In this document: positions 1 through 64,000 of the stretch, one piece after another
Layout: the number at the start of each line of letters is the position of its first letter
Numbering within the stretch: the stretch's first letter is position 1
Source of the DNA: a virus
IMG/VR virus record: IMGVR_UViG_3300021961_000023
Direction: 5' to 3' (one strand)
Length of the DNA stretch: 64,000 bases
Program-made: the position numbers and the translations under genes
The notes under the pieces: generated by a model
Database searches by the model: none
Told to the model about the DNA's origin: nothing
Seen by the model: only the letters and a program-made list of their open reading frames with translations

Positions 1-1
1 T

Positions 2-3000
2 ATTGGTCTGCAAAAAGATAACAATGCTTTTGTGAAGTATAATACAACCAATGGTTTATGGGAAGATCAGTTTGCAGCTGGAAACCAGAATCTATCGTCT
101 GATTCTAGAGCAAGATTTAAACCATCATATGAAAACTTCCACATTAAAGCAAGTAACAACGCATTCCTTCAGTTAGTTTCAATCTTCTCGATTGGATTTG
201 GAAAACATTATATTGCAGAAAGTGGTGGTGATATGTCAATCACCAACTCTAACTCTAACTTTGGTGCAATCGCACTTAACTCTAAAGGTTATCAGGAAAC
301 TGCTTTTGCAAGAGATGATGTAGGATATATTTCACATATCATTCCACCAAAAATGATTGAAGGTGGAGCAATCACTGTTGAATTTGATGCTATTGATATT
401 GGTGTAACAACAACTGCAGCTGCAGCAAGTAATCCAGGTATCGGTACAACCAGTCGTTTATATCTACTGAATAGAAAGAACATCAAGGATGCTCCAGATT
501 CTGTAATCGATGGATATAGAATCGGTACAAAGACAAATGACTATCTTAAGGTAAATCTTTCGATTGCTGGATTCACTACTGATCATTCGGCAAAAATCGT
601 GATGCCAGATACTCAAGATGATGCAGTTAAATGTTCTGGGGAAAAGTCATACAGAGTTCAAAGAACCAGTTCTGGTATTAGTAGTATCTCTACAAATATT
701 GTTACTCTTGAAACGGATCATCGTTTTATAAATGGAGAATCGATTCGTATTCTGAGTGATAACGGACATTTACCTGATGGTTTAGAACCAAATACAGTTT
801 ATAATGTCATTACAATCAGTCCATCAACTCCTCTGAATACAAAGCAAATCAAAATTGCACAGACATTCGGAGATGCAATCAATGATAATGCTCTTACCAT
901 CAACTCAAAAGGTGGTTATTTAAGAGTTGTCAGTCGTGTAAGTGATAAGAAAGCAGGAGATATTGGTCATCCAATACAATATGATACAAGTAGAGGTCAG
1001 TGGTACATTAACGTTTCTTCTGCTTCCACAGAAAACTCTATCTACACTAAGTTAGTTGGATTTGGTACAACCACATTTGGAACGGCGACTTCAAGAACTT
1101 ATATTGAAAGGCAAAATGATCCAAGAGCATTTGGAGATACTGTTTACAGAGTCAGATACATTTTACCAAAGGATTCATCAACAGTAGCAAGACCTCCAGT
1201 TGAAGGATTTGTATTACAGGAATCAAACTCAACTATTCCTTCATCCACCAACGAAATCCAGAAATATTTTAGTGGACCATCTTCTGTTAAAACTTTAACA
1301 AACTCTGCTGAACTCAGGATTCCACGATTTATTGCGGATGTTTCTTGGGTAGGAACTGCGGCAACATTTAGAACTGAACTTCCTCATGATTTAAGTATTG
1401 GCAATACCGTTGAAATCAAAAACGTAGTTAGTACAGCAAACACAACAGGTGCTGCTAAACTTGGTTTTAATGGTGAGTTCGTTGTAACTTCGATAAGAAG
1501 TAGAAAGGAGTTTACTGTAACTATTCCTACAGCACCTGGAACATTTACAAATGATACTTCTACCAGAAATACAAACTTACCATACTTCAGAAAGAAGAAG
1601 TATAACGGCACTTACGTTATTTACAGAACAAGAGAAATTCAAGAGTATGTACCACAAAAACAAGATGGTATCTATGATCTCTTGGTTATCAATGCAGATA
1701 ATACTCCTGTCGTAAGTCCATTTACATCACAACGTTATTCGCAACCAGTTGTTAATCTTTATCCTCAGGTTAACAGAGATAATCCAAAGTCAGATCCACC
1801 AGCAGCAGATTGCTTTGCATCTTCGGATATTATTGGTGAAGTTGTTATCAATGACCCACAAAATTCAATTACTGCAGAAACTCTTGGTAAAGGTCTGATT
1901 GATCAAGGAGTTGGTATTGGTATTTCTAATATTGTTTCAAACGCAACTGGAACTGCACATACCATTACAACCAGAATAGAGCATGGTTTTAATAGAGCAA
2001 CTAAACTTTCTGTTTCAACTCCTGGTGCTGGATATGGATCTGGTGGTTCTGGAAGAATCTACAATGCAAGACTTGAGGGAACATCATCTGCAGGAAAGAA
2101 TGCAACTGCAGTTATTACTGTAAATGCTTCTGGATCGATCACATCTGCAGAGATCATGGATGGAGGAAGTTCCTATAGTGTAGGTGATTCTCTTAATGTT
2201 GTAGGTGTTGGAACTACATCAGGATTTACTGTTGGTGTTGTAAGTGTAACTCAGATTTACAACAATCTAAATGAGGTAATCTCTTTACAAGGAATCACTG
2301 GTTCTAGAAATAATGAATACAATCAGCAGTATAGAGTTACTTCTATTGTTCCTGGTGATCCATATAGGATTCAAGTTGCAAGTGCATCTACAGTATCTGC
2401 TCCTTCAGTTGGATCAGCATCAGGTGTCGGTGCAACAGATGTAGCATCTGCATTTGTTTATACAGTTGGTAAAGGTATTCTTGTTAATACACTTTCCTAT
2501 AATCAGGGAACTGGTGTTGGTATCATCACATGTAGAGAAGCACATGGTTTCTTTGTAGATAATAAAGTTCGTATTGTTGGTGCAACAAACGACTTCTACA
2601 ACAGAGAATATGTAATCAAATCAGTTGGAACTACAACATCATTTACGATTGATATTGGTATTGGAACTGTTACACATCCCGCCTCTGGAACAATCTATGC
2701 ACTTCCTACAGGATTTAGTGCTCAGGGTGGAAACACAACAGATGATAATGAAAACACTGCAGGAAGAATGGTAGCAGCATATGCTGGTATTACCACAACA
2801 TTAATCAATATGGGCGCAAGTGGTTCAGCAGCATTGACAACAGATCAAATCGAAATCGACACTGATTATCTTGATATTAAGATTGGGGATTATCTACAAA
2901 TTGATGAGGAGATTGTAAGAGTTAAAGAAACTGTTACAAGTGATATTATTAAGGTATTCCGTGGTGTCATGGGAACCAGAAGAGCAGATCATGCTGCTGG

Positions 3001-3673
3001 TGCTGTTGTTAAGAGAATCTCTCCAAAACAGATTGAACTTAGAAGAAACTCTTATCTACGTGCATCTGGACATACTTTTGAATATCTTGGTTTTGGTCCT
3101 GGTAACTACTCGACTGCTCTACCACAACGTCAAGATAGAATCCTTTCTGGTTCTGAAGAGATTCTATCACAAGCACATAAAGAAGATGGTGGTGTAGTTG
3201 TCTACACTGGTATGAATAATGATGGTAGTTTCTATATCGGAAACAAGAAAGTCAGTTCTGCCACAGGAAAAGAAGCAACATTTGATGCTCCTATTCCTAC
3301 TGTTACAGGTGAAGAACTTGGTTCAAACCTAAACATTGGATTTGACGTTTTAACTCCTGTTGAAGCAACAATCACAAGAGGTATTCGTGTTGAAGGTGGT
3401 ATCGATCAGTCTGTAACTTCAAGATTTGATGGTCCAGTTGTGTTTAACAATAAGATTACATCAAACTCTGTAAAAGGCATTGAAGCACAATCTATCTACA
3501 TTCAAGGTGATAGTACTGTTTCTAGAAAGTATACGGTTGGTATTGCAACCCCATCTATTGCTGGAAATCCAGGTGATGTTGTATACAATGCAAATCCAAC
3601 AAATGGAGGAACAGTAGGTTGGATTTATACTATCAATAATGAATGGAAAACCTTTGGAAATATTAGCAGTTGA
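2..3673 (+). CDS. Large virion structural protein (cyanophage tail/baseplate-associated), 5'-truncated by the window edge
   Basis: The frame is open from base 2 (ATT GGT CTG CAA AAA GAT AAC AAT GCT TTT GTG), so the track start at 32 is internal. It is Ser/Thr/Gly-rich, with GxGY and EHGF/AHGF beta-module repeats and a C-terminal GWIYT..NEWK.FG typical of cyanophage structural proteins. Confidence 0.7.
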   Translation: MGLQKDNNAFVKYNTTNGLWEDQFAAGNQNLSSDSRARFKPSYENFHIKASNNAFLQLVSIFSIGFGKHYIAESGGDMSITNSNSNFGAIALNSKGYQETAFARDDVGYISHIIPPKMIEGGAITVEFDAIDIGVTTTAAAASNPGIGTTSRLYLLNRKNIKDAPDSVIDGYRIGTKTNDYLKVNLSIAGFTTDHSAKIVMPDTQDDAVKCSGEKSYRVQRTSSGISSISTNIVTLETDHRFINGESIRILSDNGHLPDGLEPNTVYNVITISPSTPLNTKQIKIAQTFGDAINDNALTINSKGGYLRVVSRVSDKKAGDIGHPIQYDTSRGQWYINVSSASTENSIYTKLVGFGTTTFGTATSRTYIERQNDPRAFGDTVYRVRYILPKDSSTVARPPVEGFVLQESNSTIPSSTNEIQKYFSGPSSVKTLTNSAELRIPRFIADVSWVGTAATFRTELPHDLSIGNTVEIKNVVSTANTTGAAKLGFNGEFVVTSIRSRKEFTVTIPTAPGTFTNDTSTRNTNLPYFRKKKYNGTYVIYRTREIQEYVPQKQDGIYDLLVINADNTPVVSPFTSQRYSQPVVNLYPQVNRDNPKSDPPAADCFASSDIIGEVVINDPQNSITAETLGKGLIDQGVGIGISNIVSNATGTAHTITTRIEHGFNRATKLSVSTPGAGYGSGGSGRIYNARLEGTSSAGKNATAVITVNASGSITSAEIMDGGSSYSVGDSLNVVGVGTTSGFTVGVVSVTQIYNNLNEVISLQGITGSRNNEYNQQYRVTSIVPGDPYRIQVASASTVSAPSVGSASGVGATDVASAFVYTVGKGILVNTLSYNQGTGVGIITCREAHGFFVDNKVRIVGATNDFYNREYVIKSVGTTTSFTIDIGIGTVTHPASGTIYALPTGFSAQGGNTTDDNENTAGRMVAAYAGITTTLINMGASGSAALTTDQIEIDTDYLDIKIGDYLQIDEEIVRVKETVTSDIIKVFRGVMGTRRADHAAGAVVKRISPKQIELRRNSYLRASGHTFEYLGFGPGNYSTALPQRQDRILSGSEEILSQAHKEDGGVVVYTGMNNDGSFYIGNKKVSSATGKEATFDAPIPTVTGEELGSNLNIGFDVLTPVEATITRGIRVEGGIDQSVTSRFDGPVVFNNKITSNSVKGIEAQSIYIQGDSTVSRKYTVGIATPSIAGNPGDVVYNANPTNGGTVGWIYTINNEWKTFGNISS

Positions 3674-3695
3674 TGTAGTCTTCAATCTAAATACT

Positions 3696-3703
3696 TATAA
3701 ATA
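3696..3703 (+). promoter_or_regulatory. T4-type late promoter TATAAATA
   Basis: Exact gp55-sigma consensus about 40 nt upstream of the ATG at 3743. Confidence 0.8.
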
Positions 3704-3742
3704 ATCCAGAGCAAAGTCCCTTTAAGAAGGCAAAGTAGCAAA

Positions 3743-4375
3743 ATGTCAGTATTACAAGTAGATACTATCAGAGATAGAAGTGGTAACGGTTCACCAACTC
3801 TTGACAAAGGTGTAGTCGTTTCTGGCGCTTCTACATTAGGTTATGTGAGAGTCATTCCTGGTAATCACGGTGCTGGTGGTATCATCACCGCGACTGCAGG
3901 TATCGTAACTTTCTACGGTGATGCTCAATACATGTCCAACGTAGGTCTTGCAGTTACCTACATTGATAATAATGTTACCATCGCTGGAACAATCACAGTT
4001 TCGGAACTGGTTCTAACTGGTGGTGGTGGAGTTGGTGGTGGTGCTGGAATCGCAGCATCAACTGTCAATATCTCTGGTATTTCTACTCTTAACGGAGTTC
4101 AGATTAACGCTGGTATTGTAACTGCTGCTCCTGGATCTGGATTCTCAACTGTCAGATATTATGGCGATGGTGCTGGTTTAACCAGACTGATGGCAGAGCA
4201 TCTTCTTGTTCATCGTAGACCTGCAACTAATAGATGGTCTCTCGGTCAGAACATTACTCAGATTGCACTTACCAACAATCCAGATACTCAAACTGGTACG
4301 TTCTCTGTAACCGCAAGAACTGGAATCGTAACAGTAGCATACGGAATGGCTGGACAACCACCTCTGTCTATCTGA
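3743..4375 (+). CDS. Tail fibre-associated structural protein; paralogue of 12362..13156
   Basis: Gly/Thr-rich. Shares YGD.QY..NVGLAVTYIDNNVTIAGTITV.ELVLTGGGGVGGGAGIAAST and HRRPAT.RWS.GQNIT with 12362..13156. Confidence 0.7.
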   Translation: MSVLQVDTIRDRSGNGSPTLDKGVVVSGASTLGYVRVIPGNHGAGGIITATAGIVTFYGDAQYMSNVGLAVTYIDNNVTIAGTITVSELVLTGGGGVGGGAGIAASTVNISGISTLNGVQINAGIVTAAPGSGFSTVRYYGDGAGLTRLMAEHLLVHRRPATNRWSLGQNITQIALTNNPDTQTGTFSVTARTGIVTVAYGMAGQPPLSI

Positions 4376-4438
4376 TAACCATTATATCATAAATAAAATT
4401 AATACCTAACGAGGGGATAGTGAACCTCAGGAGATCTA

Positions 4439-7400
4439 ATGGCCGTCAATAAGAACTTTGTAGTTAAGCACGGTTTAGAAGTAAAAACTGATCTTCTCTA
4501 CGCTGATGCACAGTTAGCAAGGGTTGGTGTTGGAACCACTCTTGCATTTCATAAACTTCACGTTAATGGCACCACTAAAATCGAAGATGATCTCCAAGTT
4601 GTTGGAGTCACCTCGTTAGGTACAAACACAAAGATTATTAACGGCACCTTAGAAGCAGGAAATACAGGTGTTGGTACTTACGGACAATTTTTAATCGCAA
4701 CAGGTGCTGGTATTGCATGGACCACAGCACCAAATCTTAGAAAACAAGAAATATTCACTGCATTAGAAGGTCAGAAACAGTTTAACTTTGCTCATACTCT
4801 TGGATTTCTTGACGTATTCTTAAACGGTGTTAAGTTATCTACATCAGAATACACAGAAACTGCGGCATTTGTAACGTTACTCAACGGTGCAACTGCTGGA
4901 GACACAGTTGAACTGATTGGGTATTATCTTTATGACAACATTGGTGCTGCAAACACCACTGGCATTCAAGGCATTACAGTTCTTGAAGAAAATACAATCA
5001 CAGGAACTCCCTCCAATGTTACATCTATCAACTTTGTTGGTGCTCATGTAACTGCTGCAGGAACTGGTGCTGGAGTTACTGTTACATTCTTAGGTGCTGG
5101 TGTAGGTATTGCATCCTCAGGTACTCAGATTGGTTATGGATTTACTAATCTAAACTTTATAGGTGCTGGAAATACATTCCAAATCAACGGACAATCTATT
5201 GATATCTCAATCAATAGTGGTGCTGAAAACTTCTGGATGAAGAATACAGCATATTCTTCTGGTATTGTTACAACTGGTAGAGTTGGTATTGGTTCAACAT
5301 TACCAATCACCGCAGAAGGTTTGGATACTAGGGGAGTTGTTAAGACAGATTCGCTGTTCGCAACTAAAAAGACTTTAGATAAGAATGTTGAAACCTTTGC
5401 TGGTTACAACATGTTTGCAGCAGGATCACTTGCCATTGGTGCTGGTAAGTCGATTACTGTTGTTGATGATGCAACTTTAACGATTCTTGATGTTATTGAA
5501 ACTCCTGTTAATGCAACTCTTGGAGTTTTCAGAAATGGAACTAATGTTGGTTATGGAATCACTAGAATCAACTTTACTGGTGCAAACAACTTTGTAACTA
5601 GTGCATCTGCAACTGGTGTTGATGTTAAGATTGATAGTGGAGTTGGAATCTATTCTGGTGGTCAACCAATTGCATTTGGTATCACTGCACTTAACTTTGT
5701 GGGGGCAGCAAATACTTTTGGTGTTGATGGTAGTCAGATTAATATCTCAATTAATAGTGGATCAGGTGGATATTTTACTCAAAATCAAAACGGTATTCAT
5801 ACTACAGGTAGAGTTGGTATTGGATCAACTCTACCTCATACGGGTGCTGCTCTTGATGTTGATGGTGTTATCAAAACACACACATTCTTCGCTAACAAAG
5901 CAGTTGTTGATCAAGATGTAACCACGATTGCTGGTTACAACATGTTTGGTGCTGGACCAATCACAGTTGCAAGTGGAAAAATCATCAGTGTTATTGATGA
6001 TTCTACTCTCTCAGTTCTTGATGCATACACTGTCCCTGGTGGATCTCGTTGGGCAAGTAATACCACTGGCATTCACACATCAAGAAATGTTGGTATCGGA
6101 ACTAGCACATGTAATGGTGCAGCAGATCCAAACAATACATTCATTCTGAACGCTGGTATTGTTACTGCCAACTACTATTACGGTGATGGTAGATTTTTAA
6201 GAAATGTTGGTGTTGCTGTATCTACTGCTGCTCCTTCAAATCCTGAGAGTGGTAACTTATGGTGGAGTGAAGTATTAGGTCGTGGATTTATTTACTATGG
6301 TGCTGCAAATGCATGGGTAGATTTTGCACCTACTGGAGGAGGTGGTGGAGGAACCATTTCAGTAACTGGCACTGGTGGCAGCGGCGGTGGTTTCTTCAGC
6401 AATACACAAACAAACTCTGGCATTCATACTACATCACTTAATGTTGGTATAGGAACAACCAATCCAAGATTCCAACTAGAAGTTGGACCTGTTGGTGCTG
6501 CAGGAACTTCATTATGGGTAAATGGAAATGCAAGAGTCACAGGCATCTTAACAGTTGGTTCTTCATCTATTGTTTTGGATGGAGTTTCTAATCAAATCAG
6601 AATAGGATCTGGAGTTGTCATCGATTCTAACGGATTAGGATCTGTCACAACGTTAAGTGTGTCTGGCATTACGACTCTTGGTATAGTTACTGCTGGAAAC
6701 ATTTATTCGACTGGTATTATCACTGCAACTTCATTCAGTGGTAACGCTACTAGCGCAACAACAGCGACTTATGCATCAACTGCTGGTATTGCAACTTACA
6801 CTGATACCGCAGGAATTGCAACGTATTCTGCATCTGCAGGCATTGCAACCTATGCATCAACTGCTGGTATTGCTACTTATACTAACACTGCAGGCATTGC
6901 AACCTATGCATCAACTGCTGGAGTAAGCACATATGCATCTATTGCTGGTATTGCAACTTATGCATCAACTGCTGGTATTTCAACAGTTTCTCAAGGTCTC
7001 ACTGGCACACCAAATATCTCAGTAGGAGTCTTAACCGCAACTTCTACAATCATTGGATCTGGAGTTACGATTAATGCTGGAGGTATTAATGCAAGTGGCA
7101 TAATTACTGCTTCTACTTTTATTGGAACGTTCGCTGCTAACAACTTAGTTGGCGCACTTCCTGCTCTTGATGGTTCACTACTTACTGGAGTTGTTGCTGC
7201 TGGTACTGGTGTTATTGTTAATGATGATGATGCTTTAGTTGGAACAGCAGGTACAATCAACTTTGGTGCAAACCTATCAGTATCTCCTGTTTCTGCTGGA
7301 GTTGTTACAGTCACTGCTACTGGTGGTGGACAATCTTATTGGATAGGAACAACAGTAGGTATTCATACATTTTCTAATGTTGGTGTAGGAACTACAAATC

Positions 7401-8179
7401 CAACGAGCACTCTTACAGTAAAAGGACATACTTCTCTTGAAACATTAAATGTTTCTGGAATAACTACAACAACAGGTCTTATTGTTGCAAATATAGCAAA
7501 CTTTGATGGAGTTGATGCACTTTTATATTATAACAATGAGCAAAAGTTTTCGACAGTAACTGATGGCATTCGTGTTATTGGTTTAAACAGAATCGTAACA
7601 GATGGTTTTGGAACTGGAGATTATAATGATGGTGGTATTAGAATCACCACAAATTCAACAGACCAAGCAGACATTTATCACCAATCTGCTGGGCTTCTTC
7701 ACATTGATAATTATAGAGCAACTGGGGGAAGTATAGCATTAAGAGTTAATGCTAGTGGTTCAGGTTCAGTAACTGAACAAGCAAGAATCACAAGTTCTGG
7801 AGTTGGAATCGCAACCACAAATCCAGTAAGCACTTTCCAAGTTGAAAGATTTGGAACTCAGACTGGATTTGGAACCTTCGCAGCATCTGCAGGTATTACT
7901 ACCTTCATTGATTCCTTCACAATCTCTTCTACTAACTTCAGAACTGCTGAATATACAGTTCATGTAGAAAGTGCATCTAGTATTCAAACTCAAAAAGTTC
8001 TTGTAATGCAGAATGGATCTACTGCATACTCGCAAGAATGGGCAGTGATGTCTCATCCTGACTTACTTGTTTCTATCGGAGCTACTGTTACTTCTGGTGC
8101 TGTCAGGTTAACTGTAACTCCAGAAACAGGAGTCTCTGGCATCATAACCTATAGATTTACCAGAAACACAATGCTCTAA
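4439..8179 (+). CDS. Long tail fibre protein
   Basis: MAVNKNFVVKHGLEV start, many VGIGTT/GIVTA fibre repeats, an internal duplication of about 130 aa and 9-aa tandem repeats. AGGAG SD and a CATAAATA late-type promoter lie upstream. Confidence 0.8.
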   Translation: MAVNKNFVVKHGLEVKTDLLYADAQLARVGVGTTLAFHKLHVNGTTKIEDDLQVVGVTSLGTNTKIINGTLEAGNTGVGTYGQFLIATGAGIAWTTAPNLRKQEIFTALEGQKQFNFAHTLGFLDVFLNGVKLSTSEYTETAAFVTLLNGATAGDTVELIGYYLYDNIGAANTTGIQGITVLEENTITGTPSNVTSINFVGAHVTAAGTGAGVTVTFLGAGVGIASSGTQIGYGFTNLNFIGAGNTFQINGQSIDISINSGAENFWMKNTAYSSGIVTTGRVGIGSTLPITAEGLDTRGVVKTDSLFATKKTLDKNVETFAGYNMFAAGSLAIGAGKSITVVDDATLTILDVIETPVNATLGVFRNGTNVGYGITRINFTGANNFVTSASATGVDVKIDSGVGIYSGGQPIAFGITALNFVGAANTFGVDGSQINISINSGSGGYFTQNQNGIHTTGRVGIGSTLPHTGAALDVDGVIKTHTFFANKAVVDQDVTTIAGYNMFGAGPITVASGKIISVIDDSTLSVLDAYTVPGGSRWASNTTGIHTSRNVGIGTSTCNGAADPNNTFILNAGIVTANYYYGDGRFLRNVGVAVSTAAPSNPESGNLWWSEVLGRGFIYYGAANAWVDFAPTGGGGGGTISVTGTGGSGGGFFSNTQTNSGIHTTSLNVGIGTTNPRFQLEVGPVGAAGTSLWVNGNARVTGILTVGSSSIVLDGVSNQIRIGSGVVIDSNGLGSVTTLSVSGITTLGIVTAGNIYSTGIITATSFSGNATSATTATYASTAGIATYTDTAGIATYSASAGIATYASTAGIATYTNTAGIATYASTAGVSTYASIAGIATYASTAGISTVSQGLTGTPNISVGVLTATSTIIGSGVTINAGGINASGIITASTFIGTFAANNLVGALPALDGSLLTGVVAAGTGVIVNDDDALVGTAGTINFGANLSVSPVSAGVVTVTATGGGQSYWIGTTVGIHTFSNVGVGTTNPTSTLTVKGHTSLETLNVSGITTTTGLIVANIANFDGVDALLYYNNEQKFSTVTDGIRVIGLNRIVTDGFGTGDYNDGGIRITTNSTDQADIYHQSAGLLHIDNYRATGGSIALRVNASGSGSVTEQARITSSGVGIATTNPVSTFQVERFGTQTGFGTFAASAGITTFIDSFTISSTNFRTAEYTVHVESASSIQTQKVLVMQNGSTAYSQEWAVMSHPDLLVSIGATVTSGAVRLTVTPETGVSGIITYRFTRNTML
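6767..6982 (+). repeat. Eight tandem 27-bp repeats encoding TYASTAGIA-like units
   Basis: TYASTAGIA TYTDTAGIA TYSASAGIA TYASTAGIA TYTNTAGIA TYASTAGVS TYASIAGIA TYASTAGIS. Confidence 0.9.
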
Positions 8180-8180
8180 T

Positions 8181-10100
8181 ATGAAAACAACTTTTAATCC
8201 ATTTGAATCCAGACAAGTTCATCTAAGCAGATATTTAAGTGATGATCCTCAACCATACGAAATCTGTGTACATTCTGCTGATGATTGGCAATATGTTCAT
8301 GACATCTTAACACAGGATGGAACACTAGAAGATAACATTCCAACTAGATCATGTGAGTGTATATCTGAAAAGTGCTGTTCTCCAACAAGAAGTGTTTATA
8401 TGTTATCTGATGATGAAGTAGCAAACCTTATCAATCATGAAAAAATTAGATGGATTACTAAAGCATCGCTACACAATCCTGATGTTATTGAGCAAAGAAA
8501 GTTAGATAAAGATTTATTTCCCCATCTATTCACTAACAGATATAAGTCCAACAAAGAAGCAGTAAGAAGCGAACCTAATACATTATCTACAACAAATCTT
8601 AACTATACCCAATGGGGTCTTTTGAGATCACAGCAGAAATCAAATGCTTTTGTTGGTGTAGGTACAACTTCTTTATCTTCTGATATTCAGTTTACATTGA
8701 CTGGAAAGCATGTTGATGTTGTAATCATGGACACTGGAGTTCGTTGGGATCATCCAGAGTTTTTGGGCATTGGATATACATCAGTTCCTGTTGGAGTCGC
8801 AACAACATCGGTAAGTAGAGTTAGAGATATCTTGATTCATGGTGCTTCTGAATATGGTATTAACTGGGCATCTGAAGGATTAGTTGCTCCAGGTACAGGT
8901 TCTCTTGCAAACTATACTATTGCAAATGCACTACAATCTGCATCATTTAATGGTTCTTGGCATGGTTCACATGTAGCGGGTACTGCTGCAGGAAATAACT
9001 TTGGCGCTGCATTTGAAGCAAATATTTGGAGTATTGCTTGTGTCGATAGAGATGATGTAGGATTTACTGATCCTTCTGACGGATTTGATTATATCAAAGT
9101 TTGGCATAAGAATAAACCAATCAATCCTGAAACTGGTAGAAGAAATCCAACCATTGTCAATGGTAGCTGGGGGTTTACTGAGTTTGTTCAATACACTGCA
9201 TCATATAATGTATCTTTTAGAGGTAAGACATATTCATCAGTAGATGTGGAAGCAAGTGGTACGTTTCTTCCTGCAGTATACTGGATGAATAACTATGGTG
9301 AGTATTATTGGTTTACTTCATCCTTTGCAACGTCACAAACAAAAGCAGATGAAATCTTTGATGATCCAGACTGTGCTGATATAATTTTTGTTTTTGCTGC
9401 AGGAAACTCTGGATATGGTAATGGTAAGCAAGATATTACAACAGGATTTGATTATAACAACACATTTTCAAGTGCAACCTATGCATTAGGATCTGGAGGA
9501 TTATATGATCAAGGTCTAGGAGCAAGTTCTCTACATTATAATCGTTCAGGTACTCCTGCTATTACTCATAATGGACTACCTGATGCACCAATCATTGTAG
9601 GAGCACTAGATTATCATGCCGATACAACATCAGGATTCACCTCAGAAAGATCTGCAGATTTTAGTAATAAGGGTCCACGTATTGATGTTTGGGCACCTGG
9701 TGATGCAATATTAAGTCCTTGGTCTAGTGGCATCAAAGATCCAAGAAATAGAAACTATTATAATCAGTATCTTGGTGGAACTAGTATGGCAACTCCAAAT
9801 GTATGTGGAGTTTTAGCATTATACTTACAAGCATATCCAAATGCGGATAGAGTAGCAGCTAGACAATGGTTAGCAACTCGTGGCACAGTTGGAGTCGGAA
9901 CCTTTTTCAGAGATCGTTATACACATGAAGCAAATGGTCCTTCTGTGGGTGCTGGAACCTCAGTAGATTACTGGGCAAATGATTATGAACCTCGTGGTGC
10001 TGCACATAATATTCTTTATAATCCATTTGCTAATAATCTTCAACCAAATGTTTCAGGGAATATCACTATCACTGGTGACATTTCTATTAAACAACTATAA
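8181..10100 (+). CDS. Subtilisin-family (S8) serine protease
   Basis: Catalytic motifs in order: VVIMDTG (Asp), HGSHVAGTAAG (His), FAAGN (oxyanion Asn), GGTSMATP (Ser). Confidence 0.92.
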   Translation: MKTTFNPFESRQVHLSRYLSDDPQPYEICVHSADDWQYVHDILTQDGTLEDNIPTRSCECISEKCCSPTRSVYMLSDDEVANLINHEKIRWITKASLHNPDVIEQRKLDKDLFPHLFTNRYKSNKEAVRSEPNTLSTTNLNYTQWGLLRSQQKSNAFVGVGTTSLSSDIQFTLTGKHVDVVIMDTGVRWDHPEFLGIGYTSVPVGVATTSVSRVRDILIHGASEYGINWASEGLVAPGTGSLANYTIANALQSASFNGSWHGSHVAGTAAGNNFGAAFEANIWSIACVDRDDVGFTDPSDGFDYIKVWHKNKPINPETGRRNPTIVNGSWGFTEFVQYTASYNVSFRGKTYSSVDVEASGTFLPAVYWMNNYGEYYWFTSSFATSQTKADEIFDDPDCADIIFVFAAGNSGYGNGKQDITTGFDYNNTFSSATYALGSGGLYDQGLGASSLHYNRSGTPAITHNGLPDAPIIVGALDYHADTTSGFTSERSADFSNKGPRIDVWAPGDAILSPWSSGIKDPRNRNYYNQYLGGTSMATPNVCGVLALYLQAYPNADRVAARQWLATRGTVGVGTFFRDRYTHEANGPSVGAGTSVDYWANDYEPRGAAHNILYNPFANNLQPNVSGNITITGDISIKQL

Positions 10101-10103
10101 ATA
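10096..10103 (+). promoter_or_regulatory. T4-type late promoter TATAAATA
   Basis: Exact consensus overlapping the protease stop codon, upstream of the ATG at 10119. Confidence 0.8.
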
Positions 10104-10118
10104 CCTCTAAAAAGACAG

Positions 10119-10454
10119 ATGGCAGACAAAAAGTTTGGAGTAAGGCAGATAGATCTTGTTGGCACTTCTGGTGCTACAAATATCGAATCTCCCAACACAA
10201 TTAATCTTAAGTCAAATCAAGTTGCCATTAGCACTGATTTAAGTGTTGGTGGAAATGTGGTTTCTAACTTGATTGTCAGCTCAGGATTTTCAGTCGGTAT
10301 TGGAACTACGATTCCTCAAACTAATCTTGATGTTAATGGTGGCATAAAAGCAGGTATTAATACTGCACATGGAGTAATCTTGACTGCAGCAAACGGTACA
10401 AGGTATAGATTATTTGTACAAAACAACGGTACTTTAGCAACCGTTGCTATCTAA
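10119..10454 (+). CDS. Small tail fibre-related structural protein
   Basis: VGIGTTIP fibre motif; C-terminal ILTAANGTRYRLFVQNNGTL trimer-type end. Confidence 0.65.
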   Translation: MADKKFGVRQIDLVGTSGATNIESPNTINLKSNQVAISTDLSVGGNVVSNLIVSSGFSVGIGTTIPQTNLDVNGGIKAGINTAHGVILTAANGTRYRLFVQNNGTLATVAI

Positions 10455-10483
10455 TAAATACCTAAAAGACATAGTAACTAAAA

Positions 10484-10915
10484 GTGGCAATATCCTTTCC
10501 ATCTAGTCCATCTATCGGTCAAATATTTACTGATGCTACCTCTGGTAATCAGTATCAGTGGAATGGAACAGTCTGGGTTGGAAGATCTCCGATCACGATT
10601 AGTGGAAATAATGTTGGAATAGGAACAACGATTCCACTGTTTCCACTTACAGTTGGATTCAGCACTCTTGGATATGATCCTATTGCTGGAACTGCTGCAA
10701 CATCTCTTTATGTCCAAGGAAGTGTCACAGTCACTGATAGATTAACAGCACATAAAGTTGTAGGAGCAACCACATTTACTTCCATGCCATCTGGTGATTT
10801 AGGAGATTTTAGTTCACCAGCTGCAGATGCTTTTGATGTTGAACTAAGTGCAAACTATGATTTAAAGTTTGATCCTCCAGGAACTCTTCGTAGCAATGAC
10901 CTTGGAGTTCTATGA
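10484..10915 (+). CDS. Small structural protein (MAISFPSSP..GQ..YQWNGTVW type)
   Basis: GTG start after AATAAATA; N-terminal motif common in cyanophage fibre clusters. Confidence 0.65.
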   Translation: MAISFPSSPSIGQIFTDATSGNQYQWNGTVWVGRSPITISGNNVGIGTTIPLFPLTVGFSTLGYDPIAGTAATSLYVQGSVTVTDRLTAHKVVGATTFTSMPSGDLGDFSSPAADAFDVELSANYDLKFDPPGTLRSNDLGVL

Positions 10916-10952
10916 TTCTGTCCACGCTAAATAACTAGAAAGATAAAAGAAA

Positions 10953-12335
10953 ATGCCTACCGAAGTTCAATTTAGAAGAGGCACTACAGCTCAAAACAAC
11001 GCCTTCACTGGTGCTGCTGGTGAACTCTCAGTAAATATTACAAATAAATCGTTGAGAGTCCACGACGGATCTACCGCTGGTGGTTTTGAGTTAGCAAAAG
11101 CAGACCTCTCTAATACGACTGGTCTTGGCACAGTTTCAGCAGCTAATGTTGCTATTGGATCCACGATTGTTATTTCTGCTGGATTCCAACTTCAAAACAT
11201 TCAATCTCTTGACGCAACAACAACGGCAACGATTGAGAGTGCGGTTGCTGCTGCACCAAATAATTTTACGAGTCTCAATATTAGTGGAATCGGAACTATA
11301 GTTGAAAACTTCAATGTTGGAACTGGAGGAACAGTTCTTACAGCACTTTCTGGATCAGGTGTTGTAGGTGTCAATAGCACTGCTCCAACTGCTACTCTAG
11401 ATGTTGTAGGAACATCAAAGATTTCTGATACGATTACTATTGGATCAGCAACTACGATTGCAGCAAATAATCTTAAGGTAGGTCAAACTGTAGAAGTTAC
11501 TAGTAGTGCTCTTAAGTTTGCTGGTGTAGAAGTATTAAACACAACTGGTGTTTTCTTCCCAACTGGAATCATCACAGCACAAACATTTGTTGGTAATCTC
11601 ACTGGAGTTGCGTCTTCAGCAACCACATTACAAGCAACTTCTTCAGTTAATACAACTGGAATCATCACAGCATCACGATTCAGTGGAGAACTTGTAGGTG
11701 CAGCAGTCACTACAGTGGGTGGTTTGCACCAAAATACTGGCATTGCAACGATTGCTCAAGTTGTTGGCAATCTAACAGGATCTGTGAACTCTGGTCTTGC
11801 AACTGTTACTACTGTTCTTGGTGTAACTGGTATTACTACTTTAAGTGGTCCAGTTGCGATTGCAGGAGTTTCTACATTCTTCTCTAATGCAAGATTTGAA
11901 GACAATGTAAAAACAGTCTTTGGAAGTGGTGGTGACTTAGAAATCTATCATGATGGTAGCAACAGTTTTATTGCTGATGTTGGTGGCGGAAGTCTTCAAC
12001 TTAATGCAACACCAGATATTAGATTCTTAAACAACTCCACTGGCATTTCTACAGTTGGTGCTGGCGGTTTTGATATCGCTGGTGGTATTGCTCTTGGAGT
12101 TTCTGGTATTGCAACGATTCCTCAACTCAGAGTTGGCACTGCACTAACTGCAAATGCTTCTGGTATTCAGATTGCTGGAGGAACTAATATCGGATCTGCA
12201 TCTGGTATCATTACAGCACCTGGAGGATTTATCAGTGGTGTTGGTCAAACTTCGGCGGTTATGATTACTTTCTCAGGTAATCAGTTGACCTTTACTGTTG
12301 CTGGAGTTGGTTCAACAACTCTTGCTCTTGCCTGA
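10953..12335 (+). CDS. Tail fibre with an Mtd_N/hyaluronidase-type N-terminal anchor
   Basis: N-terminus QFRRGTTAQNNAFTGAAGEL...LRVHDGSTAGG; FG.GGDLEIYHDGSNSFI repeat. Confidence 0.8.
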   Translation: MPTEVQFRRGTTAQNNAFTGAAGELSVNITNKSLRVHDGSTAGGFELAKADLSNTTGLGTVSAANVAIGSTIVISAGFQLQNIQSLDATTTATIESAVAAAPNNFTSLNISGIGTIVENFNVGTGGTVLTALSGSGVVGVNSTAPTATLDVVGTSKISDTITIGSATTIAANNLKVGQTVEVTSSALKFAGVEVLNTTGVFFPTGIITAQTFVGNLTGVASSATTLQATSSVNTTGIITASRFSGELVGAAVTTVGGLHQNTGIATIAQVVGNLTGSVNSGLATVTTVLGVTGITTLSGPVAIAGVSTFFSNARFEDNVKTVFGSGGDLEIYHDGSNSFIADVGGGSLQLNATPDIRFLNNSTGISTVGAGGFDIAGGIALGVSGIATIPQLRVGTALTANASGIQIAGGTNIGSASGIITAPGGFISGVGQTSAVMITFSGNQLTFTVAGVGSTTLALA

Positions 12336-12361
12336 TAAGTAGTATCAAAGGTTCATAAGAA

Positions 12362-13156
12362 ATGCCAAATCCCAGAGAACTATCACAGTTTGGTTCGTTT
12401 TTAGAGATTGATGATACCACAAAAAACATTGGTATCGCAACATCTGGGACTCCATTTGTTGGTATAGGAACACTAATCCCTCAGGAAAAACTACACGTAG
12501 TTGGAAACCTGAGGGTTGACGGTATCGCAGATTTTGATAACTTAACGGTTGGAGTTGCAACTTTTGCAACTATCAACAATCCTAACTTAACGGTACAAAA
12601 TCTCACTGTAGGCACTGCAGCAACGTTTGCAAAGTTAAGAACTACAGATATAAACGCAACAGGTATTGTAACAGCTGGTATAGTTACTGGTGCAACATAT
12701 TATGGTGATGGACAATATCTTCAAAATGTAGGTCTTGCAGTTACTTATATTGATAATAACGTAACGATTGCAGGAACTATTACTGTTAATGAGTTAGTAT
12801 TAACAGGTGGAGGAGGAGTTGGTGGTGGTGCTGGTATTGCTGCATCTACTCTAAACATCAGTGGTATTTCTAGTATTGGAGGAGTTAAAATCTCTTCTGG
12901 TATCATTACAGCAGGAGCAGGAACTACTACAGTAGTTTACTATGGTGATGGATATAATCTTTCAAACATTCAATGTTCTGCACTTACAGGATTTCAAGTT
13001 GCGATTCATAGAAGACCTGCAACAGGAAGATGGTCATTTGGACAGAACATTACTAAGATAACTGTTGCTGCAAATGATACATTCCAAGTTACAACACGTA
13101 CTGGAATCGTAACAGTATCTATTGGAAATGCTGCTGTACCACCTCTGACTGTCTAG
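12362..13156 (+). CDS. Tail fibre-associated structural protein; paralogue of 3743..4375
   Basis: Shares its C-terminal ~150 aa with 3743..4375; VGIGT..P..KLHVVGN motif. Confidence 0.7.
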   Translation: MPNPRELSQFGSFLEIDDTTKNIGIATSGTPFVGIGTLIPQEKLHVVGNLRVDGIADFDNLTVGVATFATINNPNLTVQNLTVGTAATFAKLRTTDINATGIVTAGIVTGATYYGDGQYLQNVGLAVTYIDNNVTIAGTITVNELVLTGGGGVGGGAGIAASTLNISGISSIGGVKISSGIITAGAGTTTVVYYGDGYNLSNIQCSALTGFQVAIHRRPATGRWSFGQNITKITVAANDTFQVTTRTGIVTVSIGNAAVPPLTV

Positions 13157-13231
13157 TAAGATAAATACCTTCATAACACAGAGGGATATATATTCCTCTT
13201 ATTGATGGTATATACCAGGGGTTCGTAGTAA

Positions 13232-16200
13232 GTGGCAGATCCAAAAATTCGTATTAAAAGATCAGCAGTAGCTGGTCGTATTCCCAGTGTAGATCAGGTT
13301 CCTTTAGGTGAACTCGCACTTAACACATGGGATGGTCATCTGTATGCTTCCAAAAATGTAGGATTAGGAACAACAGTTGTTGCAATCAACCCCTGGTTAG
13401 TAGGAACGGGAACAAATACATATAACTCATATTTTACTGCTGGAAATATTGGTATTGGGTCAACAACCCCAACTTCAAAACTACACGTTGTAGGTGACAC
13501 ATACGTTTCTGGTGTTGTTACCGCCAACGCTGGTTTTAATCTTGGTATATCATCTGGTGGATCAGTTATCACCTCTGGTCCGATTAAGACTTTAAACTTT
13601 ATTGGTCTAGGAAATACTTTCTTAATCAATGGAACCACAGTAGATATTAGTATTCAAGGTGGTAGTGGTGGAGAGATTGGTGTTCAAGCAAATGGTTCTG
13701 TCGTTGGTTATGCACAAACAACACTAAACTTTGTTGGATCTGGTGTTACTGGCGTTTCTATTGGTACTACAACAACGATTACCATTGAACCTGGTCTTGT
13801 AGGTGCCGCAAAGTCTGTTACATCATTTACTGCAACTGCTGGACAGACAACTTTTAATGTTAACTACAGTCAAGGACAGGAAAACGTATTCCTAAACGGT
13901 GTTAGACTCTCTGAGTCACAATATACTGCTACTAGTGGTTCATCAATTATTTTAAATGACCCTGTTGGTGATGGAGATTCTATTGATATTGTTGTATATT
14001 TAAGAGGTTCAGACCCTAATAGAAACGTAGAGGTCACACTTCTTCCACCTTTCAACGGAATCACAACTGCCTTTACAATGTATAAAGGTACAACAAGTTA
14101 TTTGTTTGATCCGATTGATGAAAGACAAATCGTTGTATCCCTTGGTGGTGTTGTTCAGCAACCTGGAGTTGCTTATACTGTAGGCACAGGTTCTTCTATT
14201 TTCTTTTCATCTGCACCTGGTGCTGGTGTAAGCTGCTTTATCACTGCATTATATTCTAATACTGTTGGTGTTCCCACTGATGCAGTTAAACTTAATAAAC
14301 AAACATACACCCCAACAGGAATCCAAACAACATTCACAGTTACTGAAGGATATCGTTCTGGTTATCTTGATGTATATCGAAATGGTATTCGTCTTGTAGA
14401 TGGATCAGACTTCACTGCATCAAATGGATCTACTTTTGATCTAGTCACTCCTGCAACTGGTGGAGATGTCGTTGACATTATTGCGTATCAAACACTCAAC
14501 ATCCAATATTCAGAGTTTGCTGGTCTTTCTACAAATGTGGATGGTGGATATGGAAGTTTAACTAATCTTCAGGTATCTGGTATATCAACTCTTGGAAATG
14601 TTTTAATCGGAGTTGGTGGCACAGATCTTCTTGTAAAGGGCAATGCAAGAGTTACTGGTATTCTTACTGTTGGACCTGGAAGTATTACTTTTGATGGTAT
14701 TAATAATAAAATCACTGGTATCACAGAAACTCAGACAACAAATACATTAGTCACTGGAATCGCAACTTTTTCAAATGGTCCAGTTGTGATTGGACAAGGA
14801 TCAACTGACACAAGTAATGCACTTCAAATCATTAAAACTCTTGGAGGAGCAATACAAGTTAGGGGAGAAGTAAACTCTATTGGATCTACAAGTTTAATGT
14901 TTGATTGTCCAAGAGGTCAAGCAAGAGTGATGGCAACAGGACCTGATGCATCAACAAAAGGAACTCTGACATTCATTACAATGTCATCAAATGCTACACA
15001 GTATGTTGAAGCAATGAGAATCACAAAAGATGCTCGTATTGGTATTGGTAATACAGATCCAGATAAACCATTGGTTATTAAAGCACCAAATCCTGGGAAC
15101 TACATTACAGAAATAAGTAACACACAAAACTCAATCAATGCAAATGGTCTTTATGTAAATACAGTTAACACAGCTGCAACAACTCAACCATTGAATGTTC
15201 AAGGATCTTTGATTGTAGATGGTGCTGGTAATGTTGGAGTTGGTTCAGATAGACCTACCTTAAGATTAGACACTCTCATTACTACTGCAAATCTTTCATC
15301 TGGAACTGTACTGACTTCTCATCCTATAGCACAATTTATTAACTCTGCAGCAGGGCAAAGAGGTTTAGAAATTGGATCACCTTCTGGTGGTATGGGAGGC
15401 CCAGTATACTTAAAAGTTTCTGGTACTGCAAATCGATTTGCAGTTTTAAATCAAAATAATAATGAAAATTTAACGATTTTAGATACAGGCACTGTTGGTA
15501 TAGGAACAAGTAATCCAGGAGTTGCCTTTGCAGGACAAGGAACAGAAAAACTTCAAATTACTGGTGGAAATCTTAGATTAAGTTCTGGACGAAAAGTAAA
15601 TAGAAGTTATCCATTGATTTTATCTACAATGGAAAGTTCCAATAATATGGAACTAATATTTCAGCAAGAAGGATCCTCTTATTATTCAATACAATCAGTC
15701 AATCAATCTGTTGAGTATACTCCATTATCACTTCAACCAGCAGGTGGTAGTATTGGCATAGGAACAACAAATCCAAGAGCAAGTTTTCAAGTTTCTTCAG
15801 CACCGACTCCCAATGGTCAGATCTTTGCAATGTTTGGTAATCAAAATGATAGAAAACAATCAGATTATCAAAGGGCTTATGGAACCAATCGTCCTGTTAT
15901 TATTATTGGTAATAATAATAGAGCAACTGATGGTGCTTATGGATTATTAGGGTTATATAGTGGAGATACTACCCCTTCAACTAGTACATATTTGGGAATA
16001 GTTGAGTTTGCTATGCCTGAAAGCGGGAAAACAAACCCAAACGCATCCTTAAAAGCATTTATCGGTGGACAATCAATAGGAAGTGGGGGAGCTACGGGAG
16101 GATTTGGTGGTGCAATTGTTTTCAGTTGCCTTTCCGATAATGGTGGAGGAGTTCCTACAGAAAGATTTAGAGTTAGTCCAGATGGAGTTACTTTCAATGG

Positions 16201-16609
16201 AGATACTGCAGCAGCAAATGCACTAGATGATTATGAAGAAGGTACATGGACACCAACTTTAATAAATGGTGGTACTATGGGAATCGGTGCTGCGACATAT
16301 ACAAAAATAGGTAGGTTAGTTACAGTTTATACATATCTCACAAATGTTCAACCAACTAATAATGGAGGTACGTTTGCTATCGGCAATCTTCCATTTGCAC
16401 AAATGGGTGGAAATAGTTTTAATGGAGGTTCTATTCTTTATACTGACACTGGAGTTTTAACTGGTTGGAGACCATTAGTATGGACAGGTGATAGTTTTGT
16501 ATATTTTCATGTAGTTACTGGAAGCGGTGTAATTCGTACAAATGCTAACTGGGTTACTGTAAACAATAATGGACCATTGATATTTACAGTAAGATATTAC
16601 GCAGCATAA
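13232..16609 (+). CDS. Long tail fibre / receptor-binding protein
   Basis: IRIKRSAVAGRIP....LGELALNT.DG anchor, VFLNGVRL modules, and a C-terminal ALDDYEEGTWTPTL...YTKIGRLVTV fibre-tip domain. Confidence 0.8.
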   Translation: MADPKIRIKRSAVAGRIPSVDQVPLGELALNTWDGHLYASKNVGLGTTVVAINPWLVGTGTNTYNSYFTAGNIGIGSTTPTSKLHVVGDTYVSGVVTANAGFNLGISSGGSVITSGPIKTLNFIGLGNTFLINGTTVDISIQGGSGGEIGVQANGSVVGYAQTTLNFVGSGVTGVSIGTTTTITIEPGLVGAAKSVTSFTATAGQTTFNVNYSQGQENVFLNGVRLSESQYTATSGSSIILNDPVGDGDSIDIVVYLRGSDPNRNVEVTLLPPFNGITTAFTMYKGTTSYLFDPIDERQIVVSLGGVVQQPGVAYTVGTGSSIFFSSAPGAGVSCFITALYSNTVGVPTDAVKLNKQTYTPTGIQTTFTVTEGYRSGYLDVYRNGIRLVDGSDFTASNGSTFDLVTPATGGDVVDIIAYQTLNIQYSEFAGLSTNVDGGYGSLTNLQVSGISTLGNVLIGVGGTDLLVKGNARVTGILTVGPGSITFDGINNKITGITETQTTNTLVTGIATFSNGPVVIGQGSTDTSNALQIIKTLGGAIQVRGEVNSIGSTSLMFDCPRGQARVMATGPDASTKGTLTFITMSSNATQYVEAMRITKDARIGIGNTDPDKPLVIKAPNPGNYITEISNTQNSINANGLYVNTVNTAATTQPLNVQGSLIVDGAGNVGVGSDRPTLRLDTLITTANLSSGTVLTSHPIAQFINSAAGQRGLEIGSPSGGMGGPVYLKVSGTANRFAVLNQNNNENLTILDTGTVGIGTSNPGVAFAGQGTEKLQITGGNLRLSSGRKVNRSYPLILSTMESSNNMELIFQQEGSSYYSIQSVNQSVEYTPLSLQPAGGSIGIGTTNPRASFQVSSAPTPNGQIFAMFGNQNDRKQSDYQRAYGTNRPVIIIGNNNRATDGAYGLLGLYSGDTTPSTSTYLGIVEFAMPESGKTNPNASLKAFIGGQSIGSGGATGGFGGAIVFSCLSDNGGGVPTERFRVSPDGVTFNGDTAAANALDDYEEGTWTPTLINGGTMGIGAATYTKIGRLVTVYTYLTNVQPTNNGGTFAIGNLPFAQMGGNSFNGGSILYTDTGVLTGWRPLVWTGDSFVYFHVVTGSGVIRTNANWVTVNNNGPLIFTVRYYAA

Positions 16610-16652
16610 ATAATCTCACCATAAATCTGTTTCAACTGGAGGTTGATCCTAA

Positions 16653-16916
16653 ATGGCATTTACAGAAAGACACGAACATAAACTGGAAATCATTCCACCA
16701 TATAATATTATTCAATGTCGTAGGGCAGATATTATTGAGAAAGATGGTAAGGAAGTTGGTAGATCTTATCATCGACATGTAAGACATCCTGGTGATGATG
16801 TGTCAGAAGATTGTGCAGAACTTCAAGCAGTTGCTGCGGCACTCTGGAATGATGAAGTTATCGCTGCTTATCAAGCATCAAAACAAATCACATATACAGA
16901 CATCACCTCAACCTGA
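16653..16916 (+). CDS. Probable tail fibre assembly/partner protein
   Basis: GGAGG SD; follows a DDYEEGTWTP-type fibre; IIEKDGKEVGRSYHRHV..PGDD motif. Confidence 0.6.
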   Translation: MAFTERHEHKLEIIPPYNIIQCRRADIIEKDGKEVGRSYHRHVRHPGDDVSEDCAELQAVAAALWNDEVIAAYQASKQITYTDITST

Positions 16917-16951
16917 GAAATAATATTTACTGGATAAATACTTATAAAATT

Positions 16952-17008
16952 GGAAAATGGGTCTCAATGATCGATGGTATAAAAAATAAGTATCCAAAAC
17001 CTGATTGA
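16952..17008 (+). pseudogene. Relic 3' end of a fibre-partner gene (GKWVSMIDGIKNKYPKPD*)
   Basis: Resembles the C-terminus of 25842..26183 (GSWYVGITSVKSQYPKT*) and occupies the same position just before a MADRYPLVV cassette, with no room upstream for the rest of the gene. Confidence 0.55.
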
Positions 17009-17015
17009 AAAAAGT

Positions 17016-17076
17016 TATAAATAACTAAAAATAAAGACACAGGAAAAATGGCGGATCGTTACCCATTAGTTGTTGA
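17016..17076 (+). repeat. Fibre-cassette leader copy 1 (late promoter + RBS + MADRYPLVV)
   Basis: TATAAATAACTAAAAATAAAGACACAGGAAAAATGGCGGATCGTTACCCATTAGTTGT; near-identical copies at 26190 and 29871. Confidence 0.9.
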
Positions 17077-19066
17077 CAGTTCAACTGGAACAGTAAAAGA
17101 GTTGCCTACTGGCGACAACTTAAATTTGAATGGAAGTGCTGTTGTAAATGCCACAGTATCTGGAGAAATAACTCTTACTCCAACAAGTGGCACTACGAAT
17201 GCAGTAACTGTCAATGGAACTTCCCCCTATGACACGGTAATCACTGGTGTTGGATCAGTTGGTATCAATACTTCTCTTCCAAATGCACCTCTTCAAATCA
17301 ATCTTCCATTTCAACCAAATGGTTCAGTTCTTGGACCATCTACAGTTGGATTCCCAACTGTTCCAACGGTAGTTGGACATCATGGTGGACTCGCCATTGG
17401 TTCAACTATAGGACCACAGATTTGGGGTGCGTCTATTACAGGTATTATTGGTGGTGGTAGTGATGGTGCTCGTGATGGAGGTGGTATAGAAATTGGTGGT
17501 GGACCATCAGTAAATAAGGGTACTTGGATCAGTCTAGCTGGTGCTAATAGAGGTGATGGATGGGCAAACTTCTTACAAGTCGCTAACGGTCCTCAAGGCA
17601 ACTTCTATAATCGTCTTAGAATTAATCCAAATGGAAATATTTCATTGGGATCTTCTCTTGGAATTGCAACTGATGTAGGAACTCGTGTTGCTGCTGGTTA
17701 TGGTACAACTGCATTTTCTATTGATGCAGGTGTCCTTCAAGTTTATACTAAACCAGCAATCGGTGATACTTGGGGATTTATTAGACCACCAGCAGTAGAC
17801 CTTGGATTTACTGGATTTGCTACAGTTCCAGTTTCACAACAACAAATTTATTCTTGGACATTTGGTGATGGATATACTGGTCCAAATGCTTGGGGTAAAC
17901 CACTCACCGCATATCTACATCACGTTAACTATGTTGATTCATCTCTCAACGGTTCTGGTTTAGAAATCGGTGCAGGACCTGCTAATGACCGTGGTGTATG
18001 GTTAGGTCTTGGTGGTGCTGCTAGAGGTGATGGTAAGGCAAACTGGTTCACTCTTGCTTCAGGTGCTTCAGGAAACTTCAAGCAAAGAATGGCAATCAAT
18101 GGAAGTGGCGACACTTACATTGGACCTGGCGGTATTGGAGCAACTTCAATTCTCATTGATAATGCTACAGGATCAGTAACTATTGGTAGTAGCTCCGTTG
18201 TAAGTTATCTGACTCCATCTGGTGGTGAACATAAGTTAAAAGTTGTTGGATTTTCAACATTTACTGATAACGTGCATTTTGGTAATGATTGGGTTGTTTC
18301 TGGAGGGGGTGACGGTATTTTTGGTCTTTATTACAGATCTCATCTAGATCCCGTATTTGGTCCAAGTGGACAAAGTTCTCAATGGGGATTTGTTAGAGCA
18401 ACTGGTGCAGGAACAACTGCAGTAAGACTCTCAGCTCCTGGTTATCTAAGCAGTGGTCCATACATTACACTCGGAACAAGTAATGTCGAAGTTACTGGTG
18501 CTCTAAATGTCACTGGTGCTCTTTCTAAAGGTTCTGGATCGTTCCGTATTGCTCACCCACTTTTACCTGGTAAAGATCTTGTTCACTCCTTCGTTGAAGG
18601 TCCTAAGTGTGATCTGATTTATAGAGGTAAGTCTACTTTAGTTGCTGGTAGTGCAACTGTTGAAATGGACTCTGAAGTTGGGTTAACTGCTGGTACTTGG
18701 GATGCTCTTACAAGAGATCCCCAGGTATTCGTAGTAAACAACTCTGGATGGACTGCTGTTAAAGGATCTGTTTCTGGTTCGACTTTGACAATCACCGCAC
18801 AAGATCCTACATGCACTGATGAAATAGATTGGATGATTGTTGCAGAACGTCAAGACGATAATATTAAGAATGCTGATTGGACTGATTCAGAAGGTCGCCC
18901 AATCCTTGAACCAGATTCTTTACCTCAAGTAGAAAATGGTATAGTTGAGATTGAAACAAGTTCTAACTTAGAAGCTGAAGTAAGTGGATATTGTGATACA
19001 AAACATGATTGTACACCAGAATGCTACTATGATCCTTTAACTGATTCAGTAGTTCATAACGAATGA
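17048..19066 (+). CDS. Tail fibre/receptor-binding protein (MADRYPLVV type 1)
   Basis: Fibre repeats, an internal duplication of about 58 aa (IEIG.GP...G.W..L.GA.RGDG.AN), and a C-terminal KGSGSFRIAHPL...LVHSFVEGP domain. Confidence 0.75.
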   Translation: MADRYPLVVDSSTGTVKELPTGDNLNLNGSAVVNATVSGEITLTPTSGTTNAVTVNGTSPYDTVITGVGSVGINTSLPNAPLQINLPFQPNGSVLGPSTVGFPTVPTVVGHHGGLAIGSTIGPQIWGASITGIIGGGSDGARDGGGIEIGGGPSVNKGTWISLAGANRGDGWANFLQVANGPQGNFYNRLRINPNGNISLGSSLGIATDVGTRVAAGYGTTAFSIDAGVLQVYTKPAIGDTWGFIRPPAVDLGFTGFATVPVSQQQIYSWTFGDGYTGPNAWGKPLTAYLHHVNYVDSSLNGSGLEIGAGPANDRGVWLGLGGAARGDGKANWFTLASGASGNFKQRMAINGSGDTYIGPGGIGATSILIDNATGSVTIGSSSVVSYLTPSGGEHKLKVVGFSTFTDNVHFGNDWVVSGGGDGIFGLYYRSHLDPVFGPSGQSSQWGFVRATGAGTTAVRLSAPGYLSSGPYITLGTSNVEVTGALNVTGALSKGSGSFRIAHPLLPGKDLVHSFVEGPKCDLIYRGKSTLVAGSATVEMDSEVGLTAGTWDALTRDPQVFVVNNSGWTAVKGSVSGSTLTITAQDPTCTDEIDWMIVAERQDDNIKNADWTDSEGRPILEPDSLPQVENGIVEIETSSNLEAEVSGYCDTKHDCTPECYYDPLTDSVVHNE

Positions 19067-19090
19067 TTGATTAAAATATAATCCACCAAT

Positions 19091-19118
19091 ACCCTTCAGG
19101 AAACTGAAGGGTCTTTTA
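19091..19118 (+). terminator. Rho-independent terminator
   Basis: ACCCTTCAG-GAAA-CTGAAGGGT followed by CTTTTA. Confidence 0.85.
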
Positions 19119-19139
19119 TTATATCTCCATAATACCCTC

Positions 19140-19169
19140 TTGACAATACCCCTTAGATCTCTCTATAAT
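19140..19169 (+). promoter_or_regulatory. Consensus sigma70 promoter
   Basis: TTGACA-N18-TATAAT. Confidence 0.75.
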
Positions 19170-19210
19170 ACCTTTGTTAGGGTTGATAAGAAAGCTTTAA
19201 GACTCTAAGA

Positions 19211-19267
19211 GGACAATCTAGAAACTGGCACACGGGGCCCCACAAGACCCTGTTTTTTTGGTATATT
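19211..19267 (+). promoter_or_regulatory. Early palindrome/-10 element, copy 1 of 17
   Basis: GGACAATCTAGAAACTGGCACA, then 29 nt, then TATATT. Confidence 0.7.
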
Positions 19268-19289
19268 ACATAAGAACTGAGAGAGATCT

Positions 19290-20516
19290 GTGATTCAACT
19301 CCGCCCCCACCAAGAACGTGCTGTTGCTGCAATGCAGAAATACAGCAAGGGTCAGATTATTGTACCTACTGGTGGTGGTAAGACTCTGAAGATGATCTTT
19401 GATTCGATTCGTAACTTTCAATCTGAGATCGATCAGACTGTGGTTGTAGTTGCTCCTCGCATTCTGCTTGCAGAGCAACTGTCTTCTGAGTTTCTTGAGT
19501 TTATCACAAACGCTAAGGTTTTCCACGTTCACAGTGGCGAAACTCATCACGAATCTTCTACCAAACCTGGTGAGATTCATGCTTGGGTCAAGAACACTGC
19601 TGGTCACAAACTGATCTTCACCACTTATCACTCTCTGCAGCGTCTGCAACAGGCAGAAGTTGATGTAGACACGATCTACTTCGATGAAGCACATAACAGT
19701 GTTCAGCGTCATTTCTTCCCTGCTACTGAGCACTTCTCTGCGACTGCTAAGCGTTGCTATTTCTTTACTGCAACTCCTAAGCATTCTGTCGCTATCTCCA
19801 AACCTGGCATGAATGATTCTGCAGTCTATGGTCAAGTGATCTGCAAAGTTCCTGCTCCTGAACTGGTTAAGGGTGGTTTTATTGTTCCCCCTAAGGTTGC
19901 CGTGAAGCAGCTGCCTATGGTTCCTAAGGGTATGCAAGTTGCTGAGGTTGATGCTGAGAATCTGATCGAAACCATTGATGAGCATGGTGTTGGTAAGATT
20001 CTGATCTGTGCCAAGGCAGTCAAGCAGATCATCAATCTGGTATCTGAGTCTGACTTTTGTGCTCAACTGACTGAGCGTGGTTACTCTTACATGTACATCA
20101 GTGCTAAGACTGGTGGTGTGATTGATGGTCGCAAGGTCAATCGTGAGGTGTTCTTTGACACTCTGAGTGCATGGGGCAAGGACAATGACAAGAAGTTTGT
20201 TGTTCTGCACCACAGTATTCTGAGCGAAGGCATCAACGTGTCTGGTCTTGAAGCAGTGATCTTTATGCGTTCGATGGACTACATTGGTATTTCTCAAACC
20301 ATCGGTCGTGTGATCAGGTTGCATCATGACGACGCAAAAGGTCTTCGTGATGGTTCAATCCAACCTGGCAATCTGAATCAGTACAGCAAGTCTTTCGGTC
20401 TTGTTTGCATTCCTGTGTTCAGCAATGTTGGTATCACCACTGCTAAGCGTGTTCAGGCAGTTGTTGACACTATCTTTGAGCAGGGCGAACCTGCCATCAG
20501 CGTGGTCAAGCGTTGA
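19290..20516 (+). CDS. Superfamily 2 DEAH-box helicase (ResIII-like)
   Basis: LRPHQ Q-motif, Walker A PTGGGKT, FDEAH, FTATP, LSEGINV, QTIGRVIR. Confidence 0.9.
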   Translation: MIQLRPHQERAVAAMQKYSKGQIIVPTGGGKTLKMIFDSIRNFQSEIDQTVVVVAPRILLAEQLSSEFLEFITNAKVFHVHSGETHHESSTKPGEIHAWVKNTAGHKLIFTTYHSLQRLQQAEVDVDTIYFDEAHNSVQRHFFPATEHFSATAKRCYFFTATPKHSVAISKPGMNDSAVYGQVICKVPAPELVKGGFIVPPKVAVKQLPMVPKGMQVAEVDAENLIETIDEHGVGKILICAKAVKQIINLVSESDFCAQLTERGYSYMYISAKTGGVIDGRKVNREVFFDTLSAWGKDNDKKFVVLHHSILSEGINVSGLEAVIFMRSMDYIGISQTIGRVIRLHHDDAKGLRDGSIQPGNLNQYSKSFGLVCIPVFSNVGITTAKRVQAVVDTIFEQGEPAISVVKR

Positions 20517-20622
20517 GTCTCACTGAGATCCCAGTCCAGCACTGGGGTCAAAACCCTTTTTTTCTGCATTTTCCTCTGATGTGCCCTCTACTACCTATCC
20601 AGCAGTCCCGATCACGATTTTT
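20511..20622 (+). repeat. 112-nt element A; inverted counterpart at 36181..36292
   Basis: CGTTGAGTCTCACTGAGATCCCAGTCCAGCACTGG...; 52 of the first 62 nt match the reverse complement of 36231..36292 without gaps. Confidence 0.85.
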
Positions 20623-21280
20623 ATGAAAGAAGGCTTTATTACGAAAGATGGGTACGCTGCAGTACCTTTTGGCAATCAACTCATGATTATTTTTAACGGA
20701 CAGCAGATTAAAGTTTGTCGCACCGTAGATTCAGCACACAAGTTTATCAAAGCACATCGTGCCAGCCCAGAAACTGGCACAGTGTTTGTCTGATCGATTC
20801 CTTTTACCTCTATAGTATTCATGAAAACTTCAACTGCCATGTGCGTCAAGAAAAAGTTTGTCTCTGTCACTCCATTGTCAAGTAAAGCAAAGAATCGATT
20901 CATCAACATTATGAACTCGTTTCACTCTTGTGAAGTGGAACAGGAAACTGCTGATAAGTTCTTTCTTGTTTCTTTGAATCGTCAATACTGCTTCTGGATT
21001 CAAAAGCAAGGAAATGAGCACTGGAAGATTGAAAGGTAAATAGAACTGTGCTATAATCCTACAACCTGGAGGAATTCCTTTGGAAGATCTCACTCAACAA
21101 AAACGCAAAGATGCATGGGGTCTCTTCTATGAGAGCGTTTTAAAACCAGATCATGATCTTCGTCAAGATTCTCATGATCAGAAGTGTTTTAATGAACTGA
21201 TGGGATGGAGAGACGAAATACTTCTATATCTTAAAACAAGATACCACCAAGAGTTCGGACTACAAAGCGGAGATGAATGA
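20623..21280 (+). CDS. Three small hypothetical proteins (20623..20793, 20821..21039, 21080..21280)
   Basis: Tandem + strand ORFs; early element copy 2 at 20759..20816 and a TGCTATAAT -10 near 21049. Confidence 0.6.
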
Positions 21281-21978
21281 TGGACTTTTATGATGATTAC
21301 TCTTTGAAACAACTGGAAAACTGGGTGCATGATGCTATTACATGCACCAATAACTCTCCAAAAGAAATCTATGATGTGATCAAAAAAGCAGTAGAGGAAG
21401 AGTACAATGATTTTAAAGTACGGTCTGATCGCGCATATGAACTTATTCAACTTCTGAATGGGCATATGATCAACACACAACTTCCTTTGACTTGTGATAA
21501 AGATGATCCTTCAGATGAATGTAAAAACTCTTGGAATAGTTTTTGGGAAGAAGCAACGATTCAAGACAAAAAATATTCTTCTCAGTATACCGAAGAAGAA
21601 TTAAATGAGATGTGTAATAAAGCAGAGCAAGATGAGAAAGAACGTTATCGTGAGTATAATCTGCGAGAGGCAGAGTATTATGACAAGCGAGCAAAACTTG
21701 ACATCACTTATAATGGCATGATTGCTAAGGGATACACAATGACTGCTGATGGTTTTTGGATTAAAGAACCTACCAAGACTGATAGAGTTGTTAAGTGGCA
21801 ACTTCCTGTACAACAAAAGATTGAAGAAGGCATTGATGATTATTATGTTCAGTTCCCTGACGATCTGTTGGAAGCAGCAAATCTTAAAGAGGGTGATCTG
21901 GTAGAATGGATTGATAACAATAACGGAACCTATACACTTCGTAAAGTTACTTCAACACTAAAACAGGATGAGTGTTGA
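21277..21978 (+). CDS. Hypothetical protein with a C-terminal AbrB/MazE/SpoVT-type DNA-binding domain
   Basis: C-terminus YYVQFPDDLLEAANLKEGDLVEWIDNNNGTYTLRKV. Confidence 0.65.
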   Translation: MMDFYDDYSLKQLENWVHDAITCTNNSPKEIYDVIKKAVEEEYNDFKVRSDRAYELIQLLNGHMINTQLPLTCDKDDPSDECKNSWNSFWEEATIQDKKYSSQYTEEELNEMCNKAEQDEKERYREYNLREAEYYDKRAKLDITYNGMIAKGYTMTADGFWIKEPTKTDRVVKWQLPVQQKIEEGIDDYYVQFPDDLLEAANLKEGDLVEWIDNNNGTYTLRKVTSTLKQDEC

Positions 21979-22587
21979 TGGGTACTTTATCTTTTCTTGG
22001 TCCATTGCTACTATCTGCTTGTGTAGATGGTATTCTTGGTAAGGGAAATGCAATCATATGTAATTTTGAATCTCCACCTCCTGTCACAAAATACTATGAA
22101 CCAGAAAAATCTTGTTACATCGAAGGAGTCTTCTATCCAAGATGTGCTGATTATGACAACAAACTGGTAAAACACTATCACGATTTATTGAAAAGAGATC
22201 ATGAAAAAACTTTTCCTCCTGGTTGTATTCCTTTTGAGCACACCTGCTTTTGCTCAAACGGAAAAAGTTGCTGAGAAAAAAACTTATCGTCCATTTCGAT
22301 ATGAAACTCCTTGTCTTCTAGAGGCAAGTGTTCAAACGTACCCTGATACCTGTGTGGTGATTGAAACTCGTGAAACTGGCGGCGCACTTCGCACTCGTAA
22401 TATCTTTTCTAATAAACATGGATTGACAATCAAAGGTCGATTCGATAAAGAAAAGGGATATGTGACTTGGGATTCTCACAACAAGTTTGAGTATAAGTGG
22501 GAATATAAGGTCGGTGGTAATCAAGAACTTGGTGCCTGGACCTATGTGATGCCTGGATTCCTTGTACAAAACATTAGTTGGGACTGA
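21978..22587 (+). CDS. Two secreted/membrane hypothetical proteins (21978..22274, 22201..22587)
   Basis: Lipobox-like LLLSAC in the first; signal peptide MKKLFLLVVFLLSTPAFA in the second. Confidence 0.55.
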
Positions 22588-22589
22588 TT

Positions 22590-22895
22590 ATGATTATTGC
22601 TGCTTTGATGTGTGGGATTGCTACATACTACGGAGTTGGTGATGGTTTTCATGGACAAGTTACGGCAAATGGTGAGCGGTTTGATGCTTATCGTTGGACT
22701 GCAGCTCATCCTCATCTACCTTTGGGTACACGCATACGGGTGACAAATCAAGACAATATGAAACAAGTAATCGTGAGGATTAATGATCGTGGTCCATACT
22801 CACATGCTGATCTGGATCTTTCTTATGCTGCTTTTGCTCACATTGCTTCTGTGAGAAAAGGAAATGCTACTGTTTGTTATCGTGTTATAGGTTAA
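22590..22895 (+). CDS. rlpA: RlpA-like double-psi beta-barrel lytic transglycosylase
   Basis: ATYYG..DGFHG..TANGERFD...TAAH..LP.GT.IRVTN...VIVRINDRGPY...DLSYAAF. Confidence 0.88.
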   Translation: MIIAALMCGIATYYGVGDGFHGQVTANGERFDAYRWTAAHPHLPLGTRIRVTNQDNMKQVIVRINDRGPYSHADLDLSYAAFAHIASVRKGNATVCYRVIG

Positions 22896-22909
22896 AGGAG
22901 GATTAACCC

Positions 22910-23311
22910 ATGGGGATGTTTGACTATCTAAGAAGTTCATATGATTTGGGTGAACACTTTACGAATGTGGAGTGTCATACAAAAGATATTGAGGATGGCA
23001 TTGGTGGAACAATGACTCATTATTGGATCGATCCTCATGGGTATTTGTATGAGATTGATATCTCACAGACTGCAGATTTTGTAGAACTTAAAGAGGGTGA
23101 TGAGGGATATGAGCATGGAGTCGGACGTTCTTTTTTAAACTTTAGATGGATTCCAAACGGCAATCATGGCAAAGTCACTCCAAAACTGATTACCAAATAC
23201 GTTGAGATTTATCCATCTATATGGGGAGGAACCTGGGAATCATGGCCTCGATGTCGTGTTCACTTTAAGTATGGTAGACTTATGGACTTTGATGATGTCA
23301 CTGGGCGATGA
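22910..23311 (+). CDS. Conserved phage hypothetical protein (MGMFDY type)
   Basis: Strong AGGAGG SD; MGMFDY...TKD motif. Confidence 0.7.
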   Translation: MGMFDYLRSSYDLGEHFTNVECHTKDIEDGIGGTMTHYWIDPHGYLYEIDISQTADFVELKEGDEGYEHGVGRSFLNFRWIPNGNHGKVTPKLITKYVEIYPSIWGGTWESWPRCRVHFKYGRLMDFDDVTGR

Positions 23312-23802
23312 AAGAGTTTGATTATGAACTTGATTACAAGGTTTTGAATTTTACAGAACCCAACAATCGAAGAAAGTATCGTATTGGCAGAGGGGAACAG
23401 GGTGTTCTTATTGTACGCCCTTATACAGACATTATTGGAAAGCATTGGCGATTTAAAAACGTAGACATTGCCAAGAAATCATCATGGAAGATTTATTCGA
23501 TATTTGAAGAATATTTGAATGCTGGTGACTTTATCGGTGCTGATATGTGCCGCAAGTTCCTTGAGATGGGATTCACGCGTGCTCGTCGCTATGCAAACCA
23601 CAAAACTGGTAGAAAATACGTTACTAATCCTCCTTATTATCACACTGGTGATCGTGGAGGTGTCGCAGTATTACCACAAGAACCTGATGCACTTATTAAT
23701 GAAAAAGCACAAGCAGCACGAGTATTCAAGCATGTAAGGGATATTGCTGCAAAACACCCAAAGTATGTTATAATGAGAAAAGAATGGAGGTCTCAAGAAT
23801 GA
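23308..23802 (+). CDS. DUF4385 family protein
   Basis: YRIGRGEQGVL.V.PY...HWRFK and DFIGADMCRKFLEMGFTRARRYANHK.GRKY. Confidence 0.8.
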   Translation: MKEFDYELDYKVLNFTEPNNRRKYRIGRGEQGVLIVRPYTDIIGKHWRFKNVDIAKKSSWKIYSIFEEYLNAGDFIGADMCRKFLEMGFTRARRYANHKTGRKYVTNPPYYHTGDRGGVAVLPQEPDALINEKAQAARVFKHVRDIAAKHPKYVIMRKEWRSQE

Positions 23803-24100
23803 CTACTGTACCTAAGAAACAGTTTACTAAAAAAGACGCAAAGGGTCATACTGAAGTTTGGGAATGGGAAGAAACTCCTGAACTCCGTAAGTTCATTGAA
23901 GTTTATGGTAAGAAATAATCATGTACGAAGATTTAGATACCTTTGAGAAAGCACTTTCTCATTTTGGAACTCGTGTTGATGTTATTTGTGCAATGGAAAT
24001 GGGAGGAAGAATAGATGCAGAAACTGCTTACAAAAATATTAAACTTGAACTCAAGGAACTTAAACGAGTCCGTAAACAATATAAAAAGGAAGTGCAATAA
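23799..24100 (+). CDS. Two small hypothetical proteins below the track cutoff (23799..23918, 23921..24100)
   Basis: Translated by hand: MTTVPKKQFTKKDAKGHTEVWEWEE... and MYEDLDTFEKALSHFGTRVDVICAMEMGG...; coupled starts. Confidence 0.6.
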
Positions 24101-24242
24101 ATGTGATGAAGAAAAACCATTAGACCTAAATCACTTTCAGTCAGTAAAGTATTTTAAGTCTGGTTTCTCATACTACTGTAACGAGTGCAATAAACCAAAA
24201 TCAAGAGAATAAATAGTCTTACTGCTTAGTGTAAGACTATAA

Positions 24243-25841
24243 ATGGCTCTGACAAAACTTTCGGGAAGTCAAATTGAATCTCCAGTAGAGATCTCTGCGG
24301 TTAATCTTACTGGAGTTACTACGGCACAGTCTTTACTTGTGGTTGGTTCTGGTTCAACTTCTAGAACACCAGATCAACCACTTCAGGTTATTGGCAGTGC
24401 TTACATTAGTTCTGCTAAAGTTGGTATTGGAACTACGCTGTTTAGTTCAAATCCTGCTGCAAGAGGAGCTTATATTTTTGGTGAGGGAAACAATACTGTT
24501 TTAAGAGTTCAATCTGGAGGTAGTGGAAATACTTCTGCAGAATTAGATTTAATATCAAATGGAACACAAAACGCCTTCATTGATTATGGTCCAAATAGTC
24601 TTGTTTATAGAACAACAAATACTGATGGTTCTGCTTTAGTTTCAAATGTTTTATTATTAGATAATAATGGCAGATTGGGTATCAACACAAGTGCAGTTCC
24701 TGGATCGTTTCCTGCAAAACTTAATATTTTTGCAGATGGAGTTATAAATCAACACACACTCCGTCTAGATACAAATACTAAAACTGCCAATAGTGCGTCT
24801 ATATTTTTTACAAATATTGCAGGAGCTGGAACATCAGATAATTTTTCTGCAGGATTTGTGATTGGTAATGGGTATAATGGGCCCGCCATTAATAATACTT
24901 ACCAGTTTCAGATTGCTAATGGTAATCCTTTTCCTAGAACTTTTGCATATGTAGATAGAAATAGTTTTGATGCATCTTTCTTTGCTCTATCATCAAACTT
25001 AAATGAGTCATTGTTTAAAGTTGGAATGGCAAATGATCAAAATCCTGCATTTGTTGTTGACTCAAGAAATAATAAAGTAGGCATTGCCACTAGTACACTT
25101 ACTGTACAGTTAAACGTTGGTGGTAATGCAAACATTACTGGATTTGCAACAGTATATGGGCATCTTACCTTAGATGGATTTTATAATCCAGGTGGTAGTT
25201 ATATTTCTTTAAGAGACGGATATAAACCGTATAATGGTGGTGGAGTTGGATTTGCTGCCACAGATTTTAATGGTGGAAATAATGACGGTCTTGGGATATA
25301 TGGACAAGATGGTATTGGTTTATATACATCTCAGATTCGTAGAATGGTTGTTAGAGATACTGCTAGTGGTGGAGTAGTAGGAATATCTTCAGCAATTGTT
25401 AATGATTCAGGTAGATATATATTAAAACAAAGTGATAGTATTATTCAAGTTAAGCACATAACTTATTATACTGGTACTTCTACAAACTCTACTTCTTATG
25501 TTGATGCAGGACCTTCAATAACAATAACACCACATTCAACGAGTAGTAAAATACTTGTGTTTGTTTCTCAGGCTATTTCTGCAATATCTGCTGGGACAAA
25601 TGTTTATGGATTCTTGAGATTACTAAGAGATGCAACTACTTTATGGGAATGGGAGAGAGTAGACATGTATCAACAATTTAATCATAATACTATAACATTT
25701 TCTTATTTGGATACTCCAGCATCAACATCATCATTGACTTATAAAACACAAATTGCAACTATTAACAGCGCATATTACATTGAAGCCCAACATGCAAGTA
25801 TAAATGAATCAACAATAACTTTAATGGAGATATCAGGATAA
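24243..25841 (+). CDS. Tail fibre protein
   Basis: AATAAATA upstream; VGIGTT repeats; C-terminal SITITPHSTSSKILV...YLDTPASTSSLTYKTQ...STITLMEISG tip domain. Confidence 0.78.
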   Translation: MALTKLSGSQIESPVEISAVNLTGVTTAQSLLVVGSGSTSRTPDQPLQVIGSAYISSAKVGIGTTLFSSNPAARGAYIFGEGNNTVLRVQSGGSGNTSAELDLISNGTQNAFIDYGPNSLVYRTTNTDGSALVSNVLLLDNNGRLGINTSAVPGSFPAKLNIFADGVINQHTLRLDTNTKTANSASIFFTNIAGAGTSDNFSAGFVIGNGYNGPAINNTYQFQIANGNPFPRTFAYVDRNSFDASFFALSSNLNESLFKVGMANDQNPAFVVDSRNNKVGIATSTLTVQLNVGGNANITGFATVYGHLTLDGFYNPGGSYISLRDGYKPYNGGGVGFAATDFNGGNNDGLGIYGQDGIGLYTSQIRRMVVRDTASGGVVGISSAIVNDSGRYILKQSDSIIQVKHITYYTGTSTNSTSYVDAGPSITITPHSTSSKILVFVSQAISAISAGTNVYGFLRLLRDATTLWEWERVDMYQQFNHNTITFSYLDTPASTSSLTYKTQIATINSAYYIEAQHASINESTITLMEISG

Positions 25842-26183
25842 ATGAGAAAACCAACTACGATAGATGCAGTCATCGCATTAGTGCCAGATGCACAAGTTGT
25901 TGTGTCTGGAGAAACTTCTGAAACTCTAGGTGAAATAAAATGGATTAACTATGAAACTCCTCCAGTAACAAATGATGAAATTGAAGAAGAGTATGAAAAA
26001 CTTATTATAGAGTATGAAAATAAAGAATATCAAAGAAAACGAGCTAATGAGTATCCAGAACTAAAAGATCAGTTTGATCAACTATATCATGATATGAAAA
26101 ATGGACTTTTGGGCACATCAGCAACTACAGGTTCTTGGTATGTTGGAATTACCAGCGTAAAATCACAATATCCAAAAACTTAA
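25842..26183 (+). CDS. Tail fibre partner/assembly protein
   Basis: YQRKRANEYP.LKDQFDQLYHD...W...I..VK..YPK; abuts the upstream fibre gene. Confidence 0.65.
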   Translation: MRKPTTIDAVIALVPDAQVVVSGETSETLGEIKWINYETPPVTNDEIEEEYEKLIIEYENKEYQRKRANEYPELKDQFDQLYHDMKNGLLGTSATTGSWYVGITSVKSQYPKT

Positions 26184-26189
26184 TACTGT

Positions 26190-26248
26190 TATAAATAACT
26201 AGAAACAAAGACACAGGAAAAATGGCGGATCGTTATCCTTTAGTTGTA
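26190..26248 (+). repeat. Fibre-cassette leader copy 2
   Basis: TATAAATAACTAGAAACAAAGACACAGGAAAAATGGCGGATCGTTATCCTTTAGTTGT. Confidence 0.9.
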
Positions 26249-27598
26249 GCATCTAGTGTGGTCCAAGAGATCGCAGCAGGTGATAATTTAAGTTTGGTTG
26301 GTACTGGTATCACTGGTGCAACTACAGTTGGTGTAGGAACAATTGTATTTTCTGGTGGAACTACAATCACTGGAACAGCAACTACAATAGTTACTCAGAG
26401 AGATATTGATGTTAATGGTATTTTGATTGGAAATGGTCCAAATGGTACTGTAGGATTCTCCACTCTTGGAGCTGCAGACGTTGCAATGAATATTCGTCTT
26501 GCAACTGGAGATACTTATTCAAATTTTGTTGGCATCACAACAACTACCGCTGGTGTTCCCTCGGTAGCAATCGGTCATAATGTTCTTAGAAACTTTACTG
26601 GATTAGCCATTACAGGATATCCAGCAAGTTATGGTGAAGTTACATATCCAGTATATGGTCCTCCTTCTGGAGTATCTACTGCTGTTTTCGGGCCCATGTT
26701 TGGAAACACTGTTATTGGATATGAAGCAGGATATAACCTAACTGTAGGTGCTGGTAATATTGTATTAGGAAGGGTTGCTCTTTACACTTCAAGAAGAGGA
26801 GTTGACAACGTAGCAATCGGTGATGCTTGTATGGTTGCTGCTGGATCAACAACTGGTAGTCCTGGAGGAACTCAAGAACACAGTCAGTTTGCTGGCAACT
26901 GTGCAGTTGGTTCTGCAGCAATGTATAGAACAAGAACTAGCGAAAACTGTGCATTTGGAAGATCCGCACTTCTCTTAAATCAAGATGGATATGCTTTATC
27001 TGCTTTTGGCGCATATGCATTAAGTCAAAGTACAGGTACAAGAAACACTGCTGTAGGTCATTATGCACTGTACACAAATACATCTGGAAATGATAACGTT
27101 GCTATTGGTGTTTCTGCTGGATATGTTTCTGTTGGTGGAACAAGTTCATTGGGTAACTCCACTGGATCAAATAATATTTTTGTTGGAACAAACTGTGTTG
27201 GACCAACAGCAACCACCAGCAATACTATAAACTTAGGTAACCATAATCATACATCTTTAAGATGTAATGTTCAAACAATCACTGGACTTTCTGATGGTAG
27301 AGATAAAACTGATGTTGAACAACTTACTCTTGGATTAGATTTTGTTAACTCATTGTCTCCTGTTAGATTTACTTGGGATAGAAGAGATGAATCTATTTTA
27401 AATGGTACTCAAGATGCTGGATTTATTGCTCAAGATCTCCAAACAGTTGTTGCTGATAACTCAGCAGAATGGTTAGGTTTAGTATCAGATGAAAATCCAG
27501 ATAAGTTAGAAGCTTCTTATGGCAAACTGATTCCAGTTCTTGTTAAAGCAATCCAAGAACTCAAAGCAGAAGTTGATGCTCTAAAAGCAGCAAAGTGA
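26222..27598 (+). CDS. Tail fibre/RBP (MADRYPLVV type 2) with a C-terminal S74 autocleaving chaperone
   Basis: N.AIG..AL beta-roll repeats; LSDGRDKTDV...GFIAQD...LIPVLVKAIQEL. Confidence 0.85.
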   Translation: MADRYPLVVASSVVQEIAAGDNLSLVGTGITGATTVGVGTIVFSGGTTITGTATTIVTQRDIDVNGILIGNGPNGTVGFSTLGAADVAMNIRLATGDTYSNFVGITTTTAGVPSVAIGHNVLRNFTGLAITGYPASYGEVTYPVYGPPSGVSTAVFGPMFGNTVIGYEAGYNLTVGAGNIVLGRVALYTSRRGVDNVAIGDACMVAAGSTTGSPGGTQEHSQFAGNCAVGSAAMYRTRTSENCAFGRSALLLNQDGYALSAFGAYALSQSTGTRNTAVGHYALYTNTSGNDNVAIGVSAGYVSVGGTSSLGNSTGSNNIFVGTNCVGPTATTSNTINLGNHNHTSLRCNVQTITGLSDGRDKTDVEQLTLGLDFVNSLSPVRFTWDRRDESILNGTQDAGFIAQDLQTVVADNSAEWLGLVSDENPDKLEASYGKLIPVLVKAIQELKAEVDALKAAK

Positions 27599-27614
27599 TT
27601 CAATCAGTATTCGG

Positions 27615-27643
27615 AAGACCCTCTACGTAGAGGGTCTTTTTTT
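27615..27643 (+). terminator. Rho-independent terminator
   Basis: AAGACCCTCT-ACGT-AGAGGGTCTT followed by a T run. Confidence 0.88.
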
Positions 27644-27684
27644 GTGCATAAATACCCTTGAATCCTGAATATAAGTATAGGAAA

Positions 27685-27900
27685 ATGACTGAACAACAAG
27701 CACATCTTCAACAAGTTCTTGAGCAACAACAACAACTCGTAAAAGAGTTTGATGAACTTCAACGTCAGATTACAGCAAAGAGAGAACTGTTTACCAAACT
27801 TCAAGGTATCGTTGAGTATCTTCAACAAACTGGTGTAACTCTTCCTGAAGCAGAAGAAGAGATTGCAACTCCAGAAGTTGAAGTACAGACTGCTGAGTGA
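27685..27900 (+). CDS. Small coiled-coil protein
   Basis: AGGA SD then ATG at 27685; Gln/Glu-rich heptads. Confidence 0.65.
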   Translation: MTEQQAHLQQVLEQQQQLVKEFDELQRQITAKRELFTKLQGIVEYLQQTGVTLPEAEEEIATPEVEVQTAE

Positions 27901-27932
27901 CCTAAATTATTAAATAAGATCCAGGTAGAATA

Positions 27933-29861
27933 ATGCCAATCACCAGAGCAACAAATCTTGCAGGATTAGGTACGGTTTTTGATGCCCTCACTGAGGGTGG
28001 AGGTTTGTCGGTCTCTGGTGTTTCTACCTTTACAGATTTAAACTCCACTAGAATAAATGTAACGGGTGTTTCTACATTTACAACAGAGGTTGATTTTACA
28101 AATGGTCCAGTATTAATTGGCACTGGAACTTCAACGGGAACTGTATCACAACGACTTCAAGTTACTGGTGGTGCTTATATAAGCGAAAATATTGGCATAG
28201 GAACTACAAAACCTGTAGAAAAGTTACATATTTCAAATAATTCTGCTACTGGACCATCAATCTATATTACAAACAACTCTACAGGTCATACTTCATCTGA
28301 TGGGGTTCAGATTGGATTTGATGCATCAAATGATGTTGAAATACGTAATAGAGAAAACACCAGATTAAGATTTTATACTAGTAATATAGAAAGACTACAG
28401 ATACTTTCCAATGGACAGGTTGGTATAGGTACATCATCAACTCTTAGAGGATCTCTTGATATTACAGAAAGTTCTCAATGGTCATCAGCTAACTATGGAG
28501 CAAGTTTAGTTATAGGTGGTGGTAGAAATAATGCTATTGGATTACTTGATTCTACAAGTGCTTTTCCTTGGGCAATAGCAAATACAGGAGGAAGTCTTTC
28601 ATTTTCAACAATGCCTCTTCTTGGCATTACTACACTTCCTCCGAATGTAAGAATGCAAATAGATTCTAATGGTAATGTATTAATCGGAGGCGGGGGTGGA
28701 GTACTTGCTAATGGAACTGCATCACAACCACTTCAAGTTACTGGTGGTGCTTATATTTCTGGATCTGTTGGTATAGGAATCACAAATCCAGTTGGATTGG
28801 CAATAGGTTCAACACAAACTTTACATTTGAATGGTGTTGATGCAGTTTTAAGAGTTGGTCCATATTATTCTACTGGTGGTGATAGAGATAATATTTTATT
28901 AGTTGCAGATGATACTGATACTTATATTCGTTCCAATAATGAAAGATTTCATATCTATAATAGTAATGGTGATGTTGTAGTACACGCTGGAGCAGGAGAT
29001 ACTGAAAGGGCTAGGATATACTCAAATGGTTATCTAGAGTTAAAAACAATAAATCCTCAACTTAACTCAGATTTTTATGCTATTAATGTTTTGTCTGCAT
29101 TAACATTAACTTCAGATCTGTCAACTAATAATGGTGCCGATGCAAGACCTCAAATATCATTTAGAGCTCCTTATGCTGCTAATAATGCAGATAGAGTAAC
29201 TTATGCTGCTGTATGTGGATTTAAACAAGATACTGGTCAAGGCGGCCGCCTTGGGGTTTTACAATTTCTAACAAACGATGCGAGTAACACTACACCAACA
29301 GAATTGAAAGAACGGGCCAGATTTAATGGTGCGGGAGAACTACTAATAGGATATACATCTGATAATGGTGCATATTTGCTGCAAGTTAATAGTCAAATAT
29401 TTGCTACAAGTTCAACTATTGCAACTTCTGATGGAAGATACAAAGAAAATGTTTCTGATTTAGAAAACTGTACAGAAATAATAAAAAAACTAAGACCAGT
29501 AAGTTTTACATGGAAAGAACAAACTAACGTAGTTGGGTATAATACAGATGGATCTTTTGTTGAAAGAGAAGGGCATAACTTTCCTAAAGGATACCAAGTT
29601 GGATTCATCGCTCAGGAAGTTCAGGAAACTTTATCTGGAAAATCTTGGGTTGGTAGCATTGTGAAGGAAAATGTTAGAAAACCTATACTTAATGCATATG
29701 ATGAAGAAATCATTCCTGAAGAAAAATTTTATGGAATTGCGGAGGGTAATATGATTGCAGTATTAACATCAGCACTAAAAGAATCTATTTCAGAAATAGA
29801 AATTCTTAAAAATAAAGTATCAAATCTTGAATCACAGATTGTAGGTATTGCAAGTACATAA
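27933..29861 (+). CDS. Tail fibre protein with a C-terminal S74 chaperone
   Basis: Repeated ER.RI.SNG.VGIGT modules; TSDGRYKENV...GFIAQEV. Confidence 0.85.
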   Translation: MPITRATNLAGLGTVFDALTEGGGLSVSGVSTFTDLNSTRINVTGVSTFTTEVDFTNGPVLIGTGTSTGTVSQRLQVTGGAYISENIGIGTTKPVEKLHISNNSATGPSIYITNNSTGHTSSDGVQIGFDASNDVEIRNRENTRLRFYTSNIERLQILSNGQVGIGTSSTLRGSLDITESSQWSSANYGASLVIGGGRNNAIGLLDSTSAFPWAIANTGGSLSFSTMPLLGITTLPPNVRMQIDSNGNVLIGGGGGVLANGTASQPLQVTGGAYISGSVGIGITNPVGLAIGSTQTLHLNGVDAVLRVGPYYSTGGDRDNILLVADDTDTYIRSNNERFHIYNSNGDVVVHAGAGDTERARIYSNGYLELKTINPQLNSDFYAINVLSALTLTSDLSTNNGADARPQISFRAPYAANNADRVTYAAVCGFKQDTGQGGRLGVLQFLTNDASNTTPTELKERARFNGAGELLIGYTSDNGAYLLQVNSQIFATSSTIATSDGRYKENVSDLENCTEIIKKLRPVSFTWKEQTNVVGYNTDGSFVEREGHNFPKGYQVGFIAQEVQETLSGKSWVGSIVKENVRKPILNAYDEEIIPEEKFYGIAEGNMIAVLTSALKESISEIEILKNKVSNLESQIVGIAST

Positions 29862-29870
29862 TAAATAACT

Positions 29871-29932
29871 TATAAATAACTAAAAACAAAGACACAGGAA
29901 AAAATGGCTGATCGTTATCCTCTAGTTGTTGA
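29871..29932 (+). repeat. Fibre-cassette leader copy 3
   Basis: TATAAATAACTAAAAACAAAGACACAGGAAAAAATGGCTGATCGTTATCCTCTAGTTGT. Confidence 0.9.
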
Positions 29933-31172
29933 TTCTTCTAACTATAGAATCGAAGAAGTCCCTTCTGGGGATAATATTAATCTTAATGGAAACAGTATCG
30001 TCAACGCTGTTAATGTTTCTACAGCAGGTGTTGCTGCAACAAGTGTCACCGTTAGTGGCACAGTTGTAACTCAAGGTTTGAGAGTAACTGGCATCTTGAC
30101 TGCAGATCAAAACATTAGTGTTGAGGGTCTTGCAATAGGAATAGGTACTTTTAGTGGTATTGGTGTTGGGGTTAGAACCACTGGTGATCCTGGTGGAGAA
30201 GTTATTATTCCAATGCAACAACTTCGTAAAAATGTAACCATTGGATCAACAATGGGTGCCAATATTTCTGGATATGCAAATATTGCCATTGGTGAAAACG
30301 CTCTTGGGGAATGTATTAATGCCCGTCAAAATATTGCAATCGGTGTTGATGCTCTAAGAAGAGTTGGATCTTATACCACTATTCCAGCAGTAGGATATGG
30401 ATTTACTCCATATAGCAATACTTTTGATTACAAAATGCAGTTTGGTAATATTGCCATTGGACAATCTTCTGGAAGAGAACTCCAAAGTGGATATATGAAT
30501 GTCCTGATTGGTAATAACAATATGATGAAATGTGTAAATGGCACTCTCAATATATGCTTAGGTGATTTCAATCTAACTGAACTTGTTACTGGATCTGAAA
30601 ATATTGCTATTGGACATGCTGCACTTGCATATGGATTAGTATCAGGGAGACAAAACATTGCTATTGGAGTTAATGCGGCTAACACATTAGGGTTTAATAC
30701 CTGCACTCATATTGGACATCAGTATAATGCAATCACTGGAGATCTCCAGGTACAACTGAATAGTCCTCAGCAAACAGTTTATACTTATAATGCTGTTCAA
30801 ACACGCTCTGATGAGAGAGATAAAGCAGATATTCGTGACACAGTTCTTGGACTTGACTTTATTAATCAACTGAGACCAGTTGATTGGAAATGGGATTATA
30901 GAGATTTTTACAATGAAGTTACTAATACAGGTGAAGTTATTAATCATCCAAAGGATGGATCTAAAAAGCGTAATAGATATCATCATGGATTAATCGCACA
31001 GGAAGTTAAAGCAGTTATTGATCAAATGGGAGTTGATTTTGGTGGTTATCAAGATCATACTGTAAATGGTGGATATGAGACCATGACTATTGGTTATGAA
31101 GAGTTGATTGCTCCAATGATCAAAGCTATTCAAGAACTCACAGCAAGAGTAGAATCTCTTGAAAATGCTTGA
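29904..31172 (+). CDS. Tail fibre/RBP (MADRYPLVV type 3) with a C-terminal S74 chaperone
   Basis: NIAIG repeats; RSDERDKADI...GLIAQEV...YEELIAPMIKAIQEL. Confidence 0.85.
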   Translation: MADRYPLVVDSSNYRIEEVPSGDNINLNGNSIVNAVNVSTAGVAATSVTVSGTVVTQGLRVTGILTADQNISVEGLAIGIGTFSGIGVGVRTTGDPGGEVIIPMQQLRKNVTIGSTMGANISGYANIAIGENALGECINARQNIAIGVDALRRVGSYTTIPAVGYGFTPYSNTFDYKMQFGNIAIGQSSGRELQSGYMNVLIGNNNMMKCVNGTLNICLGDFNLTELVTGSENIAIGHAALAYGLVSGRQNIAIGVNAANTLGFNTCTHIGHQYNAITGDLQVQLNSPQQTVYTYNAVQTRSDERDKADIRDTVLGLDFINQLRPVDWKWDYRDFYNEVTNTGEVINHPKDGSKKRNRYHHGLIAQEVKAVIDQMGVDFGGYQDHTVNGGYETMTIGYEELIAPMIKAIQELTARVESLENA

Positions 31173-31212
31173 TTAATGATGTATGATTATATCATTGATA
31201 ATTTCTAACTAG

Positions 31213-31860
31213 ATGAAAAAAGTTATTATTGGAACACCTGCTCTCTATGGGCAGGTTTCTGCTTATTATACCCATGCTTTAGCCGAATCTACAAAAATAT
31301 GTACTTTAAGTGGAGTTGATTTAACTGCTCTTTTTCTATCAAATGAATCTATCTTGCCGTTAGCAAGAAATGAACTTTTAAATATAGCGTACAAAAGTTC
31401 ATGTGATGAGTTTATTTTCATTGATGCAGATATTTCTTGGAATCCTCAACACATAATGGAAATAATAAACTCAAAATATGATGTTGTAGGTATTCCTTAT
31501 CCTAAAAAAACTGATAAATCTTCTGAATATGATATAGTCGTTACTTCAGGACAATCTTTGGGTGATTATATTGAAGTTGATTTAATCGGAACTGGTTTTT
31601 TAAAACTTAGCAAAAAAGTTCTACATGATCTTTGGAATGAAAGTGAAGAAGTAGTTTTCAGAGAAAAATCTATCAAAGAAATATGCAAGTATGGTAAAAA
31701 AGGTAATAAGTTCATTGGTGAGGATTATAATCTTTGTGAGACTATACAGGGATTAGGTTATAAAATATATGCATATACTAAACACACTTGCAACCATATC
31801 GGAAGTAAGGTTTATACTGCTGATTTTTATTCAGATTTAGTAAAATCTTTGTATGGATAA
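31213..31860 (+). CDS. GT-A fold (family 2-like) glycosyltransferase
   Basis: ARN..., FIFIDADISW (DxD), IGTGFL, GEDY..C, HIG. Confidence 0.75.
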   Translation: MKKVIIGTPALYGQVSAYYTHALAESTKICTLSGVDLTALFLSNESILPLARNELLNIAYKSSCDEFIFIDADISWNPQHIMEIINSKYDVVGIPYPKKTDKSSEYDIVVTSGQSLGDYIEVDLIGTGFLKLSKKVLHDLWNESEEVVFREKSIKEICKYGKKGNKFIGEDYNLCETIQGLGYKIYAYTKHTCNHIGSKVYTADFYSDLVKSLYG

Positions 31861-31862
31861 AT

Positions 31863-31921
31863 GTGCCACTTTAAAAACTGACACAAGGGGGGTTGCGACC
31901 CCTCTTTTTTTATGCCATACT
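31863..31921 (+). promoter_or_regulatory. Early palindrome/promoter element, copy 3
   Basis: GTGCCACTTTAAAAACTGACACA; TTGCGA-N17-CATACT. Confidence 0.75.
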
Positions 31922-31945
31922 ACTAAGGTAATCGAGAGATCCCCC

Positions 31946-32389
31946 ATGGGAACCGCTTTTGCTGACTTCTGTGCTGAGCAAGATGCCCGCAACACTATTC
32001 AACTGAATGTTGTTAAGTGGTGCTGGATGCTGACTGATGCTCTTCGTCAGAATTATATTGATCAAGCTATTCGTGGCCACAAACGTTATGTTGATCGTGG
32101 CGAAAATGCTCACTATCATCAGGCATGTATTACTGATCTTTCTAGTGGTCGTTGCCCGATTGATTATCAAATTGAATCTGGCAAGAAGTATCACAAACTC
32201 ATCATGGTTGATGGTGGTGGTTCCCGCTCTGTTCATGCTTTTGTGGATAAAAAGACTGGTGAAGTCTATAAATCTGCCAGTTGGAAAGCACCAGCGAAAG
32301 GTGTTCGTTATGATCTGCGACTGATCAAAGATCGTGAATGGTTGCTTGAGAATGTAGACTGGAGTGGTGGTTATTTGTACGCTCGCTAA
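31946..32389 (+). CDS. Conserved phage hypothetical protein
   Basis: SVHAFVDKKTGEVYKSASWKAPAKGVRY. Start moved to the ATG at 31946, downstream of the promoter. Confidence 0.75.
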   Translation: MGTAFADFCAEQDARNTIQLNVVKWCWMLTDALRQNYIDQAIRGHKRYVDRGENAHYHQACITDLSSGRCPIDYQIESGKKYHKLIMVDGGGSRSVHAFVDKKTGEVYKSASWKAPAKGVRYDLRLIKDREWLLENVDWSGGYLYAR

Positions 32390-32495
32390 GGTATCCTAAC
32401 CTAAACTATATTTGAACCACCTTAGAGACGCTCTCAGCAGCGTCTCTTGTGGTTTCAGTTAATATGTGCTATAGTATCATGAGTGGATTTTACCT

Positions 32496-33356
32496 ATGAA
32501 ACCTTTATTCATTTGGGCAGGTGGTAAAAATAAAATGTTGAAGCACTATCTGCCTCTGATGCCCACAGAGGTTAATAGTTATTGCGAACCATTCTTTGGT
32601 GGTGGAGCAATGTTTATCCATGTTGTAAAAACTTATAACCCATCACGATTGGTAATCAATGACATCAATGATGATGTTATGAACATCTATCGTTCGATTG
32701 CATATGATTATGAAGTTTTCAAAGATAGACTGAATAATCTTGAGGAAAAGTATATTCCTTTGGACAAAGCAGGTCGTAAAGCATTCTACTTTGAAGTGCG
32801 ACATGAACATGCATATGATTATGAACAGTGGTCAAAACCAGTAGAAGCAGCAACTCTATACTTCTTGATGAAGACTGGTTTTAACGGTATCTATCAGTTG
32901 AATAAAAATACCAATGGACGTTATGGAACTCCATCTGGATTATTAAATCAAAAGGATACTGTATATGATCGGGATGTGCTAGATTGGTGGCATCTTGTTC
33001 TACAAAAAACAGAGATTCTTTCTGGCGATTACAATAATGCAGTTCAGGATGTAAAATCTACTTTCCACTTTTTTGATCCTCCATATCGTGATAGTTTTGC
33101 AGATTATGGCAATGGATTCAGTGATGAGGATCTTCTGCACCTGATTGCAATTTCTGATCTGCGTAGGAATGTATTTCTATGTAATCGTGATAGTGGAGAT
33201 GGTTGGTTTGATGATCATAAGATGAGTCTCAATATTGCTAGATTCCCTGTAACTTATACTGCAGGACGACGTAAGAAAACTGATACAGGATTTGTGGCAA
33301 AACCTGCCACTGAAGTTTTGCTTTATCGTACAGTTCAAAATAATCTTTTTGAGTGA
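32496..33356 (+). CDS. D12-class (Dam-family) N6-adenine DNA methyltransferase; specificity probably not GATC
   Basis: WAGGK, EPFFGGGA (motif I), INDIN, DPPY (motif IV); extended -10 TGCTATAGT at 32467..32475. Confidence 0.9.
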   Translation: MKPLFIWAGGKNKMLKHYLPLMPTEVNSYCEPFFGGGAMFIHVVKTYNPSRLVINDINDDVMNIYRSIAYDYEVFKDRLNNLEEKYIPLDKAGRKAFYFEVRHEHAYDYEQWSKPVEAATLYFLMKTGFNGIYQLNKNTNGRYGTPSGLLNQKDTVYDRDVLDWWHLVLQKTEILSGDYNNAVQDVKSTFHFFDPPYRDSFADYGNGFSDEDLLHLIAISDLRRNVFLCNRDSGDGWFDDHKMSLNIARFPVTYTAGRRKKTDTGFVAKPATEVLLYRTVQNNLFE

Positions 33357-33357
33357 T

Positions 33358-33783
33358 ATGTTTATTCCAGAATCTGAATATCAAAACATACTGAAGGTAA
33401 TGCCAGTCTTTTGTGTGGACTTTTTGATTAAATGTGATAATAAGTATCTGCTTATCAAAAGAACTCAAGAACCAGTGAAAGATGTTTATTGGGTGATTGG
33501 TGGAAGAATGAGATTTAAAGAAACTGTCAAAGACTTGGCATCAAGAGTTCAAACACGAGAGATTGGAAGATTTTTAGGAACAGGAAAAACGATAGGGTTT
33601 TCTAACTACCTCTTTCCAGATGTTCCTGATGCCAGAGCAACTCATACTCCAACTTTGCTACAACTTGTAGAAGTAAATCAGATGTTTGATCCTGTTCTTG
33701 ATGACACGAGTGCAGACTACATTTGGAGTGAAACTTTACCAGATGAACTTCTGAGACAAACTGAGTTTATTGTGCCAGTTTGA
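33358..33783 (+). CDS. Nudix hydrolase, GDP-mannose mannosyl hydrolase-like
   Basis: PVFCVDFLI...LLIKR..EP....WVIGGRM..KET...R...REIG...THT. Confidence 0.75.
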   Translation: MFIPESEYQNILKVMPVFCVDFLIKCDNKYLLIKRTQEPVKDVYWVIGGRMRFKETVKDLASRVQTREIGRFLGTGKTIGFSNYLFPDVPDARATHTPTLLQLVEVNQMFDPVLDDTSADYIWSETLPDELLRQTEFIVPV

Positions 33784-33829
33784 AAAGTGGCACAGTGTTT
33801 TCCCACGGTACGGGAAAACTTGGTATTAT
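33771..33829 (+). promoter_or_regulatory. Early palindrome/-10 element, copy 4
   Basis: TGTGCCAGTTTGAAAAGTGGCACA, then 29 nt, then TATTAT. Confidence 0.8.
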
Positions 33830-33854
33830 ACAAAGGTAATCAAGGGAATACCTG

Positions 33855-34046
33855 ATGGCACTCTCCTTTTCTTCCAGGGCACATCACATTGCTGCAGTGT
33901 ATGATGCTTGTGCTCTGATTCTTGATACCTACAAAGAATCTGATCTTTTCAAAGTTTATTCTGATGAAGGACTGGAAGATCACATCGATTTTGCTGCTAC
34001 GGCGCGTGAAATCATGGGTCTGATCGCTGAAGGTGACATCAAATGA
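33855..34046 (+). CDS. Small hypothetical protein, followed by further ORFs under 60 aa to about 34520
   Basis: First ORF after element copy 4; overlapping ATGA-type junctions downstream. Confidence 0.6.
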   Translation: MALSFSSRAHHIAAVYDACALILDTYKESDLFKVYSDEGLEDHIDFAATAREIMGLIAEGDIK

Positions 34047-34511
34047 TTACTGACACTATTCAAGATAAACAGATTCGCCGTTCTATTCTGAAAGCAGTTG
34101 AATCTATGGATCTGCGTCTATTGCAACGTATTGCTTATGAAGTGCGTTGTGAAGAAATGGGGATTTACCCTGATGGTTGGAAACTTTACCCTGAAAACTG
34201 ATGAACGTAGTAACAATGGTTGAACTTGATACCTGTCAGATCAGGTATTTGATTGACTTGATGTGGAGTATGAATCCTTCTATGTCTTCCCAACTTGCTG
34301 TACGTCATGGTATTGATGATTCCACACTTGAAAGACAACTGCAGATTGCACTTGGATCAGCACTAGCAGAAATATGACTTTCTTTCTTTGGTGGTTGGGG
34401 TTAGCAACTCTTGCTCTTATCTTTAACTATTGTCTTCATGCTAATAATGATGACGACGACTGATAAACTTATCTTTATTTCTTCTTTCATCTGGTTTCTG
34501 CATTGGGGTCA

Positions 34512-34988
34512 ATGTCTTACATTTCGCATTCTGGATACGGTTATCGCAAGCGGGTCTGTGAGGATGTTACCTCTTGGTTTCTGAATAAGTTCTTTCCCCG
34601 TCACAAGATCACAGTGGATATTGTGCATCGTGGTTTGCGACGTGAAAATGTTTATGGGTATTGTGATGTTGTAGGTGACACTTATCGCCCGCGTCACTTT
34701 CTGATTGAACTGAATACCTACATGGATGATGAGTTGTATATAAAAACTCTTCTACATGAACTGACTCACATGAAACAGTGGGTGATTGGTTCGCTAAGAC
34801 AAAAGCGTGGAAAGATGTATTATGGTAAAGAATGTATGGAAGATGTGGATTATTGGCATCAGGCACACGAAGTAGAGGCACGAGAGCAAGAAGAAACACT
34901 ATATGTAGAGTATTTGTTTGATGAATTGAATGTGCCAGATCAAGAAGTGGCACATTACTTTCCCAATCGCTTGCTCCACACCCTATAA
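34512..34988 (+). CDS. Zn metallopeptidase (HEXXH)
   Basis: YGYC...TLLHELTHMKQW...YW...HEVEA. Confidence 0.75.
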   Translation: MSYISHSGYGYRKRVCEDVTSWFLNKFFPRHKITVDIVHRGLRRENVYGYCDVVGDTYRPRHFLIELNTYMDDELYIKTLLHELTHMKQWVIGSLRQKRGKMYYGKECMEDVDYWHQAHEVEAREQEETLYVEYLFDELNVPDQEVAHYFPNRLLHTL

Positions 34989-34989
34989 T
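34931..34989 (+). promoter_or_regulatory. Early palindrome/-10 element, copy 5 (inside the 3' end of the peptidase gene)
   Basis: TGTGCCAGATCAAGAAGTGGCACA, then 29 nt, then TATAAT. Confidence 0.8.
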
Positions 34990-35012
34990 AACAAGGTAAT
35001 CAAAAACAACTC

Positions 35013-35441
35013 ATGGCAACCCGCGCACGCATTGGTATTCAACTGAAGAACGGTTCTATCCTTTCTGTGTATCATCACTGGGACGGTTATCCTGAATGGT
35101 TGGGTCGTATTCTGAATACTCATTACAACACCCGTCAAAAAGTTGCTGAACTGATTGATGGTGGTGATATGAGTTCTTGCTGGACTGAAGACCGCTGGAA
35201 TAGTGAGACCAAAGCACAAGAATATGGTCCTCAGTATTATTCTCAACGTGGTGAGGATCTTCCTCCTCGTCTTGATGCTGACCTGTGTGAGTATCTTCTT
35301 CCCGATGGTGCAGAAGAGTATCATTATCTCTACACCGATCTTTATAGTGAACCTAAGTGGGTATGTTATAATATGCACCAGTTTGTTGACAGCAAACTCC
35401 CCGAAGTTGTTGAAATCCCCTCTGCTGCTCTCGCTGTTTGA
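35013..35441 (+). CDS. Conserved phage hypothetical protein (Y.HWDGYP type)
   Basis: MATRARIG...SVYHHWDGYPEWLG...EY.YLY. Confidence 0.75.
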   Translation: MATRARIGIQLKNGSILSVYHHWDGYPEWLGRILNTHYNTRQKVAELIDGGDMSSCWTEDRWNSETKAQEYGPQYYSQRGEDLPPRLDADLCEYLLPDGAEEYHYLYTDLYSEPKWVCYNMHQFVDSKLPEVVEIPSAALAV

Positions 35442-35444
35442 TCT

Positions 35445-35648
35445 ATGAAAACTACTATCGACATTCCAACTGCTATTGGTGTTATTGCTGGTGCTGTTGT
35501 TATTGTAACAGCAAGCATCCTATTTGAGGCATGGTTGCTTGGTCTTATTCTGTCGTGGTTCAATGTATCTTTGACCTTCTGGCAGAACCTTGCTATCATT
35601 ATTTTGGCAAACCTGATCTTTAAGAACTCTGGAGGTTCTTCTAAATGA
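35445..35648 (+). CDS. Small membrane protein
   Basis: Two hydrophobic segments. Confidence 0.6.
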   Translation: MKTTIDIPTAIGVIAGAVVIVTASILFEAWLLGLILSWFNVSLTFWQNLAIIILANLIFKNSGGSSK

Positions 35649-35763
35649 TTACTACTATTATGGCAGGATTTGCTTTTGGATATTGTGTGATGGACATTAT
35701 CCAAAACTATCGTGCCCGTCGCACTATGAATGAACTTCTTAAATCTACTCTGGAGAATGACAA

Positions 35764-36171
35764 ATGAAACAACAAAACGGATATTTTGACCCTGTTGCTA
35801 TTCTTTTTATTGGTGGTGTCTTTGTGATTGGTGGTCTCCTCTTTATTGGTGGTCCTCAATACAATGTGTGGCAACAATCTCTTGCTGGTAAAGCAGAACT
35901 ACAGAAAGCAGAATACACCCGACAGGTTGCAGTTCTGGAAGCACAAGCAAAGAAAGATTCGGCACAACAACTTGCTGATGCTGAAATCATCCGTGCTACT
36001 GGTGTTGCTAAAGCAAACCAAATCATCGGTGACTCCCTGAAAGATAACCGTGAGTATCTTCAGTATCTGTATATCACTGGCCTGGAAGAAGGCAGCAACA
36101 AAGGTAACGTGACCATTTACGTTCCCACTGAAGGTGGTATGCCAGTTCCTACTCTTCAGATGAATAGGTAA
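35764..36171 (+). CDS. Membrane-anchored SPFH/band-7-like coiled-coil protein
   Basis: N-terminal TM helix, AE..RA.G.AKAN.IIGDSL...YLQYL.I and IYVPTE. Confidence 0.6.
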   Translation: MKQQNGYFDPVAILFIGGVFVIGGLLFIGGPQYNVWQQSLAGKAELQKAEYTRQVAVLEAQAKKDSAQQLADAEIIRATGVAKANQIIGDSLKDNREYLQYLYITGLEEGSNKGNVTIYVPTEGGMPVPTLQMNR

Positions 36172-36180
36172 CACTTTAGT

Positions 36181-36292
36181 AAAAACCTGATTTCTGGTTG
36201 TAGGGCAGGGTCCATTGGGCTCTGCCCTTAAAAATGCAAAAAATTTTGGTTTTTGCTCCAGTGGTGGACTGGGATCTCAGTGGGACTCAACG
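36181..36292 (-). repeat. 112-nt element B (inverted copy of 20511..20622)
   Basis: The reverse complement reads CGTTGAGTCCCACTGAGATCCCAGTCCACCACTGG...TGCATTTT. Confidence 0.85.
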
Positions 36293-36334
36293 TTAGAATC
36301 CACTCTACACCAGACCTTCTGTGCATTTAAAAAA

Positions 36335-36389
36335 CCAGTTGCCAAACTGGCACACTACCCACTTTCCACTGCCTGTCAAGACCTATAAT
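36335..36389 (+). promoter_or_regulatory. Early palindrome/-10 element, copy 6
   Basis: CCAGTTGCCAAACTGGCACA, then 29 nt, then TATAAT, then ACAAGGTAATC. Confidence 0.78.
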
Positions 36390-36413
36390 AACAAGGTAAT
36401 CGAAACCACGAAG

Positions 36414-39400
36414 ATGCCTGAGTTCTCTGGAGTTTTTCTGACCGTCCAAAATCATGGTTGCATTTACACTATTTGCACCGAAGGTGAACTGTTTTCTGCT
36501 CCCATCTACAAAGATGGTACTATGAACATGGAGGAGTTTGACCTTGTTGATTTTTACTCTGGTGATGAAGATGAAGTGGAGGAACTTGAAGGTATTCAAG
36601 CAGCACTGATTGATATGATGGTTCGCGTTGGTCTTTACTTCAAAAAACCCGTTGCAGCATGAACAGCAAAGCACTTGCATATGGTATACTGATTGCTGTT
36701 GGACTAATCGTATACAATGTATGGTTAGTCCAACGTGATCAAAAGTTGTTCAAAGCATATGATGCTTGCACACAGTTTACACATCACCCTGATTGCCCTT
36801 ACACAAAATGACCACAGTAAATGGACGACCAGTTATTGAACATGACTGGGAGGAAGAGTATCGAAAGCAGATGAAGTATCGTCTGTCAGAAGTTGTGAGT
36901 GAGTATCTTCAAGATGAAAAGATTTCTGTCCTTGGATTCTACAATGATCTGACTGATGAGATTAAAAGTTTGGTAGATTACCATAAAAAACACCAAGAAA
37001 AAGCAGAAGGTATGCTACACTTGGTAAATGGTACAAAACCTAACTCTGACTTTGACTGTATCACTGGCATTCCTTTTTAAAATGTACGAAGATTTTCAAA
37101 TGAATCACATGGACACTAAACTGAGCGGAATGAATCCTGATGAGTTCGTTGCATTTGTAGAAGAATGTGAGAAGGAGGCAGATCGTCTTGAAATCACAGT
37201 GGACTACTATATTGCAGAGTTCACTTAATAATGCTATAATCTTTTTGTTAACTTACGGAGACTCATGAAAAGAATCGTTGTTGATCTGACTGAAGAAGAG
37301 TTTGAATTTGTTGTAGATTCCCTTGAAACTCAGGGTAATCTCAATGATCTTTCCGATCTTGCAGATGACATCATTGATAAACTTTACGAAGGTTCAAAGG
37401 AACACTCTCTATGAAGTATGAACCCCAAGTCAACGATTATGTTATCTGGTCAGGTAGAGAACATGTTCAAGGTTGGGTATACTTCAAAGATAAAAACTAT
37501 GTAACCATAGAGACTCAGGTAATACCAAAACATCCTGAAAGTTACAAAGACTGTAAACTACATGAAAATCATAGAGTCTTAGTTCTTTGTTATAGAGAGC
37601 AATGGAATCACCTAAACTATGTCAGATCAAGGAGTACAAAGTATGAGTGCTGAATCAAACTATGAAAAACTCAAGGAGTACTTGACGATCAAGTATAACT
37701 ATCTGGCACAACTAGGTAGATTCAATCTTGGAGAACGGGAGGGTTTGGAATCAGAGTATCAATGGAGATTGATCAGCGATATTATGGAATATGTTGATAA
37801 GATTGATCAACTTGACTACTTGATTGATACAGTAAAAACAAAAAAGACATCTGATTTCACAGTTATTAACGGAAACCTAAACAATGACCAAGGTTAAAAC
37901 TCAGTCTAATCTGAGCAAGAATCTCAAAACTCTAACTGAAACTTCTCCTACAAAATCTAAAGTCAAACCTGAACCAAAAACTAAGGTTAAGACCAAAAAT
38001 ACTCCAGAAGAAATTAAAGCAGTTAGAAGTGCAGATAAAACTCTGTTTCCACATGTTACTTTTCCATATCGATTAGACGATAAGAAAGAAAATAAAGTCT
38101 GTTGGTTTTCATGTTATCACCATGCAGAAAAATATATTACACGCTACCGACTTTCATCTAAGGAATACAAATTATGGCACTGTCCCAATCTGTTGAAGAA
38201 TCCCTAAAAGAAGCAGAGGCATCTCTTCGCAATGCACTTGCGTATGCAGCACGTCAAGAACGTCCTGTTATATGCACAACGATTTCAAAAGTGATCCAAG
38301 AGATTGAAGCACTTCAAACATTTGATAGTTTGATGGACAAACTGGAGAATCGTAAACCTGGAAGCAGTGGTAACTTTGGTTCATTCTTTGGTGAGTAAAG
38401 AACTGTTACAACACTCTAAAGACAAGATTAAGGATTACAACAACTCCCTTAAATACTGTTAGGATATGAACACAACACAAGTACGGGAGCATTTCTGTGA
38501 CACATTCATCAGGAAAAAAAGAAAAACTTACTGATGCCGAATGGAACGAAATGATTGCCTTAAAGAGAGCAATCAACCAGAGACCCCAATCAGTTCATCC
38601 TGATAAAATGGAAGAGTTTACTGAGTATTTGGTTCGTAGTTTAAGAGAAAAGGGTGGATGACTAAACTTATTTCTAAATCTGATCCTCAATATTTTGAGG
38701 TTACATCGACTGAACTTTATGATCGTCATGATTACAAAGTAGTTCTCTCTAATCAGCAAAGTTTCACTTTTGATAACTATGCTGATTGTTTTGCTCTATG
38801 GATTAGAACTCCAGATGAGTTAAAAGGTTACGTTGAAGTATTAGATCGTAAGCAAAAGAAAGGATTCAAATGAATATCAGACAACATCAAATAAAATCCA
38901 GTTGGTATTACATCTTTTGGGGTGCTATGGCAGTTGCTGTGGTTGGCGGACAAATCTATGTTGGCACAGGATACCGTGAGATGGCAAAGGCATCGCGTGA
39001 CACTGCAATAACTGTCACATGCATACCAGAATATCACTCCACACCTGTTAAACTGAACAGGTCTGGAGAATTTGAATGACCCTTGATTTTCCTCATACAG
39101 CACCAGAAGGTTATCGCTATGAAACTGAACCCTTTAAACGTAATGTTGATGCAATCTGGATTCATCATTGTCGCAGGTTTGATTACAATCTTGGTAGCGA
39201 CGTTCGTTGTATCTGGGGATTCTACAACAACAAAACAAAAGAATACTTCGCACCCATTAATAGTAAGACCGTTGGTAAGCGCGTAGATATCAAAGAAACT
39301 ACACCTTATTCTGCAATGCAGATTAAAATGACTCCACTTGAACGAGCATTCATATGAAACTGATTAAGTTTAATCATCGAGAAGACTTTGGACATGAGTG

Positions 39401-42400
39401 GTATGTTCAACTTCTTAATATCAAAGGGTGGTCACTCTTTCAAGGATCTGTAACTTGGAATGATTACCCATCTTGGCCTTATCTTCAAATCAAATCAGGA
39501 ACTGGTAGCACACTGAGCATACTCTTTTGGGCATATAAGTTTGGATTTGATTTAGACATTCTTTCCCGTACTTGGCACTGGGATTGGTTAGACAAAGCAA
39601 ATGAGGAAAGTGAAGATGTACAGCACTCTGGTCCGTGGGACTGATAAAAAAGGAGTTAAACTAAACTGGTGGGAATATTGGATTGGTCATTGTTGGATGA
39701 CTGGGTGGCAGAGCATTGCGATGACTTTTCGCATTTGGTCTGATTTAATGTGTTCTAACTACGATGGTTATGCTCTACTTAAAGGAGATGATCCAGAAGG
39801 TGAATGTATAGAATGGTTCTGGGCATCACTAAATGAAGATGATGTTTATCCTAAAGAGTTTCTTGAGGAACTCATGCAAATGGCAGATGATGTGGAGACT
39901 GGTAAAGTAAAGACATATCCATTACCTGAAGACTTCTTTGATAAAATGAAAGATCTTGTGGGTGATATTGAAGTAAACTTAAATGAGCAGTTACCTGATG
40001 AAACTACCTGACGATAATCAACTGAATATTATGTGGAGTGTGGCAACGTCGTCCAGTATTGAAAGTGGCACACGCCCCCACCTAATCTTTGCCAGGTTGC
40101 TGTATAGTACTCTTACAAACGAAAAACCACGGGTAGGACTTGCAAATGACGTACAAAGCATCTCTTAAAGTTCAGTTTGATACTGAATGGACTTCCACTC
40201 ATTATAGCAGTGGTTTTGATGATTCAATGCTCCCCGAAGAGCATTATACTTTTCAGGTTCCTGCCGAAGACCTTAACACTTATCAACTGTTTCGTTTTTT
40301 CGCAACTGTTGCCCGTGCAATGGGACACGATGACATCAACATTATGAAAGGTGCTTGTGGTCTTGCATTTGGTGAAGAGAGGAAACCAGAAGATATGCGT
40401 AAAGTTGCCGAAGAGTTTGAACTGACTCTTGCAGAAGATTTGCAAGATAAGTTCAAAGATTGGAAAGAAGCAGAAGCAGAATGGGAGCGTCTTAAAAAGG
40501 GTCCTATGGGAACTGTTCTGGCTGATGATGTTGAAGCAGAATGAACTACCTTTGTTTGGTTGATGGTCTACTTGAATACATGAGCACTAGTCCATCACAC
40601 TTCGCACACTATCAGTTAGTGTATGCTGAAGAGCACCGTGATGCTAACGTTCAGTATCTTACTCTGACTGATGAAGAGTATGATGAAATGTTCCCTTGTG
40701 AGGAGGATGAGGAATGAGTCTGATTGATACGCTAGAATACTTCATCGATGACCAACGTGGTCGTCTGCAGGATATTGAATGGGAGATCCGCGAAGAAACA
40801 AACTACGATAACGAAGGGCATGATGAACGTATGGCAGACTTCTGTGAGCAATATGATGAACATGTAGAACGTTTAGAAGATCTCAAACAAATCAAATCTA
40901 TCATCGAGGCACAACTATGAGTGAAGATATTCCTTGGGTGATTGGATTGACTGATGAAGAAGTTCAAGAACTCCGCAGTAAGAAACAAGAACTCACAGAA
41001 TATGGAAAGGAGAAAATACGAGAACTTATGAATGATGGTAAGTTGAGGTTTTATGATAAAGGAAAAGAAACTCTCACAATAGATGGTAGTTCTTGGGGGA
41101 AAATCCAAACTCCAGAAATGAAATTAGAGATCAAAGAAATGACACACGAGGAAATGCTTGAAGAAGCAGCAAAACGAGAAGCAGAAAACAAAGCATTAGA
41201 AGCAGTAGAAAAACTTTATGCTGAAAATGGTGATGCTTTAAAAGAACTTGCTGCGATTGAACGACAGGAACTGATTGAACAACTAGAAGTCAAGAAGAAA
41301 GAAAACTTCCGACTGGTTGCAAAGGCGTGTATGCAAGAGTATGAGAAGACATACAATCATGATACATTCCCAATGAGTGAACATTGGGTGTATATGGTCA
41401 GTGAGTATTTTGGCACAGGTGAAGGTCAAACTACCTGCATTATGATGACACAGGCAAGTCCTGGTCATGCGGAAGATTTTGAAACCTCTACCAATAAGTA
41501 TGTTGCTTGCACAACCAAAGAATATCGTGCAGTGCGTGAGTTTCATAAACAGTTTGGCACTTGGATGTTGCACGGATTGAAGTTTGTAACCAAAGAGGAT
41601 TTCTTTGCAAGTTATGCATATTACATTCCACCAGTGATGATGAAACTGTCTAATAAACCGTGTTATAAAACTTTCTACACTTACGTTCACTACAACTTCT
41701 CATGACCGATAAAGAACTCTACAACCCCGATGAGTTTCTGCTTGATAACATCAAAGGGTATCACTATGAGGTGATGGATGAAGGGCATCATGTGTGGATG
41801 GCATTCTATTTTGAGAATGGCAACACAGGACACTTGAATATCTTCCTGAATGATGGTAAGATTAACACACGTTATGAGGAATGGGTGAATGACTGACAGA
41901 GACACCTATTATAATATGAGTAAGTGGGATTGGTTCCTTGAGGGATTCCGTCACCTTCCTTATATCCTTGATTGTTATGAGACCGTAGAGCACTTTCCTG
42001 ATGACTTCTGGGAGGGATTATCTTGGGGTTGGATGACAGAATATATCTATCCTTATGATGATCCTTACAATCCTTATCTGTCACGTGAAAGAAAGTTGAG
42101 ACTGGGAAGATGGTAATACTTCATAAACTCATAATCACCAACAAGTATCTCCGTTACACTCCATTCTGGTGGTGGTGGAGGTTAATGTCCCACGAAGGTT
42201 TCAGGTTTGATGACTACTATGTGTGGGGTGAGTTCTGGCATTCTCTCAGTAGTGGATGGGAGCATATGGAATATGTGAATGAGTTTGAGAAGTATTGGGG
42301 TGAAGGTTCCTATCCACCAGAGAAGATTGTTCTACCCAAAGAGGACTTTGATGCTCTGGTAGATAAGTTGAATGAACCACCACAATATAATGAAAGTATT

Positions 42401-45400
42401 GCTAAACTATTAACTCGTAAAGCACCTTGGGACACTTGAATAACTGTCACATGACCCCTTGAAATAAGACGGTTTTGGTCTTATAGTAGTTTCATACTCA
42501 AGGCATATTCAAATGACTTACGATGAACTCTACGACCATGTTGTAAAGTATGTTGCTATGCCGCATACTACCATCACAGAGCATGATAAACGCCGTGCTT
42601 GTCTTATTCTAGGTGCTTTCATGGAGTTTATTCTTGACTGTCAGGACGAAGGTGTTGATTTGAATCCGATTGCTATTAATGATATTGTGAATGAGAAACT
42701 TGATGTATTGGAGGGCAAATGAGTTTTTCTAAGACTATTTCTGTTGTTGCCGCACTTGGCAGTATCTTCAGTGTCGGTCTTGCAAGTTGGAAAATTTCTG
42801 AGGACATTAAAAACTCACAAACTTCTCCTTTGGAGCAGAAAATCCAAGAACTTGAAAAAGAAATAGAAGAAGCAAAGAAACCAGTTGAACAGGTGGCACA
42901 ACCTCAGGTTCAACTCACACCACAACCGACTACACTACCTCCAGTAGCACCACCGCCACCAGCACCAACGGAAACACAACCATGAAAATGCGTATCATTC
43001 AAAAACCATCATTGACTGGTCATCCTGATGTTCATTGGTATCATTCTCAAGTAAAACGCTTTGGTTTTTGGGTAGATTGCCGCGATGACTTGTTTATGCT
43101 GTTGAGGTTTTCCAGTGAAATGATGGCACAATCCCATGATACCAATATGGGCAGAGTTCAAACTTTTGTAGAATATGCTATGCGTGGTGAAGATATGTTT
43201 CCTAAAAGCAAAACCAAAGTTATCAAGGAGTATTCAAAATGAGCGGCGGTCATTTCGGTAACTGCGGTTACGACTATTACAAGGTAGCACAGTTTGCTGA
43301 TGAGTTAGAAGAAGAGATTCTTCGCAATGGTAAGAAACGTGAAGATGGTGGATACTATGGTGAAGAGTATTATCCTGCTTTTGATGAAGAATGTATTGAA
43401 TACATGAAAGAGCAACTGCCGAAGATGCGTAAGATGGCAGAGATCATGAGACATATTGATTATCTGTACTCTGGTGATCATGGTGATGATAGTTTCATGG
43501 AACGTGTGAAAGAAGTGGAAGCAAAGTATGACTGATCTCTCTAAACTCTCCTACAAAGAACTTCACCAACTTGAAAAACAAATTGAAGAACGCAAAGAAA
43601 CATTGCGTAAGTCAAAGGATTGTGTTGAAGGATATAAGATCACCTTCTGTGTGAAGTTTAATCCTGCTAAACACCAATTTGATGAATTGAAAAGTTCAGA
43701 AGAGTTTGGTGAATACTTGGCAAATGATGTGACAGATTATATTGTTAAAGATGGTTTTCCTGATTTGATTGTGAGTGGTTTTGAGGTTGAAGAGATGGAT
43801 GAGTATTCTAAGGTAGAGTGGAAGGACTTCTGGGAGAGTGAAGTATGAAACTCCCATATGTGCTAAAATCATGGTATTATCACATCACAGGATACTGGGA
43901 GAAGAAACTACCACATCTTCCTGGTGCTAATTCTAAACAGTTTTGGAACATCATTAACGGTAATTGATTATGGTCGAAAAAGTAAAGTTTGTAACTGTCA
44001 CTCGTGTGATTGATGACCGCAAAGGTATTCATTACCTTGATGCTATTGATGTGAATGGGTATCACTGGACAGCAGAGATGGATAACAACCAAGAGAAATG
44101 GTTAGTGTACTCTAAACTGTGGACCAGAGACCCTCAACAACCTTATGATTTATGAAAAACTATCGCATCAAAAAAGTAACAGACGGACACTCAACCAGAT
44201 ACTACCCACAACACAAAAGATTTGGATTGTTTTGGTATAATCTATTTGTAGACGAATATAGGGATGGTGATTATTCTACATTTGAAGAAGCACAGTGGCA
44301 CCTTTGTAACTATTTGAGAGAACCTGTGGTAGAATATTTGTCCTTTGAATGTGGAGAGCCCCAGTGACCGACATCAAACTCTGTAAAGATTGTAAGTGGT
44401 ATAAGAAAGATTGGTTTGAACACCTCACTTATGGTGGAGACCGATTTGATACTTGCCATAATCCAGTAGTGAGTGGCAATCTGGTGACTGGAAAAGTCAA
44501 AGGTGGTCGTTTTTGTGATATGATGAGATTGTCTTATGGTAGATGTGGTAATGAAGGTAAGTATTGGGAGGCACGGAAATGACTGAATGGAAACCTGAAA
44601 AGAATATCTCATCTCCTTGGGATGTTGATGTGCGGGAGAATAACATAGGACAACCAATAAATCCTGAATTGACGGTAGATCCAGATTGGTATAGGTATAA
44701 AACTAAATTTCCTGACTATCAACTCATTCACAATCCAAAACTATCCAACTGGACTTGTTATTTGTTTGGTGGTTCTCCTGGTAATGGTATCCAATGGACA
44801 CCAAACAAAGGAAAAGTGCCTAATGCTTGGTATAGGTTCTGGATGAAAGTATTCTTTGATTGCAAGTGGGTGAAGAATGATGATTGATGAACTGAATAAA
44901 CCAACTCTTTATGAGAAACTGGAAGAATGGGTTGATTATGGAAACTTCGCACAATCCAGACATGTTCTTGTGAATGAGATTGTGAGTATTGTAAAAGATT
45001 GGTTGCCGAAAGAACAATCTGCTGCTGGTTCTCAAAATGTGTATGTTGAATGTACAGTAGAAGGTTTCAACGATTGTCTTAACAAAATCAAGAGGAAACT
45101 ACGATAATGCCGTTCTTTCCTGATTGCTATGATGAGTGGGGTCTTTACAAGATTACCTATGATGGAGACCACAAACTATACGAAATGCTGTTTGAGGGAA
45201 CTGAAGAAGAGTGTCGTCAATATGCTTATGATAACTATACCGACAAAGAGCAAACTGATATGTGTCTGATGGATTGGGAAGCAAGGGAGTGGAGTGTATG
45301 ATGACTAAAGAAGAACTTAAAAGTTTCACCACATCATTGGTAGATCATTACCAAGTGGCATACAAGTATGATAAAGGAGATTCAGAAGAGTATCGTACAC

Positions 45401-45987
45401 AAAAACATGATACAATGAGAATGGCACTTGCTGCTGCCAACTTCCTTGACGCACGAGGAGATTATACTATCATCTCTGTGACACCTATCTACAAAAACTA
45501 CGGACAGGATTGATGAGAAGTAAAACTTATTTACAGTATGTTGCGATTCCTGCACTTGCATTTTTCTTTTCTGCGATTGTATCCTATAATCTAACACCAG
45601 AGAGGACACCACAACACACTTCTACTGTTTCTGGATCTTCTGGTGATCTTATCTGCACAACGTCTTGTAAAGTGAAGGAATAATCATGTTTGAAACTAAA
45701 ACCTCCTGGTGGTTTGAAAAACAATCAAATAAACAATGGTTAAACCGTGCTCAATCAAAACTTGAAGAAGTTGTAGAACGACACGATGATGATATTGAAC
45801 AGATTGAAAGACGATTACGTTATTTGGAAGACCAACTACCATGACTTATACTGTATCTTATCTCAAACCAAAGAAGAAAGGATATGCACAACAGACTGCT
45901 ACGTTTCTAAAGATTGAAGATGCGATTCTATGGGAGAAACATGTATTAAAGGAAGGTGCTAAAGATCTACAAATCCTAGTATCTTAA
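36414..45987 (+). other. Dense array of roughly 40 small co-oriented hypothetical ORFs (e.g. 36414..36662, 37411..37653, 37884..38207, 38174..38398, 39076..39357, 39354..39644, 40146..40544, 40917..41705, 42110..42439, 42719..42985, 43239..43535, 43528..43848, 44580..44887)
   Basis: Back-to-back ORFs with ATGA overlaps and no recognisable catalytic motifs. Contains early elements at 40051, 42429 and 42881. Confidence 0.7.
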
Positions 45988-46433
45988 ACGTTATTGTAAC
46001 GTACCTGATCAGTTAATACTTTAATGTATTTTCTTATCTTATGCCATTCCTCTGTAGGCATGATTGTCATACCATTAGGTAGGTGAGTAATCTCTTCTAC
46101 TCTATCTACTACTTCTACCTTTGGTCTTTTAACTCCTGCTCTAATCCAATGTAAGTTAGATGCATGATTATTAAACTTATCACCATCTAAGTGTTCAACA
46201 ACTCTATTCTTTGAGTATCCTTCACAGTAGAGGAATGCAACTAATCTATGAACATAAAAGGATCTTGATCTCTTTCTCTCTTTATCATAAACACTTACCG
46301 CAAAGTATTCTACACCCTTTGATCTACGGATAAACTGTTTGAGTTTCCTATTTGTTTTATTGTTAAAGACCTCTCCTTTCTCTGTTACTGTAAGGTTCTC
46401 TAATGAAGGATCTAAACTCCTCAAAGACTTCAT
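45984..46433 (-). CDS. HNH endonuclease
   Basis: YVHRLVA...VVEHLDGDKFNNHASNLHW; ATG at 46433; the only convincing minus-strand gene. Confidence 0.8.
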   Translation of the reverse strand: MKSLRSLDPSLENLTVTEKGEVFNNKTNRKLKQFIRRSKGVEYFAVSVYDKERKRSRSFYVHRLVAFLYCEGYSKNRVVEHLDGDKFNNHASNLHWIRAGVKRPKVEVVDRVEEITHLPNGMTIMPTEEWHKIRKYIKVLTDQVRYNNV

Positions 46434-46715
46434 AATCTGCTGCAACTAGTTGGACTATGTTATATAGGGTATTCTGCTGCAACAATGGTTGGAGTATATT
46501 ATGATATAGCGCAACTAGGTTGAAGTAGGAATAAATGTTAAAATTAATATGGTTGAGAGTATAGTGCAACGGGTTGGAGTAGGTGAATCTCGACGAGAAA
46601 CCTGCATACTTATGTTGAATCTCGACGAGAAATGTGTGATCTTATGTTGAATAATGTGTGATCTTATGCTAAATCTCGACGAGAAATGTGTGATCTTATA
46701 GTCATCTTAGCCCGC

Positions 46716-46744
46716 ATTATATCAGATCTCGTCTAGAATGTCAA
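46716..46744 (-). promoter_or_regulatory. Leftward consensus sigma70 promoter
   Basis: The minus strand reads TTGACA-TTCTAGACGAGATCTGA (17 nt)-TATAAT. Confidence 0.85.
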
Positions 46745-46779
46745 TACGCCCGTGTCAGAAAATCTCGACGAGACGCACA

Positions 46780-46809
46780 TTGACATATAGGCATCATTCA
46801 TGGTATTAT
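46780..46809 (+). promoter_or_regulatory. Rightward sigma70 promoter
   Basis: TTGACA-N18-TATTAT with an extended -10 TG. Confidence 0.75.
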
Positions 46810-47054
46810 ATAATCTCGACGAGATCCACATGAATCCGCAGCACTATACTGCAATACATCTCGACTAGATTATGCAGCATATCGCAGCATTATACTGCAA
46901 TACTCGTTGCACTAGATCTCGACGAGACACAGTGACACACTGCACATGCTTCAACCACACGTTGCACTAGATCTCGACGACATATACAGCGTCATAATAT
47001 ACTGCAACGTATGGTTGGACTAGATGCATATATAATAGCGTCCAGATGTTACAC

Positions 47055-47083
47055 TTGACGCAGGACGCCATATCTGTTATCAT
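47055..47083 (+). promoter_or_regulatory. Sigma70 promoter for 47109..47279
   Basis: TTGACG-N17-TATCAT with a TG extension. Confidence 0.7.
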
Positions 47084-47108
47084 ACTTGTTGTATCGCACA
47101 GGTTTCCT

Positions 47109-47529
47109 ATGATCACGTATGCACAGAAGCAAAAGTATCGCATCACCCTGGAAGTCGAGGTGATGGATGACTTTGACCCCTATCAGATTGAGTGGAAAAA
47201 TGTACTTCTCCTGGAGGGAAATGAGTCCTGCCAGGCATATATTGAGGATCTTAGCAGAGTTGATGAACTTAAATGGTAACTTGTGCCAGTTGTTAAAGTG
47301 TCACAGAGGGGGTTGCAATGCCCCCTTTTTGATGCAATGATACACAAGTCGTCGAGATTGATGTAACTTGAAGAACTACCGAGTTCGTGTCGAAACTTAT
47401 GACGGTTGCGTGACGATTTGGCATGAAAAGTCTAAAGCAAAGACTGCTGACAAATTGATACTTAACCGTGTCTACAATCAACTCTGTGGTCTGAATATTA
47501 AAGAGATCGAAGTTACTCCTTCTGTCTGA
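47109..47529 (+). CDS. Two small early proteins (47109..47279; 47368..47529 with a TTG start, MKNYRVRVETYDG...)
   Basis: Each follows its own promoter; the second was translated by hand. Confidence 0.6.
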
Positions 47530-47557
47530 ACATTCTCTCGTTAACTAACACAAACTC

Positions 47558-47761
47558 ATGATGACTGATAATACTCTGGAACCCAAAGAACTTCTCGATC
47601 AGGTGTTAACTAAGATCGCACAAAAGTATGTCTTTGGTCTTGAAACTTTGGAGACTCAGAATAGTGATTCTGCAGACTTTTATGATGTCGCAGTGTGGCA
47701 GATTAGAGATGCTCTCAGGGATGCATTCGTGGCAGGAATGCATACAGGTATGACAATCTGA
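47558..47761 (+). CDS. DUF6900-like small protein
   Basis: IAQKY...ETLETQNSDSADFYDVAVWQIRDAL..AF.AG. Confidence 0.65.
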   Translation: MMTDNTLEPKELLDQVLTKIAQKYVFGLETLETQNSDSADFYDVAVWQIRDALRDAFVAGMHTGMTI

Positions 47762-47852
47762 GAACTGTCCACTAAATCCCCCAAAGCACCCGATGAGGTG
47801 CAATGATACATTTCGTCGGGCAAATCTCTACATTCCCCCCGATTTAAAGACA

Positions 47853-48898
47853 ATGCAACTCACTCAATCTTTCCCCCCCGTTGATGACATGATCACCAAA
47901 CTGCAGGAGATCGATTACAAGAAACACCTCAATAACTACATGGATTTTGTTGAGACTTTCGTGGTATACATTGCTGCGATTGCTACTGTTCTTTGGGAGA
48001 AGTTTCAAACCATGAAGATCACAACTCCTGATATCATTTCGGATTACTTCTATTTCAACTTTAACATGCGTGCTACATCTGGTGATGAAATCATCGGACT
48101 CAGTATTGGTAACCGTTACGTGGGATTGTATAGCGATTCCCTGAATTGGGGCATTCTTGATGAGAATGGGTGCCTCTGATTAATATTAATCTGTGCCAAT
48201 CTGAGAACTGGCACAAGGGGGGTTGTAATGCCCCCCGATCCGTGCAATACTAACAAAGTCAAGAAAGGACACGCAATGTTTGATGAACTTTGGTCTGAGA
48301 TTCAAGATGCGCCTGGTGAGATTTTTGATCTCGACATTCCAGAGATTGAAGATCAAGATAGTTTCAACATCAATGAGTATCTGAACGCTGATTATGATTA
48401 TTGATCTGATCGCATCTGTTGTCCTTCGTTATCACTTCCATCATGTTCACTTCTGAAGAACTTACCGCACTTCTTTCTTTGATTGAGTTTCATGATGATT
48501 GGGAAGAGGTGAGTGAAATCGTAGGTGCAGATGTTCCTGCATTGTATGAGAAACTTCACAACATGTTAGCATACGCTACTCAAGGGTGATGAATAACTTT
48601 ATCTTCGGAGTTGTTGCTGGCATTGTGTTAGCAACTGTTGGTTTCAATGGTATGGCACAGATGGGAAATCGTGCTGTGCAAGGTATTCAATCATTCGCCC
48701 AATCTTCTGCAAACTGACATGAACCGCACTGAACTTCAAGATCAACTCATTCAGCAAATGTTGGATGACATGGATCTCAAAACAATGACCCAACTTTGTT
48801 ATGATTATCTGGATGAGGGTTATGCTAAGTATTCTGATGAAGAATTGATCACTGAGTGTGAAGAATACTATCCCGAACTGCTAGAGGGTGACAGTTGA
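47853..48898 (+). CDS. Small early proteins (47853..48179, 48276..48404, about 48443..48590, about 48589..48717, 48719..48898)
   Basis: Hand-translated tandem ORFs, several of them highly acidic. Confidence 0.6.
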
Positions 48899-48953
48899 GG
48901 AACTGGCACAAGACCCCTTGATTTCTGCCTGAATCCGTGCCATCATACACAGT

Positions 48954-49850
48954 ATGCAAAACAAACACATCGAACACCCCGAAGATTCTATCCTTACGGG
49001 CGACCTTTCTGTTCTTGATTGGTTCATTCAACCTGGCAATCTTTCGGTAAAGATTGATGGTGCGCCTGCAATTGTGTGGGGTATTGATCCTGCCTGTGGT
49101 GAGTTCTTTGTAGGAACCAAAGCAGTCTTTAACAAGAAAAAGATTCGTATCGCTCACTCTCATGAAGAAATTGATGCGTTCTATCAAGGTGAGGTTGCGG
49201 TTATTCTGCATCGTTGCTTTGATTATCTTCCTCGCACCAATGGTATCTTTCAAGGTGACTTTATTGGTTTTGGCGGTTCTGATGAGTATTGCCCCAACAC
49301 GATTACTTACAAGTTTGGTGAGGTAGTTTCAGAGGAGATTATCGTTGCACCTCACACTTACTACATTGCAGAGAATGATCTGCGTGATGCTGTTGCGTAT
49401 CCGATGAAGTTTACCATCACGGATACTCCTTACGTGAAGTTTGTTCGTCCTGATGCTTACATCATGCACAATCAAGAATCGTTTGCTGATGTTAAAGAGG
49501 TGTGCGACTTTGCCCGTCAAATGTCTACCACTGCACACTTCGTAACTGATAAGGAAGCAGCAAAGATCAAGCAACAACTTAATGCCTGCATTCGTGCTGG
49601 TGAAGATCCTAACCCTAACGACTTTGAATGTGATCCTAACCTGATTCGTTTCTGGGCATTGGTTAAATCAATCAAAGATGATTGTTTGTTCCTGTGTCGC
49701 AATTGTGGTCCTGCTGCTTATCTTGGATACAACAGGATTGATGCAGAGGGTTATGTCCTCTCCAATGAGTTTGGCACGTTTAAGTTAGTCAATCGTGAGG
49801 TATTCTCTCACGCAAACTTTAACAATGGGCGGTTCCAGTGTGCCAGTTGA
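48954..49850 (+). CDS. DUF6267-like protein with ATP-dependent ligase (nucleotidyltransferase) motifs
   Basis: HIEHPED; SVKIDGAPA (KxDG); FQGDF; EGYVL; FKLVNR. Confidence 0.65.
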   Translation: MQNKHIEHPEDSILTGDLSVLDWFIQPGNLSVKIDGAPAIVWGIDPACGEFFVGTKAVFNKKKIRIAHSHEEIDAFYQGEVAVILHRCFDYLPRTNGIFQGDFIGFGGSDEYCPNTITYKFGEVVSEEIIVAPHTYYIAENDLRDAVAYPMKFTITDTPYVKFVRPDAYIMHNQESFADVKEVCDFARQMSTTAHFVTDKEAAKIKQQLNACIRAGEDPNPNDFECDPNLIRFWALVKSIKDDCLFLCRNCGPAAYLGYNRIDAEGYVLSNEFGTFKLVNREVFSHANFNNGRFQCAS

Positions 49851-49923
49851 GGTAGTGGCACAACCCCCCTTGTGATCCGCTGGGATCTGTGCAATACTTA
49901 AAGAGTCAAAGAAAGGCAACGCA

Positions 49924-50238
49924 ATGCGTAAGATCGAAAAGCAAATCATCGCTGCAATCAAAGAGAACAAAGATCTCAAGATTGCAAACTCTGAAGTGAT
50001 CTCTTGCTCTAACGTTTCTGATGTTTACCTGCACGGCAATTTGATTGCTCGCATTGGTGAAACTTGGATGGAACTGTTCGATGGTGGTTGGCGTTCGAAC
50101 ACCACCAAATCGCGTCTGAATGCTCTACTTTCTGCCTTCGGTATGGAAGGAGAGTATGTCTTCCAGAAGAACTTTCAGTGGTTCGTTAACTACAACGGTT
50201 CACCGATTCCGTTCTTCTCAGGTATGCGTCTGAACTGA
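49924..50238 (+). CDS. Conserved cyanophage early hypothetical protein
   Basis: VYLHGNLIA...GGW.SNTTKSRLNALL. Confidence 0.7.
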   Translation: MRKIEKQIIAAIKENKDLKIANSEVISCSNVSDVYLHGNLIARIGETWMELFDGGWRSNTTKSRLNALLSAFGMEGEYVFQKNFQWFVNYNGSPIPFFSGMRLN

Positions 50239-50265
50239 GTGGGGTTATCCCCCCACTCTTTTTTT
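50237..50265 (+). terminator. Rho-independent terminator
   Basis: GAGTGGGG-TTATCC-CCCCACTC followed by a T7 run. Confidence 0.85.
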
Positions 50266-50485
50266 GTCCTCATTCATTATACTCATGGCAACAACTTCTT
50301 TCGCTCACGGTGATTCCTACGGTGTGACCGATCATTATAATTTTGATGATCGTGACTTTGATGACTTTTACACTGCCGAAGATTATGATCAAAAAAGGGC
50401 AGAGAGGGACGGTTGGCGAACTGCCTACTGGGATGGTCGGTTCTGATCATTCTGTGCCTATAATACCTGAAGAACAAACAACCTC

Positions 50486-51031
50486 ATGGCACATCACAAC
50501 AACTTCAAAGGCGGAATTCAACCTGGCACTGTTGCGTTTGATGAGCAATCCCGTGCCATGGATGATAATGCAAAGTCTGCAATGATTCGTGTTGCTGACC
50601 TGCTGCAATCATCCTATCCTGAGTTAGTTGTACAATCGAAACTTGATCAGTCACAAATTCCTGGTGGCGTCGGTTCGTGTGCTCCTGACGGTGGAGTTTG
50701 GTTCTACAAAGGTCAACTGATTGCTGCCTTTGAGAGTAAGAAACAAGGTGCAAAAGGTAATGCAATCGAACGCTGGTTCAAGAACAATTTCATCGTTCGT
50801 GCTATCAATCCCTCTGCAACTTATGTCACGTTTGCATCAGGCGATGGCGTAGTTGCAGGCAATCCGATTCATCGAATCCTGCACATTGCACACCAAGGGT
50901 TATACGGTGTGATGAATGAAGTTCAGGTTGGCACTAACAATCTCCACTGTAAAGTTGAGGGGTTCAGTGTTGATGAGATGAGCAACATTATGATCGAAAC
51001 TCTCACAAACGTTCTGGAGTGTGCCAGTTGA
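50486..51031 (+). CDS. EcoRI/MunI-family type II restriction endonuclease-like protein
   Basis: PDGG...AFESKKQG...GNAIERWFKN...YVTF aligns by eye with EcoRI PDGG...AEAKHQG...GNAIERSHKN...YVLF. Confidence 0.8.
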   Translation: MAHHNNFKGGIQPGTVAFDEQSRAMDDNAKSAMIRVADLLQSSYPELVVQSKLDQSQIPGGVGSCAPDGGVWFYKGQLIAAFESKKQGAKGNAIERWFKNNFIVRAINPSATYVTFASGDGVVAGNPIHRILHIAHQGLYGVMNEVQVGTNNLHCKVEGFSVDEMSNIMIETLTNVLECAS

Positions 51032-51106
51032 CAAGGTGGCACAAACCCCCTTGTGGATCCCCTGAATCCGTGCAATACTAAAGCATACCAAACGAAACGA
51101 AACCAA

Positions 51107-52656
51107 ATGCGAATCGATGTCCGTTGCCCTGCTGCCCCTTGGGAGAATACTACAACCGACCTTGATAAAGCATACGATCTGGCATACGGTTTGAGTGAAG
51201 ATTACCAGTGCGACGTTGATCTCTATTACAACTCCACTGGCACTCTCTACACTACCGTTTCCAACTATTGATGACAACTGCACAAAAGATTGAACGGGCA
51301 TTCTTTCTACAACTGATTCGGGAGGTTGCTGAAGTCCAAGGCAAAAAACACCTCCCTAAAGTTTCTCCCAAAAAACACCAACTTCACTTCACCAAATGAC
51401 TGCAATCCTCATCGCTACGCTGACAATGAAACTCATTGGATTCAGTGAAGTTTCGCCTGGAATCTGTCAGGCAGACTATCTTGTGGATCGTGAAAGTGTC
51501 CGCTCTAAAATTGTATCTTGTGAATCTGTGCGCGATCCCCTGCCACTGTGACAGTCAGAAGGGTGTCCACTAAATCCCCCACGGCACCCCATCCTGTGCA
51601 ATACTTAAAGAGTCAAAGAAAGGCAATCGAATGAACTTCGAACACATCTACAGCATCACTGGCAAAGTTATGGTCAAAGATAACCAAACTGGCAAATCCT
51701 GGATGTCACTGGTGGAAGACAATGCGTTCCGCAGTGCAATCGAAGGACTCTATCAGTTCGTGATTGATAACAACGCCAACGCTGATATGGCATACGAATG
51801 GGTATGTGATCAGGCAGGCATTTCCTCCTTTGTCGTTGATACTCCCGCCTGGGATATGTTCTACAGTGTGTTCGATCAGGCACGCCCAGTTCCTTACTTT
51901 CAGTGTGCTCACGCCTGAGTTTCATTAACACTTTGTTCCCTACACTTTCTTCGATCATGGCACTCTACAGCATGGCAACCGATCTCAACACTAAGGAGAC
52001 GATTTGGGTTTCCACCAATGTAGTTAAGGGTCGCCCACAACTTAACTCACACCGTGATGATGATTTCGGTCGTTGTTACAAACGTGACGGCATTGATGGT
52101 TTCCCTGCGTGGGAGATTGCGGGTCTGCATAACAACTACTGACCCACTTCTGATTCACACTTAACCAACACAATCGTTTCCAAATGACTACCACTTTCCA
52201 ACGCAATGCTCTGGACATTTCCTACAACGGTTGGGAGAACTATGAGACCTGGAATGTAGCACTGTGGATCAACAATGATGAGAGTTTGTATCACCTTGCT
52301 CAAGAGTGTGGTGATTATGAAACTCTGGTAGATCGCCTCTACAATGATTATGGTGTGAAGCAAACAAAGGATGGCGTTAAGTTCAACGACCCCGCTGTAA
52401 ATGTCATCCAAATCAATAGCGATGTGTTCGACTTCTAAGTAACACTCAAGGGAATGAGATGCGCCCTACAAAGACACTCACCACCAAACAGTTTCTAACA
52501 CTTTCTACTCAAAATGACCAAAGATCTGTACCTCTCCCTTCTGCGTCAAGGTAACACTGGTGATGAGATTCTTTCGATTCTGGAAACTATCGTTGCTGGG
52601 GATGATAATGTCCCTGCTGCTGAAAATGGTCCTACGATGAACACTATCGACTTCTG
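51107..52656 (+). CDS. Small early proteins (51107..51271, 51396..51551, 51631..51918, 51957..52142, 52184..52438, 52514..52656)
   Basis: Tandem ORFs; 52184..52438 carries the widespread phage motif YNGW.NYETWNVALWI.NDE.LY. Confidence 0.65.
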
Positions 52657-52666
52657 AGTTAGATAC

Positions 52667-52860
52667 ACGAATGTCCGTGATTCGTCAGTCACGGATATTC
52701 GTATTCGGCAGTTAATGCCGCCGATTGTTTATAACGTCGGCGGGCGTTGCGGGTTATAAGCCCCCCCCCTTAATTAAAAAGGTAAACTACCCTAACCTAC
52801 AGAGGTGACAAATCGACCTCTCAATATCTCATAAGAAAAAAATTTCCCCAGAAAATTTCA
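52667..52860. other. Non-coding hairpin cluster at the early/structural boundary
   Basis: CGAATGTCCGTGA/TCACGGATATTCG; CGCCGA/TCGGCG; GGG-TTATAA-GCCC with a C9 run; AGAGGT/ACCTCT; A-tracts. Confidence 0.7.
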
Positions 52861-52903
52861 GACTCTCCAAGGTCGCATAGATACTAGAGAGTGAACGAAA
52901 CAT

Positions 52904-53071
52904 ATGAAACACACCGTGTATCACGTCTATCACTCAAAAGAAGTCATCGCCCACAGTTTGTCAAAAGAAGAGTTAATCCGCAAGATTATTGAAGATGAGA
53001 TCAAGCCGAATAAGCACGAGATTCTCATGTTGACGACAGATTTAGAGAGGGGAACCGAACAATCATATTAG
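52904..53071 (+). CDS. Small hypothetical protein
   Basis: MKHTVYHVYHSKEVIAHSLSKEE...EQSY*, 55 aa, hand-translated. Confidence 0.55.
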   Translation: MKHTVYHVYHSKEVIAHSLSKEELIRKIIEDEIKPNKHEILMLTTDLERGTEQSY

Positions 53072-53072
53072 G

Positions 53073-53101
53073 TTGACAATGACTAGATAAACAGTTAGAC
53101 T
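53073..53101 (+). promoter_or_regulatory. Sigma70 promoter
   Basis: TTGACA-N17-TAGACT. Confidence 0.7.
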
Positions 53102-53123
53102 TGAACTGAAAAATAACAAAGTT

Positions 53124-53918
53124 ATGGCAAAAGGATTTAAAGTAAAAACAGCACAAGTACAGCAACAAGATGGTCTCGATTGGGACTATGATGCTATCAA
53201 AGAGCGTATGCGTGGTAAGAGCATTGTCTTTTGCCTACCTGGTCGAGGATGCTCTTACATTTTTCTGAAGAACTTTGTTCAACTGTGTTTTGACATGGTT
53301 CAGAACCAGATGAACATTCAGATCTCTCAAGATTATTCTTCGATGGTGAACTTTGCACGTTGTAAGTGTTTGGGTGCAAATGTTCTCCGTGGTCCCGATC
53401 AGATTCCCTGGGATGGTAAACTGCAATATGATTACCAACTCTGGATTGATAACGATATTGTTTTCAACACTGAGAAGTTCTGGCAACTGTGTGATCTCGC
53501 AGTTCCTGGTCCTGACAAAGACGGTAATCCTCAAGATGAGCGTATGATCGCAGCAGGTTGGTATGCCACCGAAGACGGACATACTACCAGCGTCGCACAC
53601 TGGCTCGATGAAGAAGACTTCCGTAAGAACGGTGGTGTGATGAATCATGAGACCGTAGAGACCATGAGTAAGCGTCGTAAACCCTTTACTGTGGACTATA
53701 CTGGTTTCGGTTGGGTCATGATCAAGAACGGTGTCTTTGAGCACCCTGAGATGAAGTATCCCTGGTTCGCTCCTCAGATGCAAACCTTTGAGGACGGTAA
53801 AGTTCAGGATATGTGTGGTGAAGACGTATCATTCTGTCTTGATGCAAAGGCAGCAGGCATTGTGACCTGGTGTGATCCTCGGATCCGCGTGGGTCACGAA
53901 AAGACTCGTATTATTTGA
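53124..53918 (+). CDS. Conserved cyanophage GT-A fold glycosyltransferase-like protein
   Basis: VNFAR, LWIDNDIVF (DxD), YTGFGW, GEDVSFC, RVGHEK. Confidence 0.75.
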   Translation: MAKGFKVKTAQVQQQDGLDWDYDAIKERMRGKSIVFCLPGRGCSYIFLKNFVQLCFDMVQNQMNIQISQDYSSMVNFARCKCLGANVLRGPDQIPWDGKLQYDYQLWIDNDIVFNTEKFWQLCDLAVPGPDKDGNPQDERMIAAGWYATEDGHTTSVAHWLDEEDFRKNGGVMNHETVETMSKRRKPFTVDYTGFGWVMIKNGVFEHPEMKYPWFAPQMQTFEDGKVQDMCGEDVSFCLDAKAAGIVTWCDPRIRVGHEKTRII

Positions 53919-53932
53919 TCTAGGAGATTATT

Positions 53933-54076
53933 ATGGCAAGACCCAAAGGCAGTTTGACCTCTAAGATTCATATCGAAGGGAAACCTAAGAAGACTCGTCA
54001 AGGTCGTTCACAAAATACGAAACTCTCTGCGAGCTCCCGTAACTCGGCTCGTAAAAGGTACAGAGGACAAGGTTAA
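53933..54076 (+). CDS. Small basic protein ending RKRYRGQG
   Basis: AGGAG SD; 47 aa and K/R-rich; below the track cutoff. Confidence 0.7.
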   Translation: MARPKGSLTSKIHIEGKPKKTRQGRSQNTKLSASSRNSARKRYRGQG

Positions 54077-54125
54077 ATAGTTAATGAAGCATGTAGAAAT
54101 ACATGCTTTTTTCATGGGAACTTAT

Positions 54126-54824
54126 ATGGCATATCTGAATCACAACCTACCAACATTTACTTGTTACATTCGTAATGAGTTTTTATACAATCATAAAAAA
54201 GGGCATGGGGAGGTCACTTTATGCGATGTTCACTCTGTTGCCTCCTTAGAGAAGCACGTACCCCTCTTTGAGACCTTTTTAGAGAATGGGGTCAACTGGA
54301 CACGAAGACCGATTCATGCGTTCTGCTGGAAACCTGATGCACCTGTACCAGAGTTAGAAGAGTGTATGTGGTGGGATTGCTTTTCTCCTTATATTGATGT
54401 TCAAGTTCGCTCAAGAATGGCTAACTTACGTGCCGAACTGATTAACTACAAAGGAGAAAAAAATGAGGGTACATATATGTTCACTCTTGATTGGTCATGG
54501 GAATCAAAATCAACCCTGAATACCAATTTTAGTGAGACTCCAGAACATAAATGTGCTCATTTTTTCAAGATGGACAATGGAAACTTCTATGCATACCCTA
54601 ATAATAAAATATTATGGTATGATGATGCATGGACACGCAATAGAATTACCAAAAATCCAGGATACGAAATCGATCTAACCGAATATTCCGTTGAAAATCG
54701 TCGAAAAATTGAGACCTCTGACGATTTTATGTACGAAATTGCTAAAATTCGGGATAGCAACCCCGTAAAAAGTTCTGATTTTAACGAATCAGGAGCAAAA
54801 ACCAATGGCGAACAGTCCAGTTGA
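54126..54824 (+). CDS. Conserved phage hypothetical protein
   Basis: MAYLNHNLP...RRPIHAF...WDCFS...YMFTLDW...EHKCAH...GNFYAYPNN. Confidence 0.72.
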   Translation: MAYLNHNLPTFTCYIRNEFLYNHKKGHGEVTLCDVHSVASLEKHVPLFETFLENGVNWTRRPIHAFCWKPDAPVPELEECMWWDCFSPYIDVQVRSRMANLRAELINYKGEKNEGTYMFTLDWSWESKSTLNTNFSETPEHKCAHFFKMDNGNFYAYPNNKILWYDDAWTRNRITKNPGYEIDLTEYSVENRRKIETSDDFMYEIAKIRDSNPVKSSDFNESGAKTNGEQSS

Positions 54825-55011
54825 CAAAAGTAACGACTTTATTCAGTCAGGAATGACACTGATTACCGAAATTTCTTCGGAAAAATACCTAAAAAAGGTA
54901 AAAAAGAGTGGAAAATCGCTCTCTAAGTATGAACTACCAAATGATCGATATTCAAGACCCTGTGGTGGAGCAGGAGGATTCGATGATTTCGTTGAGAGGT
55001 GGCATGAATAG
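54805..55011 (+). CDS. Small hypothetical protein
   Basis: AGGAG SD inside a hairpin. Confidence 0.6.
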   Translation: MANSPVDKSNDFIQSGMTLITEISSEKYLKKVKKSGKSLSKYELPNDRYSRPCGGAGGFDDFVERWHE

Positions 55012-55059
55012 GTTAAAAATACCTTCTAAATAAGGTAGAATCATAGTATACATTTATAA

Positions 55060-55461
55060 ATGCCTCTAGAAGGAGTCAGTCGCGGGTTTAAAGACATCAG
55101 TTTTTCGTTTACATCACATCCCCTCACTGGAGATTTGATCACTCTTTCTAATGAGAATGCAATTGCTCGTTCTTTACGCAATTTGGTTCTGACTGGATTC
55201 ACTGAGAGACTGTTTAATCAAGATCTTGGTTGCGATGTTAAACAGTCTCTTTTTGAAAACATTGACTTAGCAACGGGTTCAATCATTGAAACGCACATAA
55301 GAGCGACTATTCAAAACTATGAACCCAGAGTGAGAATCATCAAGGTTATTGCTGAACCTGATGTTGATAACAATAGTTTTGTTGTTACACTTCGTTATCA
55401 AATTGTGGGACTATCTCAAGTTACTCAAGAAATCAACTTTGTATTAGAATCGGGTCGATAA
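55060..55461 (+). CDS. gp25: Baseplate wedge subunit gp25
   Basis: FKDIS..F..HP.TGD...NENAIARSLRNLVLT...ER.F...G...I.NYEPRV. Confidence 0.9.
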   Translation: MPLEGVSRGFKDISFSFTSHPLTGDLITLSNENAIARSLRNLVLTGFTERLFNQDLGCDVKQSLFENIDLATGSIIETHIRATIQNYEPRVRIIKVIAEPDVDNNSFVVTLRYQIVGLSQVTQEINFVLESGR

Positions 55462-57369
55462 ATGGCATTAGTAAATTTCACAAATCTGGATTTTGACCAG
55501 ATAAAGACATCAATCAAAGATTATTTGAGGGCAAACTCAAATTTCACAGATTTTGACTACGAAGGATCAAACCTTTCTACGTTGATTGATGTTCTTGCCT
55601 ACAACACCTACATCAGTGCCTATAATGCCAACATGGCATCGAATGAGGTGTTTATTGATAGCGCAACACTTAGAGAGAATGTTGTTGCTCTTGCTCGTAA
55701 TATTGGATATATGCCTCGTTCAAGAAGAGGTGCAAGAGCAAAGTTCTCTTTTTATGTTGATACTTCTAGTTTGCCAACAAATCCAGTTCAACTAACCTTA
55801 AAAAAAGGAGTTGTTGCAACTACTTCAAACTTTGGATCGCAATCATATACTTTTACTATTCCAGCAGATATCACAGTTCCTGTTGTAAGTGATTTTGCAT
55901 ACTTTAATGACGTAGAGTGTTATGAAGGTACATACCTTGGAATAAACTTTACTGTAAGTGCCTCTAACAAGAGACAGAGATTTATTCTTGATAATCCTCA
56001 TATCGATACATCAACAATCAGAGTTACTGTAGATGAGGATGGTACAGGAGTTTTACAAGGAGTAACTTATAATCTTGCAGATAACCTTTTCAATGTTACT
56101 TCATCATCAAGAGTCTTCTTTATTCAAGAGATTGAAGATGAGAGATATGAAATACTTTTTGGTGATGGTGTGTTCGGCAAAAAGTTAGAAGCAGGTGCAA
56201 CAATCTCTGTAAGTTATAATGTAACAAACGGCGAAGAAGTAAATGGTGTTTCTGGACTAACTTTTGCAGGAAGATTACTTGATAATAACTCAAATATTGT
56301 CACAAGTAATATTTCACTACTCACTGTTACTCAGGCAGCAACAAGTGGTGCAGAGATTGAATCAGTATCATCGATTAAAAAATATGCTCCTAAATTGTAT
56401 GCAGCAAAGAATCGTGCGGTAACAACAAATGACTATGAAGCAATCATTCCTCAGATCTATCCAGAAGCTGAATCTGTATCTGTCTTTGGTGGCGAAGAAC
56501 TAGATCCTCCAAGATATGGAAAGGTCTTTATTACTATTAAACCTTCTTTTGGTCCATTTGTCCCAAACTCAATCAAAGATAATCTAAAGAAAGAACTTAG
56601 GAAGTACAGTGTAGCAGGTATTGTTCCAGAGATTCTTGATCTGAAATATCTTTATATTGAACTTGATTCTTCTGTTTATTATGATCCAAACAGAGCACCA
56701 AGTTCTAACTATGTTCTTGCGATTGTAAAAGAAAACTTGAAGGCATATGCAGATTCTACAGAACTTAATCGATATGGCGCAAGATTTAAATACAGTAAAC
56801 TTGGGTCATTGATTGACAACTCACATGAATCGATTACATCAAATATCACAACCGTTGAGATGCGTCGTGATGCTCGTATAAGACTCAATGAGTTTGCCGA
56901 GTATGAAATATGTTTTGGTAATCCCATTAATGTAAATAATCAAAAGGGATATAATATTCGGTCATCTGGATTCATTATTGCGGGTGTACAAGATACTGTA
57001 TATCTAACTGATATTCCTAATCCAGATGGAGTGACTGGTTCTATCGTATTCTTTAAACTACTCTCAGACACTCAGGTTCAAATAGTGAGAAGATCTGCAG
57101 GTATTGTACATTATTCTAAAGGTGAAATACTGTTAAATCCAGTGAGGATTAATGGTACTACTGTGTTTAGAGGAGCTAATCTTCTTGAAGTATCAGTAAC
57201 TCCAAGATCAAATGATGTTGTCGGATTACAGGATCTTTATTTGCAACTAGATATTAGTAGTACTAGTGTTGATATGGTTATTGATGAAGTTTCCTCTGGA
57301 ACTTATCCATCAGGAACAAACTACTTAGTTACACCAAGTTACTCCACCAGAGGATTAGTTAGAAAGTAA
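55462..57369 (+). CDS. gp6: Baseplate wedge subunit gp6
   Basis: LDFDQIK.SIKDYLR....FTDFDYEGSNLS.LIDVLAYNTY; FGDG.FGK; RAVT..DYE; follows gp25. Confidence 0.93.
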   Translation: MALVNFTNLDFDQIKTSIKDYLRANSNFTDFDYEGSNLSTLIDVLAYNTYISAYNANMASNEVFIDSATLRENVVALARNIGYMPRSRRGARAKFSFYVDTSSLPTNPVQLTLKKGVVATTSNFGSQSYTFTIPADITVPVVSDFAYFNDVECYEGTYLGINFTVSASNKRQRFILDNPHIDTSTIRVTVDEDGTGVLQGVTYNLADNLFNVTSSSRVFFIQEIEDERYEILFGDGVFGKKLEAGATISVSYNVTNGEEVNGVSGLTFAGRLLDNNSNIVTSNISLLTVTQAATSGAEIESVSSIKKYAPKLYAAKNRAVTTNDYEAIIPQIYPEAESVSVFGGEELDPPRYGKVFITIKPSFGPFVPNSIKDNLKKELRKYSVAGIVPEILDLKYLYIELDSSVYYDPNRAPSSNYVLAIVKENLKAYADSTELNRYGARFKYSKLGSLIDNSHESITSNITTVEMRRDARIRLNEFAEYEICFGNPINVNNQKGYNIRSSGFIIAGVQDTVYLTDIPNPDGVTGSIVFFKLLSDTQVQIVRRSAGIVHYSKGEILLNPVRINGTTVFRGANLLEVSVTPRSNDVVGLQDLYLQLDISSTSVDMVIDEVSSGTYPSGTNYLVTPSYSTRGLVRK

Positions 57370-57375
57370 AATAAA

Positions 57376-60300
57376 ATGGTAAACAGAGTCAAAATCAGTT
57401 CGATTGTAGAAGGTCAACTCCCTGAGTTCGTAAGGGAGGACTTTCCTCTTGTAGCAGAGTTTTTACAAGAGTACTATAGATCACTAGAGCATCAAGGTGG
57501 AACCCTTGATGTTTTACAAAATATTGATCAATACGTAAAACTTGAAGAACTTACAAATTTAACTGAAGAGTCAACTCTTACTAGTGATGTATCATACGTT
57601 GATACAGATATTACTGTTGATAGTACTCTAGGATTTCCAGATACATACGGATTGATTCAAATTGATTCGGAAATCATCACTTACACTGGTAAAACCGCAA
57701 CATCATTTACTGGATGTTTGCGTGGATTTTCAGGTATTTCATCTTTTAAAAGTCAGAATAAACCAGACACATTAGTTTTTTCAAAAACTTCTGTAGGCAG
57801 TCACACTTCTGGTACGAAAGTTAAAAATCTTAGTATTCTTTTCCTGAAGGAGTTTTTAAGAAAAATAAAAACTCAAATAACTCCAGGTTTCGAAGAAAGA
57901 GAGTTATACACTGGATTGGATCAAAAACTGTTTCTTAAACAGTCGAAAAACTTTTATGAAAGCAAGGGTGCAGATGAATCCTTTGAGATTCTTTTCCGTG
58001 CTCTTTATGGAGTTGATGTAGAAGTTTTAAAACCAAGAGATTATCTTTTTGAGCCATCGGATGCTCAATATAGAGTCACAAAGGATTTAGTCGTTGAACC
58101 CATTTATGGGGATCCTCTTGATTTAGTTAACAGAACTTTGTTCCAAGATGAGACTGATGATTTCAATCAAGCTCGTGGATCAATCACAAAAGTTGAAAAA
58201 CTAACAAAGAACTCAAAAGACTATTACAAAATAAGTCTTGATTCTGATTATGATAAAGATATTAATGTGTTTGGATCAATCTTTGGAAATTTCCAGGTAC
58301 ATCCAAAGACTAGAGTTATAACTGCAGTATCTGCTGGTGCAACAACTCTTGATGTTGATTCAACTGTAGGATTCCCAACATCAGGAACTTTAGTTGTAAC
58401 AAGTGCTCAAGGTGTAGAAAACTATATTAACTATTCTAGTAAGACATTAAACCAGTTCTTTGATTGCCAGGGAACTCCTGATATTCTATCAGAAACTGAT
58501 GTAAGATTTGACGTATATGCATATGGTTATTCTGGAGTTGGAACAGATAATCCTGTTCATGTTCGTATTGGCGCAGTTCTTTCAGATCTTGAGTTTTTAG
58601 ATGCTCCTTATGGTCTCCATGAAGCAGATACTATTAAGATCAAAGCACTAGGATCTTCACTAACAGATAAAAAATCAAATAACTGGATTTTTAATATTCC
58701 ATCTGTTTTTGATATTAAAACTGTTGAGTTAGTTGATACATCAGATTATACCTATAGATTTACAACTTTTGATCGTCTGACACTGTATGATGGTGATTCT
58801 GTAAATGTTTTGGCGTCTAATGGCGTTTCTTTTGCAGCACAAGTAACTTCTATTGAAAATGAAAGCACTTTCCAAGTAAGAATTGGAACAGGAATCAACG
58901 AAGGTCTTTCATATAAGGTATATAAAAATCTAACAAAGGTCAATAGTACAAACTTCCCTAGAGCGAATAGGAATAACGCAAACGTACAAAATGTTTATAC
59001 TGATTTAAAAAATTCTTTATACGTTGCTTCACCATCTCTACCTGCATATTTCAGACAAGAACTTAAGGTAAGAGATAGATCGATTACTTTCAGTGGAGTT
59101 TTTACTAATAATCAATCTATTAATGTTGGGTTCCATGGATTATATACTGGTGATTCAGTTGTATACATTCCTGGTTCTGATTCCAATAAGTTGAATATTG
59201 ATGCTGGAGTTTATTTTGTAAAGAAAATTTCTGATAATGAGATTTCCCTTTACAGAAGTAGAGCTAATATCTTTAATAATGTTTATATTCCAATCACTGG
59301 AAATGTAACTAATAATAAGTTTGAGTTGTTTGCTTTATCAGGTCAAACTCTTGAAACACAAAAACTCATTAGAAAGTTTTCAGAACCAGAGAATGGGTCT
59401 ATAACTTATGATACCAAACCAGGTCAAATTGGAATGCTGGTAAATGGTGTTGAGATTCTGAACTATAAATCATCAGATTCTATTTTCTATGGTCCAATAG
59501 AGAGTATTATTGCTACTTCTGGTGGAGACGGATATGATGTGATTAATCCACCTATTTTAGGTATTACTGATCCTGTAGGAACAGGAGCGACTGGTATATG
59601 TGCGGTAGAAGGATCTTTTGAAGATATTCTAGTTGTTGATGGTGGTTTTGATTATGTTGGCACTCCAGTGATTAGTATCATTGGTGGTGGTGGGCAAGGT
59701 GCCACTGCGAAAGCAGATATGGTGACTCTGAAGCATGTTAATAACTTTAATGCTTTTGGAGAGGCACTGGAAGTAAACCTAGTAAGTAATACTATTGGAT
59801 TTTCTTCATTCCATAAGTTTAGAAATGGTGAAGCAGTTGTATACTCAACTGGTGGTGCATCAAATGTAGGAGGAATCTCCACTGATGCCTGGTACTATGT
59901 TAATACGGTTTCAGATAGCAGTGTTCAACTTCACAACACATATGAAGATGCTATTGCTGGTATCAACACCATTAACTTAACTTCATATGGAAGTGGAACT
60001 CACTCTTTAACTGCTGTAAAGAGAAAGAGAACTATTAATAGTGTTAAAGTAACGAATCCTGGTTCTGGATATAAGACCAGACAGGTATCTGTAATGCCAA
60101 GTTATGTAAATGTTGCATCTAACATTATTAACTTTAATGATCATGGATATAATGATGGGGAAATAGTTGTATATACCGCAACATCTACTCCGATTACTGG
60201 ATTAACATCTGGATCTAGTTATTATGTAACTAGAGTAAATGATGATCAGTTTAGATTATCAGTTGTAGGTGTTGGATCGACAGTTGCAAAAGATTTTTAT

Positions 60301-63300
60301 TACACAACTAATCAGTTTGTTGATCTTAAGTCTCAAGGATCTGGAGTACACAACTTTAACTATGAACCAATAAGAGTTATTGTTAGTGGAAATATTGGTG
60401 TTACAACTTTTTCTGGTCAAGATTTTAATGCTGTTTTACAACCAATCGTCAGAGGAAAAATCACAGGAGTTTCTTTAACTGATAGTGGTGTTGGTTACGG
60501 TAGCAGTGAAATAATCGGAGATAACAGACAACCAACCTTTACATTAAATCGTGGTTCTGGTGCTCTACTAGAACCAGTTGTTATTAATGGCACAATAGTA
60601 GAAGTGATTGTAAGATCTGGTGGATCTGGATATAACTCTCCACCAAAACTCAACGTACTTGGAGATGGTCAAGGTGCTGAGTTAGTACCAGTCATTAAAA
60701 ATGGCGCTATATCAAGTGTTTTTATTGCTAATAGTGGATATAACTACACAAATAGCAAAACTAGCATTGATATTATTCCTGCTGGATCAGGAGCTAGTTT
60801 CCAGGCAAACATTAAAACATGGGTTATCAATCTATTTGAGAGATATCTACAGAATGGTATCATAACAGATGATGATGGTATTCTTGTAGAGGGATTGAAT
60901 CCAACTTACGGACTTCAGTACACTCACTTGTATTCGCCAAGAAAACTAAGGCAAAATGTTTATAGAGAAGTAACTCGTCTAAACAAACAAGTTTTTGTTC
61001 CCGATCTTATTATTGATCCTGTTTCAAAAACTGAAAGAGAATCATTGAATCACTCACCAATTATTGGATGGGCTTATGATGGTAATCCAATATATGGACC
61101 TTATGGATATGATACTCCACAAGGTGGTATAGTCAGGGCATTGAGATCTGGATATGAGAGGATAACTGCTGCAAATAGACCCCCATTTTCACAAGGATTC
61201 TTCATTGATGATTTTGTCTTCAATGGAACTGGGGATCTTGATGAGCATAATGGTAGATTCTGTATTACTCCCGAGTATCCAAATGGTACGTATGCATATT
61301 TTACAACGATTTCTCCTGATTCTGTTGAGAGTTCTGGTCCTTTCTTAGGATATAAACTCCCACAGTTCCCGTATTTTATTGGAAACACATATAGATCGGT
61401 TCCAATTGATTTTAACTTCAAAAAAGAATCAAATCAAGATGAGTTTGATCTGGTTAGCGCAAATCTTTCTAGAAATATAACTCCATATAATCTTACATCA
61501 CAAACTCAAGATTATCCATATGTATTAAATCCAAATAAAATCCAAAACCATGATTCTGAAATAGAATCTGTCATTAATGGATATATTGAAGATATCAAAA
61601 TCACTAAACGTGGAGTAGATTATAAGGTTGGTGACTCTATTATTTTTGATAATACAGGTACTAGTGGATATGGAGCAGCAGCTAAAGTTTCTAGAGTTGA
61701 CGGTGTAACTGTAAGTGGGGTTAGAGTTTCTAGTACCCAACTTACAAATATTGAGTTTAGTCAATCTGGTGAAACTGGGACTTTAATCGGATTTGCACCT
61801 CAACCACACAATCTGAAGAACAACGATGAGGTTTCGATTAGTGGACTCTCAACTACTAATACAGGACTACAAAGATTTTTCTCCATTGGTGTTCCACAGA
61901 ACACTCTTGTTCTAAGGTCAGGGATAGGAACAACTGGAGCAACTGGTATTGTTACTTACATCAGTGTTTCTGGTTCACTTTCATATCCAGATATTGCTGT
62001 AAATGATGTTTATGATATTGAAAATGAAAAAGTAAGAGTTCTTTCTATTGATGAATCAGGTTCTAGAATCAGAGTAGAAAGACAATATGGAAATACTTCT
62101 GGAGCAGCACATACTGCATCAAGTTTTGCATATGAGGATTCCAGAAAGTTCTTTGTAAATGTTGGTTATTCTCAAAACTTAGATCTTGCACCAAATAAAG
62201 AAATTTATTTTAATCCAGTAGAGTCTATCGCTGTTTCTGGAGTTGGTGCTACTGATTTTGTATCTGTAGTTGGTGTAGCAACAACATCAAAAGTAGTAGT
62301 TTCTTTTGCAAATCCAGGTTCTGGGGTAACTTCTGTTGTTTTATCTGCTAAACAAATTTACTTACCAAATCATGGATTAAAAACTAATGATCAACTGATT
62401 TATAAAACAAATGGTGGAGATCCTATTAGAGTTTCACTTGCAATAACAGAGCAATTTGATACTGGTTATGCAGTTGGAATCAACACGTTTACTCTTTCTA
62501 ATAATACAGTTGTATATGCAGCAAAGATCTCTAATGATATTATTGGCATTGCAACTAATCCTATTGTTCCAGACAATGGAAATCCAGGGTCATTCGTTGG
62601 TATAGGTTCTACGACTAATGGATTACTGTACTTTGAGAATATTGGAACAGGAGTAAAACATAGTTTTGAAACAAACTATCTCAATACTCTTTCTGGATTA
62701 GTCAATAGAAATGTTGTTACCGTTTCCACTGCTTCCACTCATAACCTTATTGCAAATGATACTATAAGTGTCAATGTATTTCCTGGTATTACAACTTCAA
62801 TCAAACTCATTTATAATGATGAACAGAAACGAGTATTAGGAAATAAAGTAAGTTTTGCTAAAACTTCTGTAGACTTGTTGAGTAATGTTATCACTGTACC
62901 AAATCATGGGTTTGTTACAGGACAGAAAGTTTTATATGAATCTGCACTATCATCCGCAGATAGAGTCATTACTTCAAATACAAGTGTAGATGTGCCTACA
63001 ATTTTCCCATCTCCCTTAGAAGTAGAAACACCATATACGTTACTAGCGACTGAAAATGGAGTAATCATAGTTGATGCAGAATCGATTCCAGATAACTCTC
63101 TATTCTATGTCGTTGTTTTAGATTACAACAGAATACAACTTGCACCTACTTATCATGATGCTACAAAGGCAAATCCAACAGTTATTGATATGGTGTCTAA
63201 CACATATGGAAGTGTTGCACCAGTTAATCCCCCAATAGCATTGATTAAGAATCAAATCGTTGAGTTTGATTTGTCGGATTCCAGTCTCTCTTATCGCAGA

Positions 63301-64000
63301 GGTTCGATTGATTACCCTGCTTTTGAACTTAACTTCTATAAAGATTCTAACTTCAGAAACAAGTTTGTTTCTTCAGGATCATCTCCAACGTTTGAAATTA
63401 GATCTACAGGAACTGTTGGAACATCTGGAGCAAAGGTAACTGTAAGTGTATCCAATTCACTTCCTAAGAACTTCTATTATAAGTTAGATCCAGTAGATCT
63501 ATTAAACGTTCCAGAGAACAAGAAAAATATTATAGTTGATGAGGAAAATATACCAAATCATAATAGTATTATTGTAACAACCAGCGTCTATAGTGGCAAT
63601 CATAGAATAACTGGTATTGGATCAACTTCTATTCAATATAATGTATTATTAAAACCAGAAAGAGTAAGTTATAACACTTCTGAGGCAACTCTTTCATATA
63701 ATACAAACTCTGTTAGAGCTATAGGTTCAATCAACGAGATTGACATTAGAAGTCGCGGTAAAAAATACCAAATTTTACCAGCAATAACCAGCGTTGCTTC
63801 TACTTGGGGAAGAGGTGCAGTTTTAGAACCATTAAGCACTAATATTGGTAAGGTCAAGAAAAAGTGCTTATCAAATATTGGATTTGATTATCCATCAGAT
63901 TATACATTAAGACCATCAGCAATTGTTCCTCAGGTTTTAAAACTTGATCCATTAACTACTATAGAAAAAATAGGCATTAGTTCTAATGGAAATGGATACT
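57376..64000 (+). CDS. gp7: Giant baseplate wedge protein (gp7-like, over 2200 aa) with a YHYH-type domain; 3'-truncated
   Basis: The ATG at 57376 gives MVNRVKISSIVEGQLPEFVREDFPLVAEFLQEYY. The same frame encodes HSPIIGWAYDGNPIYGPYGY (61051) and GFDYPSDYTLRP (about 63880). It is absent from the track, consistent with no stop before the window end, and follows gp6. Confidence 0.8.
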   Translation, partial: MVNRVKISSIVEGQLPEFVREDFPLVAEFLQEYYRSLEHQGGTLDVLQNIDQYVKLEELTNLTEESTLTSDVSYVDTDITVDSTLGFPDTYGLIQIDSEIITYTGKTATSFTGCLRGFSGISSFKSQNKPDTLVFSKTSVGSHTSGTKVKNLSILFLKEFLRKIKTQITPGFEERELYTGLDQKLFLKQSKNFYESKGADESFEILFRALYGVDVEVLKPRDYLFEPSDAQYRVTKDLVVEPIYGDPLDLVNRTLFQDETDDFNQARGSITKVEKLTKNSKDYYKISLDSDYDKDINVFGSIFGNFQVHPKTRVITAVSAGATTLDVDSTVGFPTSGTLVVTSAQGVENYINYSSKTLNQFFDCQGTPDILSETDVRFDVYAYGYSGVGTDNPVHVRIGAVLSDLEFLDAPYGLHEADTIKIKALGSSLTDKKSNNWIFNIPSVFDIKTVELVDTSDYTYRFTTFDRLTLYDGDSVNVLASNGVSFAAQVTSIENESTFQVRIGTGINEGLSYKVYKNLTKVNSTNFPRANRNNANVQNVYTDLKNSLYVASPSLPAYFRQELKVRDRSITFSGVFTNNQSINVGFHGLYTGDSVVYIPGSDSNKLNIDAGVYFVKKISDNEISLYRSRANIFNNVYIPITGNVTNNKFELFALSGQTLETQKLIRKFSEPENGSITYDTKPGQIGMLVNGVEILNYKSSDSIFYGPIESIIATSGGDGYDVINPPILGITDPVGTGATGICAVEGSFEDILVVDGGFDYVGTPVISIIGGGGQGATAKADMVTLKHVNNFNAFGEALEVNLVSNTIGFSSFHKFRNGEAVVYSTGGASNVGGISTDAWYYVNTVSDSSVQLHNTYEDAIAGINTINLTSYGSGTHSLTAVKRKRTINSVKVTNPGSGYKTRQVSVMPSYVNVASNIINFNDHGYNDGEIVVYTATSTPITGLTSGSSYYVTRVNDDQFRLSVVGVGSTVAKDFYYTTNQFVDLKSQGSGVHNFNYEPIRVIVSGNIGVTTFSGQDFNAVLQPIVRGKITGVSLTDSGVGYGSSEIIGDNRQPTFTLNRGSGALLEPVVINGTIVEVIVRSGGSGYNSPPKLNVLGDGQGAELVPVIKNGAISSVFIANSGYNYTNSKTSIDIIPAGSGASFQANIKTWVINLFERYLQNGIITDDDGILVEGLNPTYGLQYTHLYSPRKLRQNVYREVTRLNKQVFVPDLIIDPVSKTERESLNHSPIIGWAYDGNPIYGPYGYDTPQGGIVRALRSGYERITAANRPPFSQGFFIDDFVFNGTGDLDEHNGRFCITPEYPNGTYAYFTTISPDSVESSGPFLGYKLPQFPYFIGNTYRSVPIDFNFKKESNQDEFDLVSANLSRNITPYNLTSQTQDYPYVLNPNKIQNHDSEIESVINGYIEDIKITKRGVDYKVGDSIIFDNTGTSGYGAAAKVSRVDGVTVSGVRVSSTQLTNIEFSQSGETGTLIGFAPQPHNLKNNDEVSISGLSTTNTGLQRFFSIGVPQNTLVLRSGIGTTGATGIVTYISVSGSLSYPDIAVNDVYDIENEKVRVLSIDESGSRIRVERQYGNTSGAAHTASSFAYEDSRKFFVNVGYSQNLDLAPNKEIYFNPVESIAVSGVGATDFVSVVGVATTSKVVVSFANPGSGVTSVVLSAKQIYLPNHGLKTNDQLIYKTNGGDPIRVSLAITEQFDTGYAVGINTFTLSNNTVVYAAKISNDIIGIATNPIVPDNGNPGSFVGIGSTTNGLLYFENIGTGVKHSFETNYLNTLSGLVNRNVVTVSTASTHNLIANDTISVNVFPGITTSIKLIYNDEQKRVLGNKVSFAKTSVDLLSNVITVPNHGFVTGQKVLYESALSSADRVITSNTSVDVPTIFPSPLEVETPYTLLATENGVIIVDAESIPDNSLFYVVVLDYNRIQLAPTYHDATKANPTVIDMVSNTYGSVAPVNPPIALIKNQIVEFDLSDSSLSYRRGSIDYPAFELNFYKDSNFRNKFVSSGSSPTFEIRSTGTVGTSGAKVTVSVSNSLPKNFYYKLDPVDLLNVPENKKNIIVDEENIPNHNSIIVTTSVYSGNHRITGIGSTSIQYNVLLKPERVSYNTSEATLSYNTNSVRAIGSINEIDIRSRGKKYQILPAITSVASTWGRGAVLEPLSTNIGKVKKKCLSNIGFDYPSDYTLRPSAIVPQVLKLDPLTTIEKIGISSNGNGY

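Follow-up and report, generated by a model that had tools for sequence, protein, structure and literature searches.

The question raised by this locus is why a 64,000-nucleotide stretch of viral DNA (IMG/VR record IMGVR_UViG_3300021961_000023, referred to here in its entirety as the window) contains so few copies of the tetranucleotide AATT and, if selection is responsible, whose nuclease has imposed it. The window belongs to a T4-like cyanomyovirus, as judged from gp6, gp25, and tblastn matches to Kyanoviridae, and the host group of the virus is marine or freshwater cyanobacteria; a megablast search of 8 kb of the window against 50,697 phage records gave no match, so the window does not represent a sequenced isolate, and no tRNAs were found in it. 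Cyanomyoviruses rank among the major killers of the principal photosynthetic bacteria of the ocean, and little is understood, to our knowledge, of how the T4-like members get rid of the host's DNA or keep rivals out.

Window-wide avoidance of AATT had been proposed from approximate hand counts in a sequence-only reading, and it was borne out by each of the expectations against which it was set. An exact count gave 121 sites (positions 1 to 64000; GC content, 38.6%), four- to fivefold under expectation: base composition predicts 568 (observed/expected, 0.21) and an order-2 Markov model predicts 426 (0.28; z = -20.3), the lowest z of all 256 tetramers. When synonymous codons were shuffled (200 shuffles within 95 plus-strand ORFs), coding DNA was found to hold 108 sites where 472 ± 15 would be expected (ratio, 0.23; z = -24.5), and AATT was again the lowest tetramer. 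The hand counts were themselves close to the mark, with 6 AATT in positions 1 to 3660 (exactly 6), none within the gene at 31213 to 31860 (exactly 0), about 6 in 27933 to 29861 (exactly 7), and about 12 in 47040 to 52660 (exactly 12); the estimate of about 23 TTAA in positions 1 to 3660 holds against 24 in positions 1 to 4000, and GATC, described as plentiful, occurs 320 times (1.43 by composition). TTAA numbers 363 in the window (0.64 by composition, 0.94 by the Markov model), and TTAA, ATAT, and TATA all lie near Markov expectation. When AATT was divided by its flanking bases, all 10 NAATTN classes were depleted under codon shuffling (range, 0.06 to 0.49), and maximal-order Markov models of the 5- and 6-mers of the window added no signal beyond that of the 4-mer; the target is thus the four-base core and not GAATTC, CAATTG, or RAATTY alone. 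The deficit spans the window, in coding and noncoding DNA alike, and is weaker between 48.9 and 55.5 kb. It is not an artifact of assembly, since genomes of cultured phages and many independent metagenomes show the same deficit. In effect, the virus has recoded its codons and rid its genome of about four-fifths of its AATT sequences.

A direct footprint of this purge is provided by the PHROG 3704 gene at 54084 to 54824 (plus strand). Ten homologues in AATT-normal phages (83 to 87% nucleotide identity) contain 7 to 12 AATT sites and the window copy contains 5; at ten positions where the homologues have AATT, the window carries synonymous changes that destroy the site. Nucleotide identity is uniform along the gene and lends no support to a recent import of its 3' portion. 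The gene lies in a plus-strand sub-region (48954 to 55461) that also includes gp25 and the nuclease gene described below and in which gene-by-gene codon shuffling indicates depletion at about half strength (18 AATT versus approximately 32 expected). Nowhere else in the window is depletion as weak as in the nuclease gene and its neighbors, the nuclease gene itself having 3 sites versus 2.9 expected under codon shuffling, and the genes of the sub-region are a mosaic, with kinship to different relatives.

The candidate selective agent is encoded at 50486 to 51031 on the plus strand. Motifs, profile, and predicted fold identify its 181-residue product as a compact EcoRI-family PD-(D/E)XK nuclease (PHROG 2400) with predicted specificity for AATT. 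P67-D68, E83-x-K85 (E83-S-K85 in the window protein), Q87, and G91-NAIER-96 are invariant across 32 homologues, and the motifs are retained in all 92 carrier loci considered below. A profile of the family, searched against the PDB, matched EcoRI alone (E = 8e-5), aligning the PD..ExK center with EcoRI D91/E111/K113; the HMM alignment covers EcoRI residues 137 to 172, and Q87, N92, A93, E95, and R96 of the phage protein correspond to EcoRI Gln115, Asn141, Ala142, Glu144, and Arg145. Asn141, Ala142, and Arg145 are contacts to the central AATT in EcoRI, and a review that places EcoRI, MunI, and the AATT cutter MluCI in one group also links Gln115, through its reference list, to the inner thymidine (PMC4081073). 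The AF2 model (pLDDT, 86.7; pTM, 0.83) supports an EcoRI-like fold: the top five Foldseek matches were five EcoRI chains (E = 1e-6 to 1e-5; TM score by query, 0.66 to 0.69), and the match after them reached an E value of only 0.014. EcoRI emerged only from the family profile and the fold search; single-sequence searches with the window protein gave nothing in the PDB by phmmer, no Pfam family at an E value of ≤0.01 (the EcoRI model PF02963 included), and no NCBIfam match; PF02963 has a precomputed match, mostly faint, in several homologues, and the cluster names of distant family members were uninformative. A promoter scan 5' of the gene was at chance level; a TATAAT sequence lies about 22 nucleotides ahead of the ATG. 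The family is confined almost wholly to viruses: 185,579 cellular genomes yielded a single match, on a 2.9-kb MAG contig, which makes a host origin of the enzyme unlikely. Judged from its residues, the nuclease would be expected to cut unmodified AATT.

A potential protective partner is encoded at 32496 to 33356 (plus strand), where family models and orthology indicate a Dam-family (D12 class) N6-adenine DNA methyltransferase. PF02086 matches it with an E value of 7e-30, TIGR00571 scores 130.6 bits against a cutoff of 114.85, and both the S-adenosylmethionine-binding FxGxG and the catalytic DPPY are present; the E. coli Dam equivalog model gives only 47 bits against a cutoff of 441. K9 and R124 of E. 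coli Dam are said, in work by Horton et al. from 2006, to contact the guanines of GATC; the window enzyme has I6 and Q134 at these positions, and its predicted specificity is other than GATC and possibly AATT. Among 70 methylases linked to the nuclease, DPPY occurs in 68 (the remaining 2 are cut by the contig end), the K9 position is I or M in 65 and K in 2, and the R124 position is Q in all 69 that are readable. Glutamine at this position was rejected as a marker of AATT specificity, as it occurs in methylases of nuclease-free phages as well. In the window, and likewise in the related genome G004, the nuclease and methyltransferase genes are apart (by 17 kb in the window). The window enzyme is 56 to 65% identical to methylases that, in relatives, follow the nuclease gene at a distance of 3 to 24 bp or one gene. 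Its orthologue is the operon partner of the nuclease in most relatives, overlapping or abutting it in about 40 loci and separated from it by one gene in about 15 (about 55 loci in all). Among cultured phages, a close homologue is found only in the nuclease-carrying S-RIM2/S-BM1 records. We suggest that the methyltransferase may modify AATT.

If the phage enzyme is responsible, depletion should accompany its gene, and to a large extent it does. Nuclease homologues occur in the 50,697 phage records only in S-RIM2/S-BM1 and S-CREM2. S-RIM2 has 246 AATT sites versus 1,227 expected (0.20; rank 1), a deficit as deep as that of the window, whereas the nuclease-free phages S-PM2 and S-SCSM1, which share the laboratory host WH7803 with S-RIM2, are at 1.04 each; five further nuclease-free cyanomyoviruses range from 0.62 to 1.23, none strongly depleted. 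Surviving sites in the window, G004, and S-RIM2 are flanked alike, with TAATTA rarest and AAATTG and AAATTT commonest, which argues for a single selective agent. As a third example in culture, S-CREM2 was given less weight, since its Markov-corrected value of 0.67 indicates weak depletion and resembles that of nuclease-free S-H34, which is itself somewhat depleted (0.78), and these two higher-GC relatives are likewise poor in TATA and further AT-rich words; the paper on S-CREM2 does not discuss the nuclease gene, and our literature search found no paper joining cyanophages, AATT avoidance, and this nuclease. ACG-2014f, which is nuclease free and has a related methylase alone, is moderately depleted (0.60; z = -14.8).

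The same association was found in 176 metagenomic loci, where the median observed/expected ratio was 0.31 (Markov, 0.44) in 92 nuclease carriers and 1.05 (0.97) in 84 loci without the nuclease (Mann-Whitney P = 1e-20, a value that overstates independence because the loci are phylogenetically related). The only depleted loci without a detected nuclease were short contigs from the same clade as the window. The G004 nuclease is 84% identical to that of the window and its gp6 only 41%, and it has 186 AATT sites versus 1,559 expected (z = -38.9). Two contigs with gp6 about 34% identical to the window's and with intact nucleases, G001 and G002, have no AATT at all in 111,864 and 73,883 bases (599 and 402 expected); neither contains a D12 methylase or any ORF with a [DNS]PP[YFWH] motif, but they are 63% and 41% complete, and a methylase could sit off-contig. 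Conversely, AATT is normal in nuclease-free relatives with 60 to 66% gp6 identity and in sister lineages of similar GC content and codon usage. Among carriers whose motifs are intact, the ratio runs from 0 to about 0.95, some types (L097, L165, L167, and L175) being barely depleted, and an algal-virus-like contig with a nuclease homologue beside an MT-A70 methylase is not depleted. Dead nucleases do not account for the weakly depleted carriers, as every carrier retains the motifs, and scaling of depletion with nuclease-methylase distance was rejected when no clear trend was evident by eye across the locus table. Selection by an AATT-core nuclease, as put forward in the sequence-only reading, is thus supported, relatives without the gene not being equally depleted; that reading had left the choice between an enzyme of the host and the phage's own at 50486, and the same-host controls and the separation across the 176 loci favor the phage's enzyme over the host's.

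The textbook explanation for a scarcity of palindromes in phage genomes is selection by restriction enzymes of the host, and a host restriction-modification system cutting AATT (Tsp509I- or MluCI-like), with the EcoRI-like phage gene incidental or a later gain, draws credit from this precedent. It is also aided by the fact that metagenomic phages are known without their natural hosts and by other word biases: CCGG is wholly absent from the window and RGCY and GTAC are scarce, features that recur in relatives irrespective of the nuclease and indicate that other, possibly host-driven, avoidance operates in this phage family. We nevertheless consider it unlikely, as no host enzyme was identified, phages isolated on WH7803 differ in depletion, nuclease-free relatives are normal, and the deficit follows the phage gene across backbones with gp6 only 34 to 41% identical. 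A little less likely still is that the deficit arose as a defense against AATT nucleases of coinfecting phages, the window's own copy having come later to a purged genome that could afford it. The moderate depletion of ACG-2014f, the movement of the nuclease among divergent backbones evident in G004, and the location of the nuclease where the window is least purged are all compatible with such a history, but most sampled nuclease-free cyanomyoviruses are undepleted despite sharing hosts and waters with carriers; moreover, this scenario requires the same AATT specificity and departs from the preferred explanation chiefly in what came first.

An origin without any nuclease, whether in codon or codon-pair usage, in biased mutation, or in selection against bent A-tract-like DNA, is very improbable. 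Composition does overstate depletion in higher-GC relatives, where AT-rich words are low too, as in S-CREM2 and S-H34. In the window, however, the deficit persists under the order-2 Markov model and codon-preserving shuffles, extends to noncoding DNA, and leaves TTAA, ATAT, and TATA near expectation; these shuffles, the normal sister lineages, the absence of AATT over 112 kb, and the targeted synonymous changes, neither of the last two expected from bias, already largely refute it.

We therefore think it likely that the deficit is explained by the phage-encoded small EcoRI homologue, with self-protection by the Dam-fold methyltransferase and by the AATT purge. The nuclease retains the PD..ExK center together with all of the residues that read the inner AATT in EcoRI, without the EcoRI arms, and would probably be used to degrade host DNA, that of coinfecting phages, or both. 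One route to self-protection may be the methyltransferase, which has lost the two guanine-reading residues of the GATC-specific Dam; the other would be removal of AATT through substitutions that are synonymous or otherwise tolerated, a safeguard presumably needed because rapidly replicating DNA is incompletely methylated. It counts against this explanation that selection against AATT should be weak where a protective methylase is present. A possible order of events is gain of the nuclease-methylase pair, then the purge, and then loss of the methylase in some lineages once they were siteless. As a serious but tentative possibility, virus-restricted miniature EcoRI-like nucleases may be an offensive weapon of lytic cyanophages against host chromosomes and AATT-rich rivals, one that drives genomes along a repeatable course of operon gain, progressive silent purge, and methylase loss where no AATT is left and that is answered by rivals such as ACG-2014f with methylase-only genes and partial purges; tetranucleotide content would then be a readout of oceanic phage-phage warfare.

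Should the preferred explanation be correct, a phage-borne AATT cutter combined with protection by site loss would be a concrete mechanism, testable with S-RIM2 and WH7803, both in culture, and an uncharacterized PHROG would gain a function. The sites that a phage avoids could then reveal its own arsenal and not that of its host, and enzymology would gain a minimal EcoRI scaffold of 180 residues together with a Dam-fold methylase of new specificity. Virus-encoded nucleases could also mislead k-mer-based prediction of the hosts of viruses.

The phage nuclease has its fold and PD..E-x-K center in common with the EcoRI/RsrI/MunI/MluCI group of Type IIP enzymes (PD-(D/E)XK, alpha branch), and the K-x-Q-G and GNAIER segments, which contact the AATT core in EcoRI, are the same in both (PMC4081073). 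It differs in size, with 181 residues against 277 and a much shorter C-terminal third, and where EcoRI has an inner arm of about 22 residues separating KHQG from GNAIER, the phage protein has only 3, a reduction that would fit the loss of outer-base reading and a four-base site. The phage family is also almost virus-only and, in the case of the window protein, is missed by the Pfam EcoRI model; its partner is a Dam-fold (D12) methylase, whereas that of EcoRI is of the M.EcoRI type. As in other cases of restriction-site avoidance by phages, a short palindrome has been lost to selection at the DNA level, with synonymous changes and a deficit under codon-preserving shuffles, but here the best candidate enzyme is phage encoded and depletion follows the gene and not the laboratory host; carriers versus noncarriers, the same-host controls, and the zero-site genomes all show the deficit following exposure to the enzyme, with exceptions that include ACG-2014f. 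Chlorella viruses encode R.CviJI and R.CviAII with cognate methylases; these nucleases are thought to degrade host DNA, methylation protects the viral genome, and no genome-wide loss of the cognate site is known to us. They resemble the present system as lytic viruses with a nuclease-methylase pair, and one homologue of the window nuclease lies beside the MT-A70 methylase of the algal-virus-like contig, but in the cyanophages the sites have been purged, fully in some genomes and apparently without a methylase. In T4, EndoII and EndoIV break down host DNA and hydroxymethylcytosine protects the phage's own. The window likewise belongs to a T4-like lytic phage that would direct a nuclease at ordinary DNA while its own DNA is made insensitive, but that nuclease is Type II-like and predicted to be sequence specific, and the insensitivity would stem from site loss together with site-specific adenine methylation and not from wholesale base replacement.

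Avoidance of AATT in the window is real and extreme: base composition predicts 568 copies of the tetranucleotide and an order-2 Markov model predicts 426, but only 121 are present (z = -20.3 against the Markov expectation; no other of the 256 tetramers scores lower). A sequence-only reading had proposed this window-wide avoidance from approximate hand counts, which were accurate against the exact ones, and had set codon-preserving shuffling beforehand as the refuting test; when synonymous codons were shuffled in each of 95 ORFs, the 108 coding sites observed compared with 472 +/- 15 expected (z = -24.5), and the claim therefore withstood it. Compositional or codon usage causes, which might otherwise account for a scarce AT-only word, are essentially excluded by the persistence of the deficit under both treatments. 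Splitting by flanks revealed depletion in 10 of 10 NAATTN classes (ratios of 0.06 to 0.49; lowest for GAATTC, TAATTA, and TAATTG and highest for AAATTG/CAATTT), and maximal-order Markov models of the window yielded no pentamer or hexamer signal beyond that of the tetramer. The target of depletion is the four-base AATT core rather than GAATTC, CAATTG, or RAATTY alone. Purging is weakest across the nuclease gene and its neighbors.

All of the window's large ORFs lie on the + strand, and T4-like myovirus markers include the baseplate genes gp25, gp6, and gp7, a UvsW-like helicase, and several fiber proteins with an endosialidase-chaperone domain. The gp6 protein is 57% identical to those of Synechococcus phages B23, Bellamy, and S-SM2 and about 56% identical to that of Prochlorococcus phage P-TIM68; megablast of 8 kb of the window against 50,697 phage records matched no sequenced isolate, and the closest IMG/VR contigs share 74 to 87% gp6 identity. 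The window represents an uncultured member or neighbor of the Kyanoviridae. Three consecutive fiber-like ORFs (26222-27598, 27933-29861, and 29904-31172) each carry a C-terminal endosialidase-chaperone (Peptidase_S74) domain, and ORF 10953-12335 has an N-terminal major-tropism-determinant domain. Around gp6, the contigs most like the window in depletion (L007-L015) had observed/expected AATT ratios of 0.18 to 0.30, and members of the 87%-identity group (L003-L006) had ratios of about 0.5. B23, Bellamy, and some 65 remoter cyanomyovirus contigs were at about 1.0; the trait is therefore lineage specific and not a family habit.

Two further avoidances, both widespread, show no relation to the AATT pattern. 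CCGG is absent from the window (31 to 88 expected) and is missing in many cyanomyoviruses irrespective of the AATT nuclease (L083, which is S-RIM2, loci L085, L086, L088, and L089, and the whole IMG/VR records G001, G002, and G004), with observed/expected counts of 0/344 in S-RIM2, 0/310 in G001, 0/295 in G004, and 0/65 in 50 kb of S-PM2; it is present in Bellamy, B23, S-SM2, S-CREM2, ACG-2014f, and S-H34. CCGG loss is a second site avoidance signal, independent of AATT. RGCY, the CviJI site, has a pooled ratio of 0.12 in the window (AGCT, 38; GGCT, 15; AGCC, 9; GGCC, 11), while TGCT, AGCA, and GGCA are enriched; its depletion (0.04 to 0.5) is near universal in cyanomyovirus relatives (L002-L082) and absent from B23 (0.86) and the non-Kyanoviridae-like carrier contigs L094 and L097. 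GGTACC, GTGCAC, and TGCGCA were each found 0 times in the window, against about 3 to 8 per strand under maximal-order Markov models, and the value for GTAC was 0.55.

The nuclease (ORF 50486-51031, + strand, 181 aa) belongs to PHROG 2400, annotated as unknown function, and contains the segments APDGGVW and, further on, FESKKQG-AK-GNAIERW. A search of 5.8 billion proteins returned 151 homologues, almost all metagenomic and unnamed, some with a precomputed Pfam EcoRI match, and the S-CREM2 record labels its own copy "restriction endonuclease EcoRI." In an alignment of 32 homologues, P67, D68, E83, K85, Q87, and G91-N-A-I-E-R-W97 are invariant; the derived profile matched only EcoRI in the PDB, colinearly across the N-terminal helix, PDGG...EAKHQG, and GNAIER. 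For the AlphaFold model (pLDDT, 86.7), Foldseek returned significant matches to five EcoRI chains (E values of about 1e-6; TM scores of 0.66 to 0.69) and to nothing else. According to the review PMC4081073, Ala142 of EcoRI acts as a wedge that opens the central AT step, the inner A:T pairs are bonded by Arg145 and the Asn141/Ala142 main chain, Gln115 is tied to the inner thymidine (by a study cited there), and the arms make backbone contacts only, outside the site; EcoRI is grouped there with MunI and the AATT cutter MluCI. The inner-site residues are all retained in the phage nuclease, whereas the 22-residue inner arm of EcoRI is represented by 3 residues, a combination that would fit a predicted recognition site cut down to AATT. 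An exhaustive profile search yielded about 355 family clusters at 50% identity, mostly of 160 to 230 aa and unnamed, and a pattern scan covering 185,579 prokaryote species, one genome apiece, turned up only one homologue, which lies on a 2.9-kb MAG contig. A 245-aa homologue with a Cys-rich C-terminal extension adjoins an MT-A70 methylase (L099, 7216-8538; L100, 2087-3409) on a Tara Oceans contig of 27% GC that encodes chlorophyll a/b-binding, fatty-acid desaturase, G6PD, and ribonucleotide reductase genes; it looks like an algal virus, and AATT is undepleted on it.

The Dam-family (D12 class) methylase of the window (ORF 32496-33356, + strand) has intact FxGxG and DPPY motifs. In about 40 related loci, a methylase of 44 to 70% identity overlaps or abuts the nuclease gene by 3 to 24 bp; in about 15 others, including S-RIM2, it lies one gene downstream, and in the window's subclade and G004, it lies 17 to 18 kb away. 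In S-RIM2-type phages, the two genes are separated by a third whose product of about 350 aa weakly matches DUF6551 (L083, 20620-21675; L093, 976-2019); it is either an operon insertion or an additional component. Close homologues of the methylase (60 to 63%) in cultured phages are confined to the nuclease-carrying S-RIM2/S-BM1 records. In E. coli Dam, the G:C pairs of GATC are reportedly read by Lys9 and Arg124; the window methylase aligns Ile and Gln at these positions. Among 70 linked methylases, the first position is Ile or Met in 65, Val or Thr in 2, Lys in 2, and unreadable in 1, and the second is Gln in 69 of 69 readable sequences. Gln is also found there in nuclease-free phages, so only the change at the K9 position is subfamily specific. 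Judged from how type II operons are organized, the window methylase is likely specific for AATT.

The sequence-only reading had attributed the avoidance to an AATT-core nuclease, either the host's or the one encoded by the phage at 50486, and called for comparison with relatives lacking the phage gene; that comparison supports the link to the phage's own nuclease. Among the 50,697 phage records, the only cultured carriers of the nuclease gene are S-CREM2, S-BM1, and dozens of S-RIM2 isolates (S-RIM2 gene at L083, 19989-20528); whole-genome profile searches confirmed it in S-RIM2 and S-CREM2 and found it absent from S-PM2, ACG-2014f, and S-H34. With the nuclease alignment as the query, 80 IMG/VR loci were recovered, and all loci of at least 4 kb were pooled in an association test. 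The median AATT ratio was 0.31 (Markov, 0.44) in 92 carriers versus 1.05 (Markov, 0.97) in 84 loci without a detected nuclease (Mann-Whitney P = 1e-20, which overstates independence because the loci are related); the only depleted loci in the latter group, L005-L014, belong to the window's clade and are short contigs whose sequence stops ahead of the nuclease position. The full S-RIM2 genome contains 246 AATT sites versus 1,227 (composition) or 795 (Markov) expected (z = -25.7; lowest tetramer). A host AATT system might select against the same sites, but S-PM2 and S-SCSM1, isolated like S-RIM2 on Synechococcus WH7803, have a ratio of 1.04, and we regard this explanation as unlikely; the controls Bellamy, B23, S-SM2, P-TIM68, and S-SSM7 gave 0.62 to 1.23. 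The same-host controls, with the recurrence of depletion on backbones of 34 to 57% gp6 identity, are a stronger argument than the P value. AATT is lost completely from G001 (0 versus 599 expected in 111,864 bases) and G002 (0 versus 402 in 73,883 bases), both with intact nucleases; neither the D12 methylase nor, in any ORF of at least 80 aa, the amino-methyltransferase motif [DNS]PP[YFWH] was found in them, an absence that is provisional because the records are 63% and 41% complete. These two zero-AATT records are IMGVR 3300021960_000030 and 3300033273_000208. The complete 190-kb G004 (IMGVR_UViG_3300042453_001086) has 186 sites versus 1,559 expected (z = -38.9). Its nuclease is 84% identical to that of the window, compared with only 41% for gp6 (window, 55462-57369), which means that horizontal transfer has carried the nuclease gene between divergent cyanomyoviruses.

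A synonymous footprint is visible in ORF 54084-54824, which has 10 homologues in AATT-normal phages (83 to 87% nucleotide and 91 to 95% protein identity) and, like the nuclease gene, differs from its neighbors in clade affinity (91 to 95% versus 31 to 35% protein identity). The homologues have 7 to 12 AATT sites at conserved positions and the window copy keeps 5; at 10 homologous positions, it carries a site-destroying synonymous change (GAA-TTT to GAG-TTT, AAT-TGG to AAC-TGG, CCA-ATT to CCG-ATT, GAA-TTA to GAG-TTA, AAT-TTA to AAC-TTA, GAA-TTG to GAA-CTG, AAT-TAT to AAC-TAC, AAT-TTC to AAC-TTC, and, at two positions, GAA-ATT to GAA-ATC and GAA-ATA). In the window, G004, and S-RIM2 alike, depletion is mildest for AAATT, the context of three of the four downstream surviving sites, and strongest for TAATTA (0.01 to 0.06); a flank preference common to separate lineages points to one selective agent.

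Carriers with intact motifs range in AATT ratio from 0 to about 0.95. Depletion is barely evident in L175, L182, and the L097/L165/L167 subfamily, and inspection of the locus table indicated no clear relation of depletion to the distance of the methylase. The Markov-corrected ratio of the carrier S-CREM2 (0.67) differs little from that of nuclease-free S-H34 (0.78). ACG-2014f (KJ019144.1; see also L102), without the nuclease, has 480 sites versus 806 (Markov; 0.60; z = -14.8) and a D12 methylase of the S-CREM2 type; it could be an ex-carrier or a rival defending against AATT-cutting phages. Earlier selection by copies of this enzyme in rival phages would suit such a genome, but as the general cause, set against the carrier association, we consider it quite improbable. 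The exceptions are compatible with differing acquisition times, methylase efficiencies, horizontal gene movement, and the nucleases of other phages. We consider it likely that selection is exerted by the phage's own EcoRI-like, predicted AATT-reading nuclease, which would act against sites in its own genome while the Dam-fold methylase partner would protect phage DNA incompletely.

Our literature searches found no publication describing AATT purging linked to a nuclease in cyanophages. Restriction-modification, site avoidance, and phage nucleases directed against host DNA are already known in kind; what appears to be new is a virus-restricted miniature EcoRI, with a Dam-fold partner, and self-purging that extends as far as total site loss.

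Follow-up and report, generated by a model that had tools for sequence, protein, structure and literature searches.

A Dam-fold adenine methyltransferase with predicted AATT specificity and a candidate EcoRI-family nuclease partner in T4-like cyanophages

Type IIP restriction-modification pairs and methylases of the Dam family are both already known. EcoRI reads the inner AATT of its site with the segment GNAIER and is blocked by methylation of the inner AATT adenine. M.EcoRI methylates this inner adenine, which is the same adenine as predicted for the methylase described here. Chloroviruses encode Type II restriction-modification systems (e.g. CviAI, CviAII), in which a lytic virus possesses a nuclease together with its cognate adenine methylase. 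The chlorovirus systems have been proposed to serve for breaking down host DNA and for keeping out competitors. MluCI is a Type IIP enzyme with an AATT core (PMC4081073, review). In E. coli Dam (EcoDam), the contact of R124 with Gua4 on the non-target strand is the first and most discriminating one; K9 and Y138 recognise base pair 1, through a contact that not all family members share; L122 and P134 make contact with pair 3, and Y119 is the intercalating residue (PMC4417163). Hia5, Hin1523 and M.EcoGII resemble the present methylase in being phage- or prophage-borne, Dam-related and not restricted to GATC (PMC3299994). Enzymes of the Hia5 type are about 15% identical to MboIA (PMC3299994). In the literature (without REBASE), no cyanophage EcoRI-like nuclease, AATT-specific D12/Dam methylase, cyanophage AATT methylome or AATT avoidance was found, and a marine metaepigenome preprint gives A*ATT in Acidimicrobiia MAGs only, not in viruses. 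New here are the predicted AATT specificity and the unusual carrier.

The window is the whole stretch of DNA analysed, 64,000 nucleotides of the IMG/VR virus record IMGVR_UViG_3300021961_000023. It is a piece of a T4-like cyanomyovirus, with patchy DNA and protein matches to Synechococcus phages (Kyanoviridae) only. The methylase is encoded at 32496..33356 on the plus strand, with an ATG start and a length of 286 aa. Its ORF matches Pfam PF02086 (D12 class) over residues 7–219 (E 6.6e-30, 105.1 bits, cut-off 22). The methylase is of the Dam/D12 family and not of the M.EcoRI class. The solved structures closest by sequence (HMMER) are DpnM (3e-21) and EcoDam (3e-10). The AlphaFold2 model, with 66 relatives as input, has a pLDDT of 92.8. 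Its best Foldseek matches in the PDB are DpnM (1.6e-18), EcoDam 2g1p (6.6e-16) and T4Dam (4e-13), with values for the three enzymes ranging from 1e-18 to 1e-11 and TM of 0.7–0.85. SAM-binding motif I, FFGGG (residues 33–37), is located at 32592..32606 of the plus strand by translation, and catalytic motif IV, DPPY (residues 194–197), at 33075..33086 of the same strand by translation and EcoDam alignment. Alignment A3 of methylase relatives shows no variation at G35, D194, P196 and Y197, and next to none at F33 and G37. The order of motifs, with the recognition hairpin (residues 128–150) between motif I and DPPY, is that of the alpha class. Fold, motif order, motif I, DPPY, the FNG beta-hairpin, N120, a hydrophobic residue 122 and P134 (EcoDam numbering) are common to the methylase and to EcoDam, T4 Dam and DpnM (M1.DpnII). 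ORF 32496–33356 is confirmed to encode a Dam-fold m6A methyltransferase with SAM motif I and DPPY intact. It is the only ORF of the window that resembles a (D/N)PPY methyltransferase.

By annotation, as in the cultured phages S-RIM2 and S-BM1, the enzyme would be an ordinary orphan Dam-like GATC methylase, and its linkage to a nuclease gene, described below, would be incidental. GenBank names for homologues in these two phages are ‘DNA adenine methylase’ and ‘hypothetical protein’, and the ORF scores 130.6 bits against the Dam family subfamily model NCBIfam TIGR00571, above the cut-off of 114.85. The first of these names and the TIGR00571 score agree with a GATC methylase, as does the lack of GATC avoidance in the window (O/E 1.4). 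Against a GATC methylase stand the score for the EcoDam equivalog NF008152 (47 bits, far below the cut-off of 441) and the residues at the base-reading positions.

Residue equivalences with EcoDam were taken from HMMER and MAFFT alignments, which were concordant. EcoDam K9 corresponds to I6, Y119 to F129, N120 to N130, L122 to I132, R124 to Q134, P134 to P146 and DPPY 181–184 to 194–197. The segment FIWAGGK comprises residues 5–11, and FNGIYQLNKNTNGRYGTPSG comprises residues 129–148. The DNA-recognition beta-hairpin (residues 128–150, GFNGIYQLNKNTNGRYGTPSGLL) is encoded at 32877..32945 and holds N130, I132, Q134 and P146; the codons of Ile6 and Q134, at the K9 and R124 positions, lie at 32511..32513 and 32895–32897 (all on the plus strand, placed by alignment to EcoDam). 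EcoDam R137 and Y138 pair with residues 149 and 150, Y138 with L150, in a part where two MAFFT runs differ. As neither of the two is R or Y, the other EcoDam reader of the first base pair is lost too. The first-pass annotation had reported the change of K9 to I and of R124 to Q, with N120, a hydrophobic residue at 122 and P134 kept, and both alignment methods confirm it. The roles that it gave to EcoDam K9, R124, L122 and P134 agree with PMC4417163. Since the K9 contact varies among Dam relatives, loss of K9 alone says little. Compared with GATC-specific Dam enzymes, the methylase thus carries Ile, Gln and Leu at positions K9, R124 and Y138, and its hairpin is 2 residues longer. Among 245 methylase relatives, I/M/V at K9 with Q at R124 is the commonest combination (n = 148). 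The canonical K/R combination is found in 39, and these relatives form a separate, more distant set. Judged by this alignment, the substitutions define a clade and not private drift. With the key discriminating R124 replaced by Gln, K9 and Y138 also gone and the canonical relatives set apart, a GATC specificity is very improbable; a merely incidental neighbour, moreover, would not be expected to show the conserved gene adjacency described below, including a 4-bp overlap. A reading of the T4-paired adenine by Q134 and a contact of Ile6 with the thymine methyl of pair 1 would be chemically reasonable.

Loss of the outer-base readers could also have left the enzyme relaxed. Under this alternative it would be an adenine methyltransferase that recognises little beyond the central A-T (e.g. 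NATN or WATW) or acts on adenine, as Hia5 and M.EcoGII do, in most contexts, and AATT would be protected as a by-product of broad anti-restriction methylation. In EcoDam R124A the need for C:G at position 4 is gone; the variant loses discrimination there and gains no new specificity (PMC4417163). Non-specific enzymes exist among the remote relatives of Dam, e.g. Hia5 (PMC3299994). Many methylases of the Q type are orphans on phage contigs without a nuclease in the vicinity, and the operon logic of the gene pair is also satisfied by a broad methylase. The recognition hairpin argues otherwise. Its 29 residues, KTGFNGIYQLNKNTNGRYGTPxGLLNQKD, including Q134 and the tip NKNTNGRYGTP, are nearly invariant across the nuclease-linked methylases, and the whole proteins are 58–66% identical. 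Near-invariance of the hairpin amid about 60% identity argues for retained specific base reading, not for decay. Enzymes of the Hia5 type are only about 15% identical to Dam-like methyltransferases, whereas the present methylase closely resembles DpnM and EcoDam in structure; a strongly conserved recognition hairpin and a sequence-specific nuclease partner also set it apart from the Hia5 type. The AATT-specific purge reported below shows selection on exactly that tetramer. A relaxed methyltransferase is accordingly considered unlikely.

The candidate partner is an EcoRI-family (PD..ExK) endonuclease of 181 aa, encoded at 50486..51031 on the plus strand and assigned by motifs, profile and model as the presumed cognate restriction enzyme. 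The distance from the methylase stop down to the start of its ORF is 17,130 bp. The product contains PDGG, ESKKQG and GNAIER. P67, D68, E83, K85 and GNAIERW (GNAIER = G91–R96) are invariant in an alignment of 44 nuclease relatives, and the motif is kept in 36 of the 36 loci checked. As a single sequence, the nuclease has no Pfam match at E ≤ 10 and no PDB match. The family profile built from the 44-relative alignment matches EcoRI only in the PDB (E 1e-5), in three segments of the same order, including PDGG..EAKHQG and GNAIER (EcoRI residues 86–116 and 137–175). Weak matches to Pfam PF02963 (EcoRI) are found in 4 of the 44 relatives (best E 1.6e-4), and several nuclease clusters bear a precomputed PF02963 label. 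The AF2 model has a pLDDT of 89. Its top five Foldseek matches in the PDB are all EcoRI (E 2e-6 to 2e-5, TMq 0.65–0.68), and MunI is sixth. The nuclease is like EcoRI in its PD..E.K core, GNAIER and fold. It is shorter than EcoRI (181 vs 277 aa): the spacing from ExK to GNAIER is 5 residues, vs 26 in EcoRI, and about 100 EcoRI residues are absent. An enzyme with the AATT-core reader and without the outer-base readers is plausible. As PD..ExK and GNAIER are kept and the regions that read the outer G:C are absent, the nuclease most likely cuts AATT. If confirmed, it would be among the smallest EcoRI-family enzymes. Across 185,579 prokaryote species genomes the profile has a single match, on a MAG contig of 2.9 kb where the methylase is present as well; with this one match, no characterised bacterial AATT system is tied to the nuclease family.

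The two genes are linked in relatives. In 20 of 22 nuclease-anchored IMG/VR loci (nuclease about 50% identical), a methylase homologue lies just downstream on the same strand, with a gap of <40 bp in about half of the 20. The end of the nuclease gene and the start of the methylase gene share 4 bp in S-BM1, and in S-RIM2 one ORF of 1056 bp lies between the two genes. Seen from the methylase, a clear nuclease homologue is immediately upstream in 16 of 49 loci, and in more with degenerate matches. The phage isolate collection has 65 records with a nuclease homologue (from S-RIM2 isolates, S-BM1 and a few other phages) and 64 with a close methylase homologue (60–80% identity); the matches listed for the latter come from S-RIM2 and S-BM1. 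No methylase was found within 10 kb of the nuclease in the closest relatives of the window (nuclease 78–92% identical). In a complete 190-kb relative the two genes are 18 kb apart, an arrangement as in the window. The adjacency in most related contigs indicates that an operon of nuclease followed by methylase is ancestral and was pulled apart in the lineage of the window. The proposal that the methylase is the partner of the nuclease 17 kb away is thereby strongly supported. The methylase is paired with an EcoRI-like nuclease, not with one like DpnII or MboI, and is not an orphan. Q134-type methylases form a broader clade than the nuclease does (1771 relatives at E ≤ 1e-10 vs 151 at E ≤ 0.001). 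Orphan methylase copies without a nearby nuclease exist, and four distant Q134-type methylases that were looked up stand in phage-like, nuclease-free contexts; Q134 alone is therefore not diagnostic of nuclease linkage.

AATT is depleted in the window, with 121 sites vs 426–568 expected (O/E 0.21–0.28). The sites are evenly spread, three of them lie inside the nuclease gene itself, and depletion is observed in all ten NAATTN contexts (O/E 0.06–0.47). T4-like cyanophage contigs found through gp6 (n = 43) have a median AATT O/E of 1.05, and low values among them are confined to the nearest relatives of the window. Nuclease carriers have a median of 0.27 vs 1.05 in 44 control loci (Mann-Whitney p = 7e-8). 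Of the 136 tetramer classes compared between carriers and controls, AATT differs most significantly (p = 7e-16, ratio 0.23), in statistics that ignore phylogeny and with most metagenomic controls lower in GC than the carriers. Differences in CCGG and CGCG between carriers and controls were set aside as a confound of host group and GC; CCGG is absent from 8 of 8 Synechococcus phage fragments, with the pair or without it. The carriers S-RIM2 and S-BM1, phages of Synechococcus WH7803, both have an AATT O/E of 0.18. Six GC- and host-matched Synechococcus phages, with the nuclease absent from their whole records, have 0.59–0.95; phages of WH7803 without the nuclease are S-PM2 (0.95), S-SCSM1 (0.84) and S-CAM8 (0.66). 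Since phages of the same host differ by presence of the nuclease, the purge goes with the gene pair rather than with the host, as expected if the nuclease cuts AATT.

The degree of depletion varies among carriers and bears on the role of the methylase. Some contigs reach an O/E of 0.01–0.10. Complete protection by methylation would alone make such purging needless, which counts against an AATT partner and agrees with another reading, in which the methylase motif is unrelated to AATT and the phage is protected from AATT nucleases by site avoidance alone. Mild depletion is found in L025, L027 and L030 (O/E 0.64–0.81) and in L021 and L022 (0.69–0.85). The last two carry an intact nuclease on contigs in which no methylase was found, as avoidance alone would also allow. 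However, the 121 AATT sites left in the window, with three in the nuclease gene, would make an active AATT nuclease intolerable without a protecting modification. The tight operon structure in relatives and the lack of any other adenine-methyltransferase-like ORF in the 64-kb window are likewise against an unrelated motif, which is judged quite improbable.

The methylase is probably the enzyme that protects AATT in a Type IIP restriction-modification pair of the phage, with the EcoRI-family nuclease as its partner. It is predicted to be an active SAM-dependent N6-adenine methyltransferase on a Dam (D12, alpha-class) scaffold; the 181-aa nuclease at 50486–51031, a predicted AATT cutter, would be the restriction half. 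Like Dam, the methylase would flip and methylate the adenine before the central T. F/Y119 (intercalation), N120, hydrophobic 122 and P134 are kept for the central A-T, and the outer G:C readers are exchanged: I6 and L150 stand in place of K9 and Y138, and Q134 in place of R124. With the Dam geometry kept and these readers exchanged, the modified site would be A-m6A-T-T. The AATT-like target, predicted earlier from the two substitutions, is supported indirectly by the EcoRI-family nuclease, the carrier-specific AATT purge and the loss of the outer G:C readers. The two genes would derive from an ancestral operon of nuclease followed by methylase and are now 17–18 kb apart in the lineage of the window; both appear to stand behind similar early-type extended -10 elements. 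The motif, the target adenine, the activity of the nuclease and the timing of expression in this model are what we infer.

A wider reading is more tentative. Lytic marine T4-like cyanophages may carry a mobile, complete AATT Type IIP module, made up of a miniature EcoRI and a Dam-derived methylase switched naturally from GATC to AATT by R124 to Q and K9 to I/M/V. They would use it offensively, to shred host DNA or co-infecting phages, and have purged their own AATT, in some contigs to 1–10% of expectation. If so, phages with the methylase only could be ‘antidote-only’ cheaters, immune to the nuclease of competitors. Carriage by lytic T4-like cyanophages distinguishes the pair from the EcoRI and MunI systems. 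From the chlorovirus systems it differs in the bacterial host, the T4-like myovirus carrier and the purge of the site from its own genome. If AATT specificity is confirmed, the methylase would represent a natural Dam scaffold re-targeted from GATC to AATT at structurally identified guanine-reader positions, useful for understanding and engineering methyltransferase specificity. Abundant marine cyanomyoviruses would then carry their own restriction-modification pair and reshape their genome composition, with a four- to five-fold loss of AATT. This would bear on phage-phage competition, degradation of host DNA and the reading of phage methylases and oligonucleotide biases in metagenomes; methylases of the linked type are at present annotated simply ‘Dam’. 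Cultured isolates with the pair, S-RIM2 and S-BM1 on Synechococcus WH7803, make the prediction directly testable.

Upstream of the methylase gene, an extended -10-like element, TGCTATAGT, is located at 32467..32475 on the plus strand, 20 nt before the ATG. The promoter noted in the first-pass annotation is thus present as a consensus match only; a simple -35/-10 scan made no call at this position. The element lies behind a terminator-like hairpin (32424..32447, plus strand) with a 9-bp stem and then a T-rich tail, which closes the upstream gene. Upstream of the nuclease gene, the extended -10-like element TGTGCCTATAATA (50453..50465, plus strand) resembles that of the methylase gene, and TGTGCCTATAAT is similar to TGCTATAGT. 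The pattern TGTGC(N)TATARTA was considered as unique to both genes and dropped, as it was derived from these two sites and the window has other TGnTATAAT. By their sequence, TGCTATAGT and TGTGCCTATAAT fall into a class of promoter-like sites of early type that is not private to the two genes.

Q134-type methylases, Dam-fold enzymes of the D12 group with glutamine at the position of R124 in E. coli Dam, are also carried at phage loci with no EcoRI-family nuclease in the flanking sequence (L125, IMG/VR 3300025695_000225; L155–L157; L163–L170). AATT has been lost from these loci to an extreme degree. The observed/expected ratio (O/E) is 0.01 over the 14 kb of L125, 0.07–0.10 in L155–L157 and 0.12–0.17 in L163–L170, the methylases of the last group having a variant tip, QSTQAAQGRF, of the DNA-recognition hairpin. 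The reverse arrangement is found on two contigs, L021 (IMG/VR 3300020472_000575; 10.9 kb) and L022 (IMG/VR 3300030328_003971; 23.5 kb). Both encode a nuclease homologue with the PD..ExK and GNAIER motifs intact, and no D12 methylase was found on either contig over its whole length. AATT is scarcely depleted, with O/E of 0.69 in L021 and 0.85 in L022.

Compared with G001, the complete 190-kb relative, the window's nuclease (50486–51031, plus strand) is 84% identical and its methylase (32496–33356, plus strand) only 59%. Metagenomic relatives of the latter exist at 90% identity. These values suggest that the two genes have been swapped independently between lineages. In Synechococcus phage S-RIM2 a 351-aa ORF (L033:4452–5507, corresponding to NC_020859.1 40451–41506) lies between the nuclease and methylase genes. 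Its sole domain match is DUF6551, below threshold (E 2.7e-4). Phage S-BM1 lacks this ORF, and its R and M genes overlap instead. G001 encodes a further D12 methyltransferase, 296 aa long (L121, G001:C1:40000–42000), with the N-terminal stretch ...RYPGGKSRAVKYL and without the Dam hairpin. It is closer to the type of PDB 7m6b (Mcbe1) than to Dam and therefore presumably has a specificity of its own.

Neighbouring early ORFs of unassigned function in the window give strong matches to Pfam DUF4385 (23308–23802; 4e-51), DUF7717 (31853–32389; 5e-48) and DUF6267 (48954–49850; 2e-76). The ORF at 29904–31172 carries a C-terminal Peptidase_S74 chaperone domain, typical of tail fibres.

In the low-GC control contigs of T4-like cyanophages (L048–L114) CATG is rarer than expected, with a median O/E of 0.42, but it is not under-represented in contigs with the AATT pair (O/E 0.95). 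CCGG is completely absent from the window (positions 1–64000; 0 sites, 31–88 expected). Because none of the eight Synechococcus phage fragments that were examined (L032, L033, L036 and L173–L177) contains it either, this is a general avoidance that has nothing to do with the AATT pair. The window also strongly avoids RGCY words (AGCT 38, GGCC 11, AGCC 9, GGCT 15). Methylated RGCY, CCWGG and GGWCC motifs are described for Myoviridae-like viral MAGs in a marine metaepigenome preprint.

Follow-up and report, generated by a model that had tools for sequence, protein, structure and literature searches.

The window analyzed here, a 64,000-nucleotide (64-kb) stretch of the IMG/VR virus record IMGVR_UViG_3300021961_000023, belongs to a T4-like cyanophage in the Kyanoviridae. 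By nucleotide sequence it is matched best by short segments of myoviruses of Synechococcus and Prochlorococcus, and it codes for gp25, Kyano_Gp96, DUF6267, and many small plus-strand open reading frames (ORFs); no lysogeny genes were found in it. An ORF scan gave no credible ORF between 46434 and 47108. This non-coding segment is bordered on the left by an HNH_3-type homing endonuclease gene (Pfam E = 3.2e-5; 23.9 bits, just below the cut-off of 24.8), the sole convincing minus-strand gene near the locus, and on the right by a 56-amino-acid acidic ORF assigned to phrog_12516. A hairpin resembling an intrinsic terminator follows that ORF; it was read directly from the sequence and was not listed by a simple terminator scan. 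The first-pass annotation had placed the locus at the head of the early region, but small plus-strand ORFs of the early-region type lie on either side of it, so this placement was not upheld. The features of the locus are collected in the table below.

Features of the array locus and its immediate neighbors (window coordinates; P_L and P_R, leftward and rightward promoters)
Feature	Coordinates	Strand	Source
HNH_3-type homing endonuclease gene, ATG at 46433	45984..46433	-	Pfam
Four second-family dyads, GCAAC-N2-4-GTTGR, at 46442, 46479, 46511, and 46566	46442..46577	+	
Operator 1, exact	46588..46598		
Operator 2, exact	46620..46630		
Operator 3, exact; center at about +30 of P_L	46674..46684		
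P_L: TTGACA-17-TATAAT, 12/12, with TG; operator 4 in spacer	46716..46744	-	Promoter scan
Operator 4, one mismatch, reads TCTAGACGAGA on the minus strand; in P_L spacer, center -23	46727..46737		
Operator 5, exact; between the two -35 boxes and common to both promoters (center -59 of P_L, -48 of P_R)	46763..46773		
P_R: TTGACA-18-TATTAT, 11/12, with TG	46780..46809	+	Promoter scan
Operator 6, exact; over P_R start, center +3	46814..46824		
Operator 7, one mismatch (TCTCGACTAGA); center +48 of P_R	46859..46869		
Operator 8, exact	46917..46927		
Imperfect inverted repeat of 39 nt, arms 46941-46979 and 46990-47028, 72% complementary	46941..47028		
Operator 9, one mismatch (TCTCGACGACA)	46972..46982		
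Proximal promoter-like site: TTGACG-17-TATCAT, 10/12, without operator, before the small ORF	47055..47083	+	Promoter scan
56-aa acidic ORF, phrog_12516	47109..47279	+	
Intrinsic-terminator-like hairpin: G5 stem, 8-nt loop, C5, T5	47306..47330	+	Read from sequence
Partial tenth operator, two mismatches	47347..47357	-	
ORF, phrog_12489, preceded by the partial tenth operator	47368..47529		

Nine copies of the 11-mer TCTCGACGAGA fall within 395 bp (46588–46982), six of them exact and three with a single mismatch, and neither exact nor one-mismatch copies occur in the rest of the 64 kb. With up to two mismatches allowed there are 26 matches in the window, compared with 8.2 ± 3.0 in shuffled sequences, and none of 100 shuffles reached 26. 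The copies lie in both orientations, 32–58 bp apart, and in all three reading frames, and six of the nine are perfect although the spacers between them have diverged. Both sigma70-type promoters reported in the first-pass annotation were recovered, as were its nine dyads with a partial tenth and their placement in the leftward spacer, between the two -35 boxes, and over the rightward start. P_L points to the HNH gene through a leader of ~275 nt. The rightward transcript had been said to lack an ORF for about 290 nt, and accordingly no ORF of at least 45 amino acids is present in 46817–47046; the proximal promoter-like site that follows has a counterpart in the relatives examined.

Two further properties of the locus had also been described. 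The symmetry is real but loose: the two arms form an imperfect inverted duplication of ~290 bp (the reverse complement of the left arm scores 70 against the right arm; shuffles, 25 ± 4), and GC skew is mirror-imaged about ~46710. A second dyad family was said to flank both ends, which holds for the pattern GCAAC-N2-6-GTTGR: the window has nine matches where 1.2 ± 1.0 would be expected, a non-random number, and six of the nine fall inside 46442–47018; the stricter form of the pattern given originally has only two matches.

Arrays of the palindrome, defined as two exact copies 20–50 bp apart, occur in at least 119 IMG/VR viral contigs, whereas we estimate that ~0.2 chance matches would be expected for the 22 specified bases. 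Across 322 distinct instances among the matches listed, the flanks are uninformative except for an A at -1 and a T at +11; because this is the only flanking information, the site is a 13-bp palindrome, A-TCTCG-A-CGAGA-T. The motif is conserved throughout the family, but the spacers between copies are not. Among the matches listed, 97 of the 119 loci carry a homologue of the ORF at 47109–47279, with two to nine exact cores directly upstream at about -600 to -180 nt from its stop codon, and no other gene is linked so tightly to the array. In five near-complete contigs (105–175 kb), nearly all exact and one-mismatch copies are gathered in one to three clusters within ~6 kb; relatives with two or three clusters per genome have the secondary clusters before different small genes. 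Cultured phages also carry the sites. In S-SRM01, 11 exact cores form three clusters between 85.5 and 91.0 kb, and S-T4 carries 2 + 2 exact copies plus degenerate ones; both isolates, like the contigs, keep to one to three clusters within ~6 kb. S-SKS1 has two exact copies, and in P-SSM5, a member of the P-SSM2 species, six sites surround a perfect TTGACA-17-TATAAT promoter with an operator in the spacer. No array was found in S-PM2, S-SM2, S-SCSM1, Syn9, P-SSM4, S-RSM4, P-HM2, S-CAM7, Sf-CH8, or ACG-2014f.

The array spans genera, hosts, and both marine and freshwater habitats, and its widespread occurrence in a clade of the Kyanoviridae contradicts the earlier view that such a locus is unexpected in a lytic myovirus. 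We define the CTCGWCGAG array family by at least three copies upstream of a phrog_12516 ORF together with a consensus promoter carrying an operator in its spacer; the window has both. Our literature search found no description of the motif, nor of cyanophage origins or early promoters, and the supplements searched yielded no expression class for the P-SSM2 genes beside its array. As far as the literature searched shows, the palindrome family and its spread in the Kyanoviridae are undescribed; operator arrays at phage promoters are already known.

The loci share a usual layout. It begins with an AT-rich stretch that carries either TTGAGAAT/ATTCTCAA boxes or two to four phased cyanobacterial DnaA boxes and continues through short tandem repeats (in several of the loci examined) and a conserved GC-rich element to the operator array, where the main promoter holds one operator in its spacer. 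An acidic Tyr-rich ORF, the proximal promoter, the small acidic ORF, and a hairpin complete it. The Tyr-rich ORF (MYDDYDLDY...LAYRHYA) is at least 46 amino acids long and contains one to three operators in frame as Leu-Asp-Glu (LDE); among the matches listed, an LDE-containing ORF, mostly this one, lies between the array and the small ORF in 93 of 97 loci. Judged by its ends, which are conserved as protein across diverged sequences, it is a real gene; it is unannotated in S-SRM01, whose copy differs from those of the contigs mainly by synonymous or conservative changes. Neither the window nor locus L079 has it, and a scan gave none for L041, L101, or L104.

The position of the operators relative to the promoters is also shared. 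In L356, P-SSM5, and P_L of the window, the main promoter has a triad of operators, one between about -48 and -59, one at -23, and one between +20 and +30. The arrangement TTGACA-(1–4 nt)-CTCGACGAG-(4–7 nt)-TATAAT recurs in L104, L024, and P-SSM5 and, with weaker -10 boxes, in L041 and L356. Over 73 non-identical arrays among the matches listed, operator centers pile up at -25 to -21, -5 to -1, and +15 to +19 relative to strong promoter-like sites and shun the hexamers, and adjacent copies are most commonly 31–33 bp apart, then 42, 21–24, or 60–62 bp, near whole helical turns; these counts are inflated by shared ancestry and describe a pattern, not a probability.

Against this background, the window has a rearranged version of the family layout, formed by inverted duplication, insertion of the HNH gene, and loss of the acidic Tyr-rich ORF. 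Its triad promoter, P_L, points left toward the HNH gene and is inverted relative to the small ORF; P_R, which has its operator at +3, is a second promoter and faces right. Nine sites put it at the top of the family range. The slot used by relatives for DnaA or TTGAGAAT boxes is filled by GCAAC-N-GTTGR dyads, which occur in none of the 96 other related arrays among the matches listed. By eye, parts of 46837–46905 look like the 3' end of the relatives' acidic ORF and its proximal promoter. Homing endonuclease genes recur beside the array: a GIY-YIG gene lies to its left on the opposite strand in all 29 loci that hold both genes (among the matches listed), in S-SRM01 an HNH gene lies immediately upstream of the first array and shares a strand with the genes around it, and the corresponding early-region stretch of the array-negative ACG-2014f includes an HNH gene that points left. 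The upstream flank is thus a recurrent landing site of free-standing homing endonucleases, and such an insertion may have left the inverted duplication in the window as a by-product.

We hold with moderate confidence that the locus is an operator array for a putative dimeric DNA-binding regulator of a few presumably early genes with very strong promoters. Four observations lead to this reading: the motif stays exact while the spacers drift, the copies take up spacer and start positions at promoters, they are set on one face of the helix, and they are reused before small genes. A short perfect palindrome with a 1-nt center, which rules out a hairpin, is by its sequence the signature of a dimeric DNA-binding protein, and the presence of the array in more than 100 related phages makes a docking platform for a putative regulator its most likely role. 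That the window has lost the acidic ORF yet retains nine sites, in mixed reading frames, indicates that it is the DNA site and not the peptide that has been kept. Secondary clusters before other small genes are as expected of a regulon.

In the mechanism that we propose, one sequence-specific and probably homodimeric protein would recognize A-TCTCG-A-CGAGA-T across the array. When bound at the -23 or +3 site, it would shut out host RNA polymerase, which makes repression the simplest mechanism. Repression would switch off or set the timing of both transcripts, the leftward one for the HNH nuclease and the rightward one, which passes through a 290-nt leader before the acidic ORF at 47109–47279. 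Spaced in many cases by whole helical turns, the flanking copies would provide cooperative, high-occupancy binding or looping, and sites at -48 to -60 might add cooperativity or activation. Protein binding, the repressive effect, and early firing of the promoters are all things that we infer from the sequence. Several sites are found at -48 to -65, where activators typically bind, so regulation could be of either sign.

The binding protein is probably encoded by the phage, which is mildly favored because the site is not enriched in host genomes. The proteins flanking the array are the HNH nuclease and very acidic small proteins in which a domain search found no DNA-binding domain, and neither P_L nor P_R has a regulator gene downstream: the HNH nuclease lies on the left and acidic small ORFs lie on the right. 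The linked ORF at 47109–47279 was rejected as the binder. It is strongly acidic, and its sequence varies independently of whether operators are present: its N terminus is near-identical in S-SCSM1 and S-SM2, both without the motif, and divergent homologues in loci of the majority type still have the motif. A family of basic ORFs of 61–70 amino acids that follows secondary clusters (S-SRM01 gp177) was likewise rejected, because S-SM2 has it but not the motif, and neither S-T4 nor P-SSM2 yielded a copy. An unannotated wHTH/MarR-like ORF of S-SRM01 (90334–90636; MarR E = 0.015) is too rare, being confined to four loci and one isolate.

The only correlate resembling a DNA-binding protein was an AbrB/MazE-like family of 57 amino acids, whose gene immediately precedes a conserved 264-aa gene homologous to window 53124–53918. 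It is present in the array-positive S-SRM01, S-T4, P-SSM2, P-SSM5, and S-SKS1 and in contigs G001 and G003–G005, and gave no match in the array-negative S-PM2, Syn9, P-SSM4, S-RSM4, P-HM2, S-SM2, or S-SCSM1. This family was nevertheless rejected. It also occurs in the array-negative S-CAM7, Sf-CH8, and ACG-2014f, is absent from the 64-kb window and from the 172-kb window-type contig G002, and stands upstream of the 264-aa gene in only 2 of 77 window-clade loci, unlinked to the arrays. Presence/absence profiling of five array-positive against six array-negative genomes, all complete or nearly so, returned mostly antisense artifacts and no convincing regulator. A protein family with a Lys-rich tail (window 37884–38207) occurs in array-positive and array-negative phages alike, and weak Pfam matches to PrlF and TacA1 among the window ORFs could be assigned to no ORF and are probably chance.

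The first-pass annotation left the choice between a genetic switch and a replication origin. The switch side stands, given the palindromes at operator positions, the divergent consensus promoters, and the recurrence of the design in relatives; the origin side is unsupported in the window, where no DnaA boxes, strongly AT-rich unwinding tract, or neighboring initiator gene were found. As an origin, the array would offer the palindromes as iteron-like initiator sites and a non-coding promoter transcript as an R-loop primer, perhaps in a combined origin and switch. We regard this as unlikely, if the most serious of the alternatives. T4 provides a precedent, because its origins are primed from promoter transcripts and oriF and oriG each combine a promoter with an unwinding element, primed through an R-loop (PMC3016281). 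The locus has a promoter and a 290-nt non-coding leader; no clear unwinding element was seen, its lowest GC content being ~30%, against ~38% overall. In favor of an origin, the array occurs once, or nearly once, in each genome, and its sites are phased with the helix. The slope of the GC skew changes near 45–46 kb, but the check proposed earlier gave no sign change or inversion in the window.

Other hints of replication come from the relatives. Their loci include AT-rich tracts and short tandem repeats, and 14 of them, among the matches listed, have two to four phased DnaA boxes (TTWTCCACA) located 500–1000 bp upstream of the stop of the small ORF, accounting for 39 of the 60 DnaA boxes in 907 kb. 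It is these boxes, just upstream of the arrays, that lend an origin role some probability. They are nearly mutually exclusive with TTGAGAAT boxes, however, and other boxes replace them in most related loci; none lies in or near the window locus. The features of iteron origins are likewise missing from the window, which has no direct repeats of ~17–22 bp, no DnaA boxes or AT-rich element, and no adjacent initiator, helicase-loader, primase, or rep-like gene; the sites are instead short palindromes in both orientations that overlap the core promoter. A regulon also fits better with the two or three clusters that relatives carry before different small genes and with the one to three copies that most of them hold inside a protein-coding ORF. 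Origin and regulatory roles are not mutually exclusive, and with DnaA boxes and tandem repeats in the relatives the two are inseparable by sequence alone. A wider proposal, which we consider more doubtful still, is that the array could be the cis core of a previously undescribed, clade-specific Kyanoviridae system in which a phage protein, one that its sequence does not reveal, would shut off a small set of very strong early promoters and, in complex with the neighboring DnaA, TTGAGAAT, or GCAAC-GTTGG box arrays, would license promoter-primed replication. T4-like cyanophages, to our knowledge, lack MotA and AsiA; if this proposal were true, the array would be their missing early-to-middle switch as well as their origin.

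Three further explanations are less likely. The sites could be a decoy or sink, or a recruiting site, for a host transcription factor or nucleoid protein, an idea that we find improbable. It would accommodate the absence of a phage-encoded binder among our candidates (profiling of five against six phages gave no real ORF that fitted perfectly), and relatives do use host DnaA boxes beside their arrays. Host genomes speak against it: the exact 13-mer does not depart from the control level across 401 genomes sampled from the phylum of G006 (G006 is an Obscuribacteraceae MAG, and we take its phylum to be Cyanobacteriota) and is nearly absent at picocyanobacterial genome sizes, and no cyanobacterial genome has paired copies. 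Array-positive and array-negative phages, moreover, share hosts, with WH7803 being a host of S-T4, S-SKS1, S-PM2, and S-SCSM1. It is highly improbable that the self-complementary repeats act at the RNA level by shaping a structured leader or non-coding RNA, such as an attenuator or antisense partner. The rightward leader does fold better than shuffled sequences (z = -3.6; 0 of 200 shuffles as good), its main hairpin being the imperfect 39-nt inverted repeat that contains operator 9 and two second-family dyads. The leftward leader, however, is indistinguishable from shuffles (z = -1.4), an Rfam scan of 45500–48500 gave no relevant match, and a palindrome with a 1-nt center cannot fold on itself. 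Copies also lie upstream of, inside, and downstream of promoters and on both sides, and what relatives conserve is the motif only, not its pairing partners. We give as little credence to the possibility that the copies are a functionless relic in the window, left by a decaying duplicated coding repeat (CTC GAC GAG, Leu-Asp-Glu). About 90 relatives among the matches listed have one to three in-frame copies in the acidic ORF, and the window lacks that ORF yet keeps the partial resemblance at 46837–46905 to its 3' end and proximal promoter. A relic would hardly have kept six of nine copies perfect between diverged spacers and in all three frames, and the copies of the relatives are mostly non-coding and at promoter positions.

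The operator-array reading matters beyond the window because T4-like cyanophages are among the most abundant viruses of the ocean, and we know of no account of what sets the timing of their early transcription in the absence of the T4 middle-mode factors or of where their replication starts. The site bears on the timing of early transcription in these phages, and its sharply defined 13-bp form in the cultured S-SRM01, S-T4, and P-SSM2/P-SSM5 is an experimental handle for fishing out the protein. The window also illustrates how such a module evolves: the array has come through inverted duplication, the disappearance of an embedded ORF, and the arrival of a homing endonuclease gene, and the upstream box type swaps between DnaA boxes, TTGAGAAT boxes, and GCAAC-GTTGG dyads.

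Compared with known systems, the window adds a variant architecture and not a new principle. RK2 KorB binds 13-bp palindromic sites at many promoters, and ribbon-helix-helix (RHH) arrays are found with omega of pSM19035 and with ParR-parC of R1. The present array resembles these in reusing a 13-bp palindrome with a central base at promoters and in placing arrays of sites on the flanks of a core promoter, but no ParB-family or RHH gene lies nearby, the sites are 21–70 bp apart and not contiguous, and RK2 is a plasmid whereas the window belongs to a lytic myovirus. The iteron origins of P1 and other plasmids comprise DnaA boxes, an AT-rich tract, direct-repeat iterons of 17–22 bp, and an autoregulated rep gene. 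Some relatives of the window share an order of DnaA boxes, AT-rich tandem repeats, sites, and promoter; the window itself has 13-bp palindromes, no rep gene, and no DnaA boxes. With T4 oriF/oriG and the iteron-bearing oriE, the locus has in common a strong promoter over non-coding DNA and a repeat-rich, unique position, and relatives add DnaA boxes and AT-rich tracts; the window differs in having no evident unwinding element and sites that overlap the promoter core, and the clusters of its relatives precede genes. Other close parallels are the lambda OR/OL operators of CI and Cro and the P22 Arc/Mnt operators, where short palindromes similarly overlap the start point and the spacer between -35 and -10 in strong promoters, some of them divergent. 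The window shares their divergent promoters with palindromes over core elements (-23, +3, and a shared central site), and its several sites, probably cooperative, suggest by their arrangement a role in timing or shut-off. It departs from both in having nine sites instead of three, no flanking repressor gene, and no lysogeny genes, and in the genes putatively under control, which are those of tiny acidic proteins and a homing endonuclease.

Upstream of their operator arrays (clusters of the 13-bp palindrome, which in the window lie at the promoters P_L, leftward, and P_R, rightward), related loci carry several kinds of repeat. Perfect cyanobacterial DnaA boxes (TTWTCCACA) occur in arrays of two to four in 14 IMG/VR loci (e.g., L041, L071, L091, and L027), spaced 11–21 bp apart and 500–1000 bp upstream of the stop codon of the small acidic ORF that usually follows an array. 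In other loci, this slot is taken by TTGAGAAT/ATTCTCAA boxes, and the two box types are almost mutually exclusive. The array-negative isolates S-SM2 and S-SCSM1 have TGTGGAAAA-type boxes upstream of their small-ORF homologue. Short tandem repeats with units such as CTTATAAACCCCT or CTTCTAATACCTT, in up to about eight copies, lie upstream of the arrays in, for example, L002, L013, L028, and L104; in such loci a conserved element, which includes ...ATAAGACGCGCAGTTTGTCAAG...CCGCCG..., comes after them. The window has neither the upstream tandem repeats nor the ATAAGACGCGCAGTTTGTCAAG...CCGCCG element of its relatives. The −35 boxes of P_L and P_R both match the consensus, so the two may belong to a promoter class of their own. 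The GC skew has a slope of about +0.15 that falls to about 0 close to the array (window about 45000–46000) and stays low until about 53 kb, with no change of sign over this stretch.

In about 90 IMG/VR loci and in S-SRM01, where it is unannotated in the record, the array and the small ORF are separated by an acidic, Tyr-rich ORF of 46–70 amino acids. Its pattern is MYDDYDLDY...DLDE...LAYRHYA, conserved at both ends and variable in between, and it contains one to three operator copies, in frame and read as Leu-Asp-Glu. This ORF is absent from the window. In the window, the gap from the small ORF to its terminator contains a palindrome of the TGTGCCAGT type, an imperfect one with a 9-6-9 layout.

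Across the phages compared, the slot directly upstream of a conserved 264-aa gene is filled in one of two ways, by a 57-aa AbrB/MazE-like protein or by an ORF of 53–63 amino acids that is not related to it; in the window it holds a 55-aa ORF for which no family was detectable. In S-SRM01, operator clusters 2 and 3 flank a 100-aa ORF that is missing from the annotation. One stretch of this ORF is winged-helix/MarR-like (Pfam MarR, E 0.015), and conserved counterparts with 55–63% identity occur in L064, L023, and L004. A 107-aa protein of the window may be a small nucleic-acid-binding protein; its homologues in S-PM2, S-SM2, S-T4, S-SKS1, ACG-2014f, and S-SRM01 carry the Lys-rich tail at either end.

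Coordinates of features in the window and in related phages
Feature	Location	Description
HNH homing endonuclease gene	window 45984–46433	divergent, left flank of array
GIY-YIG homing endonuclease gene	L096:4459–5268	divergent, left flank of array
Acidic Tyr-rich ORF	L123:5078–5239 (S-SRM01 record about 85626–85787)	between array and small ORF
Imperfect palindrome	window 47282–47305	
AbrB/MazE-like 57-aa protein	L058:8938–9111; PSSM2_102 (P-SSM2); S-SRM01 93314–93481	upstream of 264-aa gene
55-aa ORF	window 52904–53071	upstream of 264-aa gene
264-aa gene	window 53124–53918	
MarR-like 100-aa ORF	L123:9786–10088 (S-SRM01 record 90334–90636)	unannotated
107-aa protein	window 37884–38207	Lys-rich N-terminal tail; conserved C-terminal core with Cys/His positions

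Three IMG/VR contigs of 5–13 kb (L346, L347, and L348), none of which extends to the array, encode a protein with 95–98% identity to the 264-aa protein of the window and probably represent the same phage or a sister phage.

The left flank of the array holds a free-standing, divergent homing endonuclease gene, of the GIY-YIG family in all 29 loci with both genes and of the HNH family in the window. A divergent HNH gene is also found in the matching region of the array-negative ACG-2014f; S-SRM01 has an HNH gene at the left-flank position too, but in the same orientation as the adjacent genes. Nucleases of different families thus seem to have inserted at the left flank repeatedly.

Follow-up and report, generated by a model that had tools for sequence, protein, structure and literature searches.

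A predicted EcoRI-like nuclease and a Dam-class methylase as a candidate AATT restriction-modification pair in T4-like cyanophages

What is an EcoRI-like endonuclease gene doing in a phage genome in which no methylase stands next to it? Complete restriction-modification (R-M) systems are regarded as defences of bacteria, and viral cases have been documented mainly in giant algal and amoebal viruses. The gene in question belongs to a 64-kb stretch of viral DNA, which was analysed as a whole and is here called the window. We propose that this open reading frame (ORF), at 50486..51031, would be the endonuclease (R) of a phage-borne Type IIP R-M system, and that the gene at 32496..33356 would be its methylase (M). 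As a whole explanation, an R-M system of this type acting at AATT has in our estimate a probability of roughly 0.72. Homology, fold, motifs, linkage and co-divergence in relatives, amino-acid substitutions, AATT statistics and purifying selection are observed; cleavage, site, methylated base, protection and role are inferred.

The nuclease and its likeness to EcoRI

50486..51031, plus strand: R gene, encoding a predicted 181-aa mini EcoRI-fold PD-(D/E)xK nuclease (evidence: motifs, profile, fold model, dN/dS)
50514..50519, strand not applicable: GAATTC inside the nuclease gene (evidence: site count)

The sequence-only reading had described an ORF of 181 amino acids with PDGG, ESKKQG and GNAIERWFKN, and it was found exactly so on the plus strand. 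The key residues of the encoded protein are P67-D68, E83, K85, Q87, G91-NAIER-96, K99 and N100, all of them, together with W97, invariant in an alignment of 37 sequences. Among 82 loci, the recognition motif reads GNAVER in two and GNAHER in 11; MunI has the latter form. Purifying selection acts on the gene in the window's clade, where comparison with the relatives gives dN/dS values of 0.06-0.2.

Single-sequence searches with the nuclease gave no match in Pfam, NCBIfam, PADLOC or the PDB. Against the Pfam EcoRI family (PF02963), nothing was found at E<=1 and the gathering score was not reached; ten of the 37 relatives had weak, sub-threshold matches to this family (best E 1.6e-4), and for some database relatives a PF02963 assignment had been precomputed. 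A search of PHROGs returned only phrog_2400, of unknown function. When a profile of the nuclease family was compared with 177,635 PDB sequences, EcoRI was the sole match (E 4.6e-5). The match is collinear, running through an N-terminal helix, PD...EAKxQG (EcoRI 86-116) and GNAIER-x-x-KN (EcoRI 137-149). The reference features of EcoRI are the catalytic D91, E111 and K113, and the recognition motif GNAIER at 140-145, followed by K148-N149. Accordingly placed in the alignment, P67-D68, E83 and K85 of the phage protein face P90-D91 and E111-A-K113 of EcoRI, and G91-NAIER-96, K99 and N100 fall on 137-149, so the recognition segment is present. Residues 117-136 of EcoRI have no counterpart; three bridging residues are found instead, as expected from the earlier remark that the segment between KHQG and GNAIER is almost absent.

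The predicted fold paints a similar picture. An AlphaFold2 model built from the alignment (pLDDT 88, pTM 0.84) had EcoRI as its top Foldseek match, with an E-value of 1e-6, a probability of 1.0 and TM values of 0.66-0.69. VIA-align superposed 153 of the 181 residues on EcoRI with an rmsd of 2.4 Å and a Z of 14.8, compared with a Z of 9.8 for the best unrelated chain and 8.3 for MunI. As far as a predicted model can tell, EcoRI is the only strong structural match of the nuclease. The proposal of an EcoRI-like enzyme is thus backed by motifs and fold alike, and because of the profile and structural matches we read the protein as a remote, stripped-down EcoRI homologue, whose cleavage activity is inferred only.

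The expression of the gene is less clear-cut. Several features of its surroundings bear on it:

49839..49905, plus strand: nearest upstream copy of the early cassette, before gp96 (49924..50238) (evidence: repeat search)
50237..50258, plus strand: terminator-like hairpin and T-run that follow gp96 and precede both the small ORF and the nuclease gene (evidence: sequence scan)
50285..50446, plus strand: 53-aa acidic ORF (13 D+E, 6 K+R) between the upstream cassette and the nuclease (evidence: ORF list)
50459..50464, plus strand: perfect TATAAT, -10-like, 21 nt before the nuclease ATG (read from the sequence by eye)
51019..51085, plus strand: early cassette, consisting of the palindrome GTGCCA-N10-TGGCAC with TTGACA inside, then GTGCAATACT; it overlaps the nuclease stop codon

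The suggestion that the nuclease has its own early promoter cassette holds only in part. In the window, no copy of the repeated cassette stands immediately before the gene (the copies are at 49839 and 51019), and the copy at 51019 serves the gene after the nuclease; L003, L004, L005 and L007, which are close relatives, do have a full cassette in that place. A scan for sigma-70 promoters found none immediately before the nuclease gene. The TATAAT has no recognisable -35, and the leader after it is kept in L009. The 53-aa acidic ORF is 87% identical in L009 and missing from the other close relatives. It was considered as a conserved partner, for example a regulator or inhibitor, and was rejected: outside the window two loci alone have it, L009 and, with 47% identity, L103, and it is therefore no general part of the system.

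Carriers of the nuclease and the link with a methylase

32496..33356, plus strand: M gene, encoding a D12 (Dam-class) N6-adenine DNA methyltransferase of the nuclease-linked subfamily (evidence: PF02086, linkage in relatives)

Homologues of the nuclease are plentiful in uncultured aquatic viruses. A word-indexed search retrieved 151 proteins, and an exhaustive search 226 clusters at 50% identity; almost all are 165-200 aa long and unnamed, and the cluster names of ten longer, more distant relatives were not informative either. In IMG/VR, 123 contigs encode a relative. Cultured carriers make up 65 of 50,697 phage records, all of them Synechococcus myoviruses, namely S-RIM2 isolates (the main cultured carrier), S-BM1 and S-CREM2. 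About 400 other Kyanoviridae records, including S-SRM01, have the neighbouring DUF6267 gene without the nuclease. A megablast of the locus against cultured phages gave no match and the window therefore comes from an uncultured phage, the closest cultured relative of which is S-SRM01 (65%, DUF6267 gene). A motif-seeded scan of about 185,000 prokaryotic species, each represented by one genome, was positive for a single 2.9-kb MAG contig. Close members of the nuclease family thus appear to occur almost exclusively in phages, although it must be borne in mind that the seeds of the scan were motifs specific to the family.

No methylase adjoins the nuclease gene, as had been noticed from the sequence alone. 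The sole D12 methylase of the window is the M gene listed above, which begins at 32496, about 18 kb from the nuclease gene at 50486, and the pair lacks the adjacency that is a feature of Type II R-M systems. The idea that this distant methylase is nevertheless the partner of the nuclease now finds strong support, in that both genes occur in the same cultured phages, are adjacent in most of the related loci and have diverged together. We consider this link to be the decisive result of the analysis.

Homologues of the window's methylase lie beside the nuclease, on the same strand, in 65 of 80 IMG/VR carrier loci, and are 32-65% (mostly 45-65%) identical to it. The gap between the two genes is 4-86 bp in about 50 of the linked loci and 0.95-1.5 kb in 15; in almost all of the tightly spaced ones the order is R then M, and the usual layout is gp96-R-M-DUF6267. 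Among cultured phages, 64 records have homologues of the methylase at 60-80% identity, and among the matches listed all are S-RIM2, whereas every other cyanophage D12 methylase is at most 35% identical. S-RIM2 has, one after the other, the nuclease (SWTG_00030), a gene of 351 aa, the methylase (SWTG_00032) and a helicase, with 1.2 kb between R and M. S-CREM2 has a gp11 annotated as "restriction endonuclease EcoRI" and, 0.9 kb downstream, the adenine methylase gp8. Pairwise distances of R and M are correlated (Mantel Spearman r 0.80, p 0.001, 48 non-identical pairs), which indicates that the two proteins, judged by their sequences, co-diverge.

The loci without a nearby methylase include those of the window's own clade (L002-L010 and L012). 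The nearest outgroup of this clade, L011, with a nuclease 72% identical to that of the window, is still linked, with a 60-bp gap. In the only complete genome of the clade (G004, 190 kb), the methylase is about 18.5 kb away from the nuclease, much like in the window. This makes the split a derived and stable feature of the clade. Between G004 and the window the methylases are 57% identical and the nucleases 84%, so R and M are not always inherited together once they are unlinked.

It could be argued that the nuclease is no restriction enzyme at all, and is instead an independent nuclease of a mobile, homing or repair type, or a DNA-binding relic without activity, which happens to lie close to a Dam gene in an early region that varies between phages. 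Its patchy distribution in the Kyanoviridae (about three cultured species among 460 records), its position amid shuffled early cassettes and the lack of a Pfam, NCBIfam or PADLOC match would all be compatible with this. An independent gene, however, would not be expected to keep gaps of 4-86 bp to one methylase subfamily in about 50 loci and to co-diverge with it, nor does this explanation account for the invariant catalytic triad or for the AATT signal described below. We consider it very improbable. That R and M form a functional pair is, on the other hand, the part of our reading in which we have the greatest confidence, and we regard it as highly probable.

The methylase itself offers a hint of the site. 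It matches the Pfam D12 family PF02086 with 105 bits (cut-off 22) and has the FFDPPY motif, and its alignment with EcoDam keeps the correct numbering (Y119, N120, L122, R124, P134). I6, Q134 and L150 of the window's enzyme occupy the positions of EcoDam K9, R124 and Y138. The residues by which Dam enzymes that act on GATC read guanine are thus replaced, in line with the altered specificity that had been attributed to this enzyme. Gln occupies the R124 position in every nuclease-linked methylase, and in nearly all of them K9 is replaced by Ile, Met or Val; the unlinked D12 methylases of control cyanophage loci keep the Lys and the Arg, as do DpnM and EcoDam. A Gln-adenine contact in place of an Arg-guanine contact is a textbook route from G:C to A:T recognition. 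GATC is not avoided in the window (observed/expected ratio, O/E, of 1.43 by base composition and 0.79 by a Markov model).

In EcoDam, R124 contacts the guanine of the fourth GATC base pair, K9 and Y138 read the first base pair, and the R124A variant methylates GATT and GATG faster than GATC (PMC4417163). The inner A-T is common to GATC and AATT. From the change of R124 to Gln, the loss of K9 and this shared inner A-T, we infer that the methylase may have switched from G-m6A-TC to A-m6A-TT; the methylated base is inferred, without methylation data. The adenine of A-m6A-TT corresponds to the one that M.EcoRI modifies within GAATTC.

AATT avoidance and the recognition site

The 64 kb of the window contain 121 AATT, against the 568 that base composition predicts (O/E 0.21); with a second-order Markov model as the reference the ratio is 0.28. 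The depletion extends over every 4-kb bin (O/E 0.12-0.46) and over all ten NAATTN classes (0.06-0.48). Both the depletion and the survival of some sites, which the sequence-only reading had pointed out, are borne out by the counts: GAATTC remains at 21072, as well as at 50514 inside the nuclease gene. The nuclease gene has AATT cores at 50515, 50656 and 50786, and these three sites roughly equal the undepleted expectation.

A depletion that follows the nuclease from phage to phage, which had been named as a way to check the proposal, was also found. Carrier loci (at least 8 kb, with the nuclease) have a median AATT O/E of 0.29, compared with 0.55 in controls, which were loci of close relatives of the window phage, anchored on the core gene uvsW and without a nuclease in the locus (p 6e-8). 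After dereplication the medians are 0.30-0.31 and 0.57-0.59 (p 9e-6 and 0.009). Carrier and control loci come from different genomic regions, and the statistics are without phylogenetic correction. When all 136 reverse-complement-collapsed 4-mers were ranked, without a prior, by their differential depletion between carriers and controls, AATT came first. Among cultured phages, O/E is 0.15 in S-RIM2, which has both R and M, and 0.36 in S-CREM2 (0.77 by the Markov model, a weak depletion only), against 0.81 in the non-carrier S-SRM01.

The most extreme case is found in three phage contigs (G001-G003), which are probably one lineage sampled three times. They encode an intact nuclease and have no D12 methylase anywhere on 74-112 kb, and not a single AATT occurs in 74-100 kb, where 400-537 would be expected. 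It is possible, though we hold it only tentatively and would rather doubt it, that these phages practise restriction without modification, with an AATT nuclease, no cognate methylase and self marked only by the purge of AATT from more than 100 kb. Near-zero AATT is also seen with a methylase present (L013, L035, L044 and L045), and the ratios among carriers are altogether very uneven, from 0 to 0.9. The notion that carriers lacking the methylase always purge AATT was rejected: it is contradicted by L026 and L039, in which the nuclease is intact, the small contigs (fragments of 5-11%) show no methylase and AATT is nearly normal (0.69-0.85).

Is AATT itself the target? The nuclease could recognise a longer or degenerate site that contains AATT, such as RAATTY, or an unrelated one, with GNAIER kept for structure only. 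EcoRI, MunI and ApoI-type enzymes read six base pairs around a common AATT core, the window retains 121 AATT, 11 loci have the GNAHER variant, and sequence is no reliable guide to specificity. The composition data speak against a longer site, however. In controls only the palindromic hexamers GAATTC, CAATTG, AAATTT and TAATTA are low, with AAATTG and CAATTC at 1.0-1.4, whereas in carriers every AATT flank is low, which suggests a target of 4 bp; it is at non-palindromic flanks that the depletion specific to carriers is greatest. One lineage has lost all AATT whatever its flank. Moreover, the nuclease lacks the EcoRI segments outside the core, and the Arg-to-Gln change of the methylase at the G-reading position fits A:T outer pairs. 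We therefore see another target as improbable, and AATT as the likely recognition site, in the absence of cleavage data. That nuclease and methylase act at the same site can be inferred only from GNAIER, the R124-to-Q change and the avoidance of AATT.

A different objection accepts the R-M pair as real and attributes the loss of AATT to restriction enzymes of the host or of the surrounding community that cut at AATT. The module would then have been captured mainly for its protective methylase, with the nuclease as a passenger or addiction partner. Avoidance of host restriction is evidently at work: CCGG is missing altogether from the window, S-RIM2 and G001-G003, and AGCT and GGCC are very rare there, all without a phage nuclease to match, and what removed these sites could explain the AATT loss too. 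The control phages, with no nuclease gene nearby, are already moderately poor in AATT. Many Q-type methylases have no adjacent nuclease (none within 4 kb in 28 of 53 loci); some of these genomes are nearly free of AATT (O/E 0.01 in L180, 0.03 in L212 and L213) and others are not. The nuclease gene itself is not depleted. Against this objection, the nuclease is under purifying selection and retains all of its catalytic and recognition residues, even where the methylase is missing. AATT is also the 4-mer that best separates carriers from non-carriers, and the closest cultured non-carrier, S-SRM01, is undepleted. On balance we judge a host-driven loss of AATT to be unlikely, although less so than a different target.

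The proposed system and its known relatives

In the system that we propose, an AATT-specific R-M pair borne by the phage, R and M form an R-then-M pair in most related phages and are separated by about 18 kb in the window's clade. The nuclease would be a minimal EcoRI core without arms, in which the catalytic PD...ExK is combined with GNAIER and KN, reading and clamping the AATT core. It would cut unmethylated 4-bp AATT, presumably as a homodimer. The methylase, a Dam derivative with changed readers of the outer bases (EcoDam 124 Arg to Gln, 9 Lys to Ile), would produce A-m6A-TT and so block the nuclease. The phage would be shielded by methylation and by the loss of about 80% of its AATT sites, and unmethylated DNA of the host or of co-infecting phages would be cut. 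Avoidance of AATT may lower the risk during replication, and may replace methylation altogether in one lineage. By analogy with chloroviruses and marseilleviruses, the role could be the breakdown of host DNA or the exclusion of co-infecting phages, and a selfish addiction module is also possible; our confidence in any specific role is low.

If true, this would be a widespread R-M family in T4-like cyanophages, as suggested by the 123 viral contigs and about 226 clusters at 50% identity. T4-like cyanophages rank with the most abundant of aquatic viruses. The parts would be unusually simple, with an EcoRI core of about 175 aa, maybe a minimal AATT reader, and a Dam enzyme apparently retargeted by a few residues, and both are attractive for studies of specificity evolution and for enzyme engineering. 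The system would also offer a concrete explanation for a strong compositional oddity, the loss of AATT up to its total absence. R and M persist although 18 kb apart, and annotation pipelines based on adjacency would miss such a pair. A direct test is within reach in cultured pairs, for example S-RIM2 with Synechococcus WH7803.

Already known are the likeness to EcoRI, in one GenBank annotation (S-CREM2 gp11), and the existence of virus-encoded R-M systems. In the literature, we found no description of the nuclease family as part of an R-M system, of the Dam-derived methylase, of the split or of the AATT purge. The S-CREM2 paper does not treat gp11 and gp8 as one system, and in cyanophage papers such methylases appear only as anti-restriction or "nucleotide metabolism" genes.

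How does the pair compare with known enzymes? The methylase shares PF02086, the DPPY motif, the hairpin N120, a hydrophobic residue at 122 and P134 with E. coli Dam, T4 Dam and DpnM. Where the Dam enzymes that act on GATC have K9, R124 and Y138, it has I, Q and L, and two additional residues are inserted in its hairpin. The nuclease shares with EcoRI (PF02963; PDB 1ERI, 1CKQ) the predicted fold (Z 14.8, 153 aligned residues, 23% identity) and, in the same order, P-D...E-x-K-x-Q, an identical GNAIER and the K-N phosphate clamp. Unlike EcoRI, it is 96 residues shorter (181 aa, compared with 276-277 in the PDB chains of EcoRI), lacking 117-136 and much of the C-terminal half, with the inner and outer arms, and composition data predict a site of 4 bp instead of 6. 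The partner methylase, moreover, is of the D12 (Dam) class, and the nuclease family is carried by phages, with hardly any members in cellular genomes. M.EcoRI belongs to a methylase family other than D12.

As compact PD-ExK enzymes with an AATT core, MunI (CAATTG) and MluCI (AATT) are also similar. MunI is a weaker structural match (Z 8.3), with no detectable sequence match to the nuclease. EcoRI, MunI and MluCI have been grouped as possibly mosaic relatives (PMC4081073).

With regard to the system as a whole, the closest parallels are the R-M systems of chloroviruses, which serve host DNA degradation, and of marseilleviruses, which serve the exclusion of competing viruses (PMC7253447). Like the phages proposed here, these are lytic viruses encoding complete Type II R-M pairs. 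They infect eukaryotes, however, and their enzymes are unrelated and act on other sites, GATC and CATG among them. In the system proposed here the carriers are T4-like cyanophages, the two genes may stand apart, and the phages also rid their own genomes of the presumed target site.

Nuclease and methylase genes without a nearby partner

The predicted EcoRI-like nuclease (R) and the D12 methylase (M) are not always found together. In L026 (379-897) and L039 (1812-2312) the gene order is gp96-R-DUF6267, and no methylase was found at the exact position where relatives have one. AATT is near normal in both, with observed/expected ratios (O/E) of 0.69 and 0.85, respectively, making these loci a possible counter-example. 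A methylase may be located elsewhere in the genome though, because the contigs represent only 5-11% of it. When the comparison was anchored on the methylase (L176-L226), no nuclease was found within 4 kb in 28 of the 53 loci with a Q-type enzyme, that is, with Gln at the position of EcoDam R124. These 28 are orphan or split methylases, and the AATT O/E at their loci spans 0.01-0.83.

Within the genes themselves, the AATT O/E across all carriers is 0.38 for the nuclease and 0.13 for the methylase. The nuclease gene has 3-4 AATT sites in the closest subclade (the window and L002-L006) and 0-1 in L007-L011.

Avoidance of other palindromes

CCGG is absent from the window (88 expected in 64 kb), from 50 kb of S-RIM2 (L229; 99 expected) and from G001-G003, contigs that carry the nuclease but no D12 methylase (201-280 expected). 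In the same sequences, AGCT and GGCC have an O/E of 0.07-0.17 by base composition. Together, these values point to a strong avoidance of several 4-bp palindromes besides AATT. The avoided CCGG, AGCT and GGCC are presumably host restriction sites.

Nuclease variants and an upstream acidic ORF

Throughout the nuclease family, the N-terminal motif GGIQ-x-G-x-x-A-x-D (residues 8-19; window 50486-50545) varies little or not at all, although the model has low confidence here (pLDDT 52-67). This unexplained motif may make a contact with DNA or within a dimer. In a clade of 11 IMG/VR loci (L068, L070, L072-L080), GNAHERWYM replaces GNAIERWFK; AATT depletion persists there (O/E 0.17-0.42), and the linked methylase shares 54-57% identity with that of the window.

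The window carries the following features upstream of the nuclease:

48954-49850, DUF6267 gene
49924-50238, Kyano_Gp96 gene (gp96)
50285-50446, 53-aa acidic ORF (13 D+E, 6 K+R), between the post-gp96 terminator and the nuclease

The acidic ORF is 87% identical in L009 and 47% in L103, and is absent from close relatives other than L009. Its product may mimic DNA or regulate the nuclease, or the ORF may merely be one more early cassette gene.

Genomic neighborhood and additional methylases

In many phages the pair is flanked by gp96 and DUF6267 (gp96-R-M-DUF6267), whereas the window has DUF6267-gp96-R, which shows that its locus is locally rearranged. L163 (complete genome G004, 40672-41406) and L062 (second match) also encode another D12-type methylase that is unrelated to the first, shares 22-24% identity with the window methylase and has the N-terminus TPLRYPGGKS; these phages thus have more than one adenine methylase. 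In S-CREM2 (L175, OR473000.1 3837-10313), the R-M genes have other conflict-type genes around them: the pyrimidine-dimer glycosylase gene gp10 is located between R and M, the SAM hydrolase gene gp6 comes immediately beyond the methylase, and gp12 carries the annotation of a Cas9-like virion endonuclease.
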